Shown here: positions 1-36,459 of the stretch, piece by piece
Position numbering within the stretch: position 1 is the first letter of the stretch
How the letters are laid out: every line of letters starts with the position of its first letter
Origin: an uncultured Syntrophus sp.
GTDB lineage: Bacteria; Desulfobacterota; Syntrophia; Syntrophales; UBA5619
DNA length: 36,459 nucleotides
NCBI GenBank assembly: GCA_964403345.1
Contig: CAYOGU010000002.1
Location: 1-36,459 of the forward strand
Direction of reading: 5' to 3'
The notes under the pieces: generated by a model
What the model saw: only the letters and a program-made list of their open reading frames with translations
Databases searched by the model: none
Told to the model about the DNA's origin: nothing
Made by a program: the position numbers and the translations under genes

Positions 1-560
1 CCCCGCCGGACCGGGTCGACGCCACCCGGGTCGCCTGGACCCTCAAGTACGCAGGCGTCCAGAACGTGGCCCTTCTGAGCGGCGGTTACAACAAGTGGGT
101 TGCCGACAAGAAGGCGATCTCCACCGAGGCTGCCAGACCCCGGGCCAAGGCCTACAGGGGAACGTTCCAGAAAGACGTCGTCGTGAAGAAGGCCGACGTC
201 CTGGCGGCCCTGGGAAAGGCCGTGATCGTGGACGTGCGCGAACCCGATTTCTTCGACGGCAAGAAGAAAATGGATTTTGTCGCCAAGGCGGGCCGCATCA
301 AGGGTGCCGTGAATCTTCCCACGTCATTGATGTACGAGGCCGACGGGACCTACAAGTCCAAGGATGCCCTGGCCGCCGAGGCTGCCAAGGCGGTGGGAAC
401 GGACACCTCCAAGGAGATCATCCTTTACTGCGATACGGGAAAGTTCTGCACGGCCTGGTGGTTCATGCTCCACGAGTTGCTGGGGTACAAGAACGCCAAG
501 GCGTATGACGGCTCGATGATGGAGTACGCCAAGGACGCGGCGGCGCCGATGGAGCCGTAG
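1..560 (+). CDS. Rhodanese-domain sulfurtransferase, 5'-truncated at the window edge
   Basis: The frame is open from nt 3 (PPDRVDATRVAWTLKYAGVQNVALLSGGYNKW...), so the GTG at 66 in the ORF track is probably internal. It has a rhodanese signature (IVDVREPDFF...GRIKGAVNLP) and a candidate catalytic loop LYCDTGKFCTAWW. Stop is at 558-560. Confidence 0.8.
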   Translation, partial: PPDRVDATRVAWTLKYAGVQNVALLSGGYNKWVADKKAISTEAARPRAKAYRGTFQKDVVVKKADVLAALGKAVIVDVREPDFFDGKKKMDFVAKAGRIKGAVNLPTSLMYEADGTYKSKDALAAEAAKAVGTDTSKEIILYCDTGKFCTAWWFMLHELLGYKNAKAYDGSMMEYAKDAAAPMEP

Positions 561-569
561 CGAGCCGGG

Positions 570-597
570 GGCCTCCGGGGCCGCGGCCCCGGAGGTC
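570..597. repeat. GC-rich perfect inverted repeat (hairpin), possibly an intercistronic stem or weak terminator
   Basis: CCTCCGGGG (572-580) is the exact reverse complement of CCCCGGAGG (587-595). It lies directly after the rhodanese stop. No T-tract follows, so terminator function is unproven. Confidence 0.3.
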
Positions 598-738
598 TGA
601 ATGGACCGGGATCGGATTTCCGGAGGAGCGCAAGGAGATCCTGGTCTCCAGGTCCGAGAAGATCCATGGCCTCTGCCTAGCGGCAGCCCGGGCTGCCGAT
701 GTCCCGGGCCGTACGCCGGCAAAAGGGAGGGGAATCCG

Positions 739-3366
739 GTGGGATTTAGAGGTAAGGCGGCTGCGGTCTGCATGGTCCTGGTCCTGTCCGCGCTTCCGCT
801 TCAGGGGGCCCAGCCCTGGCGGCACAGGGACATCTGGCTCAAGAACGAGCAGGGGGAGCGGATCACCCCCGCCCGGAACTCCTCAGATCCCTATAGCCCC
901 CGCAGGACCTGCGGGACCTGCCACGGCTACACGGCGATCACCTCGGGGTACCATTTCCAGCAAGGGTTCGACGAGATGAAAGGCGGCGACAACCCGCGCC
1001 TTCCGGAGGCTCTTTCCCCGGGGATCTTCGGAAAGGGCTGCATCCCGGGGATCGCTTCCGGCCGCGTGGCCGCGAAGAAGGATTGGGATCCTCTGGGGGA
1101 GGACCTTTCTGCTTTCGACTGGATCGGGGCGGGCGGAAAGTTCGGTCCCGACGGCAGGGTGCTCTGGGCGGCCTGCGGATGGACGCATCCGGGAGGGGGA
1201 CCCCTCGAATACGGCCGGAAGGCCGACGGGACGCCCGATTTCTCGAAAACGCTCATAGAGGGTGAGAGACAGGGCGCTTTGCCCCGGGACGGGGATTACA
1301 GCTCAAGGTCCACTCCGGACAGACGGAGCCGTTTTCGCGAGACCGGCGTCGTGGAGGGGGACTGTCTGCTCTGTCACCTGCCCGGCTACCGCATGGACCG
1401 CCGGAATGGCCAGATCGGTCTGAGAAACTACCGGTGGGCTGCCACGGCCGGTGCAGGCCTGGGTGAGGTCCAAGGGGCGATCTTCGCTTATGCCGATCCG
1501 AAGGCCGGGCCTGGGCCGGCCCTCGAGACCGGAACGTGGAACCTCTCAAAAAGTCCCGTCGTCGATTTCCATTGGAAAGACGGCAACCTCTTCACAAAGG
1601 AGGGGAAGCTCCAAGGACGGCTGATCAGCCGGGAGGTGGGCGCCAAGAACTGCCTGCAGTGCCACCGGGAGATGGACGCTCGGAAGACCGGGACGCTCCA
1701 CGAGGCCTCCTGCGACGCTCACGTGGCAGCAGGCCTTCGGTGCACGGACTGCCATCCCCTGGTGGGCCGATCCAAGGCGCAACGGCTTCGCCACCAGATC
1801 GCCAAGGGGTATTCCCCGCAGGGGACGGTCAAGGACCGCCTTGACGGCGTGGGGATGATGACCTGTGCCAAGTGCCATCTCGAGGGCCGGTACCGGCCAA
1901 CGCGCCCCGGGATGCCCAGGGAGGCACGCGATCCCTCGAAAACACACAGGGAGAGGTTCCCGCGGGCCTTGTTTCACTTCTCTCTCCTGCACTGCTCGGC
2001 CTGTCATTCCACGGCCCAGCCCGGCCGGGCAATCTATCTACGGGATGCCGCCGCCGGGGAGGAGGCCTGGTATACGGCGGACCGTCTCGAACGGATCGGT
2101 CTGATGGACGATTGGACTGCCCCCGCCGCTGCCCCCTGGACTCCCTGGATCACTCGTTACGAACGGGTTACGGGGGAAGGGGAACGCTACATCCCCTGCG
2201 TGACGCGGGCCACCCAGTGGTTCGGGGAGAGGCTGGAAGACGGACGGATCGGGCCGATCCCTCCGACCCGGGTGCGACGGGCCGCCCAGGGGGTCAAGGA
2301 CCTCTCGTCGGTGGCCGTCCGGGACATCCGGGGAAAAGAGGGGAAAGAGACCACCGTCGCCACCGAGGCGGATGTCCGGCAAATGATCCAGGCCCTCTCC
2401 AGTCAGGGAGGGCCGGAGGTTGTCTTCGTGGCGGACCGCGTTTATGCTCTCCGGGGGGACCGGGTCATTCCCTTTGATGCGCCGCCGGCGGCCTCGGGCC
2501 AATCCTTCCCACCCTATGACCGGAACGCCACTTGGTTTGGGGAGCGGCAGGAGGGCGGCGAGATCAGGCCGATCGGCCTCCAGTACGTCCTGCAGGCCTT
2601 CCGGACCCTCGAGGGGATCACCCTCGCGGAGGTCAAAGGCTCCAAGGGTAGACTGCGGGCCGAGCCAGCCGTCGATACGGGAAAGGACATCCGGTTGGCG
2701 ATCCAGGCCCTCACAGAAATGGGATTTCAAGACGTGGTCTTCGTTTCCGGCCGGCTCTACGAACTGAAAAAGGACAAGGTCGTTTCTTCGGTATTGCCGG
2801 CGTCCCTGAACCCGGCCTCTGGGGAGGCCAGCCCGCAACCGACGAGATGGTTCGGGGAGCGGCAGAAAGACGGGTCGGTCCGGCCGATCGGATCGGCCCC
2901 GGTGCGCCAGGCCTTGAAGAATCTCACGGGGCTCTCGGTGATCGAGGTGAGGAACGAACGGGGCCATGCCCTCCTGGCCCAGGCCGTGAGCACCAAGGCG
3001 GACATCAAGGCCCTGATCCGTGCCCTGACCGACGCGGGATTCAAGAACGTCGTCATGGTGGGCCGGAAGCTGTACGAAGTCAGGCAGGGGAAAATGATCG
3101 AATCCGAGATCATCCGGCCGGGGGAGAGGCCTTCCTTCGCCGTCTACCACAACGTGATTCCCCTGGAGCGGAAGAAGACCTACGGCGCCAAGGGCAGCTC
3201 CGCCGGCTGCCTGGATTGCCACGGCGATAACGCGCCCTTCTTCACGAAGATGAAGATCCTCCATGTGGGACGATTTCTCAAGGAGAATTACCCGACTCCG
3301 AAGGAACCGAATGCGGAGCCGCAGATGGTCGGGTGGGGCGTCCGCGCCGTGCCCGCCCATGAATAG
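739..3366 (+). CDS. Secreted heptahaem c-type cytochrome with three internal haem-free tandem repeats
   Basis: Track ORF is 601..3366. The preferred start is GTG 739, behind AAGGGAGGGG (722-731). It gives a signal-peptide-like N-terminus VGFRGKAAAVCMVLVLSALPLQGAQP; ATG 772 is the alternative. There are seven CxxCH motifs: CGTCH, CLLCH, CLQCH, CTDCH, CAKCH, CSACH, CLDCH. Confidence 0.85.
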   Translation: MGFRGKAAAVCMVLVLSALPLQGAQPWRHRDIWLKNEQGERITPARNSSDPYSPRRTCGTCHGYTAITSGYHFQQGFDEMKGGDNPRLPEALSPGIFGKGCIPGIASGRVAAKKDWDPLGEDLSAFDWIGAGGKFGPDGRVLWAACGWTHPGGGPLEYGRKADGTPDFSKTLIEGERQGALPRDGDYSSRSTPDRRSRFRETGVVEGDCLLCHLPGYRMDRRNGQIGLRNYRWAATAGAGLGEVQGAIFAYADPKAGPGPALETGTWNLSKSPVVDFHWKDGNLFTKEGKLQGRLISREVGAKNCLQCHREMDARKTGTLHEASCDAHVAAGLRCTDCHPLVGRSKAQRLRHQIAKGYSPQGTVKDRLDGVGMMTCAKCHLEGRYRPTRPGMPREARDPSKTHRERFPRALFHFSLLHCSACHSTAQPGRAIYLRDAAAGEEAWYTADRLERIGLMDDWTAPAAAPWTPWITRYERVTGEGERYIPCVTRATQWFGERLEDGRIGPIPPTRVRRAAQGVKDLSSVAVRDIRGKEGKETTVATEADVRQMIQALSSQGGPEVVFVADRVYALRGDRVIPFDAPPAASGQSFPPYDRNATWFGERQEGGEIRPIGLQYVLQAFRTLEGITLAEVKGSKGRLRAEPAVDTGKDIRLAIQALTEMGFQDVVFVSGRLYELKKDKVVSSVLPASLNPASGEASPQPTRWFGERQKDGSVRPIGSAPVRQALKNLTGLSVIEVRNERGHALLAQAVSTKADIKALIRALTDAGFKNVVMVGRKLYEVRQGKMIESEIIRPGERPSFAVYHNVIPLERKKTYGAKGSSAGCLDCHGDNAPFFTKMKILHVGRFLKENYPTPKEPNAEPQMVGWGVRAVPAHE
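2212..3156 (+). repeat. Three tandem 315-nt (105-aa) intragenic repeats, protein-level and diverged
   Basis: The anchor motif WFGER recurs with its Trp codon at 2218, 2533 and 2848, an exact 315-nt period. Each unit shares WFGERxxxGxxRPI ... (A/K)D(I/V)xxxIxAL ... GFxxVV(F/M)V ... RxYx(L/V). No CxxCH occurs inside the repeats. They sit between haem motifs 6 and 7. Confidence 0.85.
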
Positions 3367-3382
3367 GGAGGTCGAGAGGTCC

Positions 3383-4135
3383 ATGTGCCGCCTTTTGAAA
3401 CCGTGGCTTTCGGGAATCCTGTTCCTGGAGTTCCTCTGCGCCGCTACAGGGGCCGCCGAAACGGGGTGGCAGAGGCTCCCGCCGCAGACGCTGGCGCGGA
3501 TGATGGCCGAGGGGAAGAGGCCCCTCCTGGTCAACACGATGTCCGAGATCGAATGCCGGGACCACAGCATTGCCGGCTCCCTCTGCATTCCCACCGAGGA
3601 GTTCGAGGAACGGATCGGCGAAATGGTCCCTGACAAGGGCCTGATGCTGGTCCTGTATTGCGAAAGTGAGGCCTCTCGGAAGAGCCGCGAGGCCGCAGAC
3701 ATGGCGTCCCGGCAGGGATATCAGGACGTCCGCGTCCTGGAGGGCGGGATGCCAGCCTGGAAAATCGCCGGTTACCAGACAGTCTCGGTGGAACGGATTC
3801 CCCGCCGGGCGGTCCCGTCGATGAAGCCGCCGGCCTTGCGCAATCGGATGGTGGATAATCAGGATTCCCTCCTCGTGGATATCCGATCGGAAAAGGAGTT
3901 TCGAAAAGAGCACATCGAGGGTGCCGTCAATCTGCCGATGTACCAGATGCATCGGCGCTGGCGTGAATTGCCCTTCGACCGTCCGTTGATCCTCGTGGAC
4001 AGTCGGGGGTTCCGTTCCCCTCTTGCGGCAAGCTATCTGATCGCGAAGGGATACACAGTGGAGAGGCTTTTCGGTGGCATGGCCTCCTGGAAAGCCATGC
4101 CACCGAAGGAAAAGACCAAGACGAGAAGACCCTAG
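3383..4135 (+). CDS. Secreted tandem-rhodanese protein (domain 1 with catalytic Cys, domain 2 without)
   Basis: Track ORF is 3263..4135. ATG 3383 follows GGGAGG (3366-3371) and gives the signal peptide MCRLLKPWLSGILFLEFLCAATGAAE. Domain 1 reads LLVNTMSEIECRDHSIAGSLCIP...VLYCESEASRKS (Cys loop). Domain 2 reads LLVDIRSEKEFRKEHIEGAVNLP...ILVDSRGFRSP (no Cys). Confidence 0.8.
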   Translation: MCRLLKPWLSGILFLEFLCAATGAAETGWQRLPPQTLARMMAEGKRPLLVNTMSEIECRDHSIAGSLCIPTEEFEERIGEMVPDKGLMLVLYCESEASRKSREAADMASRQGYQDVRVLEGGMPAWKIAGYQTVSVERIPRRAVPSMKPPALRNRMVDNQDSLLVDIRSEKEFRKEHIEGAVNLPMYQMHRRWRELPFDRPLILVDSRGFRSPLAASYLIAKGYTVERLFGGMASWKAMPPKEKTKTRRP

Positions 4136-4136
4136 C

Positions 4137-6077
4137 ATGAGACCGACCGTGGGCAGGAACGATTGCAACCGGGGCATGGGATTCGCGATGCCCGCTGGGG
4201 ATCTCTTTAGGATTGAAAGAGGTCCGGCGCGGAGGATTGCGGCCTTGGGGAGGCTTGTGCTGCTGGTCATCGCCTTTTTCTTGTCGGGGATTGGAGTGAT
4301 GCCCACCTGGGCGGCGCTCGATTGCCTTTCCTGTCATGACGACCATATCTACCGTGTGGTTTTCCCAAAGTCGGTCCACGGCGAGAACAGTTGCACGGGC
4401 TGCCATACGGGGATCACGAATCAGAAGCGCCATAGCGAAGGGTTGGAGAAGCCGGCCCCCGTGAATTGCGGGAACTGCCACGAACGGATCGCGCTTGAAT
4501 ACCGCCGGAACTTCCATTACGTCCAGCTCGATTTCCGGTGCGTCGACTGTCACCGGGAGATCCATTCCTTCAAGGTCCGGACGAGACTCCTCAAGCGGGC
4601 CGTTATCGAGCGGTGCACCGAGTGCCACGCCAACGAGGATTACGTCGCCTCCGGCCACGCCGAGGCGGTCCTCAAGGGGAACCAGGACGCCGCAGCCTGT
4701 GCCGACTGCCACGGCCTCCACAACACGCAGGTCTTCCACACCTCCCTCGAGAAGTATCCCGAGGAGGCCCGGAAGTTCTACAGCCACAACTGCAAGCGCT
4801 GCCATGCCGATCCGGTCCTCTCGAAGCGCAACAACCTCAACCCCGAGATCGTCGCCTATTACGAGCAGACCTATCACGGCAAGGTCCAGAGCATCGGCTA
4901 TCCGGCCGGGGTGGCCGGTTGCGCCGACTGCCATACCACCCACAATATCCTTCCCAAGGACGATCCCCGCTCCAGCATCCATCCCGCGAATCTCGTCCAT
5001 AACTGCGGTCGCTGCCACCGGCGATTCCATCCGCGCTTCGTGGACTACAAAGCCCATCCCGATTACCGGGACCGAAAGCGCTATCCCGCTCTCTTCTGGA
5101 CCTTTGTAGCCATGTCGGGGCTTCTTGCGGGGACGCTGTGCTTTTTCTGGCTCCACACCATCTTGTGGTGGCGCAAGACCTACTGGGAAAAACACCGAAT
5201 GGAGAAGCAGGGCATTCTGCCCCGGGCCCTCCTGGCCAAGGGCGAGGGGCTGCAGCAGATCCAGCGTTTCTCGCGCAGGGAGCGGATCATGCATGTCCTG
5301 CTGATTCTCTCCTTCTTCACGCTGGTCATGACGGGATTCCCGCTCAAGTACCACACCGCCGCCTTCTCGGACCTCCTCATCCGCTTCTGGGGCGGCGCGC
5401 ACCAGGCGGGCTTCTTCCACCGCGGGGCGGCCCTCCTGCTGATCGCTATCGTGGTTTACGTGGCCTGGCTGTCCCTGCAATACCTCTCCCCGAAGGGCCA
5501 AGGACTCCGCGGTTTCTGGGGACGCTTCTTCGGTCCCGATTCCCTTGTCCCCAACTGGAAGGACTGGGAGGACTTCAAGGGGATGGTCCGGTGGTTCTTC
5601 AACAAAGGGGAGATGCCGAGATTCGACCGCTGGACCTACTGGGAGAAGTTCGACTTCTGGGCCGTCTTCTGGGGGATGTTCGCCATCGGCGGTTCGGGGG
5701 TTCTCATGTGGGTGCCCGAGTGGTCCTCCTACCTATTCCCGGGCTGGCTCCTCAATGTGGCCGCTCTGGTCCATTCCGAGGAGGCCCTCCTGGCGGCGCT
5801 CTTCATCTTTACGGTCCACTTCTTCAACACCCACTTCATCCCGACGAAGTTCCCCATGGACCGGATCATCTTCACGGGGACCTACACCCTGGAAGACATG
5901 AAGGAGCAGCGGCCCCTCCACTACGAACGCCTCAAGAAAGACCCCCGTCTGGAGTCCATGAAGCGGTCCTATCCGGGAATCCCGATGAAGCTTCTCGGGG
6001 CGACCTTCGGTCTGGCGAGTCTCCTGCTGGGGCTCTTCCTCCTGGCCCAGATCCTCTGGGTCCTTTTCTTCCCCTGA
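4137..6077 (+). CDS. Nonahaem cytochrome c fused to a membrane b-type cytochrome (HydC/FdnI-like); CbcL-like quinol oxidoreductase
   Basis: There are nine CxxCH motifs: CLSCH, CTGCH, CGNCH, CVDCH, CTECH, CADCH, CKRCH, CADCH, CGRCH. They follow a signal/anchor segment (RRIAALGRLVLLVIAFFLSGIGVMPTWA). About six hydrophobic helices with conserved His follow (e.g. IMHVLLILSFFTLVMTGFPLKYH, LVHSEEALLAALFIFTVHFFNTHF). The start is uncertain (ATG 4137, 4176 or 4188); 4137 lies 1 nt after the preceding stop. Confidence 0.85.
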   Translation: MRPTVGRNDCNRGMGFAMPAGDLFRIERGPARRIAALGRLVLLVIAFFLSGIGVMPTWAALDCLSCHDDHIYRVVFPKSVHGENSCTGCHTGITNQKRHSEGLEKPAPVNCGNCHERIALEYRRNFHYVQLDFRCVDCHREIHSFKVRTRLLKRAVIERCTECHANEDYVASGHAEAVLKGNQDAAACADCHGLHNTQVFHTSLEKYPEEARKFYSHNCKRCHADPVLSKRNNLNPEIVAYYEQTYHGKVQSIGYPAGVAGCADCHTTHNILPKDDPRSSIHPANLVHNCGRCHRRFHPRFVDYKAHPDYRDRKRYPALFWTFVAMSGLLAGTLCFFWLHTILWWRKTYWEKHRMEKQGILPRALLAKGEGLQQIQRFSRRERIMHVLLILSFFTLVMTGFPLKYHTAAFSDLLIRFWGGAHQAGFFHRGAALLLIAIVVYVAWLSLQYLSPKGQGLRGFWGRFFGPDSLVPNWKDWEDFKGMVRWFFNKGEMPRFDRWTYWEKFDFWAVFWGMFAIGGSGVLMWVPEWSSYLFPGWLLNVAALVHSEEALLAALFIFTVHFFNTHFIPTKFPMDRIIFTGTYTLEDMKEQRPLHYERLKKDPRLESMKRSYPGIPMKLLGATFGLASLLLGLFLLAQILWVLFFP

Positions 6078-6149
6078 TCCAGGACTCATCCGAAGATCGA
6101 CCGGACGGCAGGAGATCCCGGTTTTGGGATTACGGGCGGTTCCATGTAT

Positions 6150-6203
6150 TTCACGGAAGCTTCACGGGGTTGTCATCGAATTGTAACAATCCTCCTCTAT
6201 GCT
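6150..6203 (+). promoter_or_regulatory. Putative Pho box (4 phased PhoB half-sites) plus -10, pstS promoter
   Basis: TTCAC 6150, TTCAC 6161, GTCAT 6172 and GTAAC 6183 are spaced exactly 11 bp apart. Ten nt later comes TATGCT (6198-6203). The site is 21 nt upstream of the pstS ATG region and its RBS GGAGAGG. Confidence 0.7.
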
Positions 6204-6223
6204 GTTCGGAGAGGTAATAAGAG

Positions 6224-7045
6224 ATGGAGAAAAGGGGTAGATTCATTTTGACGATGGCGGCGGGGCTCATCCTTGCGGCCGGCTCGGCCTCTGCGGACAG
6301 CGTACTGATCAAGGGATCCACGACGGTCCTGCCCATCGCCCAAGCGACCCTGGAGGCCTTCATGAAGGCGGATCCGGGTACGATGATCTCCCTGTCCGGC
6401 GGGGGGTCTGGCGAGGGGATCAAGGCGCTCATCGACGGCGTCGCGGACATCGCCATGTCCTCGCGGCAGCTCAAACCTGCGGAGGCGGAACTGGCCAAGG
6501 CCAGGGGGGTGAATCCCGTCGAGACAAAGGTAGCGATCGATGCCATCGTACCGATCGTCCATGTAGGGAATCCTGTGAACGACCTCAGCCTCGACCAACT
6601 CAGCCAGATCTACCAGGGGAAGATCACGAACTGGAAGGAGGTCGGCGGCCGGGACCTTCAGATTGTGCCGATCTCCAGGGACAGCAGTTCGGGGACCTTC
6701 GAGGCCTGGGGGGAACTGATCTTGAAGGGGGCCAAGGTCACGCCGCGGGCGCAGCTTCAGGCCTCCAACGGGGCTATCGTCCAGGCAGTATCGAAGAACC
6801 GGTATGCCCTGGGTTACATCGGGCTGGGATACCTGGACAAATTGGTGAAAGCCCTTTCGGTCAACGGTGTCCGGGCCTCGGAAAAGACGGCCAGCATGAG
6901 GACCTATCCGGTATCGAGGGCGCTGTATATGTTCACCAACGGTGAGCCCAAGGGCGATGCCCACCGATACATCCGGTTCGTCCTGAGCCCTGCGGGTCAA
7001 GCCCTGATCAGAAGGGAAGGATTTGTCTCCCTGTCAGGAAAATAG
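6224..7045 (+). CDS. pstS: Phosphate ABC transporter substrate-binding protein PstS (copy 1)
   Basis: It has a signal peptide (MEKRGRFILTMAAGLILAAGSASA). PstS-family motifs are present: IKGSTTVLP, SLSGGGSGEGIKAL, ISRDSSSGT. It heads the pstCAB-phoU genes. Confidence 0.92.
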   Translation: MEKRGRFILTMAAGLILAAGSASADSVLIKGSTTVLPIAQATLEAFMKADPGTMISLSGGGSGEGIKALIDGVADIAMSSRQLKPAEAELAKARGVNPVETKVAIDAIVPIVHVGNPVNDLSLDQLSQIYQGKITNWKEVGGRDLQIVPISRDSSSGTFEAWGELILKGAKVTPRAQLQASNGAIVQAVSKNRYALGYIGLGYLDKLVKALSVNGVRASEKTASMRTYPVSRALYMFTNGEPKGDAHRYIRFVLSPAGQALIRREGFVSLSGK

Positions 7046-7176
7046 CAGGCTGGAGATCATCGGAGTGCCGGTGGGATCGATGCCCTGCCTGGGTCCTTTC
7101 CGGGGTGTCGTGTTGGAAGCTTTTGCGTGGGCGGGATCGTCAAGGCCCGTCTTGTTTTGATACGGAAGAGGGGTTT

Positions 7177-8085
7177 ATGAACAGCGGACGAAGAGCGCTG
7201 ACCAGCAGGGCCAGGGAAATAATCATCAAAAATATCTTCGCCTTTTTTGCCTTCCTTTCTGTGCTCTTTCTGGGGCTCATCGTCTTTTTCCTCTTCCGTG
7301 AGGGACTCCCCCTCTTCAAAGAGATCAACCCGGTGCAGTTCCTCTTCGGGTCGTCCTGGTATCCCACGTACAATCCGCCGGAATACGGGATCTGGCCTTT
7401 GATCGTCGGCTCCGCGATCGTGACGGTCCTGGCTTGCCTCATCGCTGTTCCTTTCGGGCTCTGCTGCGCCGTCTATATCTCCGAGATCGCCCCGGCGCGG
7501 ATCAAGGAGATTCTTAAGTCCGTGATCGAGCTCCTGGCAGGCCTCCCTTCGGTTGTCCTGGGTTTCTTCGGGATGGTGATCCTGGGACCCTGGATGCAGG
7601 AGGCTTTCGATCTGCCCACGGGGCTCAACATCGTCAACGCTTCGATCATGCTGGCCGTCATGGCGATTCCCACCATATCGAGCATCTCGGAAGATGCTCT
7701 CTACGCCGTCCCTCGGGATTTTAAAGAGGCTTCCTACGCCTTGGGGGCAACTCGTTACGAGACGATCCTCCGGGTCTCGATCCCTGCTGCCCTCTCGGGG
7801 ATCTCCACGGCGGTGATCCTGGGGATGTCCCGGGCGATCGGGGAGACGATGGTGGTTCTCATGGTGGCCGGAGGCTCGGCGGCAGTCCCGCGGGGGATTT
7901 TCGATTCGGTGCGTCCCATGCCGGCCAGCATCGCTGCGGAGATGGGCGAAGCGCCCGTCGGGGGAGGCCATTACCATGCCCTCTTCGCCACAGGGATCGT
8001 TCTGTTGCTGATCACGCTCCTTTTCAACCTGATCGCCGATCACATCTCCCGCAGATTCAAAGAGGAGGGGTCGGGAACGTTATGA
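7177..8085 (+). CDS. pstC: Phosphate ABC transporter permease PstC
   Basis: Track ORF is 7105..8085. ATG 7177 follows GAAGAGGGG. It is a multi-TM permease with the EAA-type loop (EDALYAVPRDFKEASYALGATRYETI). Its stop overlaps the pstA ATG (ATGA at 8082-8085). Confidence 0.9.
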   Translation: MNSGRRALTSRAREIIIKNIFAFFAFLSVLFLGLIVFFLFREGLPLFKEINPVQFLFGSSWYPTYNPPEYGIWPLIVGSAIVTVLACLIAVPFGLCCAVYISEIAPARIKEILKSVIELLAGLPSVVLGFFGMVILGPWMQEAFDLPTGLNIVNASIMLAVMAIPTISSISEDALYAVPRDFKEASYALGATRYETILRVSIPAALSGISTAVILGMSRAIGETMVVLMVAGGSAAVPRGIFDSVRPMPASIAAEMGEAPVGGGHYHALFATGIVLLLITLLFNLIADHISRRFKEEGSGTL

Positions 8086-8963
8086 GCGCCTATAAACCAG
8101 TATCGTCCATGCAATGGCGTTATTTCAGACAGGGCCTCTTCTTCGGCGCGGTGCGGCTGGCAGCCTTCATTGTTACGGTGGCCCTCCTGGGCATCATCGC
8201 CTTTCTCCTGGTCAACGGGATCGGGGCCATCAGCTGGGGATTTCTTACGGAACCTCCATTGGATTCCATGACCAAAGGCGGGATCATGCCGGCCATCGTC
8301 GGGACCTTCTACCTGACCATCGGGGCGATCCTCGTTGCCCTCCCCCTGGGGGTGGCCTCGGCGATCTATCTGACGGAATATGCGAGGCAGGGGCTCTTCA
8401 TCCGGATCATCCGGATCGGCGTCAACTGCTTGGCCGGCGTCCCTTCCGTCGTCTTCGGCCTCTTCGGTCTTGGTTTTTTCGTCGTCTTCCTGAAATTCGG
8501 TTCCAGCATTCTTTCCGGCGCCTTGACTCTGGGGATTCTAATCCTCCCCACGATCATCGGGGCCGCGGAGGAGGCCCTCAAGGCCGTTCCCCAGACTTTC
8601 CGTGAGGCTTCTCTGGCCCTGGGCGTCTCCAAATGGCGAACCATATCCCGGGTTGTCCTCCCCTCGGCCCTGCCGGGGATCCTGACCGGGTCGATCCTGG
8701 GGATCGGACGCGCCGCCGGGGAGACGGCTCCCATCATGTTCACGGCGGCTGCCTTTTTCACAGCCGTTCTGCCGAAATCGGTCTTTGACGAGGTGATGGC
8801 TTTGCCCTATCATATCTATGTCCTGGCCACAGCGGGGACCCATATCGAGCAGACCCGCCCCCTGCAGTACGGAACGGCCCTGGTCCTGATCGTCCTGGTC
8901 CTGGGGATCGATCTGGTCGCCATCGTCCTGCGCGGCATGGCCCGGAAGAGGAAAAGGTGGTAG
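8082..8963 (+). CDS. pstA: Phosphate ABC transporter permease PstA
   Basis: It is a multi-TM permease carrying [26 protein letters not shown]. It is translationally coupled on both sides. Confidence 0.9.
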
Positions 8964-9727
8964 ATGTGGAAAAAGAGATGATCATCACGACTAAGAATGT
9001 GGATTTCTATTACGGTGCCTTCAGGGCCCTGACTGATGTGACGCTGGATTTTGAAAAGAACCGCGTCACCGCTTTGATCGGGCCGTCGGGTTGCGGCAAA
9101 TCAACACTCCTTCGGCTCCTCAACCGGATGAACGATCTCATCGACGGGACGCGGGTGGAGGGGGAGATCCTGTTCGAGGGGAAGAACATCTATGCCCCCG
9201 ACGTGGACCCCGTGGGGATCCGCCAGCGGATCGGGATGGTCTTCCAGAAGCCCAACCCCTTTCCAAAATCGATCTTCAACAATATCACCTTTGCCCCGAG
9301 ACTTTCCGGTGTCAGGAACAACGGCGATCTGGCGAACCTCGTGGAGGAGAGCCTCAAACAGGCGGTCCTGTGGGACGAGGTGAAAGACATCCTGGGAAAA
9401 TCTGCCATGACCCTCTCCGGCGGACAGCAGCAGCGCCTCTGCATCGCCAGGGCGCTGGCCATGAAGCCCGACGTCCTTTTGATGGACGAGCCGACCTCGG
9501 CGCTCGATCCAATCTCCACGGCGAAAATCGAAGAGCTCATCGACGAACTCAAGAGACGCTATACGATCATCATCGTGACGCACAACATGCAGCAGGCGGC
9601 TCGCGTATCGGAATACACCGGTTTTTTCTACCTGGGTAAGTTGATCGAATTCAACGCTACGGAAAAGATCTTCACCAACCCCGATGTGAAGCAGACTGAG
9701 GATTACATCACTGGTCGGTTCGGTTAG
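8957..9727 (+). CDS. pstB: Phosphate ABC transporter ATP-binding protein PstB
   Basis: Walker A is GPSGCGKST, the ABC signature is LSGGQQQRL, and Walker B is [11 protein letters not shown]. The PstB-type N-terminus reads NVDFYYG. The start is either GTG 8957 (overlapping the pstA stop) or ATG 8978. Confidence 0.92.
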
Positions 9728-9750
9728 GCGTCAGAGCCGAGGGAGGAACC

Positions 9751-10443
9751 ATGGAAGAAGCCAAGCGACATACCAGCGCGGAATACGAGCGTGAGCTCCA
9801 AGAGATACGGGACGGCCTGCTCTACATGGGGGCTCTGACGGAAAAGGCTTTGGAAAAAGGAATCACGGCGCTCGTGGAGAGAGACTCCGCACTGGCCAAA
9901 CAGGTCATCTGCGAAGACGACCAGGTCGACCGTCTCGATTTCGACTTGGAGGAGAAGTGCATTCGCCTTCTGGCTCTCCGCCAGCCCGCCGCCCGGGACC
10001 TGCGGTTCATCACGACATCGATCAAGATCACCGGCCATCTGGAGCGGATCGGCGACATGGCGGCCAACATCGCCGAGAAGGTCCTCATCCTCAACGAGAT
10101 TCCCCAGATCAAGGCCTACATCGATCTGCCGCGGATGGACCAGATCGTCCGGGGGATGATCCGCAGAAGCCTCGACGCTATGGTGAGCGAGGATGTGGAA
10201 CTGGCCCATCGGGTTCGGGAGGAGGATGTCATCATTGATCGGCTTAACGAGCAGATCTTCAGGGAACTGCTCACATTCATGATGGAAGATCCCCATAAGA
10301 TTCAGGTTTGCCTCTACATCATGCAGATCTCCAAGAGTCTCGAACGGATTGCCGATCACGCCGAGGGGATCGCAGACATGGTGATTTACATGATCACGGG
10401 AAAGAGCGTACGACACCAGCCGACTTGCGGACCGAAGGGATGA
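9751..10443 (+). CDS. phoU: Phosphate signalling complex protein PhoU
   Basis: It has two PhoU repeats with the motifs LERIGDMAANIAE and LERIADHAEGIAD. The RBS is GAGGGAGG. Its stop overlaps the phoR ATG (ATGA at 10440-10443). Confidence 0.92.
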   Translation: MEEAKRHTSAEYERELQEIRDGLLYMGALTEKALEKGITALVERDSALAKQVICEDDQVDRLDFDLEEKCIRLLALRQPAARDLRFITTSIKITGHLERIGDMAANIAEKVLILNEIPQIKAYIDLPRMDQIVRGMIRRSLDAMVSEDVELAHRVREEDVIIDRLNEQIFRELLTFMMEDPHKIQVCLYIMQISKSLERIADHAEGIADMVIYMITGKSVRHQPTCGPKG

Positions 10444-12197
10444 AGAGAAGACTCTCCTTCAAGTTCTTTGTCGTCTTCCTTACGATTGGGGGGACTGCGG
10501 CGCTGATCGCCGGGTTCCTGATCGACCGGGAGCTCAAGGGCGTCCTCATGCGCTGGAGCGAGGAAGAGATGGCGGCCGAAGCGCGTCTGATTGCCTTGAT
10601 TCCCCCGAATCAAGTGTCGGCGCGGATTGTGGAATTTTCAGAAAGTGCCGGCGCCAGGATAACCTTGCTTGACGCCGCCGGCCGGGTCCAGGCCGATTCC
10701 AACCCCGCCGCAATCGAGCCGGGGAACCATCTCTACCGGACGGAAGTCCAGGAAGCCCGCCTGAGGGGGGAGGGATCGGCGGTCCGTTACAGCCGGACCC
10801 TGTCGATCGAACTCCAGTATGTGGCCCTTGCCCTGACAGAGGGGGGGGAGATAAAAAGGTACATCCGCTTGGCTCGTCCCGTTCAGGATGTGGTCCGTTC
10901 CATGGAATCCTTCCGGCGGATTTTTCTGTGGGTGCTCGTTCCGGTCCTGTTCATTCCGCTCTTGCTCTGCCTGATCTACAGCATCCGAACGATTTCGCCC
11001 ATCGGGAAGCTGGTGGCCTTCACCGAAAAGGTACAAGTCGGACAGATTTCCGGGATGGTCAGGATTCCTTCCCGGGACGAGATCGGCGTCCTGGCCGCCA
11101 ACATCAACGGGATGGTCGAGGTCCTGCAGGAGAAGATCCACGCCGCTGATGGGGAAAAAAGAAAACTTCAGTCCCTCTTTACCGGTATGGTTGAAGGGAT
11201 CGTCGTCCTCGATGCCGGCGGACGGATCGAGACCCTCAACCGGGGAATGGAGGAGACGATCGGCCGGTCCCAGGGGGAACTCGTCGGCAGGACGCCCCTG
11301 GAGGCCTTCCGGAATATCGCACTCCAAGATGCCTTGGAGCGTTTCCGGCATTCGGGGACTCCAATTTTTCGCGAGATCACCATGGGGGATGAAAACCCGG
11401 TCGTGATGGACGTGACGCTTTCCGCCATCCGGGGGGAAGCCGGCGGAGAGGAGAAGACCCTGTTGGTCTTCCACGACGTGACGCGCCTGAAGAAACTCGA
11501 GCGCGTCCGCACAGACTTCGTGGCCAACGTCACCCACGAGATCCGGACTCCCCTGACGGCGATTATCGGTTTTGTGGAGACCCTCGAGCAAGGGGCTCTT
11601 GTGGACCGGGAGAAGACCTATAAGTTCCTGGCGACAATCCGCGAAAACGCCGAGCGGCTCAATCGCCTTGTGAACGACCTTCTGACCCTCTCCGGGATTG
11701 AGTTGGGCGAGGAAAATCTCCGTCTCGAACGGCTTTCCCTGGAAGGGGCCCTGGATGATGTCCTGGCCCTTGTGACCGCCCGGGTTATTGAGAAGAATCT
11801 GAAGCTCATCCGGGAGGTCCCGGAAGGACTGCCGCCCATCCGGGCCGACCGGGACCGGCTGACCCAGATCCTGCTCAACGTCCTGGACAACGCCGTCAAG
11901 TTTACACCGGCCGGCGGGTCTATCGCTGTCACGGCTGAACCCGGTGATGAGAGGACCCTGATCGTCCGGATCGCCGACACGGGTGTGGGCATCCCCAAGG
12001 GGGAGATCCCTCGGCTGGGCGAGCGGTTTTATCGGGCGGACAAGACGCGTTCACGGGAAATGGGGGGCACGGGCCTGGGGCTTTCGATCGTCAAACACCT
12101 GATGAAGGCCCATGGGGGACGGATGGCCATCGAGAGCACCCTGGGCCACGGCACCACGGTCTCGCTCCATTTTCCCCTCTATGAGGAGTCGACATGA
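10440..12197 (+). CDS. phoR: Phosphate-regulon sensor histidine kinase PhoR-like (TM - HAMP - PAS - HisKA - HATPase)
   Basis: Track ORF is 10308..12197. ATG 10440 gives MKRRLSFKFFVVFLTIGG (TM). The H-box is FVANVTHEIRTPLTAI. The N/G boxes are LLNVLDNAVKF and GGTGLGLSIVKHL. Its position between phoU and phoB supports the call. Confidence 0.88.
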   Translation: MKRRLSFKFFVVFLTIGGTAALIAGFLIDRELKGVLMRWSEEEMAAEARLIALIPPNQVSARIVEFSESAGARITLLDAAGRVQADSNPAAIEPGNHLYRTEVQEARLRGEGSAVRYSRTLSIELQYVALALTEGGEIKRYIRLARPVQDVVRSMESFRRIFLWVLVPVLFIPLLLCLIYSIRTISPIGKLVAFTEKVQVGQISGMVRIPSRDEIGVLAANINGMVEVLQEKIHAADGEKRKLQSLFTGMVEGIVVLDAGGRIETLNRGMEETIGRSQGELVGRTPLEAFRNIALQDALERFRHSGTPIFREITMGDENPVVMDVTLSAIRGEAGGEEKTLLVFHDVTRLKKLERVRTDFVANVTHEIRTPLTAIIGFVETLEQGALVDREKTYKFLATIRENAERLNRLVNDLLTLSGIELGEENLRLERLSLEGALDDVLALVTARVIEKNLKLIREVPEGLPPIRADRDRLTQILLNVLDNAVKFTPAGGSIAVTAEPGDERTLIVRIADTGVGIPKGEIPRLGERFYRADKTRSREMGGTGLGLSIVKHLMKAHGGRMAIESTLGHGTTVSLHFPLYEEST

Positions 12198-12898
12198 TGC
12201 AGAAGAGGATCCTCGTTGCCGACGACGAGAAGGACATCGTGGAACTGGTTGCCTACAATCTCGAACGGGAAGGATTCTCCGTCCTGAAGGCCTTGAATGG
12301 CGGAAGCGCCCTGGAATCGATCCGGCGTGACAAGCCGGACCTGGTCGTCTTGGACCTGATGATGCCCGGGGTATCGGGAACAGAGGTATGCCGGATCGTC
12401 CGGGGCATCCCCGAGACGGCGAATCTGCCCATTATCATGCTGACCGCCAAGTCCGAACCTGTGGACCGGATCCTGGGACTGGAGATCGGGGCGGACGACT
12501 ACCTTACCAAGCCTTTTCATGTTCGGGAGCTGATCGCCAGGGTCCGCGCCGTCCTGAGGCGATCGGATCAGCACCCAGAGGAAAACCTCCGGGAGTCTTT
12601 CGATTTCCAGGGGCTCCACGTCGATTTGAAGGCCTACCGCGTGACCCTCGAGGGCAGGGAGGTCGAGCTCAGTTCCCGCGAGTTCAAACTACTGCAATTC
12701 TTCATTGGCCATCCCGGCCGTGTTTACAGCCGCGAACAGCTTCTCGACCGCGTCTGGGGTGACGAGGCTTTTGTGGAACCCCGGACGGTGGATGTCCACA
12801 TCAGCCGCCTAAGGGGGGCAATCGAGGCGGACCCTTCGAACCCACGGTATATCCTGACCGTCCGCGGTATCGGCTACAAGTTCGCAGACGAAGCCTGA
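12194..12898 (+). CDS. phoB: OmpR-family response regulator PhoB-like
   Basis: The receiver domain reads ILVADDEKDI...DLVVLDLMMPG...LTAK. The winged-helix output domain reads LSSREFKLLQFF...VDVHISRLR...IRGIGYKF. Its start overlaps the phoR stop. Confidence 0.9.
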   Translation: MMQKRILVADDEKDIVELVAYNLEREGFSVLKALNGGSALESIRRDKPDLVVLDLMMPGVSGTEVCRIVRGIPETANLPIIMLTAKSEPVDRILGLEIGADDYLTKPFHVRELIARVRAVLRRSDQHPEENLRESFDFQGLHVDLKAYRVTLEGREVELSSREFKLLQFFIGHPGRVYSREQLLDRVWGDEAFVEPRTVDVHISRLRGAIEADPSNPRYILTVRGIGYKFADEA

Positions 12899-12920
12899 AG
12901 AGCAGACTTCCCGCCCTTTC

Positions 12921-12974
12921 GTCATCCTTTATTCACGGGGCCTTCATCAAGGGATAACAATTCCGTTCTAGGAT
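12921..12974 (+). promoter_or_regulatory. Putative Pho box plus -10, promoter of the EAL-CBS-GGDEF gene
   Basis: GTCAT 12921, TTCAC 12932, TTCAT 12943 and ATAAC 12954 are spaced exactly 11 bp apart. Ten nt later comes TAGGAT (12969-12974). Confidence 0.6.
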
Positions 12975-13085
12975 GACGTCATTTCGGCTGAAAACCATGC
13001 AACCCGGACCTGTTCCAAAGAGGTTCACAAAAAGGTTCCAGAGGAAGGACTGAGTCCGGAATAATAATGAGTCAGAGGGAAAAAC

Positions 13086-14924
13086 ATGTATGCCCAGCTG
13101 ATGGAAGAGGCTTCCCGTGATGTGGAGGTCCCCAGCCGCTCCAGGGATGTCGGGGAGACGGAGGTGGATGCCTTTGTCGAGTCGATTCAGGTGACTCCCC
13201 ATTTCCACCCGGTGATCGATCTTTTCTCCGCCTCGGTCACGGGGTTTGAAATCCTCTCCAGAGGCGTCGCCCCTTATGAGACTCCCTGCCGGATGTTCTC
13301 GGCTGCCAAACAGCGGGGGGCGACCTGGGAACTGGAGAGGGCCTGCCGTGTCGCCGCCATGAGGAAGATCGCCTCCCTTCCAGAGCCGTTCCGAAAAGTC
13401 CAGTTTTTTATCAACGTCAGCCCGGATATCTTCAGCGACCCCCGTTTCATCGAGAAATTCACCCAGAAGCGCCTCAGGGAGTATGGCATCGATCAGAGGC
13501 AGATCGTCATCGAGATCACCGAGGAAAAGACTTTCGAGGATTTCAAGCAGTTCGGGACGCTGGTCGCCCATTACGCGAACCAGGGTTTCAAAATCGCTGT
13601 GGACGACTTCGGGTCCGGTTATTCGGGGCTGGTGACCCTGATTGCCTCGACCCCCCATTACTTGAAACTAGATATGGCGATCGTCAGGGATGTCCACCGC
13701 CACGACTACAAACAGAAGATCGTCAAGGCCATTACGGCATTTGCTTCCAGCGTCAACGCCAGGTTGATCGCTGAAGGCGTCGAGTCTTTGGATGAGTTGG
13801 AGGTTCTGGTCCGGTACGGCGTCCGGTATGCCCAGGGCTTCCTCTTCGGTCGGCCCGAGCGGGAACCCTATGCCCTCAAAGAGGAGATGAGAAAGAAACT
13901 CAGGGCGCTGATCGACAAGTACGACCAAGCCACGATCGATGTGGACGAGAAGGTCGCGAGTCTCGTGATCCGCCCCATGACGATCGCCGCCCACACCCTG
14001 CACTGCAAGGATCTGGATATGATATTCAAAAAGCGGACCCATTTGGATCACGTAATCCTCCTCGACGGAGAAAGCATCGCCGGGATGATCACGCGACAGA
14101 ATTTCTATGCGGAAACCGGCGGCGCCTTCGGATATCAACTCTTCCAGAAGAAGCCAGTCGAGGTCGTCTGCAAACCCAATCCCCTGATCGTCGAGGACAA
14201 GATGACGGTGACGATGATGGCGAAACTGGCGATGGATCGCCTTTCGGAAGACCTGTACGATCCGGTTCTGGTGGTGGATGCCGAAGGGAAATTCATGGGG
14301 ACCGTGACCATGAAGCAGGTGATGACCAAATCGCTGGAACTGGAGATCCGCTCCGCCATGGGGGTCAACCCCCTGACGGGATTGCCGGGTAATAACGCGA
14401 TTCACCGCTGGATCCATGATGCCCTGGCTTGGTCCGAATATTCGATCATTTATATCGATCTCGACCATTTCAAGGTTTACAACGACACCTATGGGTTTCT
14501 CATGGGGGATGAGATGCTTTGCCTTACAGCACGGGTCCTGGGCGACTGGCTGAACCGGCTTCCGGAGGGGGCCAGGTTGGGACATATCGGCGGCGACGAC
14601 TTTGTGATCGTTAACCGGGGCATCATTCGGGGAGAGGTATTGGAATGCCTGTGTAGCGGCTTTGATGCCGAGAAACTCGGTCTTTTCAAGAACGAAGACG
14701 TCGAAAGGGGTTGTATCCTTGGAGCGGCGGACCGTCAGGGCAATCCGCTCATCACGCCGCTGATCACCATGAGCGTGGCTGTTATTGACAGCAGCAAAGT
14801 TTGGGTGGACCCGCATCCGGCCCTCTTTTCGGAAGTCGCCGCTTCGCTGAAAAAGAAGGTCAAAAGGCTGACGGCAGAAACAGGGAAGAGTGGATATCTC
14901 TTAGAGCAACGGCTCCATGTTTGA
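13086..14924 (+). CDS. EAL - CBS pair - GGDEF(GGDDF) cyclic-di-GMP turnover protein
   Basis: The EAL-domain residues look intact: GFEILSR, FFINVSP, IEITEE, AVDDFGSGYSG, LKLDMAIV, AEGVES, AQGFLFGRP. A central CBS-like region follows. The C-terminal cyclase fold reads YIDLDHFKVYNDTYGFLMGDEML but has GGDDF instead of GG(D/E)EF and no RxxD I-site. Confidence 0.88.
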   Translation: MYAQLMEEASRDVEVPSRSRDVGETEVDAFVESIQVTPHFHPVIDLFSASVTGFEILSRGVAPYETPCRMFSAAKQRGATWELERACRVAAMRKIASLPEPFRKVQFFINVSPDIFSDPRFIEKFTQKRLREYGIDQRQIVIEITEEKTFEDFKQFGTLVAHYANQGFKIAVDDFGSGYSGLVTLIASTPHYLKLDMAIVRDVHRHDYKQKIVKAITAFASSVNARLIAEGVESLDELEVLVRYGVRYAQGFLFGRPEREPYALKEEMRKKLRALIDKYDQATIDVDEKVASLVIRPMTIAAHTLHCKDLDMIFKKRTHLDHVILLDGESIAGMITRQNFYAETGGAFGYQLFQKKPVEVVCKPNPLIVEDKMTVTMMAKLAMDRLSEDLYDPVLVVDAEGKFMGTVTMKQVMTKSLELEIRSAMGVNPLTGLPGNNAIHRWIHDALAWSEYSIIYIDLDHFKVYNDTYGFLMGDEMLCLTARVLGDWLNRLPEGARLGHIGGDDFVIVNRGIIRGEVLECLCSGFDAEKLGLFKNEDVERGCILGAADRQGNPLITPLITMSVAVIDSSKVWVDPHPALFSEVAASLKKKVKRLTAETGKSGYLLEQRLHV

Positions 14925-15015
14925 TGGGCCTTCCGGACTCCGCCGCCGGGTGAAAAAGGGCGAAGACCGGCCCGGTCAGGTGGGTGGACCTTCACCATAA
15001 CGGACCTTCCGAAAG

Positions 15016-15996
15016 ATGATGAGGAAGCGCTGGATCATTCTGGGAGCATGCCTGCTGATTGGTCTCGCGCTTTTCTTCGTCCATCAGCGGTTCAACAGCG
15101 CTGTTCCCAGGTTTCATGATTCACCCAGGATGACCGCAGATTCCGAAAGACGTTCCACTCGCTGGTACCGCAAGAGCGCCTTCACCAGACTGAGGGGCGT
15201 TGCTTTGGTTGTTCACGGCTTGAACATGAAGCCTGATAGGATGGAATTCCTGATCAAGTGGTTGAACCATGCGGGCATCGAAGCCCTGAATCTGTCGCTC
15301 CACGGACACGGCGAGAACTATTTCCAGAGTGAGGAGAGGAATTGCGAGGAGGCGAGGCTGGATTCCTTCCGAACCGTGACCTACCGGCTCTGGTCGGACG
15401 AGGTGTATGTCGCTTATCAAAAGGCCAAGCAGCGCGCTCGGCAAAAGGGGGTTCCTCTCTTCCTGGTCGGATATTCCCTGGGGGGGCTTCTGGGATGCGA
15501 GTTGCAGGTTTCCATGCCCGACGTTTTCTTCGACCGGATGGCCCTATTCTCCCCTGCCCTCAGGATTACCCTGAAGCCCTATCTCCTCAAAGTCCTCATG
15601 CCGTTCCCGGACCTGGTGCTCGACAGCCTGTCGCCGGAGGCTTATCGCGCTAATGCCGGGACACCCATGGCCGGTTACAAGGCCCTGTTCGAGGCCCTGA
15701 CCCTTTTCGAGGAGAACCGGAACGATAAACTGAACGTGCCGACGGTTGTCTTCCTGGATCGAGAGGACGAATTTATCTCTTACGACGATTTGGCTCAGAT
15801 GATTGCTACCGGTCATCTCGACCGATGGCGGATCGTCGACGTGCAGAAGGATCCGCCGGAGGCCGCGTTGTACGCCCATCATCTGATGATCGACGAGACC
15901 GCAGTCGGACGGATCATGTGGTCGAAAATGCAGGCCGTGCTTCTTTCGCACCTAGTCGGCGATGGTACGCTGGGTTCCCGTTTACGAGGAAGGTGA
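15016..15996 (+). CDS. Membrane-anchored alpha/beta-hydrolase (lipase/lysophospholipase-like)
   Basis: It has an N-terminal anchor (RWIILGACLLIGLALFFV). The oxyanion-type motif is VVHGLNMKPD and the nucleophile elbow is GYSLGG. There is no separate promoter motif, so it is likely co-transcribed with the preceding gene. Confidence 0.7.
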   Translation: MMRKRWIILGACLLIGLALFFVHQRFNSAVPRFHDSPRMTADSERRSTRWYRKSAFTRLRGVALVVHGLNMKPDRMEFLIKWLNHAGIEALNLSLHGHGENYFQSEERNCEEARLDSFRTVTYRLWSDEVYVAYQKAKQRARQKGVPLFLVGYSLGGLLGCELQVSMPDVFFDRMALFSPALRITLKPYLLKVLMPFPDLVLDSLSPEAYRANAGTPMAGYKALFEALTLFEENRNDKLNVPTVVFLDREDEFISYDDLAQMIATGHLDRWRIVDVQKDPPEAALYAHHLMIDETAVGRIMWSKMQAVLLSHLVGDGTLGSRLRGR

Positions 15997-16023
15997 ATCG
16001 GTGGATGGTTCGCACGCCGCGGC

Positions 16024-18465
16024 TTAGTGGTGGACAGCGTCCAGACGGTCGTCTGCGTTCTCGATGGGAGCGCGTACGCGTTCCGCCTCCCGGCGATCGA
16101 AGCGGATGGTGACGATCAGAATGGAAATCAGTCTACGCAGGAGTTCCGGAGGGACATTTCTGTCGCTGACGGCGTATCTGAGGGATTCGGAGCAAACGCC
16201 TTCACCGCCGATCGCCCGCCGGAGGCCGTTCAGGAAATCTCTTTCGCTGCAATCGGCGGCATCGATGCGCTGCAGATCTTCCTCGAGAAAGCGGACCCCT
16301 TCCAGAGCATGGGCCTTGCGCAGGTCGTTGCGGTAGTAGTCCTCGGCGCTGCGGTTGAAGTCAGCGGCCTGCATCTCCATCGGGGAGGCGGCCTTGGCCT
16401 TTTGGAGGATGGCCTGCGTCAGTTTTCCCAGGGCGGAATGGCGGTCGGGGTCTTCCAGCCTCTTTTCAAGGTCGGCGATCCTTTCGGCCATCCCGAGAAC
16501 TTTAATCAGATTCGCCCCGTCTTTCCGGATAATCCGCACGAGGGCCCGGCAATACTCCCGGTGGTGGACCCTCCAGTAGCCGGGATAGCGCCGGCTGGCT
16601 CTGACACGTTGGGTATTTTCGATGATCCGCTGTAGGAAAAGGTTCTGGGTGTCCTGCCGGACGAAAAAGGTGGGGATGCCCACGGCCCGCCCGAAGACAA
16701 TTTGCCGTCTCTCGCTCTCGACAAAGGGACCGTCGGGGATGCGGTTGTGGTCGGCGAGACCTTCGGCAATATACTGGAACGCTAGGGCCGTGAGGAGGTT
16801 CTGCAGATCCACGGCCCCGGCCATATCCTCTTCGAGACTGAAGAAGAGGCTGTAGGAGCGTCCTTCGAAACCGGAAAACCCCATGGTGGCATACTCACGG
16901 AGTTTGTTGAACAGGTAGAGGGACATCCGCTTGTCGAAGACGCCCAGCTCGGCAAGATCCTGCTTGAGTCGGTCATGGTTGTGAAGCATTCCGTCCAGTG
17001 CCGGGCTCTTTTCTGTGCTCCTCAGGGCCACTAGGTAATCGATGAGGCGGAAGTCAGGGAGAAAATCGCCGCGGAGCCTGAAAATGTTACGGATCGCCCT
17101 GTCGAGCCAGGGGGGGCCGAAGGGGGTCACTGTTTTCCTAAAGATGTTGATGTCCGCCTTCTTCTGCCAACGCCTCCAGAGCATGCGCAGGTGGTCGAAA
17201 TCCAGTTCATGGGGAAGGAACCCCAAGACGCATTCCGGATGGAATTCCGAGTAGTCGAGCCGGTAGGGGGTCGCACTGTAAGTACCCACGAAGAGGGGGA
17301 GGAAATGCTCCAGGATTTTGATGACCAGATCCCCGAGGTATTTCTCGTGGCGGGACGTGAAGCCGGAGGCCGGGTCCTTCAGAAGAGCGGTGAGTTTCCG
17401 GCTGCCGAGGCTGACGTGCGTTCCATTGTTGGCCAGACTGATGTTGGAAGTATTCGGAAGGACCACGAGGTTGCGCGTGATGATGCCCGATTCGCGGAGC
17501 TTCCCCAGGGCATTGAGCTGGCTGCGGCTCAGGACCCGATGACACAGGTGCATGTATTCCTTTTTGATCTCGCCGCGGTTCCAACCCGACAGGCAGGGGT
17601 TCATGAAAAGTTCTCGATAAAAGGCGTCGGAGATGCATGCGTTAAGCCTCTTCTGGCGGATTGGTGGATGGGGCGAGTAGAATACCATCGCTCTCTGCCC
17701 GCTCTGCATAAGGCCGAAACGCTGGTTAGCGTACTGAACGAGCAGTTGCGTCAGGAGGAACCGCTTTGCCGATTCCCTGGCCACCTCTCGGCCCATCCCG
17801 GTCCGGGGAGTTAGGGACGAAACCTGGAAGGAACATATCTCGGGCGAGGTGTTGTCGCTCAGGAAGTGATCCATCAACCTGCGTCCAGTCTCGGCCACGG
17901 CGGGGGGCTGTCCGTCGATCGCCTCGGCCAGGGAGAGCTTCAACAGATAACTGATCGGGATGCGGAGATATTCCCGGCCTTCCTGCCGGAAAGTGAAATC
18001 GGTCAGGTCGGTTCGGTATCCCTGGGAGGGGTCGGCCTTATCCGCCAAGAGGTCGCCATTGAGGATCCCTTGGGCGAAGAGTCCCAGCATGTCCCTGGGG
18101 AAGCGGACCCAGCTGTTTTCCCACACGCCGTCGACATTATCCTGGAGGTACTTTTCCAGCTCGGTCATCGCCCGTCCTGGCAGTTCGCCGGAGGCCCTCC
18201 GCCGGATGATGTTGGCCAGGTAGTTGGACCGTGCAATCGTGATGGGGAGATCGACATCTTCCCTCTTTCCGATCACGATGGCCTGAAGCTCAGTTTCGCT
18301 TCCGGCAGTCGTGTCGTAAAGGGAGAAGGGCAGGGCCTCGGCATCAATGCCGGACGGCCCGTAAACGCCAAATTTTTCCGTCGCCTCCCGGGCGGAGAGA
18401 AGACGTTCCTCCGGGCCCCGCATCGGGACCAGGGGGAGGGAGAGGGAGTTTTCAATTCTGCTCAC
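16024..18465 (-). CDS. Large (813 aa) cytoplasmic protein of unknown function; I recognise no family
   Basis: The ORF is uninterrupted and has coding-like composition. GTG start 18465 follows AAGGAA at 6-nt spacing. No TM segment, signal peptide, Walker motif or other motif I can name is present. The antisense ORFs over it are R/G/P-rich shadows. Confidence 0.75.
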   Translation of the reverse strand: MSRIENSLSLPLVPMRGPEERLLSAREATEKFGVYGPSGIDAEALPFSLYDTTAGSETELQAIVIGKREDVDLPITIARSNYLANIIRRRASGELPGRAMTELEKYLQDNVDGVWENSWVRFPRDMLGLFAQGILNGDLLADKADPSQGYRTDLTDFTFRQEGREYLRIPISYLLKLSLAEAIDGQPPAVAETGRRLMDHFLSDNTSPEICSFQVSSLTPRTGMGREVARESAKRFLLTQLLVQYANQRFGLMQSGQRAMVFYSPHPPIRQKRLNACISDAFYRELFMNPCLSGWNRGEIKKEYMHLCHRVLSRSQLNALGKLRESGIITRNLVVLPNTSNISLANNGTHVSLGSRKLTALLKDPASGFTSRHEKYLGDLVIKILEHFLPLFVGTYSATPYRLDYSEFHPECVLGFLPHELDFDHLRMLWRRWQKKADINIFRKTVTPFGPPWLDRAIRNIFRLRGDFLPDFRLIDYLVALRSTEKSPALDGMLHNHDRLKQDLAELGVFDKRMSLYLFNKLREYATMGFSGFEGRSYSLFFSLEEDMAGAVDLQNLLTALAFQYIAEGLADHNRIPDGPFVESERRQIVFGRAVGIPTFFVRQDTQNLFLQRIIENTQRVRASRRYPGYWRVHHREYCRALVRIIRKDGANLIKVLGMAERIADLEKRLEDPDRHSALGKLTQAILQKAKAASPMEMQAADFNRSAEDYYRNDLRKAHALEGVRFLEEDLQRIDAADCSERDFLNGLRRAIGGEGVCSESLRYAVSDRNVPPELLRRLISILIVTIRFDRREAERVRAPIENADDRLDAVHH

Positions 18466-18514
18466 AGACAGTTCCTTTCGAAAGGTTTTCTGATTCTCTT
18501 AAATTCGATTCGTT

Positions 18515-18566
18515 TCTATACGATTCCTGTGACGAGGTGATGACGTTTGGATGAATCCTCCGTGAA
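18515..18566 (-). promoter_or_regulatory. Putative Pho box plus -10 for the 813-aa gene (minus strand)
   Basis: Read on the minus strand, the pentamers are TTCAC (c18562-18566), TTCAT (c18551-18555), GTCAT (c18540-18544) and GTCAC (c18529-18533), at exact 11-bp phasing. TATAGA (c18515-18520) follows after 8 nt. Confidence 0.6.
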
Positions 18567-18692
18567 ACTTGGGCGGAAAGGCGACCGGTGAAGGATCTTC
18601 GCGTTAGCCTTTCTTAAGTTTGCCGTTTTATATGGATGATTCTGATGACCGAATGGATGGTATTCCCATGGAATGGAGCAGCCGACTTCGAT

Positions 18693-18749
18693 TTCATGAG
18701 ATCTTAACGACTCCGTCATATTCGCGTTACAGTTTGATGATTGGATAAT
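18693..18749 (+). promoter_or_regulatory. Putative Pho box plus -10 for the ATP-grasp/amphi-Trp/kinase operon
   Basis: TTCAT 18693, TTAAC 18704, GTCAT 18715 and GTTAC 18726 are spaced exactly 11 bp apart. GATAAT (18744-18749) follows after 13 nt. It lies in the AT-richer divergent intergenic region. Confidence 0.6.
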
Positions 18750-18779
18750 CAAAATTTCGGAGAAGAGGGACCGTTGTTC

Positions 18780-19922
18780 ATGCCATCAATCAGAAACCTC
18801 CAAGATGCCGTGGAGGAAATTACGGAATGGGATCTGCAGCTCTTTGACAAACTGACTACAATGGAACTTACCCCGTTGCAGATCGAACGCATCGTCTGCC
18901 CGGGGAAGATTTTCGAGACAGAAGGGTCCGTTCTGGCCATCCACTGGCACCCGGAGATGGTCGCCCTGCCGCTGGTCGAAACGAGGCTGCGGAGGGTCTA
19001 TCCTCATGCCGGTCAGACTCTGATCATCCCGACTCAGCACAATGAGATCCTCGTCTACGGTGATTACGCGGGTGCCGAGGTAGACTGCCGGGCCGATGCC
19101 TTCAATCGCAAAATTCAGATCCTGCTTCATTTCCGGTCCGAAGAGATCAAAAAGGCCCACAGCCTGAGGTCCATGATTGCCCATACCTGCCAGTATCGGC
19201 AGACGCAGTTGTTCGAGTTTCTGGAAACCTTGGCCGATCCCCGACATGAAGGGTGCCTCATGGAAGCGGCCAGGCATACGGGAACCGAGAAGGCAATGGT
19301 CCTCTTTACCGGAGTTCTGGTCGGAAAGCTCAAGAAAATGATTGAATTGAGGTCGGATTCGATTCCCGACATGGCACTGAAGAACAAGCTGGTTATCAGT
19401 TACATCAACGCCCATCGGGAGTTTTACGATTCCCTTGCAATCGACCGGTCGGTGATCTTTGCGGCCGGAGTCAAGGAGGTCGTGAAGCGGCGATTTCGTC
19501 TCGACTATTTCTATGAGGTGAACGAGATCATTGAGGAAGCCAGAGGGTTGGACGGCGGGGTCATCGTGCCCCATCCGGAGCAGTTCTGGCCCGTCCTACT
19601 GGCCGATTATGATGTGGACGGCTATGAGGTCTGGAATCCTCAATCCCGGGAGTTTACGGAATTCTTGATTCAGACGGTGATCAGGAAGAACAAGGCCGGG
19701 CAGGGAGGCAGACGCCTGCTGGTCATGATGGGGGACGATACCCATCTGAGCGAAAAAATCCTTGATCCTGAACAACAGGATCCCGACAAAGCCGCCCGTG
19801 AAATCGGCCATCAACCCCCTTGGGACGACAAGGCCGTCCGCAAGATTCTCAATATGGGGGATTTCGATAAGAGAAAAGTCATCGACGAGTACCAATCTCG
19901 CCTTGCCGGCGGAACGGTTTGA
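18780..19922 (+). CDS. Hypothetical protein with a PHP-like (metal-dependent phosphoesterase) motif series
   Basis: Track ORF is 18741..19922 (TTG). ATG 18780 follows GGAGAAGAGGGA. The ordered motifs resemble the PHP fold: AIHWHPE (HxH), IPTQHNE, IVPHPEQ, GYEVWNP, MMGDDTHL (DxH). There is a long insertion between the second and third motifs. The family call is tentative. Confidence 0.55.
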   Translation: MPSIRNLQDAVEEITEWDLQLFDKLTTMELTPLQIERIVCPGKIFETEGSVLAIHWHPEMVALPLVETRLRRVYPHAGQTLIIPTQHNEILVYGDYAGAEVDCRADAFNRKIQILLHFRSEEIKKAHSLRSMIAHTCQYRQTQLFEFLETLADPRHEGCLMEAARHTGTEKAMVLFTGVLVGKLKKMIELRSDSIPDMALKNKLVISYINAHREFYDSLAIDRSVIFAAGVKEVVKRRFRLDYFYEVNEIIEEARGLDGGVIVPHPEQFWPVLLADYDVDGYEVWNPQSREFTEFLIQTVIRKNKAGQGGRRLLVMMGDDTHLSEKILDPEQQDPDKAAREIGHQPPWDDKAVRKILNMGDFDKRKVIDEYQSRLAGGTV

Positions 19923-19933
19923 GAGGGGGCTGC

Positions 19934-20215
19934 ATGGAACAGGGCAAGGACTTTCAACACGAATCCATCGAAGACAAGGAATCCGTTGTCCGATACCTCC
20001 AAACCCTTTCCGATGGGTTCCGGAGCCAGAGGCTGGAGTTTCAGACCGGCCAGGAGGAAATCCTCCTTGAGCCGTCGGGCCTGATCCAGGTCGAGATCAA
20101 GGCCAGAAGCCGTCATCGGAAGTCGAAGCTTTCCATCAAGTTTGTCTGGAAGGATCAACGGCAAGCCGAAGGCAAGCCGAAGCGGGTCCTGGCCATCCGG
20201 ACCAATCAGGGATGA
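19934..20215 (+). CDS. Small amphi-Trp-domain-like protein (paralog 1)
   Basis: ATG 19934 follows GAGAGGGGG. The pattern shared with the 25098 and 25658 products is: helix (VVRYLQTLSDGFRSQRL), then ILLEPSGLIQVEIKA, then KSKLSIKFVWKD with the near-terminal Trp. Its stop overlaps the next ATG. Confidence 0.7.
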   Translation: MEQGKDFQHESIEDKESVVRYLQTLSDGFRSQRLEFQTGQEEILLEPSGLIQVEIKARSRHRKSKLSIKFVWKDQRQAEGKPKRVLAIRTNQG

Positions 20216-21849
20216 GTCCGATGTTCGTCTTCAAGGGCCTCAATGAAAACTTCATGTTTCTCGTTGTGCGGATCCGGCGACAGTTGGAGGACACGCTCGG
20301 TGTCCTGGAATTCGGTGAGAAGACCCTTCCGGACCGCATGAGGACCCGCGAGGACTATATCGACAACCTCAAGATCACCATCGAACGGAAGAGCTACCGG
20401 AAGATTTTGAGGAGCCGCTCGGAAGACGACCGGGTCATCCGGATGATGGGGTCCCTCAACACGGCCGTGAGCAATCTCGAGGAAATCGGCGACTACCTGA
20501 TCAACATCGTGACCCAGGTGCAGTATTTAAGCGACCCCACCTTCATGGGTCGCTTCGACTACCAGGCTTATTTCCGATTGATTGCGGATGCTCTCGATCT
20601 GATCGTGCCCAGCCTGTTTAAGGGAATCATCAAGGACGCCCTGTCCGTCTGCCGGACGGAGATCGAGCTGGATCAGCTCTACAAGCGGGATTTCGATGCC
20701 GTCATGGCGATTCTCCGGGAGGGGCGCGATATCGGCAATGCGGTCACCGCCCTCATGATCCTCCGTTATCTGGAGCGGATCGGCGATTCGCTTCTCAACA
20801 TCGGAGAGGCCATCATTTCCGCCTATGCCGGCAGCAGGCTGAAACTCTTCGAGTACCTGGCCCTGCAGGACCATCTCCCCGCGGCCGGCGGTAACTTCAC
20901 CATCGAAGACATTCATGCCGAGACCCGTTCGGGATGCCGCGTCGAAAAGGTCATATCCGCGGATATCCCGAAAGGCGTCCAAGAAGCGATCTTCAAGGAG
21001 GGGGATCTGGGGAAGATCGAACAGGAGAAGGAAAAACTAGGGCGCTGGCAGGAGATCATGCCGGGTTTGACGCCGAAGGTCTTCGGTTTTCAGCCCCTCA
21101 ACGGCAAGGCGTTCATGCTCCTGGAGTGCATCGACGGCCTGAATTTTCAGGAGATCGTCATCAAGCAGAACGGCGTGTTGTTCCGGCAGGCCTTCGGAGA
21201 ACTGAAGAACGTCATGGATGCGGTCTGGACACGGACCAAACTTCCCGAGGCTAAACCGGCGAACTTCATGCGGCAGCTCCTGGGGAAATTACCCGAAGTC
21301 TATGAGGTCCACTCCTCCTTCTACAGGCCGACTCAGATGATCGGCAGCCTGGAACGGCCGCCCTTCGTCGACCGGCTGGAGCATGCGGCGAGGATCGAAG
21401 CGGTCCTGATGCCCCCCTTTTCCGTCTTCATCCATGGCGACTTCAACGCGGACAATATTCTCTACAACCACCGGGAAAACCGCATTTACTATATCGACCT
21501 CCATCGTTCCCACGACCTTGACTATATACAGGACGTGTCCGTCTTCATGATTTCGTATTTCCGGATGCCGTTATTCAATCCAGGCATGCGCAACTGGTTG
21601 TCGGAGGTGATCGATGAGTTCTACTGCTTCGCGAGGCATTTCTCGGAGCGGCACGGGGACGAGACCTTTGATGCCCGATTGGCTCTTGGCCTGATCCGGT
21701 CTCTGATCTCCTCCACGAGGTTTATCCTCAAGGAGGATTTTTCCAAGGACCTTTTTCTGCGTGGGATCTACCTGCTGGATCGGCTTTTGGAGCATGAGGG
21801 AAGGCCATGGGAACAGTTCCGCGTTCCCCGGGATATATGGGTTTATTGA
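20212..21849 (+). CDS. PhoU-domain / aminoglycoside-phosphotransferase-like kinase fusion protein
   Basis: The N-terminal half has two PhoU-type repeats ending LEEIGDYLINIV and LERIGDSLLNIGEAI. The C-terminal half has an APH/choline-kinase-type catalytic loop FIHGDFNADNILY and YYIDLHRS. The ATG overlaps the preceding stop (ATGA at 20212-20215). Confidence 0.8.
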   Translation: MSPMFVFKGLNENFMFLVVRIRRQLEDTLGVLEFGEKTLPDRMRTREDYIDNLKITIERKSYRKILRSRSEDDRVIRMMGSLNTAVSNLEEIGDYLINIVTQVQYLSDPTFMGRFDYQAYFRLIADALDLIVPSLFKGIIKDALSVCRTEIELDQLYKRDFDAVMAILREGRDIGNAVTALMILRYLERIGDSLLNIGEAIISAYAGSRLKLFEYLALQDHLPAAGGNFTIEDIHAETRSGCRVEKVISADIPKGVQEAIFKEGDLGKIEQEKEKLGRWQEIMPGLTPKVFGFQPLNGKAFMLLECIDGLNFQEIVIKQNGVLFRQAFGELKNVMDAVWTRTKLPEAKPANFMRQLLGKLPEVYEVHSSFYRPTQMIGSLERPPFVDRLEHAARIEAVLMPPFSVFIHGDFNADNILYNHRENRIYYIDLHRSHDLDYIQDVSVFMISYFRMPLFNPGMRNWLSEVIDEFYCFARHFSERHGDETFDARLALGLIRSLISSTRFILKEDFSKDLFLRGIYLLDRLLEHEGRPWEQFRVPRDIWVY

Positions 21850-21899
21850 TTCCGCAGGTGGAGTTTCGAGAAGCGATTCGGCGGAAAGGATGACAAGGG

Positions 21900-22781
21900 A
21901 TGGTGAAGATCGGTGTCGTCGGCATTTCCGGGAGGTGGTCCTCGGAAGAGATGACGGCGGCCGTCGAAAAGAAGACGGGCTTTCGGCTTCTTGTGGAGAT
22001 GGACCGCGTTCGCTATGAATCGCGGCGGGAGACGCTGTTCTACAAGGGGGTCGATCTGGGCACCCTCGACGGCCTGATCGTGAAGAAGATTGGGGCGCGG
22101 TTCAGTCCGGACCATCTCCAACGTCTGGAGATGCTGCGTTACCTTAGGGCGCGGGGGGTCAGGGTCTTCTCAGATCCCGCCGCCATTGCCCGCTGCCTGG
22201 ATCGTCTCAGCTGCACCCTCACCCTACGGCTCGGGGGGATTCCCATGCCGGAGATAGTCCTGACGGAACATATCGAGGCGGCCGAGGCGGCCGTCCGTCG
22301 GTTCGGACAGGCCGTCTTCAAGCCGCTTTTCACATCCAAGGCCCGAGGAATGGAGGTGATGAGGAGTGATGATCCGGAACTACGGGAAAGCATCGGTGCC
22401 TTTAGAGAACAGGGCAATTGCCTCTTGTATGTGCAGAAGAAGATCGACCTGCCGGGCCGTGACCTGGGGATCGCCTTTCTCCGGGGGCGCTATGTGGGCG
22501 CCTACGCCCGCGTCGCCCCGGCCGGGTCCTGGAACACGACGACGGTCAACGGTGGGCGCTACGAGGCCGCGAAACCCTCCCGGGACATTGTCGAACTGGC
22601 CTCCCGTGCTGCGGCGCTGTTCGGGCTCGATTTCACCTGTGTAGACGTCGTGGAAGGCCACGAAGGCCCGATGGTCTTCGAGGTCTCGGCCCTGGGCGGG
22701 TTTCGTGGACTCTGGGAGGCTCAGGGGATCAATATGGCTGAGATGATCGTGGATTCCGTCCTGGAGGCCGTTCATGAATAA
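21900..22781 (+). CDS. RimK-like ATP-grasp ligase
   Basis: The ATP-grasp layout reads AVFKPLFTSKARGMEVM, LLYVQKKIDLPGRDLGIAFL and MVFEVSALGGFRG. Confidence 0.8.
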   Translation: MVKIGVVGISGRWSSEEMTAAVEKKTGFRLLVEMDRVRYESRRETLFYKGVDLGTLDGLIVKKIGARFSPDHLQRLEMLRYLRARGVRVFSDPAAIARCLDRLSCTLTLRLGGIPMPEIVLTEHIEAAEAAVRRFGQAVFKPLFTSKARGMEVMRSDDPELRESIGAFREQGNCLLYVQKKIDLPGRDLGIAFLRGRYVGAYARVAPAGSWNTTTVNGGRYEAAKPSRDIVELASRAAALFGLDFTCVDVVEGHEGPMVFEVSALGGFRGLWEAQGINMAEMIVDSVLEAVHE

Positions 22782-23865
22782 TCCTCAGACGGTTCTGTTC
22801 CAGGATCTCTTCGACGATCTCCGGAATCGCTATCCGACCCACGAGCGGCTCTTTGTCGGGATAGGGGAGTTGATCATCCAGGTCAAGTCGAATTCGCCGG
22901 ACCTGATGGCGGAGTTGCGCCGTTACTTCAAGGAGTTCACGTGCTGGGAATCCCAAGAGGACATCCTGATCTATGCCATCGAGTCCGATGAGATGCCCTT
23001 GCCCCTGGTCCTCCGGCAGAAGGGTCCCGATCCGGGCAAGAACAGGGTCAAGGAAGAATTTGCGGACCTGGCGGGCGGAAGGATCGTCCGGAAACGCCTG
23101 ACCGGTCTCTGTTTCCTCTTCAACGGGCACGACAACATGGCGGTCGGACCCTGTCGGGCCAACAGCAATCAGATCGTCAATTTCATCAACAACCGCTTTA
23201 TCGAGCGGATGCTCCGGGGAGGGAGCCTCCTGTCCCATGCCGCTGGTGTTGCCATGGGGGACCGAGGGCTGGCGCTCGCCGGTTTCTCCGGGAGCGGCAA
23301 GTCGAGCCTCGCGCTCCACCTTCTGACACGGGGGGCCTCCTTCGTCAGCAACGACCGGTTGATGACCGCGGAGCGCTGGGGACGCCTCAGGATGTACGGC
23401 ATTCCCAAGCATCCCCGCGTCAATCCGGGGACCCTCCTGTCCGTCCCGGTGCTTCGAGAGGTGATCAGCGACGAGGATCGGCGGTTGTACGCCGATTGGG
23501 ATTCCGAGGCATTATGGCACCTGGAGCGAAAGTACGACGTGATGATCGACGAGGTCTTCGGCGAGAAGAAATTTCATTTGAGCGCCCTGATGAAGGGTCT
23601 GCTTTTGCTCAACTGGAGGAGAGACGGCGGGACCCTTTGCATTCGCCCCGTGGAAATCGACCGGCGGCGGGACCTCCTGGCTGCCTTCATCAAGCCTCCC
23701 GGTCTTTTCTTTTTTCCTGAGGAACTGGAGACGCCTCCCGATTTTTCAAGCGAACGCTACGTGGAGCAGCTCCGCAACTGTGCCGTCTTTGAGGCGACCG
23801 GAGAGATCGATTTCGACGGGGCGGCGGTTTTTTGTCTCGACTTCCTGCGGGAGGAAGGGACATGA
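22774..23865 (+). CDS. HPr-kinase-related P-loop kinase
   Basis: The P-loop and downstream motif GFSGSGKSSLALHLLTRGASFVSNDRLM mirror HprK (GxSGxGKS...GhxLvaDD). Its start overlaps the ATP-grasp stop by 8 nt. Confidence 0.75.
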   Translation: MNNPQTVLFQDLFDDLRNRYPTHERLFVGIGELIIQVKSNSPDLMAELRRYFKEFTCWESQEDILIYAIESDEMPLPLVLRQKGPDPGKNRVKEEFADLAGGRIVRKRLTGLCFLFNGHDNMAVGPCRANSNQIVNFINNRFIERMLRGGSLLSHAAGVAMGDRGLALAGFSGSGKSSLALHLLTRGASFVSNDRLMTAERWGRLRMYGIPKHPRVNPGTLLSVPVLREVISDEDRRLYADWDSEALWHLERKYDVMIDEVFGEKKFHLSALMKGLLLLNWRRDGGTLCIRPVEIDRRRDLLAAFIKPPGLFFFPEELETPPDFSSERYVEQLRNCAVFEATGEIDFDGAAVFCLDFLREEGT

Positions 23866-25079
23866 AGACCCTGCAGGAACCGGGACAGCTTCCGCAGCGG
23901 ATCGTTCTGCAACGCCGCGCCTTGCTGCCTGACAAGCTGAAGATCGCCCGTTATGAAAAGGCGCCCGAACTCGGACCGCGTCTGCTCTTCTTCAGCGGAG
24001 GCAATGCCCTCAAGCGGTTCAGCAAGACCCTGATCCGGTATACCCACAATTCCGTCCACATCATCACCCCCTTCGATTCCGGGGGCAGTTCCGCCGAGAT
24101 CCGCCGTGCCTTTCGGATGCTCTCCATCGGGGACGTGAGGAACCGCCTCATGGCCCTTGCCGATCAGTCCATCAAGGGCAACCCAGAAATCTATCGACTT
24201 TTTTCCTACCGGCTTCCTGCGGACGATCCATCAGACCGACTCCGGGAGAAGCTGCAGATGATGGCCGAAGGCCTGGATTCCCTCGTCGACGGCATCCCCG
24301 TGCCGATGCGGGCCATCGTCTGCGGCCATATCGGGGACTTCCTCCGGCTCATGCCCGGCGACTTCGATCTTCGGGGGGCGAACATCGGCAATATCATCCT
24401 GACGGCTGGCTATCTGAATCACCATCGCCACATCGAGACGGTCATCTATCTATTTTCAAAACTGGTGGAGGTCCAGGGACTGGTTCGGCCCGTCGTCACC
24501 GACGACCTCCACCTGGCGGCGAGGCTCCAAAGCGGTCAGATCCTGGTGGGACAGCATCGGATCACCGGCGATTCGTTTCTCAAGGCGAGAAGCCCCATCG
24601 ATGAGCTGTTCCTGAGCGCTTCGGCCGATCAGCCCGAGCGGGTCCAGACGGAGATTTCCTCCGAAACAGCGGCCCTGATCGACGGCGCCGAGATCATCTG
24701 TTACCCCATGGGGAGCTTCTATTCGAGTGTTCTGGCGAATCTCCTTCCGCGTGGCGTGGGCGCCGCCATTGCCGCCAACCGTTGTCCCAAAGTGTTTGTC
24801 CCCAATACGCTCCCCGACACGGAGCAGGCAGGGATGTCCCTGGGCGATGCCGTCCGGACCATGATCCGGTGTCTTCAGGGGGATCGTTCGGGAGACCCCA
24901 CCGACTACCTGGACTGGATCGTTCTGGACAGCAGGTGGGGGAGGTATCCTTTCGACCTTGATCTGGAGAGGATCCGTGAGTGGGGGATCGGGATCCTCGA
25001 AGCGACGCTGGTCTCCGAGGAAAGTTCGCCCTACGTTGATCCTGAACATCTCTGCCATGTCCTTCTGTCCCTAACATAA
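23862..25079 (+). CDS. CofD/YvcK-family (2-phospho-L-lactate-transferase-like) protein
   Basis: Track ORF is 23832..25079. ATG 23862 overlaps the preceding TGA (ATGA). Family-typical motifs are LLFFSGGNALKRF, ITPFDSGGSSAEIRR and GDVRNRL. Confidence 0.78.
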   Translation: MKTLQEPGQLPQRIVLQRRALLPDKLKIARYEKAPELGPRLLFFSGGNALKRFSKTLIRYTHNSVHIITPFDSGGSSAEIRRAFRMLSIGDVRNRLMALADQSIKGNPEIYRLFSYRLPADDPSDRLREKLQMMAEGLDSLVDGIPVPMRAIVCGHIGDFLRLMPGDFDLRGANIGNIILTAGYLNHHRHIETVIYLFSKLVEVQGLVRPVVTDDLHLAARLQSGQILVGQHRITGDSFLKARSPIDELFLSASADQPERVQTEISSETAALIDGAEIICYPMGSFYSSVLANLLPRGVGAAIAANRCPKVFVPNTLPDTEQAGMSLGDAVRTMIRCLQGDRSGDPTDYLDWIVLDSRWGRYPFDLDLERIREWGIGILEATLVSEESSPYVDPEHLCHVLLSLT

Positions 25080-25097
25080 ATCCCCAGGAGGTGCCGT

Positions 25098-25541
25098 ATG
25101 TCCGACCAATATCTGCGGGTCAGAACGGGAACGGGATTCTCTTTTGCCGTCCGCCACTTGGAGGGCTTGATCGAATGTCTCAAGCGGGGGACCATTTACC
25201 TCAATCACGAGGGGAAGTCGATTCTGCTTAAACCTCGGACGCCGATCTCCATCGAACTGGAAGCGGCAAGTAAAGCGAGCCATGGGATCTGCAAAGAGAA
25301 AATGGTCCTCAAACTCTCGTGGAAGATCCGGGAATCCTGGTCGTTAGGGGAAGAGAGCTTTTCGATTCTCCGATCAGAGCCGGCAGACTGCGTGCACTCT
25401 GACCGATGGGGATTTCTCCCTGAACCGTCTGGTGAAGTGGACGGAAACAGCCTGGATGCGGGAGCGAACGGCACGCTCAGAAATGAAACGTTTTCCGAAG
25501 CGATTAAGAAAAAAACGTGGGACATGGCACGAAACCATTGA
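25098..25541 (+). CDS. Amphi-Trp-domain-like protein with ~60-aa C-terminal extension (paralog 2)
   Basis: The RBS is AGGAGG. The domain reads AVRHLEGLIECLKRGTIYL ... ILLKPRTPISIELEA ... KMVLKLSWKI. An unrelated acidic/polar tail follows. Confidence 0.7.
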   Translation: MSDQYLRVRTGTGFSFAVRHLEGLIECLKRGTIYLNHEGKSILLKPRTPISIELEAASKASHGICKEKMVLKLSWKIRESWSLGEESFSILRSEPADCVHSDRWGFLPEPSGEVDGNSLDAGANGTLRNETFSEAIKKKTWDMARNH

Positions 25542-25657
25542 AAGCGTCCGTGCGGAAGAAGCCCCTCGAAAAATAGCGCCTCTCCAAAAGGGAGAAGGCA
25601 ATCTGGCGCTGCTTAGGTATCGCCTGTTTTTCAGCACTTCATCAGGAGGTAAACAGT

Positions 25658-25957
25658 ATGGCAAGTCAACAATTGAAGGTCAAATCGAAAGTGGCATTGG
25701 TGGAAGTGATCAAACATCTGGAACACCTGGTGACATCCCTCAAGGAAGGTCAGCTCTGCATCCGGAAAAATGACGAGGTCATCAACCTGAAACCCCAGGA
25801 TCCGGTTACTTTCGAACTGGAGGCCGAGGCCAAGCTGGAGAAGGACAATCTGCGGGAGAAACTCGTCATCGAACTGAAATGGAAAAAGGGCGAGGCTGCG
25901 CCGATGGAAGGCGACAGTTTGTCCATCAGCCATCTTGATCCGGCGTCCGAACTCTGA
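25658..25957 (+). CDS. Small amphi-Trp-domain-like protein (paralog 3)
   Basis: The RBS is AGGAGG (25644-25649). The domain reads VIKHLEHLVTSLKEGQLCI ... INLKPQDPVTFELEA ... KLVIELKWKK. Confidence 0.72.
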   Translation: MASQQLKVKSKVALVEVIKHLEHLVTSLKEGQLCIRKNDEVINLKPQDPVTFELEAEAKLEKDNLREKLVIELKWKKGEAAPMEGDSLSISHLDPASEL

Positions 25958-26027
25958 GGAACGAACGCAATCCCCTTTTCCTTCCAGGGAAGTCCGGGAA
26001 GGAAAAGGGGACAACAGGGGATAACCG

Positions 26028-26951
26028 ATGATACGGTCTTACAACATCGAAGACGATCGCCTGGTCGAATGTCTTCCGACTATTGCGCGGGTTGCTTGGT
26101 TTGCCGCCCCCGATGAGGACGAGCAGGGGGTCCTGATTCACCATCACGGGCTTGATGAGCATACCCTCCATTCCACCCTGGACCCGGACGAACAGGCCCG
26201 CATCGAGACCGAGCCGAGCCATCGGGCGGTGATCTTCAAGGTTCCCCGGAACCATGTCCCCGGAGGGGACCTGGAATTCAAGGTTACGTCCGTCGGTTTC
26301 TTCCTCTTTGCGGATCTTTTGATCGTCGTCTCTGCCGATGAACCTGCACCTTTCTCGGGGAAGCCCTTTTCCAGAATCGGCCGTCCGGAGGAGGTGATGC
26401 TGAAACTCATCAATGCCTCCATCTCTCTCTTCCGGACCCATCTGCAGATCATCGCCCGGGTTTCAGAGGACCTGTCGGAAAAGATCAGTGCCTCCATGGA
26501 GAACCGGTATCTGCTGCAGCTCTTCGACCTCGAAAAGAGTCTAGTTTACTATCTCAACGCCATGTCGTCCAACAGCGCCCTCCTGGAGAAGATGAGGCAC
26601 CTGGGTGGGCAGATGCTGCGATCTCCCGAGGACCGGGAATTCCTTGATGACATCATCATCGAGAATTACCAGTGCTTCAAGCAGGCCAGGATGTATTCCA
26701 ATATCCTCTCGTCGATGACGGCGGCTCGGGCCTCCATCGTCAGCAACAACCTGAACATTCTCATGAAGCGTCTGAACATCGTCACGATCGGCATCATGAT
26801 CCCCACGCTCGTGGTCAGCACCTTCTCCATGAACGTGGCGATCCCCCTGCAGAAAAACGAGTACGCCTTCTGGATCATCCTCGGTCTCTCGGTGATCTCC
26901 CTGATCGGCGTGCTGGGGGTTTGGAGATACTTCAGGAGGGATCCGCTCTGA
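26028..26951 (+). CDS. CorA-family divalent-cation channel homolog with SMN instead of GMN
   Basis: The CorA topology is present: a soluble N-domain, then two C-terminal TM helices (IVTIGIMIPTLVVSTF / FWIILGLSVISLIGVLGVW). The signature position reads FSMNVAIPL, where CorA has YGMNF. Confidence 0.7.
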   Translation: MIRSYNIEDDRLVECLPTIARVAWFAAPDEDEQGVLIHHHGLDEHTLHSTLDPDEQARIETEPSHRAVIFKVPRNHVPGGDLEFKVTSVGFFLFADLLIVVSADEPAPFSGKPFSRIGRPEEVMLKLINASISLFRTHLQIIARVSEDLSEKISASMENRYLLQLFDLEKSLVYYLNAMSSNSALLEKMRHLGGQMLRSPEDREFLDDIIIENYQCFKQARMYSNILSSMTAARASIVSNNLNILMKRLNIVTIGIMIPTLVVSTFSMNVAIPLQKNEYAFWIILGLSVISLIGVLGVWRYFRRDPL

Positions 26952-27018
26952 ACGTGGTTGCGCTATGCTGCGAAGAGAGAAAGACGACGCGTTTCACATG
27001 AATGGATTCATCCATACC

Positions 27019-27670
27019 ATGAAATTAGGGACTGATCGATGCTGTCTCCCTGGAGGAGACAGCATCGCATGATCTACGTCGGATCTCCTGGAAAGATGAG
27101 AGGCTTCCCGCGAGCCATGGACAGGCGCTCCCTGATATTCGATGAGGTCGGGCCGATCATCGTCACCCACAGCTACTGGGACCACATCGGTTCGGCCAGC
27201 GTCATCAGGGACCTCACCGGAACCAAAGAGGCTCTGCACCGCGAAGAGAAGGCATGGTTGGAGAAATTACTGAAGCGCTCAGAGCCGGAGGTGACGACCC
27301 GGGGGACTCTTCTGGCGGGCGTTATGGGGCCTTTCTTCCTTGGATAGATCCTCGCGGCCAAGGTCGATGTCATCTTCGGGAACCGGGTCTTTTCGCTCAT
27401 TGATTATGGAATTCCCTGGAGCGTCCTTCCCACGCCTGGCCATCCCAAGGGTTCCGTCAGCGTGCTCCTGGAAACCTGGGAGGCCTTTGTAGATGACCTT
27501 GCGATAAACGCCTGACCTCTGTGCCCGGGTCCAAGCCTTCACGCCTTTGCCAAAGATGTCCACCAGGCTCGGGAGAGTTGGGCATTGCTCCCGCATGCCG
27601 GTACCAAGACGGTCTATCCGTCCCAAGGAAACCCTTCCCGGCCGTGGCGATCCGCAAGGCCCTGTGCTGA
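27019..27670 (+). pseudogene. Decayed MBL-fold metallo-hydrolase
   Basis: Homology is recognisable across three reading segments: MKLGTDRCCLPGGDS / IYVGSPG...IIVTHSYWDHIGS...LPTPGHPKGSVSVLL...FVDDLAINA...FAKDV...KTVYPSQG / PFPAVAIRKALC*. There is a frameshift near 27060, an in-frame TAG at 27345-27347, an in-frame TGA near 27511, and a second frameshift near 27625. The metal ligands are degraded (HxHxDH is now HSYWDH; the last His is now Gln). Confidence 0.7.
27037..27067. repeat. Perfect 13-bp inverted repeat with 5-nt loop
   Basis: CGATGCTGTCTCC (27037-27049), CTGGA, GGAGACAGCATCG (27055-27067). It lies 86 nt after the CorA-like stop and at the first frameshift of the MBL pseudogene. No T-tract follows. 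Confidence 0.5.
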
Positions 27671-27728
27671 TGCGGTGGAAGCTGGAATCCCCGTGCGCAG
27701 GCCAATATCACCGCTTACTCTCTTAGCC

Positions 27729-28706
27729 ATGGGAAACACGAAACGATCCAGCATCGAAAGTGGCCCGTGTGTCCCGTATCCTTTTCGGGAATCGGTCGGA
27801 TGGCTCTGGCGGAACATCCGGGGCGTACGAAAGGCAAATCCTTCCGGCATCCAGGCGTTGCCCCGGGAAACGGTCCTGAATCCGATACAATCCCGGATTA
27901 CCCTGGGCGTCGTCGGCGACATCATGGCCATGGGCCATCAATCTCTCCACATCACGACCGATGTGCACCTCTTTTTCCAGGGATGCGACTGCCTGATCGG
28001 GAACATGGAAGGGACGGTGACCGGGACCGGTAGGCCCAGCCCCGGCGCTCAGAGACACAACCCCTCCATTCTGGATGTCTTGGCCGGACTGTTCCAGCCG
28101 GACCGCACGTTCCTGTCCGTAGCGAACAATCATGCGGGAGATTATCCGGCGACAACCTTCAAAAAGTCGATCAATCACATGCGTGATCGGGGATTCCATG
28201 TGTTCGGCCTCAGGGAAGAGCCTTTTGCCGATATCGCCGATGGCGTTCGGGTCTTCGGCGCCTCGATGTGGAGCAACCGGCCCTGCGGGGAGATCGCCTT
28301 CTTCGATGTCCTCGATGGATGCTCGGCCGGTGCGGCGGCCTTCTCCATAGTGTATCCGCATTGGGGATATGAGCTGGAGATGTTTCCACGGCCCGCGGTC
28401 GTTCGGATGGGAGAGGAGCTTCTGTCCAGGTATGATGCCATCCTGGGACATCATTCCCATGTCCCCCAGCCGATGTCCGTAGTGCGGAATGGCGTTGCGG
28501 CGAAACTCCTGGCCTTCTCCCTGGGTGATTTTTGCACCGGCCTCAGGCTAAAGAAATTCCAGTATGGCGTTGCCTGCAAAGTGGAGATCGGTCCAGGGGA
28601 AAACGGGATCTGGCGAATCGGTGCCGTTCGGTGGCGCTACACGCGTGTCTCGCCCGGTCCAGCCGGCAGCATGCAGCTCCGGTTGACATCGGCCCTTTCC
28701 CTCTGA
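27729..28706 (+). CDS. CapA/PgsA-family metallophosphoesterase-like protein
   Basis: Track ORF is 27585..28706. The upstream part is the tail of the MBL pseudogene in the same frame, so ATG 27729 is the likely start. Motifs are VVGDIM, SVANNHAGDY, YPHWGYE and GHHSHVPQ. Confidence 0.72.
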   Translation: MGNTKRSSIESGPCVPYPFRESVGWLWRNIRGVRKANPSGIQALPRETVLNPIQSRITLGVVGDIMAMGHQSLHITTDVHLFFQGCDCLIGNMEGTVTGTGRPSPGAQRHNPSILDVLAGLFQPDRTFLSVANNHAGDYPATTFKKSINHMRDRGFHVFGLREEPFADIADGVRVFGASMWSNRPCGEIAFFDVLDGCSAGAAAFSIVYPHWGYELEMFPRPAVVRMGEELLSRYDAILGHHSHVPQPMSVVRNGVAAKLLAFSLGDFCTGLRLKKFQYGVACKVEIGPGENGIWRIGAVRWRYTRVSPGPAGSMQLRLTSALSL

Positions 28707-28762
28707 GTGTGCCAAACCAGCGATACCCTGCCCGCATTTCCCCTTCCGGGTAGAACCTACCG

Positions 28763-28820
28763 GCAACCATCTATTAACGGCTCGGTCATCATTCTGCAAC
28801 ATCGTTGCGGTAACTATATA
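28763..28820 (+). promoter_or_regulatory. Putative Pho box plus -10, PIN-PhoH promoter
   Basis: GCAAC 28763, TTAAC 28774, GTCAT 28785 and GCAAC 28796 are spaced exactly 11 bp apart. Ten nt later comes TAACTA (28811), overlapping TATATA (28815-28820). Confidence 0.55.
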
Positions 28821-28872
28821 CAGGGGATCGGTCCGTGGTCGTGGGCGTACTCCGAATTCAGATCAGGAGGAA

Positions 28873-30246
28873 GTGGTGCAAAAAACCTATATCCTGGATA
28901 CGAACATTCTCCTGCACAACCCTCAGGCGATCTATGCCTTTGACGACAACGAAGTGGTGATTCCGCTGGCGGTCATCGAGGAGGTCGACCGCCAGAAGAG
29001 ACGACAGGACGAGATCGGGAAGAATGCCCGGGAGGTCTCCCGGGCCCTGGATGATCTGCGTGGAAAGGGGAGGCTTGCGGAGGGCGTGGTTCTGCCAGGA
29101 GGTGGTTCTCTCCGGATTGAGGTCAATCATTGGTCAAGCGGCGAGCTACCTGCGGGGATTGATTGGAGCCAGCCGGACAACCGGATCCTGGCGATCGCTT
29201 ATCAACTCCAGCGTGAGCGCTGCAATGTCCATCTGGTCACCAAGGACCTCAACCTCCGGATCAAGGCGGATGTGATCGGGATCGCTTCGGAGGATTTCTA
29301 CCGGGACAAGGTCCAATGCGCCGTTCTGTACGATGGAGCGGGGAATCGGAGCGTCACGGAAGCTCAGATTAATCTTTTTCACCGTACCAAGAAGTTGACC
29401 ATGCCCGAGGAATGGGGAGGATTGCCGAACCAGTTTTTCATCCTGAAGAATCCAGCCAATCCTTCCCAGTCGGCCTTGGGACGATGCCAGGACAATACCC
29501 TGGTGCCTTTGCTCCACGGTGACGTGGAGTGCTTCGGAATCAAGGCCCGCAACAAGGAGCAGCGGTTTGCCATGGACCTGCTTCTGAACGATCAGATCCG
29601 CGCCGTAACGCTCGTGGGAAGAGCCGGGACGGGAAAGACGTTGCTTGCTCTGGCCGTTGGGTTGCAGAAGGTACTCGATGAAAGGGTTTACTCCCGCCTG
29701 TTGATCACCCGCCCTGTGGTTCCGGTGGGAAACGACATCGGCTATCTGCCCGGTGACAAGGACGAGAAGATGCGGCCTTGGATGCAGCCGATCTTCGACA
29801 ACATCGAACACATCTTCAGCAACGTCCCGGATGCCAGGGAGGGACGCGGCAGGCTTCCTGCGAGCGGGAAGAACGGCCGGGAACCCGATGAGGAACGGAT
29901 GAAATCCCTGCGAATCGTCGAGCACCTTCTCGAAAGGGGTGTCTTGGAGATGGAACCCTTGACCTACATCCGGGGGCGGAGCATCCCCAGACAGTTCATC
30001 ATCTGCGACGAGGCACAGAATCTCAGTCCGCAGATGATCAAAACGATCGTCACCCGGATCGGGGAGGGATCGAAGATCGTGTTCACCGGCGATCCGGAAC
30101 AAATCGACCACCCCTACCTAGACGCGAGTAGCAACGGGTTGACCTATTTCGTGGAGCGATTCAAAGGCGAGAGGATTGCCGGCCATGTGACCCTCTGCAA
30201 AGGGGAACGTTCGGCCCTTGCCGAGTTGGGGGCGCAGATCCTCTGA
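28873..30246 (+). CDS. phoH2: PIN-domain / PhoH-like ATPase fusion (PhoH2/YlaK type)
   Basis: The RBS is AGGAGG, with GTG at 28873/28876. The PIN N-terminus reads YILDTNILLHNP...VIPLAVIEEVD. The PhoH P-loop is VGRAGTGKTLLALA, followed by FIICDEAQNL and FTGDPEQID. Confidence 0.88.
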   Translation: MVQKTYILDTNILLHNPQAIYAFDDNEVVIPLAVIEEVDRQKRRQDEIGKNAREVSRALDDLRGKGRLAEGVVLPGGGSLRIEVNHWSSGELPAGIDWSQPDNRILAIAYQLQRERCNVHLVTKDLNLRIKADVIGIASEDFYRDKVQCAVLYDGAGNRSVTEAQINLFHRTKKLTMPEEWGGLPNQFFILKNPANPSQSALGRCQDNTLVPLLHGDVECFGIKARNKEQRFAMDLLLNDQIRAVTLVGRAGTGKTLLALAVGLQKVLDERVYSRLLITRPVVPVGNDIGYLPGDKDEKMRPWMQPIFDNIEHIFSNVPDAREGRGRLPASGKNGREPDEERMKSLRIVEHLLERGVLEMEPLTYIRGRSIPRQFIICDEAQNLSPQMIKTIVTRIGEGSKIVFTGDPEQIDHPYLDASSNGLTYFVERFKGERIAGHVTLCKGERSALAELGAQIL

Positions 30247-30270
30247 TATGATGCCCAAAGGAGAAAACCA

Positions 30271-30702
30271 ATGCCTGAAATCAACACTGTCGACGGCGTC
30301 GCCCGGGCGATACAATTGGCGATCGCCCCCGTTTTTTTGCTCAGTACCATTGCTCTGTTCATGAATGTCCTGACGAGCCGGCTCGGCCGCGTGATCGACC
30401 GGACCCGCGTTCTGGAGGAGAAGCTCCTTCATCCTCCGGCCTCAGGCACTGCTGGCCACCACACGGAGCTGGCAACGCTATCGAGGAGGGCCAAGCTGAT
30501 TGATTATGCCATTACCCTGTCCACCACGACCTCGCTCCTGGTCTGTGGTGTCATCGTTACCCTTTTCCTCGGGACCTTTCTCAACTTTAACATCAATATC
30601 ACTGTCATGGTCCTTTTCATCATGGCGATGCTATTCCTGGTCTTGGCGCTCCTGTGTCTGCTCCGGGAAATCCTGATCGCGACCCTGAATCTGATCCACT
30701 GA
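30271..30702 (+). CDS. DUF2721-like small membrane protein
   Basis: The RBS is AAGGAG. It reads AIQLAIAPVFLLSTIALFMNVLTSRLGRVIDRTR followed by two more TM helices. It lies 24 nt after phoH2, so it is probably co-transcribed. The family name is from memory. Confidence 0.65.
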   Translation: MPEINTVDGVARAIQLAIAPVFLLSTIALFMNVLTSRLGRVIDRTRVLEEKLLHPPASGTAGHHTELATLSRRAKLIDYAITLSTTTSLLVCGVIVTLFLGTFLNFNINITVMVLFIMAMLFLVLALLCLLREILIATLNLIH

Positions 30703-30724
30703 TTTTGGCCCTTTCCGCCAGCCC

Positions 30725-31582
30725 TCAGGTGCACCTCGTACGGATCACGGCGCTCAACCGGTCTACAAACGCCACGGTGAGGACGATGACGATCAGTATC
30801 GTGGTCACGTCTTGATTCTCGTAGCTCCGCAGCTTGTCGTAGAGATAGATCCCGATTCCCCCTGCGCCCGTAAATCCCAGGATCGTCGCAGAACGGACGT
30901 CGGACTCGAAACGGTAGAGCGTCATAGAGACGAAAAAAGGAGCGATCTGAGGGATGACGGCGTAGCGGATGACCTTCAATGGTCCGGCTCCGGTGGCCAT
31001 CAGGGCCGTGATCGGTTCGGTCTGGATGTTTTCGATGCCTTCGGAGAAGAGCTTGATCAGCACTCCCGAAGTGTGGACGCCCAGAGCCAGGATGCCGGGC
31101 ATAGGGCCCAGACCCACGGCCGATACGAAGATCAGGGCCCAGACCAGCTCGTTGATGGAACGCGACAGGTTTGCAAAAAAGCGGATCGCTGCGTACAGTG
31201 CTTTCCGGATCAGTCGGGACGGGATCCGCCTGCCTGGGATCATGATTTCCAAGGTGTTTCGCGAGGCTAAAAAGGCCAGCGGGAAGGCGATCACCACAGA
31301 GAGGATGAGGGCGAGCAGGGCCATCTGCACTGTTTCCAGCATGGAAAACAGGTATCTTCTAAGGCCGACCCCCTTTACACTCGGCGGGAAAAAACCACTC
31401 TCGGCGACCTCCGGGTTACCCCGGATATAGACGAGCATGTTTTGCCAGCCGTCAAGCATGGCCGAGACGCTCATCTGCGTCGACGTCCAGCTCCATGTGA
31501 CGACGGCAAGTGTGAGGATCAAGATGGCCAGGTTGAAGATGCTGAAGGGATTGGTCTTCTTCTTGATTTCAGTAAGAGACAT
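30725..31582 (-). CDS. phnE: Phosphonate ABC transporter permease PhnE
   Basis: Track ORF extends to 31639. ATG at c31582 follows GGAGAA and gives MSLTEIKKK.... It is a multi-TM permease with an EAA-type loop (IENIQTEPITALMATGAGPLKVI) and lies downstream of phnC and phnD. Confidence 0.85.
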   Translation of the reverse strand: MSLTEIKKKTNPFSIFNLAILILTLAVVTWSWTSTQMSVSAMLDGWQNMLVYIRGNPEVAESGFFPPSVKGVGLRRYLFSMLETVQMALLALILSVVIAFPLAFLASRNTLEIMIPGRRIPSRLIRKALYAAIRFFANLSRSINELVWALIFVSAVGLGPMPGILALGVHTSGVLIKLFSEGIENIQTEPITALMATGAGPLKVIRYAVIPQIAPFFVSMTLYRFESDVRSATILGFTGAGGIGIYLYDKLRSYENQDVTTILIVIVLTVAFVDRLSAVIRTRCT

Positions 31583-31659
31583 GGCTTCTGTTCTCCGGTG
31601 AGAGGCGGGACGACCCGCGTTCCGCCTCTCCGGCGGCAAAGGGGAGGAAAAGGGTGCCG

Positions 31660-32532
31660 CTACCTTTTCATCTTCTTTTGGACGTCCATCAAGTCCCGGA
31701 TAGTGTTATAGGTTTTGTCCGCCACAGGAGCGTATCCCTTGATCTTGAGCTGATCCAGTCCTGTTGCATCGTTATAGGCCAGGAAGGCTTCGGTAAGGGC
31801 GTTTTTGAGCGTTGACGGCAGGTCTTTGCGGTAGGCCATAGGAGCGCCCGGGATCAACGGCGATGTCCAAATGATCTCGAAGTCTTTTTCCGCATTCCAC
31901 TGCTTGCCGTTTCCGCGGGCCATATCGAGATCGTTGGTTGAAGCGGCGTCGATTTTGCCTGTTTTGACCGAAAGCATAGAGGCCTCGTGGCTGCCGGAGT
32001 AGATGACTTTCGAGAAATATTTTTCCGGATCGATCTTCAGTTCGTTGAGGAAGTGGACCATGGGGACAAGCGTGCCGCTCGTGGAATTGGGATCCACGAA
32101 AGCCCACACCCTGCCCTTCAGGTCGGCCATGCTCTTGAGACCGGAGCCCTTCTTGGTGATGATGAGCCCGTGGTAACCTTGCGTTCCGTCCTTTCCAACC
32201 TCGATGACGAAGGCCTCCGCGTTAGCGCGAGCGGCGGCCTCGACATAGGACTTGGGTCCGAAGTAAGCCAGGTCGATATGCTTGAACTGCATGCCTGTAA
32301 TGACCCCGGCATAGTCTGTGGCAACCTTGACTTCGACCGGCACGCCGAGCTTCTTCTCAAGGTATTTCACGAGATTGTCAAATCGTTCGGTGATGTTTGC
32401 CGATGAGTCCGTCGGGATGCTGCCGAGGACAAGCTTTTTGGGCCAGTCGGCCGGAGGCGTGGCAAACGCCGGGCTGGTGACGGCGATCAGACTGAAGGCC
32501 AGGGCGGCCGCTACAGCAATTGTTCTCTTCAT
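31660..32532 (-). CDS. phnD: Phosphonate/phosphite ABC transporter substrate-binding protein PhnD
   Basis: It has a signal peptide (MKRTIAVAAALAFSLIAVTSPAFA). The PhnD-type core reads LVLGSIP...YAGVITGMQFKHIDLAYFGPKSYV...DPNSTSG. Confidence 0.88.
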   Translation of the reverse strand: MKRTIAVAAALAFSLIAVTSPAFATPPADWPKKLVLGSIPTDSSANITERFDNLVKYLEKKLGVPVEVKVATDYAGVITGMQFKHIDLAYFGPKSYVEAAARANAEAFVIEVGKDGTQGYHGLIITKKGSGLKSMADLKGRVWAFVDPNSTSGTLVPMVHFLNELKIDPEKYFSKVIYSGSHEASMLSVKTGKIDAASTNDLDMARGNGKQWNAEKDFEIIWTSPLIPGAPMAYRKDLPSTLKNALTEAFLAYNDATGLDQLKIKGYAPVADKTYNTIRDLMDVQKKMKR

Positions 32533-32569
32533 GGGCTCCTCCTTACAGGATCTGGTTATGGGTGTGGAC

Positions 32570-33388
32570 TTACGCGCTCACCGCCGCTTCCGGTACAAAC
32601 GGTCGGTAGGGCACACTGCTTTCGATCCATTCGTCGTGGCCGTCTTCGCCGGAGCCATTATAAATCTCTCTGACCACCTCGTCGGTCAGGGACGCCGGAT
32701 TGCCATCGAAGACGATGCCACCGCCGCGAATTCCAAGGATGCGGGTACAGTAATTTTGTGCGTAGTCGAGTTGGTGAAGGTTGGAAATAATGGTAATTCC
32801 ATATATTTCGTTAACCGTTTTGAGTGTGTTCATGACACGCCTTGCACTCATGGGATCAAGTGACGAGATGGGCTCATCGGCCAGGATGATTTGCGGTTCC
32901 TGGGCCATGGCCCGGGCGATGGCCACGCGCTGCATCTGTCCTCCGGAGAGTTGATCGCAGCGCTGCAGGGCAGCCTCTTCGAGGCCGACAATGCGCATGA
33001 GCTCCCAGATCTTGTCGTACTGCTTTGGTGTGTAATATTTGAGCATTGTCGATAGAAAGTGCATACGGCAGAGCATTCCGCAGGCGATGTTGTCCACCAC
33101 GGTCATGCGTTTAACTAGGTTGAAGCCCTGGAAGATGCTTCCGATGCGTGAGCGGAGAACCTTGAGGGAGGCATTGGCGATCCGGTGGACTGGCTCACCA
33201 AGGACGTAAAGCTCGCCACCCAAGATTGGGACGCTGGCGTTGAGCGACATGAGCAGGGTCGATTTCCCTGCACCGGAAGGACCGATGATGCTGATGAATT
33301 CACCCTTCTGAATCTTCAGGGTTACGTCCGGAAGAACGATTCGCCTTCCGTAGCCCAGGGCAAGGGCTTTCGCTTCGATTTGAATCAT
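32570..33388 (-). CDS. phnC: Phosphonate ABC transporter ATP-binding protein PhnC
   Basis: Walker A is GPSGAGKSTLL, the ABC signature is LSGGQMQRVAIARA, and Walker B is ILADEPISSLD. Confidence 0.9.
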   Translation of the reverse strand: MIQIEAKALALGYGRRIVLPDVTLKIQKGEFISIIGPSGAGKSTLLMSLNASVPILGGELYVLGEPVHRIANASLKVLRSRIGSIFQGFNLVKRMTVVDNIACGMLCRMHFLSTMLKYYTPKQYDKIWELMRIVGLEEAALQRCDQLSGGQMQRVAIARAMAQEPQIILADEPISSLDPMSARRVMNTLKTVNEIYGITIISNLHQLDYAQNYCTRILGIRGGGIVFDGNPASLTDEVVREIYNGSGEDGHDEWIESSVPYRPFVPEAAVSA

Positions 33389-33439
33389 GGCAGACCCCTC
33401 GATAGATTGGATCGTCCGGAACGATCATGGATGAACTGG

Positions 33440-33493
33440 AATATAGGGCAGGGATGTTACAGGACGATGACGGATGTGCTAAGTTTTGGTGAT
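33440..33493 (-). promoter_or_regulatory. Putative Pho box plus -10, phnCDE promoter (minus strand)
   Basis: On the minus strand the pentamers are ATCAC (c33489-33493), TTAGC (c33478-33482), GTCAT (c33467-33471) and GTAAC (c33456-33460), at exact 11-bp phasing. Ten nt later comes TATATT (c33440-33445). Confidence 0.62.
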
Positions 33494-33598
33494 AACCGGC
33501 ACCTCAAGAGAAATCCTCCCTACGTAGACCCTCATCCGGAGTCGCCACATCCCGCCGGGGAGAAACGGATCGCCCCGGCGGCCTGGAGATTCAATTCA

Positions 33599-34442
33599 CT
33601 AGGGATGTGCACACCTTTTTGTCTTTTCTTCGCCGTCCGTTTGGTGAACTCCTATCAGCCAACTCTTTCGCAAGGGCCTTCATCTGCCCAGCCTGGGCAT
33701 TGAGTTCCTCGGCGGTGCTTGCCGATCCCTCGGGGTTGGCTGACGTCTGATGAACAATCCGGTCCATCTTGGATAGGGTTTTGCCGATCTACTGGATTCC
33801 CTGCACCTGCTCGTGAGACGCAGAGACAATCTCCTCCACCAAGGCTCCGACTCTGTCGGAGATGGTGACATTCTCCCGGAAAGCCTCCTAGCCCGCGCTA
33901 AATTGCAGCTCTTGCGGCCCGTGGCGATCGCGTGTTTTCAATGAGGGATTCGGTGTTCCTTGCGGCTTCTGCCGCCCTCATAGGCAGATTTCTCACCTCG
34001 TCGGCCACCAGCGCGAATCCGACACCGGACTCGCCGGGCCGGGCGGCTTCGACGGCCGGCGCCGGTTTTCCCGTTGTCCGGGAAAGGTAGACATTGGAAA
34101 CGTTTATTTCCCCTTTCTGGGCCTTCTGGAAATAGTCGCGATCCGCCAACTTGATCTTTCTTATGGAATCCGGCATCGATGAAACTTGGACCTCCCCCTG
34201 GACCGTGGCAATCGGGACATCGGAAAGATCGGGATCTTTTGGATCTGCTCGGCCAGTATGATATTGGCCGCCTTCCTCGTTTCATCGGTATCGTTCTTCA
34301 ACACGGCTTCATATTCGCTCCTTGCGGCAGAGGCGCTGGTCCTGCCTTTGGCATTTTGCGCCACTCGTCGATCAGTTCTGCCTTTGATTTTGAGATCATC
34401 GCGAGTTATGGACAGCATCATCCTGTTAAGACCCAGCTTCAT
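33599..34442 (-). pseudogene. Remnant of a methyl-accepting chemotaxis protein (internal deletion, nonsense, frameshifts)
   Basis: Minus-strand pieces are as follows. A Cache-like segment ([31 protein letters not shown]) joins directly to the MCP hairpin-tip motif [24 protein letters not shown]. Then, in another frame, comes VEEIVSASHEQVQGIQ*IGKTLSKMDRIVHQTSANPEGSASTAEELNAQAGQMKAL, with TAG where Gln is expected. No TM2 or HAMP region is present. Confidence 0.65.
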
Positions 34443-34631
34443 GTGAACCTTTCGTCTGTGAAGTGGGCTCAGAAAATCAAAGGGTCAAGACTAGCCTTTT
34501 GCACTTTCAACGTGCCTCAGCTAGAGCAGCCCCTTTCGTTTTTATGACAGTCTAGGTTCAGGATATTGCAGAGTGATGTAGGGATCGTGAATGCTTGATG
34601 AATCCCGCCGGTCTGGGAAGCGGTCCCTATG

Positions 34632-34685
34632 TTTACGGAAGATTCATGGATCCGTCATCATCCTGTAACAATGATCCCCTATATT
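34632..34685 (+). promoter_or_regulatory. Putative Pho box plus -10, pstS copy-2 promoter
   Basis: TTTAC 34632, TTCAT 34643, GTCAT 34654 and GTAAC 34665 are spaced exactly 11 bp apart. Ten nt later comes TATATT (34680-34685). It is nearly superimposable on the 6150 and 33456 sites. Confidence 0.7.
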
Positions 34686-34714
34686 TCCGACAAAACAAAT
34701 GAGGAGGATAATCC

Positions 34715-35539
34715 ATGAAAAGATTCTTCAAACAGTTGGCGCTGGTTGCGGCACTTTGGGTGTTCGGTGCCGGAGCAGCCATTGCAGACAACGTCGTAAT
34801 CAAGGGGTCGACGACGGTCCTGCCCATCGCCCAAGCGACCCTGGAGGCCTACATGAAGGCTAATCCGGGGGCGAAGATCTCCCTTTCAGGCGGGGGATCG
34901 GGCGAAGGGATCAAGGCCCTGATCGACGGCTCGACGGATATCGCCAATTCATCCCGGGAGATCAAGAAGATGGAGTCGGATCTAGCCAAATCCAAAGGGG
35001 TGAATCCTGTGGAGACGGTGGTGGCGATCGACGCCATCGTTCCGATCGTGAACCCGAAAAATCCGGTAAACAACCTCAACCTTGATCAGTTGAACCAGAT
35101 CTACCAGGGAAAAATCACCAACTGGAAAGAGGTGGGGGGTGAGGACCTCGACATCGTGGTGATCTCCCGGGACAGCAGCTCCGGGACCTTCGAGGCCTGG
35201 GGTGAGTTGGTCCTGAAGGGAGCCAAGGTTACGCCTCGGGCGCAGCTGCAGGCTTCCAACGGGGCCATTGTCCAGACTGTGTCGAAGAACAAGTACGCTC
35301 TGGGGTACATCGGCTTGGGTTACCTGGACAAGACAGTGAAAGGCCTGTCGGTCAACGGGGTCCAGGCCAGCGAGAAGACAGCCCTTTCCAAAGAGTATCC
35401 TGTCTCCCGGTTCCTCTACATGTACACCAACGGGGAGCCCAAGGGCGAGACGGCTAAGTATCTCAAATTCGTCCTGAGTGCAGCGGGCCAGGCACTGGTC
35501 CAGAGAGAGGGGTTTGTCCCCCTGCCGAACAAGAAGTAA
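34715..35539 (+). CDS. pstS: Phosphate-binding protein PstS (copy 2, orphan)
   Basis: The RBS is GAGGAGG. By eye, roughly four fifths of residues are identical to the 6224..7045 product (IKGSTTVLPIAQATLEA, SLSGGGSGEGIKALIDG, ISRDSSSGTFEAWGEL, GAKVTPRAQLQASNGAIVQ). It has its own signal peptide and no adjacent permease genes. Confidence 0.92.
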   Translation: MKRFFKQLALVAALWVFGAGAAIADNVVIKGSTTVLPIAQATLEAYMKANPGAKISLSGGGSGEGIKALIDGSTDIANSSREIKKMESDLAKSKGVNPVETVVAIDAIVPIVNPKNPVNNLNLDQLNQIYQGKITNWKEVGGEDLDIVVISRDSSSGTFEAWGELVLKGAKVTPRAQLQASNGAIVQTVSKNKYALGYIGLGYLDKTVKGLSVNGVQASEKTALSKEYPVSRFLYMYTNGEPKGETAKYLKFVLSAAGQALVQREGFVPLPNKK

Positions 35540-35580
35540 AGAAGGCCATCGTCAGCCCCCTTTGTTAGAAGAACTCGACG

Positions 35581-35614
35581 CAGAGACAGGTCTTTGAGAG
35601 GCCTGTCTCTGTTT
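35581..35614 (+). terminator. Rho-independent terminator after pstS copy 2
   Basis: CAGAGACAGG (35581-35590) pairs with CCTGTCTCTG (35602-35611), extendable by a G-U and a G-C pair. TTTGG follows. Confidence 0.6.
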
Positions 35615-35645
35615 GGCGGGTCCATTTTCGGTCCGGAGCGTAGTG

Positions 35646-36005
35646 GTGGGAAAGCAAAAGGTTCTATTCATCTGTATCCGTAACGGCGCCCGCTCTCAAA
35701 TGGCGGAGGCCTGGCTGAATGCCCTCTACGGAGACCGGTTCGAGGCGAAAAGTGCCGGGATCGAACCCGGGGACTTGAACCCGCTGGTTGTCACGGCGAT
35801 GGACGAGGTGGGGGTCGATATCTCTCAAAACCGAGCAAAGAGCGTCAAGGATTTTCTAATGGCAGGCGAATCCTTTTCATGGATCATCACCGTCTGTGAT
35901 GAAGCGGCCGGTGAGCGTTGCCCGTTCTTCTCGGGGAATGCCAACCGCCTCCACTGGAACTTTCCCGACCCGGAGCTCCTGGCCGGCACACTGAGGAGAG
36001 GATGA
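35646..36005 (+). CDS. arsC: Arsenate reductase, LMW-PTP/thioredoxin-coupled type, with apparent 3' frameshift
   Basis: The CX5R(S) loop is [16 protein letters not shown] and the second Cys pair is [13 protein letters not shown]. The likely start is GTG 35646 behind GGAGCG (track: TTG 35613). The expected C-terminus continues in the +1 frame to TAG 36074-36076 ([23 protein letters not shown]). Confidence 0.75.
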
Positions 36006-36126
36006 ACGCCATGCGAAGGAGCAGGGGTGACATCGGGACCGCGGTCAGAAATTGGGGGACCTTCCTCGGACTCTAGTTCTCAATCTCCATCTTGGCCGTC
36101 TCTCACCCAAGCCCCAGCGGCATCGT

Positions 36127-36180
36127 TTCATCCAATCTTCATGGATCAGTCATCATGGCTTCACAGTTCCCTGTTAAGAT
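36127..36180 (+). promoter_or_regulatory. Putative Pho box plus -10, psd promoter
   Basis: TTCAT 36127, TTCAT 36138, GTCAT 36149 and TTCAC 36160 are spaced exactly 11 bp apart. Ten nt later comes TAAGAT (36175-36180). Confidence 0.6.
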
Positions 36181-36203
36181 TCCATTGAACAGGAGGTAAA
36201 GTC

Positions 36204-36459
36204 ATGCAGCATCAGCATATCGACCGGGAGAGCCGCAGGATACAAACCGAGCAACTGCTCGGGGATGCGGCCATCCGTTTTCTCTATTCGGGGGTCCGGG
36301 AGTGGTCGCCCTGGCTCTTCAAGAAACTGATCAGTGCCCGCGCCTCTGGTCTTCTGGGAGACCTGAGTTACGGCCGGATGTTCTCCAAGAGAATCGCCGG
36401 TCGTTTGGGCCTCTGCAATTCCCTGGGCATCGACCTGCGGGAGTGTCTCGACCCCCCGG
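36204..36459 (+). CDS. psd: Phosphatidylserine decarboxylase-like protein, 3'-truncated at the window edge
   Basis: This ORF is not in the track because it is open-ended. ATG 36204 lies 7 nt after AGGAGG. My translation is MQHQHIDRESRRIQTEQLLGDAAIRFLYSGVREWSPWLFKKLISARASGLLGDLSYGRMFSKRIAGRLGLCNSLGIDLRECLDPP. This matches the N-terminal layout of long-form Psd proteins (YxDRxTxxxxxExxxGxxxxxFLY ... S..xG ... SxxxI..F....xID..E). Confidence 0.6.
   Translation, partial: MQHQHIDRESRRIQTEQLLGDAAIRFLYSGVREWSPWLFKKLISARASGLLGDLSYGRMFSKRIAGRLGLCNSLGIDLRECLDPP

Follow-up and report, generated by a model that had tools for sequence, protein, structure and literature searches.

A continuous run of operons with predicted Pho box promoters in an uncultured Syntrophales-like genome

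Approximately 32 kb of an uncultured Syntrophales-like genome is a continuous series of operons, each with a predicted Pho box promoter at its head. These units follow one another without a gap from position 6150 of the window, which is the whole 36,459-nucleotide stretch of DNA analyzed, to about 2.2 kb beyond its end; a matrix scan found no site in the next 7 kb. We consider it very likely that nine elements in the window are Pho boxes and serve as operators of the PhoB/PhoP-family response regulator whose gene lies at 12194-12898. The initial annotation had proposed this identity, and it is supported at the level of sequence, where the 11-bp repeats, the core, the geometry, the gene content, the cross-genome matches, and purifying selection all agree; the super-island that it described likewise stands as a continuous run of Pho-box-headed units, but with nine units, not eight. 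The promoter type itself is of the ordinary, classical phosphate-starvation kind. The main value of the locus lies in the content of the regulon, which would tie the orphan GAK system and a large unannotated family of 813-aa proteins to phosphate limitation.

Promoter architecture

Each operator is composed of four 11-bp direct repeats with the core (T/G)TCA(C/T). In nearly every operator the third repeat reads GTCATC; the fourth is GTAACA-like, and the base after the fourth pentamer is A at all nine sites. The eight sites first reported to share this layout read exactly as described, at the positions given for them. The ninth site, with the same layout (TTCAT/TTCAC/TACAT/GCAAT, 10 nt, TAGACT; 16.9 bits), is a minus-strand element (c34602-34565) divergent from pstS2. 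A 10-nt gap to the -10 hexamer, originally called usual, is more regular than that, as a gap of exactly 10 nt fits 9/9 sites. From left to right, the hexamers at this fixed offset are TATGCT, TAGGAT, TAGAAA, TTGGAT, TAACTA, TATATT, TAGACT, TATATT, and TAAGAT, and they are TAnnnT-like (T1 in 9/9, A2 in 8/9, T6 in 7/9), with three weak members (TTGGAT, TAACTA, and TAGAAA). The hexamer was left out of the weight matrix; TA is found at the same 10-nt offset in 14 of 20 sites from other genomes. A -35 hexamer is absent from all nine promoters, none of which is recovered by a sigma-70 consensus scan that requires one.

Two of the -10 assignments in the initial annotation are better replaced. For the 813-aa gene, TAGAAA at 10 nt is favored over TATAGA because the orthologous promoters in two other genomes (L030 and L111) carry TAGAAG at the equivalent offset. 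For the GAK operon, TTGGAT at 10 nt is favored over GATAAT (13-nt gap), since the related promoters in L110, L115, and L116 lack GATAAT and have hexamers of their own at 10 nt (TTTGAT, TTAATT, and TTTACT, respectively). The opening codon of the 393-aa ORF, TTG 18741, overlaps the GAK -10, and the true start of this ORF is probably ATG 18780.

Motif statistics and conservation

Matrix scans against random sequence and a comparison of intergenic with coding DNA had been suggested as checks, and within the window both favor the motif. When a weight matrix built from seven of the eight original sites was used to score the eighth, over eight rounds, the left-out sites scored 19.2-45.9 bits, and no window position other than the training sites beat a left-out site; the best score in 100 dinucleotide shuffles of the whole window, on both strands, was at most 16.6 bits. 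All nine sites fall in the non-coding DNA, which makes up 12% of the window, and each points at the adjacent gene. A scan of the window for half-sites (units 3-4 only) revealed no additional sites, leaving a total of nine with four units each. The pstS1 and pstS2 promoters have the spacer bases ACGGAAG in common, so they may be paralogous copies, not independent observations. Such sharing would be expected of a duplication, and on one reading the similarity among the sites has no regulatory meaning and reflects chance, a copied promoter cassette, or a small repeat element. At the remaining sites, however, the spacers differ while the pentamers are kept.

Comparison with a 94%-identical relative (L001) shows that substitutions avoid the pentamers, with changes at 1/80 pentamer positions, 5/72 spacer positions, and 83/418 positions of other intergenic DNA (Fisher p = 2.6e-6); relative to flanking intergenic DNA, the repeats are evidently under purifying selection. 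A matrix trained on the window sites only also finds sites in 8-9 other, more distant genomes, in front of orthologous genes whose surroundings have been rearranged: at u813 (the 813-aa gene), phoH2, psiE, and an arsC-like gene in L030; at pstS in L031; at pstS, alkaline phosphatase, PHO4, u813, PhoH2, psd, and EAL-GGDEF genes in L110-L112 and L114; and at GAK, pstS, PhoH2, alkaline phosphatase, and psd genes in L115-L117. Matches above 15 bits number 22 in 0.10 Mb of related loci and 5 in 1.01 Mb of unrelated loci, and at least two of those five adjoin phoB or pstS. The frequency of sites outside Pho genes was taken from about 100 kb of related flanks; one strong match, at 2289 on the minus strand of L116, has no gene downstream. 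Between them, the shuffles, the L001 footprint, and the recurrence in other genomes effectively rule out an origin by chance or cassette duplication, to which we assign a negligible probability. For the nine sites, then, motif, geometry, placement, selective constraint, and cross-genome conservation are direct observations.

The Pst operon and the candidate regulator

Pho box 1 (6150..6203, plus strand; TTCAC/TTCAC/GTCAT/GTAAC, 10 nt, TATGCT; leave-one-out 32.3 bits) precedes a pstS1-pstC-pstA-pstB-phoU-phoR-phoB operon (6224..12898, plus strand; Pfam, NCBIfam), the order of which is the same in L110 and L111. PhoU scores above its NCBIfam cut-off (215.6 bits), and phoR probably starts near 10440. 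The best family for the response regulator encoded by phoB (12194-12898, plus strand) is PhoB (NCBIfam TIGR02154), although its score of 280.9 bits is just under the cut-off of 296.2; among solved structures, those of MtrA and RegX3 are nearest to it. The histidine kinase is matched better by the PnpS and WalK models than by that of proteobacterial PhoR (NCBIfam).

These scores leave some room for another OmpR/PhoB-family regulator whose signal is a different one, for instance envelope stress or general nutrient stress, with the phosphate genes only part of its regulon. The likeness of the response regulator to MtrA, RegX3, and YycF is about equal to that to PhoB, and many of the targets (EAL-GGDEF, GAK, u813, psd) are not classical Pho genes. 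Against this, the regulator gene follows pstSCAB-phoU and the histidine kinase gene in three genomes; the motif occurs upstream of pstS, phnC, alkaline phosphatase, PHO4, psiE, and phoH2 in ten genomes; core and geometry match those of Pho boxes; and RegX3 is itself the Pi-responsive regulator of mycobacteria (PMC4415409). We therefore regard a different regulator as quite improbable.

With a PhoB-type regulator, four monomers (two dimers, by analogy) would occupy the four 11-bp repeats head-to-tail, all on the same face of the helix. With no -35 hexamer, and with 10 nt separating the promoter-proximal repeat from the -10, RNA polymerase probably relies on the phosphorylated regulator to fill the -35 position, as it does at E. 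coli pstS. When Pi is limiting, PhoR would phosphorylate PhoB, and nine neighboring transcription units would then be activated: pstS1CAB-phoU-phoRB, EAL-GGDEF plus hydrolase, the 813-aa gene, the GAK operon, phoH2-DUF2721, phnCDE, the MCP remnant, pstS2-arsC-like, and psd-dksA-like-LGT-like. As phoRB belongs to the first of these Pho-box-headed units, the system would be autoregulated. We infer from sequence which protein binds and in what stoichiometry, that it activates and does not repress, and that Pi is the signal.

The EAL-GGDEF, 813-aa, and GAK units

The inclusion of genes outside the classical Pho regulon, as initially proposed, fits the boxes at EAL-GGDEF, GAK, u813, and psd. Pho box 2 (12921..12974, plus strand; GTCAT/TTCAC/TTCAT/ATAAC, 10 nt, TAGGAT; 20.1 bits) is conserved in L001, with equivalent sites in L110 and L112. 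It heads genes for an EAL-GGDEF-CBS protein (13086-14924) and an alpha/beta hydrolase (15016-15996; both plus strand, Pfam), which recur in the Pho clusters of L110, L112, L114, L115, and L116. Pho box 3 (18513..18566, minus strand; TTCAC/TTCAT/GTCAT/GTCAC, 10 nt, TAGAAA; 25.1 bits), with orthologous sites in L001, L030, L110, L111, L112, and L114, drives the gene for u813 (16024..18465, minus strand), a protein of unknown function. A sequence family search yielded 2948 matches at E <= 1e-5 among 8000 candidates scored, and the family has no match in Pfam, NCBIfam, or PDB.

Pho box 4 (18693..18749, plus strand; TTCAT/TTAAC/GTCAT/GTTAC, 10 nt, TTGGAT, with the alternative GATAAT at 13 nt; 28.2 bits) is conserved in L001, and equivalent sites precede GAK in L115 (27.4 bits) and in L116 (11.9 bits). 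The GAK system operon (18780..25957, plus strand; NCBIfam, Pfam) encodes a 380-aa protein of unknown function, an amphi-Trp protein, a PhoU-APH kinase (20212-21849), a GAK ATP-grasp protein, an HprK-related kinase B, a GAK CofD-like protein, and two further amphi-Trp proteins. All four NCBIfam GAK cut-offs are passed (TIGR04356, 402.5 bits; TIGR04355, 453.7; TIGR04357, 502.7; TIGR04354, 61.9). These entries are hypothetical equivalogs with no function given, and a literature search found neither a paper on the GAK system nor a described link to a Pho regulon. Genes for CorA, a metallo-beta-lactamase fragment, and PGA_cap (CapA-like) follow (26028..28706, plus strand; Pfam). Half-site and full-site scans of the window place no Pho box directly ahead of these genes, which would be expressed either by read-through from the GAK promoter or from a separate promoter of another type; PGA_cap lies within Pho-box units in L030, L110, and L115.

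The boxes might function only at the core Pho genes (pstS1, pstS2, phnC, phoH2), those of GAK, the MCP remnant, EAL-GGDEF, or u813 being inherited or hitch-hiking relics; GAK, for example, may have entered the locus behind an ancestral promoter and have no real function in Pi starvation. The L110 promoter that lies opposite u813 serves an amphi-Trp-PGA_cap-PhoH2 unit lacking the GAK core, and the -10 region of this promoter (AATTTGATGATTTGAT) resembles that of the window GAK promoter (AGTTTGATGATTGGAT), which suggests insertion of the GAK core behind a promoter that was already in place. Furthermore, the ninth box lies ahead of an apparently decayed MCP gene, and no Pho-type repeats were found in the upstream regions inspected for GAK operons of other phyla. 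On the other hand, the GAK operons of L115 and L116 have a box directly upstream despite a different divergent neighbor (DUF3562, not u813), GAK of L117 is also within a Pho cluster, and every homolog listed for the GAK kinase includes a PhoU domain. Conservation extends to seven genomes for the u813 box and to four for the EAL-GGDEF box, and the GAK and u813 pentamers are unchanged relative to L001, while the DNA between both boxes has diverged by ~20%. On balance, we think it unlikely that these boxes are relics.

The phoH2, phnCDE, pstS2, and psd units

Pho box 5 (28763..28816, plus strand; GCAAC/TTAAC/GTCAT/GCAAC, 10 nt, TAACTA; 19.2 bits) is identical in L001, has orthologous sites in L030, L111, L115, and L116, and precedes genes for PIN-PhoH2 (28873-30246) and DUF2721 (30271-30702; both plus strand, Pfam and NCBIfam). 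A phnC-phnD-phnE phosphonate ABC transporter (30725..33388, minus strand; Pfam) is headed by Pho box 6 (33440..33493, minus strand; ATCAC/TTAGC/GTCAT/GTAAC, 10 nt, TATATT; 31.1 bits). Downstream of the ninth box, which with its hexamer spans 34549..34602 on the minus strand, are short overlapping ORFs (33898..34442, minus strand); these are probably a decayed chemoreceptor gene, as one contains an MCP signaling domain fragment.

Pho box 7 (34632..34685, plus strand; TTTAC/TTCAT/GTCAT/GTAAC, 10 nt, TATATT; 45.9 bits) has equivalents at pstS in L031, L111, L114, L116, and L117. It precedes pstS2 (34715-35539) and the gene for an ArsC-like low-molecular-weight phosphatase (LMWPc; 35613-36005; both plus strand, Pfam and NCBIfam), the latter with a separate box in L030 and L111. 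Pho box 8 (36127..36180, plus strand; TTCAT/TTCAT/GTCAT/TTCAC, 10 nt, TAAGAT; 38.5 bits), with equivalents at psd in L111 and L117, heads a phosphatidylserine-decarboxylase-like gene (psd), the 5' part of which (36204..36459, plus strand) reaches the window end; further genes of the operon, one DksA-like and one LGT-like, follow on the source contig (L025).

Comparison with known systems

The EAL-GGDEF unit recalls Pseudomonas fluorescens RapA, an EAL-domain c-di-GMP phosphodiesterase that, according to Monds et al. 2007, is reportedly under direct Pho control and links Pi limitation to c-di-GMP. Genes of the window type carry a Pho box in four genomes; the window protein has an EAL-CBS-GGDEF architecture and is compared by domain content, not as an ortholog. 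The Bacillus subtilis PhoP core binding region contains four TT(A/T/C)ACA repeats about 11 bp apart, and four are needed for two dimers, as reported by the Hulett laboratory. The fourth repeat in the window is similarly GTAACA-like at 9/9 sites, but the organism belongs to a Thermodesulfobacteriota lineage, and no secondary intragenic sites were found in the window scan.

Many E. coli Pho promoters consist of one two-unit box, whereas all nine window promoters are four-unit. The window core also lacks the conserved 5' CT of CTGTCAT, and its spacers are G+C-rich where those of E. coli are A/T-rich. Published Pho-box definitions fit the window sites (PMC4415409, PMC2275107, PMC4971064), including the E. 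coli core CTGTCAT (PMC4415409) and the Streptomyces core GTTCAY (PMC2275107). The PhoP operators of Streptomyces coelicolor are built from 11-nt direct repeat units with the consensus G(G/T)TCAYYYR(G/C)G, two to six per operator (PMC2275107). GTTCAY is nearly identical to the window (T/G)TCA(C/T), and the periodicity is strictly 11 nt. In Streptomyces, the number and position of units vary widely and operators can repress, while in the window number and position are fixed; the alkaline-phosphatase operator of L111 has six units. The E. coli pstS promoter, which has two tandem Pho boxes bound by PhoB, shares the window layout: four 11-bp units with a GTCAT/GTCAC core, the last core ending 10 nt ahead of the -10 (TATTTT), and no -35. 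Of 5426 E. coli genomes, 5423 carry this sequence immediately ahead of pstS, and the window matrix gives it 8.9 bits when aligned in the matching register.

Nine promoters with one operator layout

The initial annotation had described eight promoters in the window, each with four pentamers at 11-bp phasing followed by a -10 element, and direct reading of the window sequence finds the pentamers exactly as written there. In a leave-one-out test, the omitted site scores 19.2-45.9 bits with a weight matrix derived from the other seven, and it is outscored by no window position other than the training sites. Across 100 dinucleotide-preserving shuffles of the window, both strands included, the top score is 16.6 bits. 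The layout held for all eight promoters and the count did not, as the matrix scan of the window found a ninth site (c34602-34565, minus strand; TTCAT/TTCAC/TACAT/GCAAT, 10 nt, TAGACT), placed back-to-back with the promoter of pstS2. When only units 3-4 (a unit being one 11-bp repeat) were used for the scan, no isolated half-sites came up in the window, and the nine sites are therefore nine operators of four units each. All are oriented toward the adjacent gene and lie in the non-coding 12% of the window (36,459 bp, 58.5% G+C, 88% coding).

The repeat phasing is exactly 11 bp over four units at all nine sites. The repeat core is (T/G)TCA(C/T), with GTCAT as the third unit in seven of the nine, a GTAACA-like fourth unit, and an A directly after the fourth pentamer in every case. 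When a gap of 10 nt is strictly imposed, the hexamers that follow are TATGCT, TAGGAT, TAGAAA, TTGGAT, TAACTA, TATATT, TAGACT, TATATT and TAAGAT, giving a TAnnnT-like consensus (T1 in 9/9, A2 in 8/9, T6 in 7/9); the 10-nt gap, which the initial annotation had given as usual, fits all nine sites. The -10 hexamer was excluded from the weight matrix, and TA recurs at the same offset in 14 of the 20 distinct matches that the matrix gave outside this genome. A generic sigma-70 scan requiring a -35 element reports none of the nine promoters, a lack of -35/-10 consensus match that fits a reading of them as activator-dependent.

The conserved spacing revises two of the -10 assignments in the initial annotation. 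For the gene of an 813-aa protein (16024-18465, minus strand; hereafter u813) TATAGA had been proposed; at the orthologous promoters of two other-genome loci, L030 and L111, the hexamer 10 nt on is TAGAAG, and the predicted u813 -10 is therefore TAGAAA. For the GAK system operon (18780-25957) the proposal was GATAAT, which is absent from the related promoters of loci L110, L115 and L116; these have TTTGAT, TTAATT and TTTACT, respectively, at 10 nt, and the predicted GAK -10 is therefore TTGGAT. TATAGA and GATAAT were rejected because conservation in other genomes favours the hexamers that follow the 10-nt gap. The phoH2 -10 hexamers are poor in every genome (TAACTA, TAACTG, TACCCA, TTTTCA, TTTTCT; 28811-28816 in the window), despite which few Pho boxes are better conserved than those of phoH2.

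Extent and content of the cluster

The gene map, based on Pfam and NCBIfam matches, opens with two multihaem cytochrome genes (601-6077) that have no Pho box; they lie immediately 5' of pstS1, and one is fused to a cytochrome b561-like domain. From there the window encodes pstS1-pstC-pstA-pstB-phoU and a histidine kinase-response regulator pair (6224-12898), an EAL-GGDEF protein with an alpha/beta hydrolase (13086-15996), the 813-aa protein, which has no family assignment, the GAK system operon, CorA with a metallo-beta-lactamase fragment and PGA_cap (26028-28706), PIN-PhoH2 with DUF2721 (28873-30702), phnEDC (30725-33388, minus strand), MCP remnants (33898-34442, minus strand), pstS2 with an ArsC-like low-molecular-weight (LMW) phosphatase (34715-36005), and a psd-like gene from 36204 onward. 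On the source contig the psd operon continues past the window end with DksA-like and LGT-like genes, and the matrix scan finds no Pho-box sites in the next ~7 kb (AsmA, pyruvate kinase and others). The proposed super-island is borne out as an unbroken series of nine Pho-box-headed units from 6150 to ~2.2 kb past the window end, with CorA to PGA_cap as the sole stretch without a clear promoter. These units include genes outside the classical Pho regulon, as the initial annotation had anticipated: the GAK system, u813 and the EAL-GGDEF gene, whose boxes recur in other genomes. Overall, the comparison shows about 30 genes forming one contiguous predicted Pi-starvation cluster, conserved with rearrangements across the order.

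A horizontally acquired genomic island was considered as another explanation for such a block. The Pho cluster does have a G+C content of 0.55-0.60 against 0.61-0.66 in the flanks, a modest drop that does not amount to atypical composition; the tRNA and Rfam scans of the window found no tRNA genes or RNA families, no integrase or transposase domains occur among its Pfam matches, and the island reading was rejected. Across the order this gene set also forms a cluster, with its genes rearranged, in L110-L112 and L114-L117. "Island" here is a regulon cluster, not a mobile element.

Several parts of the map merit comment. The region behind the ninth promoter (33600-34602, minus strand) holds short overlapping ORFs, of which 33898-34176 has only an MCP signalling-domain fragment; it looks like a decayed chemoreceptor gene with an intact Pho promoter. 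The region 27039-27857 has a metallo-beta-lactamase fragment of 102 aa and, after it, ~500 nt without a called gene; the fragment is 73% identical to its counterpart in L001, a relative in which the neighbouring genes are ~94% identical, and it is probably a pseudogene remnant within the cluster. The mechanical start of the first GAK gene, TTG 18741, overlaps the -10 hexamer, and the likely start is ATG 18780, preceded by GGAGAAGAGGGA. The phoR ORF start, TTG 10308, overlaps phoU; PhoR of relatives has 585 aa, and a start near 10440 is therefore implied. The ArsC-like (thioredoxin-type) LMW phosphatase gene (35613-36005) is predicted to be co-transcribed with pstS2 and stands under its own Pho box in L030 (11537-12053) and L111 (3877-4600); it could couple arsenate detoxification to high-affinity Pi uptake.

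The candidate regulator of the cluster is encoded within it. The response regulator (12194-12898) has PhoB (TIGR02154) as its best NCBIfam match at 280.9 bits, under the cut-off of 296.2, and MtrA and RegX3 are its closest solved relatives. PnpS is the best family for the kinase, with the PnpS, WalK and PhoR models all scoring below their NCBIfam cut-offs, and the pair as a whole thus falls short of the curated equivalog thresholds. The two genes directly follow pstSCAB-phoU in the window, L110 and L111, a gene context that supports naming the pair PhoR-PhoB.

Conservation in other genomes

L001, from a deltaproteobacterial MAG with ~94% protein identity, keeps all four of the sites that it overlaps. 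Over the three alignable intergenic regions, substitutions relative to L001 number 1/80 in pentamers, 5/72 in spacers and 83/418 in other intergenic positions (Fisher p = 2.6e-6). More distant loci were retrieved via homologs of PhoB, the 813-aa protein and the GAK kinase, and scanned with the matrix trained only on the window. In L030 (PhoB 75% identical) back-to-back sites at 8126 (minus strand) and 8134 face u813 and phoH2-PGA_cap, respectively, and further sites lie upstream of an unknown 607-aa protein, a PsiE-family gene and the ArsC-like gene; L031 (PhoB 56% identical) has one site, between phoB and pstS. Among the loci found through u813 homologs, L110 has sites at u813, at two amphi-Trp genes-PGA_cap-PhoH2-DUF2721 and at EAL-GGDEF; L111 at pstS, PhoH2, u813, LMWPc, psd and, as a six-repeat operator, an alkaline phosphatase/metallophosphatase gene; L112 at a 243-aa gene and PHO4, at a u813-psd-dksA-522aa-PhoH2-LGT-hydrolase operon and at EAL-GGDEF; and L114 at 495aa-PhoH2, at u813-psd-dksA-LGT-EAL-DUF3047-hydrolase and at pstS. 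In the loci found through GAK-kinase homologs (L115-L117), sites precede GAK, a small DUF3562 gene, pstS, PhoH2, PGA_cap, alkaline phosphatase and psd. One strong site (28.3 bits), at L116 2289 on the minus strand, faces the end of a response-regulator gene in antisense orientation, and no gene is called downstream of it.

Classical Pho genes with sites thus comprise pstS (six genomes), phnC, alkaline phosphatase (L111, L116), PHO4 (L112), psiE (L030) and phoH2. Matches above 15 bits number 22 in 0.10 Mb of related loci. Unrelated loci, 1.01 Mb in all, give 5, of which at least two adjoin phoB or pstS. From these matches and their density, the motif therefore tracks classical Pho genes elsewhere, and we take it to define a conserved, predicted extended regulon.

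The GAK system

The GAK operon scores above the NCBIfam cut-offs for TIGR04356 (402.5; cut-off 300), TIGR04355 (453.7; 200), TIGR04357 (502.7; 340) and TIGR04354 (61.9; 31), and ATP-grasp, HprK-related kinase B, CofD-like and amphi-Trp proteins are encoded together in the window. The GAK kinase of the window begins with a PhoU domain at its N-terminus, as do all of the homologs listed. The NCBIfam models assign no function to the system; our literature search found neither a function nor a description of it, and the one paper that names amphi-Trp lists it as an abundant protein.

A Pho box precedes the GAK operon in the window, L001, L115 (27.4 bits) and L116 (11.9 bits). The divergent neighbour in L115 and L116 differs from that in the window, and the GAK boxes are therefore not one inherited intergenic region. 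In both loci this neighbour is a small DUF3562 gene (L115 8130-8470, L116 8161-8482) with its own Pho box. In L117, GAK lies among PhoH2, pstS, LMWPc and psd. L110 is without the GAK core; behind the same promoter it has a 223-aa fused double amphi-Trp protein (8985-9656), homologous to the 147-aa and 99-aa amphi-Trp proteins encoded by the last two GAK genes of the window; its gene comes first in a Pho-box operon that continues with PGA_cap, PhoH2 and DUF2721. The comparison suggests that the GAK core was inserted behind an older Pho promoter.

Outside the clade, the same GAK core operon occurs in Myxococcota, Phycisphaerae, Eisenbacteria, Pseudomonadales and Roseibium (L002-L023), and a Desulfolutivibrio GAK locus (L118) was also included. 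Cultured carriers of GAK include Desulfonatronum species, Desulfolutivibrio sulfoxidireducens (CP045508.1), Desulfocarbo indianensis and Roseibium sp. MMSF_3412. Searches with the window matrix, with a degenerate pattern of 4 x 11 and with the E. coli-type TGTCAT-N5-TGTCAT (up to two mismatches or three-unit scoring) found no convincing Pho-type repeats at the operon starts in these loci. In L010, TGTAAA recurs weakly with 11-bp periodicity upstream of the operon, but this series fell below threshold and was not counted. Upstream of the GAK kinase in L007-L022 (Pseudomonadales, Eisenbacteria, Myxococcales and Roseibium), tblastn identifies a gene of a 511-aa family with a metallophosphoesterase-like motif read by eye, and an apparent RHG-motif histidine phosphatase, likewise read by eye, lies near GAK in L009 and L007. 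These neighbours point to phospho-ester chemistry as a possible setting for GAK. With its PhoU-domain kinase, ATP-grasp ligase, HprK-like kinase, CofD-like transferase and amphi-Trp proteins, the system may form a pathway under the control of phosphate status, for the synthesis or modification of a phospho-compound or a protein.

The 813-aa protein family

Homologs of the 813-aa protein are numerous (2948 matches at E <= 1e-5 among 8000 candidates scored), ~60% identical across the order, with Geobacteraceae included, and named as Syntrophales, Syntrophaceae, Geobacteraceae or Thermodesulfobacteriota. The protein has no Pfam or NCBIfam match, and a PDB profile search returned nothing below E = 0.9. 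An AlphaFold2 model from a 30-sequence alignment, probably too shallow for this protein, has a mean pLDDT of 64, falling below 50 in the conserved core (290-540), and Foldseek found no match to the model in the PDB below E = 1.

A Pho box precedes u813 in seven genomes, a tally that excludes L113 (Geobacteraceae), with just 104 nt upstream of the gene. In L112, L113, L114 and L115, u813 adjoins or shares an operon with psd-like, DksA-like and LGT-like genes, and it is these neighbours that hint at a lipid-related role. The module, comprising also the psd-like decarboxylase, LGT-like membrane transferase, DksA-like factor and alpha/beta hydrolase, may serve membrane-lipid remodelling or phosphorus salvage.

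Tentatively, and with somewhat less than even confidence, we propose that the GAK system and the 813-aa module are two uncharacterised Pi-starvation pathways and conserved regulon members in Syntrophales-like bacteria. If so, one promoter motif would provide the first functional handle on an orphan system and an unannotated family. Pi limitation becomes a testable condition for these role-less genes, as well as for the PIN-PhoH2 helicase and the EAL-GGDEF protein. The phosphate regulation of PhoH2 is often doubted, and through the EAL-GGDEF protein Pi status would be linked to c-di-GMP. What makes the cluster of interest is its regulon content, conserved and in part uncharacterised, in an uncultured syntrophic lineage from anaerobic digesters, where phosphate limitation matters for digester performance and syntrophic metabolism; the Pho-box matrix is transferable to Syntrophales-like genomes.

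Comparison with known Pho boxes

A Pho box consists of two 11-nt direct repeats (PMC4415409); the E. coli core is CTGTCAT, the Streptomyces core is GTTCAY, and two to six or more units make up an operator (PMC4415409, PMC2275107); in E. coli the box takes the place of the -35 element, near the -10 (PMC4971064). All nine window sites have at least two tandem 11-bp direct repeats with a core related to CTGTCAT, GTTCAY or TTAACA and, judged by hexamer position, would replace the -35 about 10 bp before the -10 (9/9); the motif occurs upstream of core Pho genes and is conserved at orthologous promoters. On Pho boxes of deltaproteobacterial groups, our literature search yielded no relevant paper. 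In L111, a six-repeat operator (8255-8277, minus strand) lies upstream of a 1126-aa alkaline-phosphatase/metallophosphatase fusion, and in its promoter-proximal four-unit register TATAAG again follows after 10 nt.

The E. coli pstS promoter reads CTGTCATAAAA/CTGTCATATTC/CTTACATATAA/CTGTCACCTGT, then TTGTCC, then TATTTT, a sequence that 5423 of 5426 complete genomes have directly in front of pstS. Read in the pentamer register it has four units, a 10-nt gap and the hexamer, and the window matrix scores it at 8.9 bits in the matching register. The likeness to E. coli Pho boxes that the initial annotation had noted thus extends to an identical geometry at pstS, and its "rigid architecture" is therefore that of the classical double Pho box. 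As far as comparative genomics reaches, the interpretation of the nine sites as predicted Pho boxes is supported. The promoter mechanism is textbook, a confirmation rather than a discovery; what is unusual is the full four-unit form at all nine window promoters, and their position side by side.

Follow-up and report, generated by a model that had tools for sequence, protein, structure and literature searches.

The 813-aa protein X813 of an uncultured Syntrophus sp. founds a hitherto unnamed protein family and has, by its predicted structure, a glutamate-cysteine-ligase (GCL) fold. We consider it rather likely that it acts as an ATP-dependent carboxylate-amine ligase and that, with two further enzymes under Pho control, it makes a lipid head group free of phosphorus. 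To judge from its promoter sequence, the gene is very probably induced by phosphate (Pi) limitation, and since the genes conserved alongside it encode two lipid-modifying enzymes, X813 probably helps to build a phosphorus-free membrane lipid.

Within the 36,459-nt stretch of DNA analysed here (the window), the minus-strand reading frame, its GTG start and its ribosome-binding site stand as the first-pass annotation had described them (Table 1), and Met at position 1 is conserved in the family alignment. The same annotation had called the protein an orphan, a label that has to be dropped: at least 574 species genomes contain relatives, which form at least 864 clusters at 50% identity, and the more than 2900 homologs are all annotated as hypothetical, without a Pfam assignment. 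Carriers number in the hundreds and are found among Syntrophales, Geobacterales, Brocadia (anammox) and other anaerobes; those in culture include Trichlorobacter lovleyi, Citrifermentans bremense, Geobacter pelophilus and Syntrophus buswellii.

Table 1. Coordinates of X813, its control elements and related features in the window
Feature	Position	Strand	Remark
X813 gene (813 aa)	16024..18465	minus	ORF, GTG start
Shine-Dalgarno AAGGAA of X813	18472..18477	minus	6 nt 5′ of GTG; read from sequence
Candidate -10 hexamer TATAGA of X813	18515..18520	minus	8 nt past last Pho-box pentamer; inferred from sequence
X813 Pho-box array TTCAC-N6-TTCAT-N6-GTCAT-N6-GTCAC (read 18566 to 18529)	18529..18566	minus	11-bp phasing, two PhoB-dimer sites; kept upstream of orthologs
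Pho-box array of divergent GAK operon, TTCAT-N6-TTAAC-N6-GTCAT-N6-GTTAC	18693..18730	plus	co-regulated neighbour, not conserved partner
pstS-pstC-pstA-pstB-phoU	6224..10443	plus	array at 6150-6187, 5′ of pstS1; internal positive control
phoR-like histidine kinase	10308-12197	plus	NCBIfam PnpS/PhoR
phoB	12194-12898	plus	NCBIfam TIGR02154 PhoB
Pho-box array before displaced other half of cassette	36127..36164	plus	fifth copy, 1 mismatch
PSD-like decarboxylase gene, 5′ end	36205..36459	plus	cut by window end; tblastn match to cluster-2 PSD

Neither Pfam nor NCBIfam holds a model for the family. Pfam searches with X813 and a 36-member profile gave no match even at E ≤ 10, GCS (PF04262) and GCS2 (PF04107) included; ten divergent members gave none at E ≤ 1, and X813 itself matched nothing in NCBIfam or among PDB sequences. 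When the family profile was aligned by hhalign with the single sequences of GshA and YbdK, the result was not significant, the sole weak alignment pairing X813 378-484 with YbdK 144-243 (FLPLFVGTYSATPY with FVPHFIALSAASPY; E = 0.089, probability 0.6%, not significant). X813 therefore represents a new family rather than a member of the GshA or YbdK families, and its assignment as a ligase rests on fold and motifs instead of sequence homology.

A first AF2 run on a shallow alignment (36 sequences, ≥56% identity) gave a pLDDT of 65, a disordered core and nothing but noise in Foldseek. Once representatives of the 50% clusters, as distant as 33% identity, had been added to the alignment, the model reached a pLDDT of 91.7 and a pTM of 0.93. 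The Foldseek search proposed in the first-pass annotation returned the GCL/PafA/Dop fold only: the top 16 matches in the PDB were all GshF, GshA, yeast GCL, PafA or Dop (probability 1.00-0.5), with the next at ≤0.04, while the best E-value was a modest 4.7e-3 and the target-normalised TM at most 0.50. By these matches, the model has the fold characteristic of the GCL/GS superfamily, an antiparallel β-sheet active-site funnel.

Along the chain, E57/E59, E116, H350, A398-x-P400 and E534/R536 are collinear with E27/E29, E67, H150, ‘ASP’ and E328/R330 of GshA and with the YbdK equivalents, where equivalence was established by motif order and predicted strands rather than by 3-D superposition. Across 56 sequences of 33-91% identity these residues vary hardly or not at all, and predicted strands carry E57/E59, E116, H350 and E534/R536, just as strands carry the metal and ATP-phosphate ligands in GCL/GS enzymes. 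The metal-ligand roles of the GshA residues were reportedly established by Hibi et al. in 2004. In X813, E57, E59, E116, H350, E534 and R536 are thus far best regarded as putative catalytic residues. The first-pass annotation could name no catalytic signature, yet GCL-type motifs became recognisable once the protein had been modelled, and its guess of a synthetase appears right in kind, Foldseek and motifs both pointing to a GCL-fold ligase. A patch that it had found distinctive, LANNGTHVSLGS, holds the invariant N347, G348, H350 and S355. In all, some 37 positions show no variation over the range of 33-91% identity and are grouped on predicted active-site strands, on which grounds a scaffold or other non-enzyme role was rejected. 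X813 differs from GshA in having an insert of ~200 residues between motifs 1 and 2, and a helical part of ~300 residues at its C-terminus.

The Pho-box arrays facing away from each other upstream of X813 and of the neighbouring GAK operon, 126 bp apart, are both real and share the architecture of the window's two pstS promoters (the array 5′ of pstS2 lies at 34632-34669). The four-pentamer pattern, which was derived from the same sites that it matched and has the pstS promoters as internal positive control, finds 5 matches in the window and 0 in 100 dinucleotide-preserving shuffles; a relaxed score gives about nine arrays (11 positions at ≥18/20 versus 0 in mononucleotide shuffles). Neither a sigma-70 consensus promoter nor a -35 element was found in the X813 upstream region. 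In PhoB-dependent promoters, the -35 element is expected to be absent, with the Pho box in its place. The candidate -10 hexamer of X813 has counterparts in the pstS promoters, TATGCT and TATATT, at a similar offset.

This control extends beyond the window. Such an array precedes 27 of the 49 X813 orthologs with an intergenic upstream region, as compared with 8 of 10 pstS genes and 25 of 183 other genes (27/49 versus 25/183, Fisher p = 9e-9). Linkage to pho and pst genes is seen as well: a PhoB homolog is present in 40 of the 80 X813 loci, often immediately upstream, making phoB the commonest regulatory neighbour, and in many genomes the X813 homolog sits directly 3′ of phoB or runs co-directionally with pstSCAB. 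In the window, the phoR-like kinase and phoB are presumed to be the regulator pair that acts on the Pho boxes. The region as a whole is a Pho-regulon island, in which Pho control is common to pst, phoH, phn and further genes.

A conserved set of genes travels with X813. In 63 of 68 loci, a PSD-like gene (PF02666) lies directly downstream of the X813 homolog, and an Lgt-like diacylglyceryl-transferase gene (PF01790) is found within 4 kb in 60 of the 68, the cassette often being part of phoB or pstSCAB operons. The triad is retained with 4-nt gene overlaps even in the most divergent members (35-38% identity), where TAXI/TRAP carboxylate transporters follow. In the Syntrophus lineage the cassette is split between two Pho-box promoters 18 kb apart: the other half begins at ~36205 behind its own array, and the source contig (L081 genes 11491-13979) encodes a PSD-like protein of 335 aa, a DksA-like protein of 140 aa and an Lgt-like protein of 350 aa, the first and last being homologous to those that follow X813 elsewhere. 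In Geobacteraceae, recurring neighbours are a Zn-phospholipase C, a PHP-GT4 glycosyltransferase fusion, PsiE and PhoH.

Judged by their sequences, both lipid-related partners look catalytically competent. They reach gathering scores for LGT (PF01790) and PS_Dcarbxylase (PF02666); the PSD-like protein retains PGSST, with the GS(S/T) self-cleavage motif, and YHY.H, and the Lgt-like protein retains GR...GCCYG and WR..SE..R.D. The signature of the latter reads GR..C.SFGCCYG, as opposed to the canonical Lgt signature GRxGNFxNxExxG, with Cys at the N146/E151 positions, and its chemistry may accordingly differ from that of canonical Lgt. A literature search found no prior description of the cassette or of Lgt-like enzymes in remodelling under phosphorus starvation.

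These observations can be joined into a pathway whose substrates, step order and lipid product we infer. X813 would be expressed from a PhoB-activated promoter once phosphate is exhausted, usually from one operon in or beside phoB/pstSCAB in the order X813, PSD-like pyruvoyl decarboxylase, optional DksA-like protein and Lgt-like diacylglyceryl transferase. The ligase would first join the γ-carboxylate of a Glu-like substrate to the amine of a Cys-like amino acid as an amide. The Lgt-like enzyme would then transfer the diacylglyceryl moiety of a phospholipid to the acceptor thiol, freeing glycerol phosphate for scavenging, and the PSD-like enzyme would strip the free α-carboxyl, leaving a zwitterionic phosphorus-free N/S-lipid to take the place of phospholipid.

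That the Pho-induced product is something other than a thioether lipid, such as a head group from another amino acid, an N-acylated derivative of a phospholipid or a soluble dipeptide that has been decarboxylated, deserves a minority share of the probability. Both the altered Lgt-like signature and the carboxylate transporters behind the divergent members would suit such a product, but the enzyme trio together with its phospholipase C and glycosyltransferase neighbours fits membrane remodelling best.

That X813 is a divergent γ-glutamylcysteine ligase without a lipid role, whose soluble product, γ-Glu-Cys or a thiol resembling glutathione, would give redox protection in starvation, seems to us unlikely. 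GshF and GshA being the best structural matches and the conservation of the metal and ATP motifs would both agree with it, but it does not explain why translational coupling to the genes for a PSD-like decarboxylase and an Lgt-like membrane transferase is near-obligate, why regulation is of the Pho and not the redox type, or why X813 has the extra ~300 residues and the insert relative to GshA.

Slightly less credible again is a PafA/Dop-like activity, by which X813 would ligate or deamidate the γ-carboxylate of a peptide or protein, for instance on a lipoprotein or lipopeptide that the Lgt-like enzyme produces. Canonical Lgt does act on protein cysteines, and Foldseek matched Dop (7oxv, probability 0.93) and PafA (4bjr, 0.85); GshF and GshA outscore both, however, the cassette has no conserved small ORF of the Pup type, and a PSD-like enzyme requires a free α-amino acid moiety, to which small head groups are better suited.

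The first-pass annotation had proposed a functional partnership with the divergent GAK genes (18741-25079), whose products match NCBIfam TIGR04354, TIGR04355, TIGR04356 and TIGR04357, with X813 itself having no match to a GAK family in NCBIfam. Among the 80 species loci, 64 of which have more than 2 kb of upstream flank, GAK genes accompany an X813 homolog in a single case, the 90%-identical sister genome L001, and the co-occurrence that was to decide the matter is hence not conserved. Of the supposed co-induction through back-to-back Pho boxes, the genuine box and its recurrence upstream of orthologs stand, while the exclusive tie to GAK does not: with about nine Pho-box promoters in the window, the arrangement reflects shared Pho control rather than partnership, and a functional link does not follow from divergent promoters that share a regulator within a regulon island. 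Thus, although the genes are adjacent and divergent, each with an array, in an arrangement that L001 retains, and although the GAK operon encodes a PhoU-kinase fusion and is hence phosphate-related too, X813 as its scaffold, synthetase or hydrolase partner is very improbable given the absence of GAK genes from the other 79 loci and the strongly conserved partners that X813 has elsewhere.

The replacement of phospholipids by phosphorus-free lipids is a major microbial answer to phosphorus scarcity. To our knowledge, the PlcP/Agt, BtaAB, OlsBA/F and SQDG gene sets do not explain the lipids of anaerobic sediments and sulfate reducers. For a widespread but unannotated family, the analysis provides a fold and a candidate active site as well as a regulon and two near-obligate enzyme partners, and the triad offers a testable three-gene candidate for a new pathway to phosphorus-free N/S-containing lipids. 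In metagenomes of Syntrophales, Geobacterales and anammox bacteria, X813 could serve as a marker for the remodelling of lipids under phosphorus stress.

Compared with known ligases, X813 stands closest to E. coli GshA (PDB 1V4G/2D32) and the GCL domain of GshF (3LN6/3LN7), its best and near-exclusive Foldseek matches, with which it shares the fold and the collinear ExE / E / H / (A/S)-x-P / ExR motifs. Yet it is without detectable sequence homology to GshA, is 813 rather than 518 aa long, and is under Pho control, with lipid enzymes instead of glutathione synthetase as its coupled partners. The YbdK/GCS2 carboxylate-amine ligases (PDB 1R8G) have the same motif set, but X813 is twice as large and does not match PF04107. 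The pupylation ligase PafA and the depupylase Dop have the same superfamily fold according to Foldseek, in a different gene context, X813 being without a Pup-like partner gene.

On the lipid side, the replacement of phospholipids under Pi stress is a concept found in PMC4796936 and PMC11181052. The X813 cassette would share this logic with the systems for PlcP-Agt glycolipids, BtaAB betaine lipids and OlsBA/OlsF ornithine lipids, and it has Pho-box control in common with them, as well as the association with a phospholipase C and a GT4 glycosyltransferase. None of those enzymes lies within the cassette, however, and its implied chemistry—amide ligation, diacylglyceryl transfer and decarboxylation—differs from theirs and is undescribed. 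Lgt and Psd themselves are recognisable in the two partners, the Lgt-like protein keeping the R...E..R motif, but these are ~350-aa and ~335-aa paralogs confined to the cassette.

The nearest chemical parallel is offered by the N-butyramide cysteine glycerol (BACys) lipids of phosphorus-limited Desulfatibacillum alkenivorans (Ding et al. 2024, PMC11181052), which are formed only under Pi limitation in this anaerobic member of the Thermodesulfobacteriota and whose structure is tentative, being derived from MS2 only (PMC11181052). A literature search for ‘butyramide cysteine’ or BACys genes found none assigned, and a homolog labelled ‘Desulfobacteraceae’ (L070), used as a query for a Desulfatibacillum ortholog, matched Geobacteraceae. 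We tentatively suggest, as a possibility well short of an expectation, that the X813/PSD-like/Lgt-like triad is the missing pathway to BACys, sulfur-containing aminolipids that take the place of phospholipids in phosphorus-starved anaerobes. The GCL-fold ligase would join Glu and Cys, the Lgt paralog would attach a phospholipid-derived diacyl- or alkyl-glycerol to the Cys thiol as a thioether, freeing glycerol phosphate, and the PSD paralog would decarboxylate the γ-glutamyl α-carboxyl to give 4-aminobutanoyl-(S-glyceryl)cysteine. If true, this would amount to a new logic of lipid biosynthesis, with Lgt chemistry on a small molecule, shared by hundreds of Syntrophales, Geobacterales, Brocadia and other anaerobes. 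Glu plus Cys minus CO2 gives C7H14N2O3S, the BACys head-group formula, a match at the level of the formula only, and the head-group ion C7H13N2O3S+ (m/z 205.064) corresponds to S-linked γ-Glu-Cys minus CO2. Acting together, a ligase of the GCL type, a transferase of the Lgt type and a decarboxylase of the PSD type could yield exactly this head group.

The first-pass annotation had read the back-to-back Pho boxes between X813 (the 813-aa minus-strand protein of the window) and the divergent plus-strand GAK operon as a sign that the former, taken for an orphan, may be a functional partner of the latter. The ORF, its AAGGAA and both four-pentamer arrays, spaced 126 bp apart, were all found in the sequence. 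The window contains an internal positive control: its two pstS promoters show this four-pentamer architecture too, phased at 11 bp and with a -10-like hexamer ~15 nt later. A degenerate pattern covering the arrays matched five times in the window, at 6150, 18529(-), 18693, 34632 and 36127, versus 0 matches in 100 shuffles, and a relaxed score extended this to about nine arrays, the extra ones preceding an EAL-GGDEF gene, phoH, a phosphonate ABC operon and an MCP fragment. Given the pstS control and these counts, the boxes are real and the window is a Pho-regulon island, in which the back-to-back pair is just two of about nine.

Features of the window and of the 71-kb contig from which it comes (L081)
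Feature	Position	Strand	Remarks
921-aa ORF	601-3366	plus	no family match in the NCBIfam scan
About nine 4 x 11-bp arrays	6150, 12921, 18529(-), 18693, 28763, 33456(-), 34565(-), 34632, 36127 (span 6150-36164)		in order, ahead of pstSCAB-phoU-phoRB, EAL-GGDEF-CBS gene, X813, GAK operon, PIN-PhoH, phosphonate-type ABC transporter, MCP fragment, pstS2, PSD-DksA-LGT
pstS-pstC-pstA-pstB-phoU-phoR-phoB	6224-12898		family matches
X813 ORF	16024-18465	minus	813 aa, GTG start
AAGGAA	6 nt upstream of X813 GTG	minus	read from sequence
X813 array, TTCAC-N6-TTCAT-N6-GTCAT-N6-GTCAC	18566 to 18529	minus	read from sequence
Plus-strand array, TTCAT-N6-TTAAC-N6-GTCAT-N6-GTTAC	18693-18730	plus	read from sequence
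393-aa ORF, first GAK operon gene	18741-19922	plus	probable ATG at 18781; no family match in Pfam or NCBIfam
PhoU-APH kinase fusion (PF01895 + APH)	20212-21849	plus	GAK operon
Second amphi-Trp gene	about 25658-25957		after GAK operon
Phosphonate-type ABC transporter	30725-33388	minus	array in front
Second pstS	34715-35539		family matches
Fifth Pho-box array	36127-36164		immediately ahead of PSD-like gene
PSD-like (335 aa), DksA-like (140 aa), LGT-like (350 aa)	start at window ~36205		read on L081
DksA/TraR-type gene	L081 12515-12937		just past window end

The GAK partnership itself was rejected: when all window proteins were compared by tblastn with 80 fetched loci encoding X813 homologs, L001, from a sister genome at 90% identity, was the sole locus to have both a homolog and the genes of the GAK system (amphi-Trp TIGR04354, PhoU-kinase fusion, ATP-grasp TIGR04356, HprK-related kinase B TIGR04355 and CofD-like TIGR04357). 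The operon (18693-25079, plus strand), which opens with a gene for a 393-aa protein, has its own Pho box and a kinase fused to a PhoU domain, which suggests that the uncharacterised GAK system itself has a phosphate-starvation function.

Nor is X813 an orphan. Pfam and NCBIfam recognised no family, and the homologs scored, more than 2900 of them at E<=1e-3, are all ~800 aa, labelled 'hypothetical' and devoid of Pfam domains. An HMM run exhaustively over 1.84 billion cluster representatives matched 864 clusters (399 at E<=1e-30), and relatives occur in at least 574 GTDB species genomes. Carriers include Syntrophales, Geobacteraceae and Desulfuromonadales (in culture: Trichlorobacter lovleyi, Geobacter pelophilus, Citrifermentans bremense and Syntrophus buswellii), and also Ca. 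Brocadia, Nitrospinae and Blastocatellia. One record, L070, bears the label uncultured Desulfobacteraceae, which is probably wrong for this bin: all sequences closest to its homolog come from Geobacteraceae/Desulfuromonadales (70-80% identity).

Among the 80 loci, a PhoB ortholog was present in 40, often immediately upstream or divergent, and pstSCAB-phoU in about 20. When the neighbouring ORFs were clustered de novo, two much stronger partners emerged, assigned by Pfam to the phosphatidylserine-decarboxylase family (PF02666, ~340 aa; PSD-like) and to Lgt-family membrane proteins (PF01790, ~350 aa; LGT-like). By tblastn, 63 of the 68 loci with enough flank have the PSD-like gene directly 3′ of X813 and co-directional with it, and 60 have the LGT-like gene within 4 kb: the coupling is near-obligate. 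The two partners are often separated by a gene for a DksA-like zinc-finger protein (~140 aa, DksA/TraR type), which was seen inside the cassette in about 20 genomes. The order X813-PSD-DksA-LGT-pstS-pstC-pstA-pstB, all on one strand, occurs in several Smithella and Syntrophaceae genomes, and the full-length members that diverge most (35-38% identity) still have X813-PSD-LGT joined by 4-nt overlaps. The most divergent cassettes (L085 10281-14119, L087 5081-8900) are followed by TAXI (TAtT) and TRAP DctP/DctQM genes, transporters that may import a carboxylate substrate. The exceptions coincide exactly with the clade to which the window belongs (L001-L003, L044), in which the cassette is split and both halves have kept a Pho box.

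Geobacteraceae cassettes are flanked by an ~820-aa PHP-phosphoesterase-GT4 fusion, DUF6134, and DUF2062 plus a Zn-dependent phospholipase C (PF00882), upstream and divergent in L055, L067, L072 and L075 and downstream in L055, L067, L070, L075 and L076; together these resemble a module that joins phospholipid breakdown to glycolipid synthesis. In the window, an alpha/beta-hydrolase gene (15016-15996, plus strand; PF12146 Hydrolase_4, lysophospholipase/monoacylglycerol-lipase-like) converges on X813 and lies 28 nt from the X813 stop; such a gene also adjoins homologs in L001-L003, L011, L016 and L052 and may be another lipid-remodelling accessory.

Judged from promoter sequences, Pho control of X813 appears to be conserved. 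In 31 of 70 loci, the 350 nt preceding the homolog contain a four-pentamer array that scores at least 18/20, against a background expectation of 0.017 per upstream window. When the comparison was confined to genes with an intergenic upstream region of at least 100 nt, arrays preceded 27/49 X813 homologs and 8/10 PstS genes versus 25/183 of all other genes (Fisher p = 9e-9 for X813 homologs against other genes). Homologs without their own box usually sit directly after phoB.

As for the fold, an alignment limited to 36 close sequences yielded a poor initial AF2 model (pLDDT 65), for which Foldseek returned noise alone. Adding divergent representatives gave an alignment of 56 sequences (33-91% identity) and a model with pLDDT 91.7 and pTM 0.93, whose top 16 PDB matches were exclusively gamma-glutamylcysteine ligases (GCLs) and relatives: GshF 3LN6/3LN7 (Foldseek probability 1.00), E. 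coli GshA 2D32/1VA6/1V4G (at most 0.94; target-normalised TM of 0.50 at best), Francisella GshA, yeast GCL, PafA and Dop, with later matches at <=0.04. Against GshA and YbdK sequences verified with PDB 1V4G and 1R8G, five motifs are collinear (YbdK counterparts are given for four): G-S-E57-T-E59-L-Q on strand 52-59 (GshA G-L-E27-R-E29-T-L; YbdK G-I-E17-L-E19-M-Q), W-E116-N (GshA L-E67-F), N-G-T-H350-V-S on strand 349-355 (S-G-V-H150-Y-N; G-Q-H136-V-H), S-A398-T-P400-Y (G-A-S-P-A; A-A-S-P-Y) and F-E534-G-R536 on strand 532-537 (I-E328-V-R330; V-E237-V-R239). Across the alignment these residues of X813 vary little or not at all; their GshA counterparts are reported to be Mg2+/ATP ligands (Hibi and colleagues, 2004). 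Since it holds the H350 motif collinear with GshA H150, what had been noticed as the protein's 'most distinctive patch' would be the catalytic His strand. Of the roles first proposed (scaffold, synthetase or hydrolase), a Pho-regulated synthetase is the one supported.

X813 combines a PhoB-type promoter with a predicted GCL-fold enzyme whose ligase motif set is intact, while the PSD-like protein, of the pyruvoyl decarboxylase type, keeps PGSST and YHY.H, and the LGT-like protein GR...GCCYG and WR..SE..R.D. Recurrent cassette neighbours—Zn-dependent phospholipase C, the PHP-GT4 glycosyltransferase fusion, PsiE and PhoH—are typical of Pi-starvation lipid remodelling. Together, the three enzymes are proposed to build a phosphorus-free lipid head group: X813 would form an amide, the Lgt paralog would take the diacylglyceryl group of a phospholipid and attach it to the acceptor, releasing glycerol phosphate, and the PSD paralog would remove a free alpha-carboxyl. 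Canonical Lgt transfers diacylglyceryl to a Cys thiol. gamma-Glu-Cys minus CO2 is C7H14N2O3S, with a calculated m/z of 205.0641 for the S-linked cation. In P-limited Desulfatibacillum alkenivorans, PE/PG/CL are replaced by glucuronosyl lipids and novel 'N-butyramide cysteine glycerols' with a head-group ion of C7H13N2O3S+, m/z 205.064 (PMC11181052); no gene assignment for these lipids was found in the literature searched. Because this ion has just three oxygens, the glycerol is most simply linked through sulfur, which is Lgt chemistry. The match in head-group formula makes N-butyramide cysteine glycerol a candidate product of the cassette, and is suggestive and nothing more.

The central result is a widespread, unannotated family of predicted GCL-fold ligases heading a Pho-regulated ligase-decarboxylase-diacylglyceryl-transferase cassette, which is plausibly a new pathway for making phosphorus-free N/S lipids and is directly testable in cultured Geobacterales and Syntrophus. 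Sequence-profile methods gave no link from X813 to GCS or GCS2, but the predicted fold is that of the GCLs, which argues for a new family of a known superfamily, with a ~200-residue insertion and a ~300-residue C-terminal helical domain.

Follow-up and report, generated by a model that had tools for sequence, protein, structure and literature searches.

A PhoU-domain/APH-fold kinase fusion in the GAK gene cassette, with a probable link to the Pho regulon

Bacteria of many lineages encode a protein in which a predicted PhoU-type six-helix bundle is joined to a predicted APH/choline-kinase-fold kinase, and within the conserved GAK cassette this protein is an obligate core subunit. We describe it in the window, the whole stretch of 36,459 nucleotides that was analysed, from an uncultured Syntrophus sp. 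Judging from sequence profiles and structure models, the fusion is a genuine two-domain cytoplasmic protein; that it is real and belongs to the core of the cassette is virtually certain. The cassette itself probably belongs to the Pho regulon, by the criterion of PhoB boxes upstream of it or of a position directly 3' of pstB-phoU, and this sequence-derived link would be a new result. It has long been asked how PhoU modules read the phosphate status of the cell, and the fusion ties such a module to a measurable kinase output. In addition, it provides a first functional handle on a cassette that is known by its annotation-database name and occurs widely among sulfate reducers, syntrophs, Nitrospinota, Planctomycetota, and candidate phyla.

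Architecture and spread of the fusion protein

The fusion gene, its domains and signature motifs, and the canonical PhoU encoded in the same window are as follows.

20212..21849, + strand: PhoU-domain/APH-fold kinase fusion, ATG start, 545 aa
20239..20829, + strand: PhoU module, aa ~10-206, six helices in two repeats (Pfam, PDB profile, AF2 model, Foldseek)
20476..20511, + strand: repeat-1 signature LEEIGDYLINIV, aa 89-100; E90 and D94 invariant (ExxxD)
20770..20814, + strand: repeat-2 signature LERIGDSLLNIGEAI, aa 187-201; E188, R189, G191, and D192 invariant
20896..21846, + strand: APH/choline-kinase-fold kinase domain, aa ~229-545 (Pfam, PDB profile, AF2 model, Foldseek)
20992..21003, + strand: FKEG, with invariant K262 as putative beta3 ATP-binding lysine
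21433..21465, + strand: catalytic loop HGDFNADNILY, aa 408-418, Brenner motif HxDxxxxN; H408, G409, D410, N412, and N415 invariant
21487..21501, + strand: YYIDL, aa 426-430; invariant D429 is the metal-binding Asp equivalent to that of DFG
9751-10443: resident canonical PhoU with the comparison motifs LERIGDMAANIAE and LERIADHAEGIAD; TIGR02135 215.6 bits, above cut-off

An alternative start, ATG 20221, agrees with the N-termini of homologues. The initial annotation had read the gene as a PhoU-like domain fused to an aminoglycoside-phosphotransferase-type kinase; the motifs it quoted are all present, in the fusion and in the resident PhoU, and Pfam, a PDB profile search, and Foldseek on the predicted structure uphold the two folds. 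The AlphaFold2 model has a pLDDT of 88.4 and a pTM of 0.75, with low confidence (pLDDT ~60) in the inter-domain linker at aa 220-260.

The N-terminal half matches Pfam PhoU (PF01895) in two stretches (E 1.9e-17, 63.8 bits, cut-off 23.5). PDB sequences compared with the family profile give PhoU 4q25 over aa 16-223 (3e-20), the helices of the AF2 model span aa 10-206, and Foldseek superposes this half on the PhoU structures 4q25, 1t72, and 1sum (TM 0.81-0.84, rmsd 2.3-2.8 Å). Across 29 sequences of 40-67% identity, D51, E90, D94, E150, D154, E188, and D192 are invariant; the E/D-x-x-x-D metal-site signatures are kept in both repeats, and in alignments they coincide with the LERIGD motifs in 4q25 and 1t72. 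The module thus has in common with PhoU (TIGR02135), the accessory regulator of PstSCAB and PhoR, the two PF01895 repeats, the six-helix bundle, and the LE(R/E)IGD and D-x-x-I-D signatures, both of them invariant in the fusion. It differs in setting: PhoU is a stand-alone protein of ~230 aa at the end of pstSCAB, whereas the fusion has 545 aa, of which the kinase makes up 320, and lies inside the GAK cassette. It scores 58.6 bits against the TIGR02135 equivalog cut-off of 130.25, and 36.6 bits against NF008332 (cut-off 342). BLAST between the PhoU half and the resident PhoU gives a weak alignment (29% over 102 aa, repeats out of register) that by itself is insufficient for establishing homology.

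That PhoU proteins normally stand alone, as the initial annotation had it, holds in general but not throughout: NptA-type Na/Pi cotransporters also carry fused PhoU domains, which contribute to phosphate homeostasis and Pho signalling and modulate PhoPR activation (PMC13170248). They set a precedent for covalent attachment of a PhoU module to an effector; there the effector is a membrane transporter, whereas the fusion joins the module to a soluble kinase encoded in an operon of several enzymes.

In the C-terminal half, Pfam APH (PF01636) matches aa 287-453 (E 9.4e-07, 29.3 bits, cut-off 23.2), and among PDB sequences the family profile finds APH(3')-Ia 4feu over aa 241-445 (2.5e-05). Foldseek superposes the half, a bilobal kinase fold in the model, on APH(3'), fructosamine-3-kinase, and choline/ethanolamine kinases, with E down to 1.5e-07 (4ej7, probability 1.0). 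Invariant in the same 29 sequences are S240, G241, K262, E272, H408, G409, D410, N412, N415, and D429, and with them all catalytic residues. The beta3 Lys and alphaC Glu roles of K262 and E272 are assigned from position in the model, where K262 lies in a strand (259-265) and E272 in the helix that follows (266-282). The half is very probably an active kinase. It shares the bilobal fold, the Lys-Glu pair, the HGDxNxxN loop, and the metal-binding Asp with APH(3'), choline/ethanolamine kinases, and fructosamine-3-kinase (Pfam clan PKinase, PF01636/PF01633/PF02958), yet identity to these is only 11-18%, and the fusion kinase forms a tight family of its own, 342 clusters in which an N-terminal PhoU is nearly always present. 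The APH(3') enzymes are the top PDB matches, as would befit an aminoglycoside or macrolide resistance phosphotransferase. Such a role is scarcely credible: the APH(3') equivalog NF033068 (cut-off 205) gives 20.9 bits, the kinase half shares 14-18% identity with APH structures, and the gene sits in a fixed, chromosomal synteny with no resistance or mobile-element context.

The fused architecture is stable and widely distributed. The best 120 of 1128 homologous proteins are all ~545 aa long and all carry PF01895, and all but three have a precomputed assignment to an APH-type kinase family (PF01636 or PF02958). Relatives are encoded in 515 species genomes, spread over eight or more groups of phylum rank; hosts fall in Desulfobacterota, Nitrospinota, Planctomycetota, Ignavibacteria, Spirochaetia, Acidobacteriota, Myxococcota, Zixibacteria, GN15, and FCPU426. 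When the kinase half was used by itself as query, 342 clusters were found among 1.84 billion representatives; in nearly all of the best 150 matches the kinase forms the C-terminus of a ~545-aa protein, and the domain almost never occurs apart from the PhoU half. A few matches are short; they start mostly within PhoU repeat 2 and are therefore truncated calls.

These distributions bear on a concern raised in the initial annotation, that separate halves in close relatives would point to a frameshift or assembly artefact. The two halves form a single gene in the best 120 of the 1128 proteins, in nearly all of the best 150 kinase-half matches, and in 80 of 80 loci (the best of the 515 genomes); the single ORF recurs in many independent assemblies. 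An artefact, or a dead pseudokinase on a long PhoU, might be suspected from the few shorter homologues and from public databases, in which 'phosphate signaling complex PhoU family protein' is a frequent annotation of the fusion. Both are very improbable and are refuted by the single-ORF conservation, the invariance of every catalytic residue, and the mostly truncated nature of the short homologues; the TIGR02135 score further argues against a long PhoU. The 'PhoU' label carried by many members would mislead inference of the Pho regulon.

Composition of the GAK cassette

The neighbours of the fusion in the window are listed in order.

18780..19922, + strand: orf393, first operon gene, predicted PHP-fold metal-dependent phosphoesterase (longest ORF from TTG 18741)
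19934..20215, + strand: amphi-Trp protein 1, 93 aa (TIGR04354 61.9 bits, cut-off 31)
21900..22781, + strand: GAK system ATP-grasp enzyme (TIGR04356 402.5 bits, cut-off 300)
22774..23865, + strand: HprK-related kinase B (TIGR04355 453.7 bits, cut-off 200)
23862..25079, + strand: GAK system CofD-like protein (TIGR04357 502.7 bits, cut-off 340)
25098..25541, + strand: amphi-Trp-like protein 2, a weak match (TIGR04354 E 5.2e-06, 26.7 bits, below the cut-off of 31)
25658..25957, + strand: amphi-Trp protein 3 (TIGR04354 44.4 bits)

The four modelled GAK components score above their cut-offs and lie on one strand, where neighbouring genes overlap or are separated by short junctions. GAK-type neighbours and several amphi-Trp genes had been named from the letters alone, and the TIGR profile matches bear them out. 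The longest ORF of the CofD-like gene begins at 23832; its ATG at 23862 overlaps the stop of HprK-related kinase B. The TGA stop of amphi-Trp 1 overlaps the ATG of the fusion (ATGA), an arrangement of translational coupling.

Gene order was compared at 80 loci, the best of the 515 that match; these loci are phylogenetically non-independent. A fixed one-strand order recurs: (XXXCH protein) - PHP-fold phosphoesterase - amphi-Trp - PhoU/APH - GAK ATP-grasp - HprK-related kinase B - CofD-like. Whether the fusion always sits in a GAK-type cluster had been posed as a question, and across these loci it always does. An amphi-Trp gene lies directly upstream in 73 of the 80 loci, with a median gap of about 6-10 nt (72 loci), and the ATP-grasp gene directly downstream in 76. 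The PHP protein is present in 70 loci, HprK-related kinase B in 63, and the CofD-like protein in 48, many loci being truncated. The XXXCH protein (~200 aa, ending ...CH...), which we take from the TIGRFAMs catalogue to be a feature of GAK clusters, is upstream in 39 and has no counterpart in the window. In a complete Solidesulfovibrio chromosome the cluster stops directly after the fusion, leaving the PHP phosphoesterase, amphi-Trp, and PhoU/APH genes only.

All four components modelled in the GAK system catalogue (NCBIfam/TIGRFAMs TIGR04354-04357) adjoin the fusion. The catalogue holds no model for the PhoU/APH kinase or the PHP-fold phosphoesterase; both recur as constantly as the modelled members and are added to the cassette here. 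The predicted PHP fold of orf393 is identified solely via structure prediction and Foldseek: the AF2 model (pLDDT 91.8) matches 3e0f (5e-05), RNase AM 9etk, and 2yb1, and sequence-profile searches against Pfam, NCBIfam, and PDB gave no match.

The amphi-Trp proteins carry the motif F-x-H-E-S-L-Q-D, whose Ser16 is conserved in 85% of 66 orthologues and replaced by Ala or Phe in some. A comparison of the amphi-Trp sequence with PDB found no significant relative. An abundant amphi-Trp protein is listed in one proteome table, the sole relevant match of the literature searches.

PADLOC defence models gave no match to the six core proteins of the cassette, and a defence-system reading was dropped for this reason. 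A scan of 18300-26100 for sigma-70 promoters and terminators performed no better than on shuffles. Literature searches found no paper on a PhoU/APH fusion and, in the searchable literature on the GAK system, no function or Pho link.

Probable association with the Pho regulon

The window is a Pho island in which a PhoB-box match precedes the GAK operon. The two matches next to the operon are these.

18714..18730, + strand: PhoB-box match CGTCATATTCGCGTTAC, 50-66 nt before ATG 18780, where the operon probably starts
18529..18545, - strand: second PhoB-box match, facing a divergent 813-aa gene

The first pattern used to find such boxes was partly drawn from the GAK site itself, and for this reason the search was repeated with patterns from the transporter promoters and from the literature. 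Only the literature-based pattern, YGTNAY-N5-YGTNAC, is independent; it follows the experimentally derived PhoB box of D. vulgaris (PMC3333781). Exact matches to it number 6 in the window, where 0.12 would be expected: upstream of pstS1, phnC, pstS2, the GAK operon, and the divergent gene, with a sixth that is intragenic. The GAK match differs from the three transporter boxes by two mismatches, in the second half-site. Upstream of the first GAK gene at other loci, the same pattern has 10 matches in 8 loci against 0.3-0.4 expected, an enrichment of about 25-fold in other genomes; matches on the opposite strand number 3.

Gene neighbourhood points in the same direction. As with canonical PhoU, there is a genomic tie to pst and phoBR: pst, phoU, or phoBR lies within 10 kb of the cassette in 16 of the 80 loci, in at least six arrangements. 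The cassette directly follows pstB-phoU on the same strand in six loci, and one (L037) is a single same-strand array, pstSCAB-phoU-XXXCH-PHP-amphiTrp-PhoU/APH-grasp-HprKB-CofD, with gaps of at most 103 bp. Pst adjacency or a PhoB box is found at only about a third of loci. The phosphate connection suggested by the initial annotation is now backed independently, by boxes and by adjacency. A paper on the fitness of D. alaskensis G20 under phosphate limitation makes no mention of such a gene.

Canonical PhoU acts through binding of PstB and PhoR and represses Pho signalling, and the signal that it senses is debated. The PhoU half could be a docking module and no sensor, through which the kinase would be anchored on PstB or on the PAS domain of PhoR; the protein would then feed back on Pho signalling or Pst transport, for instance via phosphorylated PhoR, PstB, or PhoU partners. 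The six loci with the cassette behind pstB-phoU suit such tethering, as does the effect of NptA-fused PhoU domains on PhoPR. We consider it improbable: the fixed partners across the 80 loci are GAK genes and not pst or phoR, in the majority of loci pst genes are lacking within 10 kb, and the window encodes a separate canonical PhoU.

Possible roles of the kinase in the cassette

That phosphate status is coupled to the kinase is plausible, and better supported than before because the cassette is probably linked to the Pho regulon. In the model that best explains the data, to which as a whole we give an even chance, the GAK operon would be induced under phosphate scarcity. The PhoU module would serve as the regulatory input, reading Pi or metal inside the cell, or else how PstB or PhoR stands, and gating the attached kinase; for an input of Pi status in particular, the chances are slightly below even. 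The kinase would phosphorylate the co-translated amphi-Trp protein encoded immediately upstream, with the conserved Ser of F-x-H-E-S-L-Q-D as candidate acceptor. This translationally coupled protein is the favoured substrate, a choice we hold tentatively. The PHP phosphoesterase may undo the kinase step; downstream of it, the ATP-grasp, HprK-B, and CofD-like enzymes may work. The fusion could equally be one catalytic step of the pathway rather than, as the initial annotation proposed, the regulatory entry point of the operon.

A modification of small proteins has partial analogues. In the RimK-S6 and LysX-LysW-LysZ systems an ATP-grasp ligase acts on a small protein, and the LysW pathway includes a kinase. 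By analogy, the cassette combines a RimK/LysX-family ATP-grasp enzyme with co-encoded small proteins and kinases. It differs in that the C-termini of the amphi-Trp proteins are not conserved: a conserved acidic C-terminus fit for RimK- or LysX-type ligation, like the tails of LysW and S6, was sought in them and not found.

The nearest structural relatives of the kinase half are small-molecule kinases, which weighs against a protein substrate. By a route analogous to the synthesis of F420 and tetrahydrosarcinapterin, the cassette might instead produce a metabolite or cofactor tail that is glutamylated and phosphodiester-linked: the kinase would make a phospho-intermediate, the CofD-like protein would transfer it, and an MptN/CofF-like ATP-grasp enzyme would add glutamate, with the PhoU half still regulatory and the amphi-Trp proteins as carriers, scaffolds, or unrelated partners. 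Consistent with such a route, the best scores of the ATP-grasp enzyme after its own TIGR04356 are to the glutamate ligases MptN, the RimK family, and LysX, with CofF matched weakly, and the CofD-like protein matches PF01933. The segment past D429 (IDLHRSxxxDYxQD) is also short and APH-like, unlike the activation loop of protein kinases. We nevertheless regard a small-molecule product as rather unlikely: the amphi-Trp gene abuts the kinase gene in 72 loci and stays in the minimal three-gene module, which has neither the ATP-grasp nor the CofD-like gene, and APH-fold enzymes include protein kinases too.

With the amphi-Trp protein as substrate, the GAK cassette may be an unrecognised arm of the bacterial phosphate-starvation response, a speculative and on present evidence doubtful proposal. 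In it, a Pi-gated PhoU-kinase and a PHP phosphatase would cycle phosphate on abundant small amphi-Trp proteins, to which the ATP-grasp, HprK-like, and CofD-like enzymes would add modifications. If true, hundreds of anaerobic and sediment bacteria would possess a phosphate-status switch that works post-translationally, or a phosphate buffer made of protein. The prediction is testable because cultured hosts exist: the fusion is carried by Desulfolutivibrio sulfoxidireducens (WP_176632531.1) and Desulfonatronum lacustre (WP_028572222.1).

The PhoU–kinase fusion

A protein that joins a PhoU module to a kinase could couple the sensing of phosphate or metal status directly to phosphorylation. The gene at 20212-21849 (plus strand) encodes one, in which a PhoU regulatory module is followed by a eukaryotic-like kinase, both of known kinds. 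Its reading frame is intact (545 aa), the motifs quoted in the initial annotation all lie at the expected residue numbers, and their comparison motifs are found in the resident PhoU (9751-10443). Pfam profiles, a profile search of PDB sequences, and AlphaFold2 modelling with Foldseek agree in assigning PhoU and APH folds to the two halves, as had been proposed. PF01895 (PhoU; E 1.9e-17, two stretches) and PF01636 (APH; E 9.4e-07, aa 287-453) both exceed their gathering thresholds, and a 29-member family profile finds the PhoU structure 4q25 (3e-20, aa 16-223) and APH(3')-Ia (2.5e-05, aa 241-445) among PDB sequences. The AlphaFold2 model (pLDDT 88.4, pTM 0.75) comprises helices (aa 10-206), a linker of lower confidence, and, from aa ~229 on, a kinase with a bilobal alpha/beta fold. 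Foldseek aligns the N-terminal half with crystal structures of PhoU (TM 0.81-0.84) and the C-terminal half with APH(3'), fructosamine-3-kinase, and choline/ethanolamine kinases. In NCBIfam, the PhoU half (aa 9-202) scores 58.6 bits, far below the 130.25 required for a PhoU call, and the APH(3') match spans only 40 residues at the catalytic loop. An antibiotic-resistance reading is excluded or very unlikely.

Conservation was assessed in 29 sequences of 40-67% identity. Judged by these columns, the PhoU module keeps its family-defining sites: D51, E90/D94, E150/D154, and E188/R189/G191/D192 are invariant, and the LERIGD motifs in PhoU proteins of known structure line up with these signatures. 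The kinase half is very probably active, since its full catalytic residue set is invariant: the glycine-rich S240-G241, K262 (strand beta3), E272 (next helix), the catalytic loop H408-G409-D410-x-N412-x-x-N415, and D429.

The architecture is widespread. A search of 5.8 billion proteins returned 1128 homologues; the best 120 (538-558 aa) all carry PF01895, and all but three have a precomputed kinase-family match (PF01636 or PF02958). Relatives occur in 515 genomes of a scan with one genome per species, across Desulfobacterota, Nitrospinota, Planctomycetota, Ignavibacteria, Spirochaetia, Acidobacteriota, Myxococcota, Zixibacteria, GN15, and FCPU426. As sole query, the kinase half reaches only 342 clusters at E <= 0.001 among 1.84 billion representatives, which marks a tight, distinctive kinase family. 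In nearly all of the best 150 of these clusters the protein is ~545 aa long and the kinase occupies residues ~235-545. Short matches are few, and most of them start inside PhoU repeat 2 (MGDSLLNIGEA...) and so represent truncated calls, not split genes. With both folds assigned and the halves unsplit in relatives, the claim of a fusion stands: the union of PhoU with an active-looking APH-fold kinase is real. An artefact or a pseudokinase is excluded or very unlikely, given the shared architecture across homologues and genomes and the invariant catalytic residues.

The GAK cassette and its constant trio

Viewed from its own side, the fusion is an obligate member of the GAK cassette's core. All four modelled NCBIfam "GAK system" components adjoin it, each above cut-off, and two further amphi-Trp genes follow.

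Genes adjoining the fusion in the window
19934-20215: amphi-Trp protein (GAK model)
21900-22781: GAK ATP-grasp (GAK model)
22774-23865: HprK-related kinase B, HprK-B (GAK model)
23862-25079: CofD-like protein (GAK model)
25098-25541: second amphi-Trp gene (weak match, under model cut-off)
25658-25957: third amphi-Trp gene

The amphi-Trp TGA overlaps the fusion ATG, and the ATP-grasp/HprK-B and HprK-B/CofD-like pairs also overlap; the median gap from amphi-Trp stop to fusion start is 6-10 nt across 72 loci. For four genes with two candidate starts (longest ORF/ATG: 18741/18780, 19919/19934, 20212/20221, 23832/23862), longest-ORF starts at TTG are probably not the true ones; ATG codons are preferred because of upstream purine-rich stretches or ATGA overlaps, together with homologue N-termini.

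The setting in GAK-type clusters that the initial annotation raised is upheld by a fixed neighbour order. In the best 80 of the 515 genome loci (tblastn; not phylogenetically independent), the order is rigid and on one strand, and the identical gene set emerged when all ORFs were clustered without supervision.

Position relative to the fusion and occurrence in the 80 loci
393-aa protein: -1.5 kb, 70/80
Amphi-Trp: -0.3 kb, 73/80
ATP-grasp: +1.65 kb, 76/80
HprK-B: +2.55 kb, 63/80
CofD-like: +3.6 kb, 48/80 (many contigs stop before it)

By that clustering, nearly half of the loci (39/80) also encode an XXXCH-type GAK component of ~200 aa, ~2.2 kb upstream of the fusion (7736-8374 in locus L009), with an amphi-Trp-like N-terminus and a C-terminal end ...K-x-C-H-x-x-[YH]-x; none was found in the window or its closest relatives. 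A CorA-family Mg/Co channel gene (26028-26951, plus strand) follows the cassette, as in L001, the window's close relative, and in two Syntrophales-type loci (L003 and L004, 60% identity); it may be lineage-specific or related to the metals that the PHP enzyme and the kinases require.

The first operon gene (18780-19922, plus strand) encodes a 393-aa protein with 1585 homologues and no sequence match in Pfam, NCBIfam, or PDB. Structure prediction alone (pLDDT 91.8) reveals a PHP-type fold with an inserted helical domain, resembling the metal-dependent phosphoesterases 3e0f/3o0f, RNase AM (9etk), and 2yb1, a Mn/AMP/phosphate-bound structure. The family's invariant His/Asp/Glu residues (HWHPE, PHPE, GDDxH) fit a PHP metal site, and it is a candidate new Pfam/NCBIfam family. 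With this fold, the constant trio becomes phosphoesterase, small protein, and kinase. On the complete Solidesulfovibrio sp. DCME chromosome (L074, 7833-11635), the cluster stops directly after the fusion, at a convergent PAS/CHASE histidine kinase; in the 10 kb downstream there is no gene for the ATP-grasp, HprK-B, or the CofD-like protein, so the trio occurs here without them. Loci L060 and L069 resemble this arrangement, but their contigs are short.

The four GAK models in NCBIfam are hypothetical equivalogs, and NCBIfam holds none for the fusion or the PHP protein. We found no mention of the GAK system, its accessions, or the PhoU-kinase fusion in the searchable literature; public names for members are "PhoU domain-containing protein", "phosphate signaling complex PhoU family protein", "phosphotransferase", and "hypothetical protein".

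A likely place in the Pho regulon

Beyond the fusion itself, an additional finding is the cassette's link to phosphate. A phosphate-acquisition island takes up most of the 36-kb window.

Phosphate genes and PhoB-box matches in the window
6224-12898: pstS-C-A-B-phoU, PhoR-like kinase, and phoB
28873-30246: PhoH2
33388-30725, minus strand: phnCDE
34715-35539: second pstS
6171-6187: exact match, upstream of pstS1
18529-18545, minus strand: exact match, divergent 813-aa gene
18714-18730: exact match, GAK operon
33456-33472, minus strand: exact match, upstream of phnCDE
34653-34669: exact match, upstream of second pstS
28784-28800: similar site, 2 mismatches, upstream of PhoH2

A direct repeat in 11-bp phase lies upstream of pstS1, and the GAK operon is preceded by a similar repeat. 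The pattern drawn from these two sites, which is partly circular, has exact, correctly oriented matches at the phnC and pstS2 promoters. In a first re-test, the three transporter promoters supplied the pattern (2 mismatches allowed), which gave 11 matches in the window against 1.67 expected, three of them between the GAK operon and the divergent gene and one upstream of PhoH2. The second used a degenerate pattern modelled on the D. vulgaris PhoB box, whose (c/t)GT(n)AC repeats were derived by experiment (PMC3333781): it gave 6 exact matches against 0.12 expected, 5 of them in promoter regions.

The same link recurs elsewhere. By our estimate, a locus picked at random should have a pst operon within 10 kb in roughly 1% of genomes; the cassette has pst/phoU/phoBR genes within that distance in 16 of the 80 loci, which are not phylogenetically independent.

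Arrangements around the cassette
Desulfovibrionales: phoB-phoR-pstB-phoU, then the cassette directly
Desulfococcus (L037): pstSCAB-phoU then cassette, one same-strand array with gaps <=103 bp
Desulfurivibrio: pstB-phoU-phoB upstream
FCPU426 and Spirochaetia: cassette, then phoB-phoR and pstSCAB
Syntrophales (L003): PhoH2 upstream, convergent phoR-phoU-pstB downstream

In the 420 bp around the first cassette gene start, 8 loci (L001 and seven others) together show 10 occurrences of the PhoB-box pattern, against 0.3-0.4 expected and 3 on the opposite strand; several of these boxes are tandem, in 11-bp phase. Together, the window boxes, the pst adjacency, and the boxes elsewhere make it likely, at the level of sequence, that the cassette belongs to the Pho regulon, with predicted control by PhoB.

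An EAL-CBS-GGDEF protein (13086-14924, plus strand) is encoded between phoB and the cassette; EAL/HD phosphodiesterase genes are reported in the D. vulgaris PhoB regulon (PMC3333781). The divergent 813-aa ORF (16024-18465, minus strand), with its own PhoB-box match, belongs to no Pfam or NCBIfam family and recurs among the 80 loci only in L001 (91% identical), where 125 substitutions at third codon positions, against 45 and 34, mark it as a real gene. Upstream of the CorA-like gene, two weaker PhoB-box-like sites (25777-25793 and 25864-25880, plus strand) lie 87 bp apart within the third amphi-Trp gene; they could mark an internal promoter or be chance matches.

A candidate signaling mechanism

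The PhoU half may gate the kinase by phosphate or metal status, as first suggested from the fusion; a precedent for such a role comes from NptA transporters, whose fused PhoU domains contribute to Pho signalling (PMC13170248). Docking of the PhoU half to PstB/PhoR is possible and fits the synteny less well. The gated kinase would phosphorylate the co-translated amphi-Trp protein, in which an N-terminal F-x-H-E-S-L-Q-D motif is conserved (Ser 85%) and one Trp is near-invariant, and the PHP enzyme would reverse this step. The chief alternative to a protein substrate is a small-molecule pathway, which agrees with the nearest relatives of the kinase by structure and with the MptN/CofF/CofD character of the neighbouring genes. 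Amphi-Trp proteins can be very highly expressed, as one of them (DITHS69_2464) is among the 20 most abundant proteins in the Dissulfuribacter thermophilus proteome (PMC13490349).

Follow-up and report, generated by a model that had tools for sequence, protein, structure and literature searches.

Gene organization of the locus

The window, i.e., the whole stretch of DNA that was analyzed, comprises 36,459 nucleotides and contains three small open reading frames, hereafter aT1, aT2, and aT3. They lie among genes arranged in the order PHP-fold phosphoesterase, amphi-Trp, PhoU-kinase, ATP-grasp, HprK-related kinase B, CofD-like, two amphi-Trp, and CorA-like, and the ATP-grasp, HprK-related kinase B, and amphi-Trp genes are contiguous on one strand. 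Table 1 summarizes the features. The sequence-only reading had described three ORFs with good ribosome binding sites and a shared strand-end motif. All three exist, and the sites were found as quoted: GAGAGGGGG at 19921–19929 for aT1, and AGGAGG at 25086–25091 and 25644–25649 for aT2 and aT3, respectively. The motifs SIKFVWKD, LKLSWKI, and IELKWKK were likewise present. The stop codon of aT1 overlaps the start of the PhoU-kinase gene in the ATGA at 20212–20215.

Table 1. Features of the operon in the window, with the evidence for each assignment
Feature	Position	Strand	Evidence
Pho-box-like array, TTCAT-N6-TTAAC-N6-GTCAT-N6-GTTAC, 11-bp phase	18693–18730	+	Pattern search
ORF393, predicted PHP-fold metal-dependent phosphoesterase, conserved first gene	18741–19922	+	AlphaFold2 and Foldseek
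aT1, class-A amphi-Trp, 93 aa	19934–20215	+	TIGR04354 62.1 bits; PF20068 33.8 bits
PhoU domain fused to APH/protein-kinase-like kinase	20212–21849	+	PF01895 (PhoU) E = 1.9e-17; PF01636 (APH) E = 9.4e-7
GAK-system ATP-grasp ligase	21900–22781	+	TIGR04356 402.5 bits, cut-off 300
HprK-related kinase B	22774–23865	+	TIGR04355 453.7 bits, cut-off 200
GAK-system CofD-like protein	23832–25079	+	TIGR04357 502.7 bits, cut-off 340; PF01933 (CofD) E = 1.9e-38
aT2, fast-evolving class-B amphi-Trp paralog, 147 aa	25098–25541	+	TIGR04354 26.7 bits, E = 5e-6
aT3, class-B amphi-Trp, 99 aa	25658–25957	+	TIGR04354 44.4 bits; PF20068 41.6 bits
15-bp stem-loop without U-tract, directly after aT3	25971–26011	+	RNA fold −32 kcal/mol, z = −4.3
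CorA-like channel gene, last of the unit	26028–26951	+	PF01544 E = 2.4e-31

This arrangement is that of the GAK system (TIGR04354–TIGR04358; PF20068). Four of the five models scored above cut-off in the canonical gene order, and the small proteins are the amphi-Trp component. The locus differs from the modeled system in that the genome holds no XXXCH-domain protein, the class-B gene is duplicated, and a CorA-like gene is appended. Moreover, the GAK models omit two further universal parts, namely, the PHP-fold esterase and the PhoU-kinase, whose genes were found in 65 and 76 of 80 related loci, respectively. The first gene, ORF393, had no Pfam or NCBIfam match, and its assignment was obtained from an AlphaFold2 model (pLDDT 92) for which Foldseek returned 3e0f (E = 6.7e-5) and RNase AM 9etk (E = 2e-4), both with probability 1.0. 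Its HxHPE, PHPE, and GDDTH motifs are invariant, and its true start is likely the ATG at 18781. The P-loop GFSGxGKS of kinase B is intact and was invariant in 12 homologues. For the ATP-grasp ligase, the runner-up models were MptN (154.9 bits), the RimK family (107.6 bits), and LysX (100.6 bits), each under its cut-off. Equivalog identity with LysX or RimK was rejected, as the LysX cut-off is 275.6 bits and the RimK S6 ligase model gave 58 bits against a cut-off of 331.

Identity of the three small proteins

The amphi-Trp assignment was checked against TIGR04354 (NCBIfam, cut-off 31 bits) and PF20068 (Pfam, cut-off 27 bits). Both cut-offs were passed by aT1 and aT3; aT2 alone fell below that of TIGR04354, and the PF20068 search gave no match for it. 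In BLASTP, aT2 aligned with aT3 at E = 5e-20 (34% identity) and with aT1 at E = 9e-6. Because no aT1–aT3 alignment was returned, the case for homology of the set depends on the profile, with aT2 bridging the other two. In a genome-wide search, these three proteins were the only ones with amphi-Trp domains in the whole 3.7-Mb assembly. The family proposed from the sequence is thus upheld: the three ORFs are almost certainly genuine amphi-Trp proteins, the non-enzyme parts of a canonical GAK operon, in identity as well as in classification.

The class motif F7-x-H-E-S11-x-E-D14 is carried by aT1, together with Trp72, and this protein is orthologous to the universal class-A protein. In aT3, the class-B motif L-S-I-S-x-x-x-P follows Trp75. 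The pair aT2 and aT3 is a lineage-specific tandem duplication of the class-B gene after the CofD-like gene, and aT2, whose branch in the class-B tree is long, is the fast-evolving copy. Beyond the identity of the proteins, the present analysis adds three positional classes, candidate conserved sites, a fold without a solved relative, and a Pho box whose form matches that of the box preceding pstS.

Amphi-Trp classes in related loci

The locus was compared with the 80 related loci, which come from many phyla and include 51 complete ones. Gene order was conserved across the 80, and 46 of the complete loci held two to four amphi-Trp genes. The small proteins are the "A" of GAK and, as had been supposed, form a functional set with its kinases, ligase, and transferase. 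Class A comprises proteins of about 90 aa encoded 3′ of the PHP gene, with a stop codon that overlaps the PhoU-kinase start (median gap −4 nt in 64 loci), and is predicted from this overlap to be translationally coupled to the PhoU-kinase gene. Class B lies 3′ of the CofD gene and has a variable tail, and class C consists of an amphi-Trp plus an XXXCH domain. The XXXCH model (TIGR04358) had no match in the window, and no protein of the assembly scored above 14 bits; this locus lacks class C. Since the XXXCH-domain protein was also missing from 22 of the 51 complete loci, it is not obligatory for GAK. Complete loci were composed of A+B, A+C, or A+B+C, and B persisted without CofD.

The GAK system gave 434 genome matches in Desulfobacterota, Zixibacteria, Ignavibacteria, Spirochaetia, Nitrospinota, and others, and is a widespread operon present in hundreds of species. 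A literature search for it returned database labels only and no experimental literature. Within the phylum, all 25 genomes with an above-cut-off GAK kinase B (the window's own excluded) carried amphi-Trp, mostly in two to four copies. Furthermore, 53 of the 79 amphi-Trp-bearing genomes of the phylum lacked GAK and had one stand-alone copy without conserved neighbors. Thus, the domain has a function independent of the GAK enzymes.

The fixed position of each class and the predicted coupling of class A to the PhoU-kinase gene lend some support to the earlier suggestion that the small proteins are stoichiometric partners of individual enzymes. In the fuller form of this explanation, they would be non-covalent adaptors, regulators, or scaffolds (A for the PhoU-kinase, B for the CofD-like protein or HprK-related kinase B, and C for the PHP enzyme), and the enzymes would make or turn over a small molecule bearing phosphoryl and glutamyl groups, following the logic of F420 or methanopterin tailoring. 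We regard this as somewhat unlikely. The best characterized relatives of the ligase and transferase (MptN and CofD/YvcK) do take small molecules as substrates or ligands, amphi-Trp proteins also occur alone in genomes that lack the GAK enzymes, and no terminal acceptor residue is conserved. However, B and C are each dispensable, which makes a strict one-to-one enzyme partnership awkward, and the operon has no conserved genes of a small-molecule pathway, such as nucleotidyltransferases or precursor synthases. Characterized HprK-type kinases, moreover, act on proteins or peptides (PMC8498205). If the amphi-Trp proteins are unmodified, they would be enzyme adaptors, and the search would shift to the small-molecule product.

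Fold and conserved residues

The AlphaFold2 model of aT1 (pLDDT 85) contains a helix at residues 15–31 and strands at 34–38, 41–45, 51–60, and 63–72, ending at the invariant Trp72. The predicted fold is one helix on a four-stranded sheet, and its secondary structure agrees with the three-part template that had been read from the sequence. Foldseek found no solved relative of this fold, no HPr match, and no similarity to LysW; the searches likewise gave no resemblance to known folds that bind polyphosphate or nucleic acid. The Trp was invariant across 112 aligned amphi-Trp sequences. Among 65 class-A sequences, Phe7 was present in all, position 11 was Ser or Thr in 63, and Asp14 was conserved in 63. 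In class B, a Ser or Thr followed a conserved Ile in 75% of the sequences, and the Pro was kept in 42 of 55. A basic hairpin was conserved in both classes, with lysines at positions 58, 60, 65, and 69 (class A) or 59, 60, 66, and 68 (class B). In Dissulfuribacter thermophilus, a stand-alone amphi-Trp protein ranks among the 20 most abundant (PMC13490349), and the family is therefore translated.

These lysines bear on the possibility that the amphi-Trp proteins are small binders of polyanions (polyphosphate, nucleic acid, or phospholipid head groups) that act through the Lys-rich β-hairpin and, in some class-B members, through histone-H1-like tails, and that are regulated by the GAK enzymes under phosphate stress. 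The Lys/Ala/Pro-rich tails of several class-B proteins, the Pho-regulon context, and the high abundance of the stand-alone member in one proteome point the same way. The net charge of the domain is nevertheless near zero (median +1 in class A and 0 in class B), many class-B tails are strongly acidic, the fold matched no known binder of polyphosphate or nucleic acid, and the argument is inferential at every step. This explanation is considered improbable.

Selection on the small proteins and their C-termini

Rates of evolution were measured against L056, a 93%-identical relative. The domain parts are under purifying selection, with dN/dS of 0.15 for aT1, 0.05 for aT3, and 0.23 for the aT2 domain, compared with 0.10–0.15 for the operon enzymes. 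The extra tail of about 60 aa noticed in aT2 is present and contains PADCVHSDRWGF, but its dN/dS of 1.25 corresponds to neutral evolution, and a 1-nt indel between the window and L056 shifts the frame and alters the C-terminus. The tail is therefore not a conserved motif, and it is not an XXXCH domain.

RiPP logic, which the sequence-only reading had invoked, calls for a precursor made of a leader and a variable core, and for a cluster that also encodes a protease, exporter, or recognition element. RiPP precursors were rejected, as the amphi-Trp proteins form folded domains that evolve under purifying selection and no peptidase, ABC exporter, or PqqD-like gene occurs in the operon.

The same reading had drawn on LysW and RimK–S6. 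The LysW–LysX and RimK–S6 systems share with the present locus a small protein beside an ATP-grasp ligase of the RimK/LysX/MptN clade and lack the two kinases, esterase, and CofD-like enzyme of GAK. By this logic, the amphi-Trp proteins would be covalent carriers: an amino acid or intermediate would be attached to their C-terminal carboxylate by the ATP-grasp enzyme and, while tethered there, be acted on by the other enzymes. Both systems require a conserved acidic C-terminal acceptor, and some class-B proteins do end in acidic runs, e.g., EDDE, EDDD, or EEDE. Over the 64 class-A and 53 class-B proteins compared, however, the C-terminal residues vary. Class-B tails are acidic, lysine-rich, or short, depending on the lineage, and a terminal Ser occurred in 28 of 64 class-A proteins (44%) and not in aT1. 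The proteins in the window end in ...TNQG (aT1), ...MARNH (aT2, with its neutral, frameshifted tail), and ...ASEL (aT3). With the LysX and RimK models also far under their cut-offs, and neither a Zn-ribbon nor a LysW-like structure in the small proteins, this logic did not hold up, and carriers of this kind are highly improbable.

Upstream element and probable phosphate regulation

The Pho-box-like array upstream of the operon is followed by GATAAT at 18743–18748. A search with four KTMAY-N6 repeats, allowing at most one mismatch, gave six matches in the window versus none in 100 shuffles; one match lies directly before pstS and another before a second PstS-like gene. Of 65 related loci, 8 had the pattern ahead of the gene that opens the operon, and pst genes were located within 10 kb of GAK in approximately 10 of 80. 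From these sequence patterns, the GAK operon here appears to be PhoB-controlled and induced by phosphate starvation.

Proposed phospho-acceptor role of the amphi-Trp proteins

Our leading idea, which we infer and hold tentatively as possible rather than probable, is that the amphi-Trp proteins are dedicated protein partners and phospho-acceptors of the GAK kinases. Phosphate starvation would induce the operon, HprK-related kinase B and/or the PhoU-kinase would phosphorylate the amphi-Trp proteins, and the PHP enzyme would counteract them as a phosphoesterase. Either the modification would be built on further by the ATP-grasp and CofD-like enzymes, or it would control them. Candidate acceptors are Ser11 of class A, in F-x-H-E-S-x-Q-D just before the helix, and a conserved Ser/Thr that follows the fifth hydrophobic stretch, which in class B lies in h-x-I-S-S-x-x-P and in class A is the S/T near the C-terminus. 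If such modification does occur, a new branch of the bacterial phosphate-starvation response would be represented.

Two known kinds of system resemble this scheme. Small proteins of the partner-switching modules (SpoIIAA/SpoIIAB/SpoIIE and RsbV/RsbW) carry a phospho-Ser near a helix N-terminus, and the shared logic is that one operon encodes a small single-domain protein together with a serine kinase and a phosphatase that opposes it. The likeness is an analogy only, as no fold is shared between the small proteins (STAS versus amphi-Trp), the kinases (GHKL versus HprK/APH-type), or the phosphatases (PP2C versus PHP), and GAK has no sigma factor. HPr/HprK and the lasso HprK-like kinases (paeninodin and pseudomycoidin) share with GAK a P-loop HprK-type kinase encoded with a small (about 90 aa) conserved-Ser protein or peptide. 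Characterized kinases of this family phosphorylate Ser46 of HPr and the C-terminal Ser of lasso precursors, and a second enzyme can decorate the added phosphate, as it does the phosphoserine of pseudomycoidin (PMC8498205). However, amphi-Trp lacks the HPr fold, the HPr(Ser) kinase model gave kinase B no more than 24.6 bits, and GAK has neither lasso genes nor a PqqD-like recognition element; the kinase analogy serves as a model of how GAK may work.

Several observations weigh against the amphi-Trp proteins being substrates. Three conserved classes at fixed positions suit one partner per enzyme at least equally well, and the conserved Ser11...Asp14 could simply be structural, being near the helix N-terminus. 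The small-molecule activities of MptN and CofD, the closest characterized relatives of the ATP-grasp enzyme and transferase, and the 53 phylum genomes with amphi-Trp and no GAK count on the same side, as does the lack in aT1 of the terminal Ser seen in 44% of class A. A more elaborate version of the phospho-acceptor idea is distinctly unlikely: amphi-Trp would be a new small-protein fold accepting a multi-step modification induced by phosphate starvation, in which the HprK-type kinase phosphorylates Ser, the CofD-like enzyme transfers a phosphodiester-linked group, the ATP-grasp enzyme adds glutamate, and the PHP esterase reverses the process, with classes A, B, and C as distinct acceptors or readers. 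If true, it would amount to a new post-translational pathway in the Pho regulon of many anaerobic bacteria.

Downstream end of the operon

PADLOC defence models gave no match for the eight core proteins, and the sole match was a weak one to the CorA-like protein. The stem after aT3 is kept in L056 despite substitutions and could be an mRNA 3′ stabilizer or a partial terminator ahead of the CorA-like gene. Among the related loci, this gene adjoins GAK only in L056, L064, and L084, and is a lineage-specific accessory.

GAK operon and its three amphi-Trp proteins

The three small amphi-Trp proteins, aT1, aT2, and aT3, are encoded in one co-directional gene string, which corresponds to the 'GAK system' of TIGRFAMs/NCBIfam. 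The three open reading frames, their ribosome-binding sites, and the sequence motifs were confirmed as described in the sequence-only reading. The amphi-Trp assignment made there was also borne out by profile search. aT1 and aT3 exceeded the 31-bit cut-off of the NCBIfam amphi-Trp profile TIGR04354 and were matched by Pfam PF20068, while aT2 scored below the cut-off (E = 5e-6) and was linked to the family by BLASTP. In pairwise comparison, aT2 was aligned with both aT3 (E = 5e-20, 34% identity) and aT1 (E = 9e-6), but aT1 and aT3 were not aligned with each other. Thus, the kinship rests on the profile together with aT2 as a bridge, and, judged from the sequences, the family relation of the three proteins is real. 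A whole-genome search of the 3.7-Mb assembly returned exactly three amphi-Trp domains, namely these three. A weak Pfam match of aT3 to CBM32 (21 bits, below cut-off) was taken as chance.

Features of the GAK operon and the phosphate-related genes, with positions in the window
Feature	Position	Strand	Evidence or context
Pho-box-like array	6150-6187		directly before pstS
pstS-pstC-pstA-pstB-phoU-phoR-phoB	6224-12898
Pho-box-like array	12921-12958		before EAL-GGDEF gene
Pho-box-like array	18529-18566	-	before divergent 813-aa gene
Pho-box-like array	18693-18730	+	in front of GAK operon, then GATAAT
ORF393	18741-19922	+	PHP-type fold by structure match
aT1	19934-20215	+	TIGR04354, 62.1 bits
PhoU-domain/APH-like kinase	20212-21849	+	profile matches
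GAK ATP-grasp	21900-22781	+	TIGR04356, 402 bits
HprK-related kinase B	22774-23865	+	TIGR04355, 454 bits
GAK CofD-like	23832-25079	+	TIGR04357, 503 bits
aT2	25098-25541	+	TIGR04354, 26.7 bits
aT3	25658-25957	+	TIGR04354, 44.4 bits
Strong hairpin	25971-26011	+	-32 kcal/mol
CorA-like gene	26028-26951	+
PGA_cap/CapA-like ORF	27585-28706		Pfam, E = 9e-24
PhoH2	28873
Pho-box-like array	34632-34669		before second PstS-like gene
Second PstS-like gene	34715
Phosphotyrosine-phosphatase/ArsC-like ORF	35613-36005		between second PstS-like gene and last array
Pho-box-like array	36127-36164

Selection on the small proteins was determined against L056, a related locus in a Deltaproteobacteria MAG that is 93% identical to the window. 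The dN/dS values were 0.15 (aT1), 0.05 (aT3), and 0.23 (aT2 domain), similar to those of the neighbouring operon enzymes (0.10-0.15). The extra tail of aT2 pointed out in the sequence-only reading is present in the sequence, but it is not conserved. Its residues 86-135 showed a dN/dS of 1.25, and a single-nucleotide indel within an A-rich stretch at about 25506 (window 25500-25541 against L056 12740-12852) altered the C-terminus, giving a protein of 147 aa in the window and 175 aa in L056. Either the tail is dispensable and has truly drifted, or one of the MAGs is misassembled at this point. From the contrast between domain and tail and from the indel, it was concluded that the three genes are coding and that the tail motif is unconserved. 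An XXXCH domain in the aT2 tail was also considered and rejected, as TIGR04358 gave no match at E ≤ 10; the same profile matched nothing in the whole genome.

The hairpin directly 3' of aT3 has a 15-bp perfect stem (z = -4.3), lacks a U-tract, and is retained in L056; possible roles are stabilisation of the amphi-Trp end of the transcript or attenuation of read-through to the CorA-like gene. The 373-aa PGA_cap/CapA-like ORF (metallophosphoesterase-type) is found together with the CorA-like gene 3' of GAK in both L056 and a second related locus, L064; it may be an operon accessory specific to this lineage. None of the eight core proteins of the operon was matched by the PADLOC defence models; a weak match to the CorA-like protein was the sole hit.

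Conservation of the GAK system and classes of amphi-Trp genes

HprK-related kinase B scored above the model cut-off in 26 of the 401 genomes sampled from the phylum, counting that of the window, and a pattern scan found 434 genomes that encode relatives, among them Desulfobacterota, Zixibacteria, Ignavibacteria, Spirochaetia, Nitrospinota, SAR324, Phycisphaerae, and others. Cultivable strains that carry GAK include Fundidesulfovibrio agrisoli, Maridesulfovibrio sp., and Desulforapulum autotrophicum. Across 100 neighbourhoods the gene order was strongly conserved as [amphi-Trp-XXXCH]-ORF393-amphi-Trp (~90 aa)-PhoU-kinase-ATP-grasp-kinase B-CofD-like-amphi-Trp (100-200 aa). Accordingly, the amphi-Trp genes were sorted by position into class A (after ORF393; 64 sequences), class B (after the CofD-like gene; 53 sequences), and class C (with an XXXCH domain; 37 sequences).

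Class A carries an invariant Phe and a class-specific F-x-[HYF]-E-S-h-Q-D motif ahead of the helix, in which 63 of 65 sequences have Ser/Thr at the Ser position; many of the proteins stop 1-2 residues past a hydrophobic stretch, and 28 of 64 have a terminal Ser. Loss of the Ser/Gln/Asp residues of this motif showed no pattern with locus architecture. Class B lacks the class-A motif and, C-terminal to the Trp, shows h-x-I-[ST]-[ST]-x-x-P. The tail beyond it varies greatly, being acidic in some lineages and rich in Lys/Ala/Pro in others. Class C ends in ...KK[AT]CHxx[YF]K.

Nearly all of 51 complete loci combine class A with class B and/or class C, and 46 of them hold 2-4 amphi-Trp genes. Thus, three paralogs per operon are the norm for GAK rather than a peculiarity of the window. 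In the window, aT1 belongs to class A and both aT2 and aT3 to class B, class C being absent from the whole genome, and this A + B + B make-up is the sole variant aspect. In the tree, the aT2/aT3 duplication fell within a small clade that unites the window with L056 and L064, and the branch of aT2 was long. Class-B genes were also duplicated independently in other lineages (L063, 11178-11933, with two nearly identical N-domains; L095, 11110-12183, with three tandem class-B genes; also L131 and L103), so the copy number of this class has changed recurrently. The window operon is a new member, with minor compositional variation, of a GAK system known to databases but functionally uncharacterised; our literature search found no experimental work on it and one unrelated CofD-like mention.

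Predicted folds and the wider amphi-Trp family

In the AlphaFold2 model of aT1 (pLDDT 85.5, 112 sequences used), a single amphipathic helix (15-31) is packed against an antiparallel sheet of four strands (34-38, 41-45, 51-60, and 63-72), with the invariant Trp closing strand 4 and a low-confidence tail. A PDB sequence search with aT1 gave nothing significant, and the modelled amphi-Trp fold is without a detectable solved relative.

ORF393, the first operon gene, was matched by no family model of Pfam or NCBIfam, and sequence searches of the PDB, single and as a profile, gave nothing significant. Its predicted structure was confident (pLDDT 92) and shows a PHP phosphoesterase fold into which a helical domain is inserted. 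The sole significant structural matches were PHP-type metal-dependent phosphoesterases, namely 3e0f and RNase AM 9etk (E = 7e-5 to 2e-4, probability 1.0), and invariant His/Asp/Glu motifs are present.

A profile search of 1.8 billion representative proteins yielded 2,449 amphi-Trp clusters at E ≤ 1e-3; the best 150 of these were all 86-223 aa with the domain N-terminal, and none was an enzyme fusion. The domain was carried by 79 of the 401 phylum genomes, about 53 of which lack GAK and hold a single stand-alone copy of a subfamily with an N-terminal LFKSEE motif (68-100 aa; loci L136-L149). No conserved neighbours of the stand-alone genes were found; the neighbours included metallo-beta-lactamase, DUF302, N-acetyltransferase, PTPS, TusA/DsrE, NikR, and RNase R genes. 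In the literature searched, the sole mention of amphi-Trp was a proteome table of Dissulfuribacter thermophilus, where an amphi-Trp protein is among the 20 most abundant (PMC13490349).

Possible roles of the amphi-Trp proteins

aT1, aT2, and aT3 are conserved, selected, and predicted co-transcribed partners of the operon enzymes, which comprise two kinases, a phosphoesterase-fold protein, a glutamate-ligase-type ATP-grasp, and a CofD-like protein. The sequence-only reading had associated them functionally with the kinases, ligase, and transferase, and GAK membership shows that this, like the family assignment, was right. Its specific analogies were wrong: a LysW/RimK-type carrier is contradicted by the lack of a conserved C-terminal acceptor, and a RiPP-like precursor by the lack of leader/core architecture and processing genes.

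We infer that the amphi-Trp proteins would be protein partners of the operon kinases and, most likely, their phospho-acceptors. Characterised HprK-family kinases phosphorylate Ser of small proteins or peptides, for example HPr and lasso precursors, and in the latter a second enzyme can decorate the Ser phosphate (PMC8498205). The P-loop of kinase B is intact, a conserved Ser/Thr is present in both class A and class B in segments that belong to neither the predicted helix nor the strands, and an opposing PHP-fold phosphoesterase is regularly encoded (ORF393 in 65 of 80 loci).

In the main rival reading, which is about equally plausible, each enzyme of a small-molecule pathway would have its own amphi-Trp protein as a non-covalent adaptor. 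Each class occupies a fixed gene position, two operon enzymes have MptN/CofD affinities, and stand-alone amphi-Trp proteins exist. Translational coupling also fits adaptors: the aT1 stop overlaps the PhoU-kinase start (ATGA), and the class-A to PhoU-kinase gap has an estimated median of -4 nt in 64 loci, similar to the ATP-grasp/kinase B junction. Class-B genes have their own spacer (median 46 nt). The domains of classes A and B were also compared for complementary charges that might hint at heterodimers, and none were seen. Polyanion binding is a possible, purely speculative role.

Predicted phosphate control

The window is a phosphate-regulon island. An array of four pentamers in 11-bp phase (KTMAY-N6 x4, at most 1 mismatch) occurs in 6 copies in the window and in none of 100 shuffles. 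Since two copies precede PstS-type genes, the array is probably the Pho box of this organism, and by this pattern no fewer than five transcription units of the window are candidate Pho-regulon members. As the putative Pho box and a GATAAT -10 element overlap TTG 18741, ORF393 probably starts at ATG 18781.

For 8 of 65 other loci, the strict pattern was found no more than 300 nt ahead of the gene that opens the operon. Positions upstream of the first GAK gene accounted for 9 of all 24 matches in 1.38 Mb, and about 10 of 80 loci had pst genes no farther than 10 kb away. This enrichment and proximity make the predicted PhoB control of the GAK operon well supported in silico. The interest lies in the GAK system as a whole, with its fold that lacks a detectable solved relative, its predicted phosphate-starvation handle, and its named candidate sites. 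The phosphatase/ArsC-like ORF near the last array is of the low-molecular-weight phosphotyrosine-phosphatase type.
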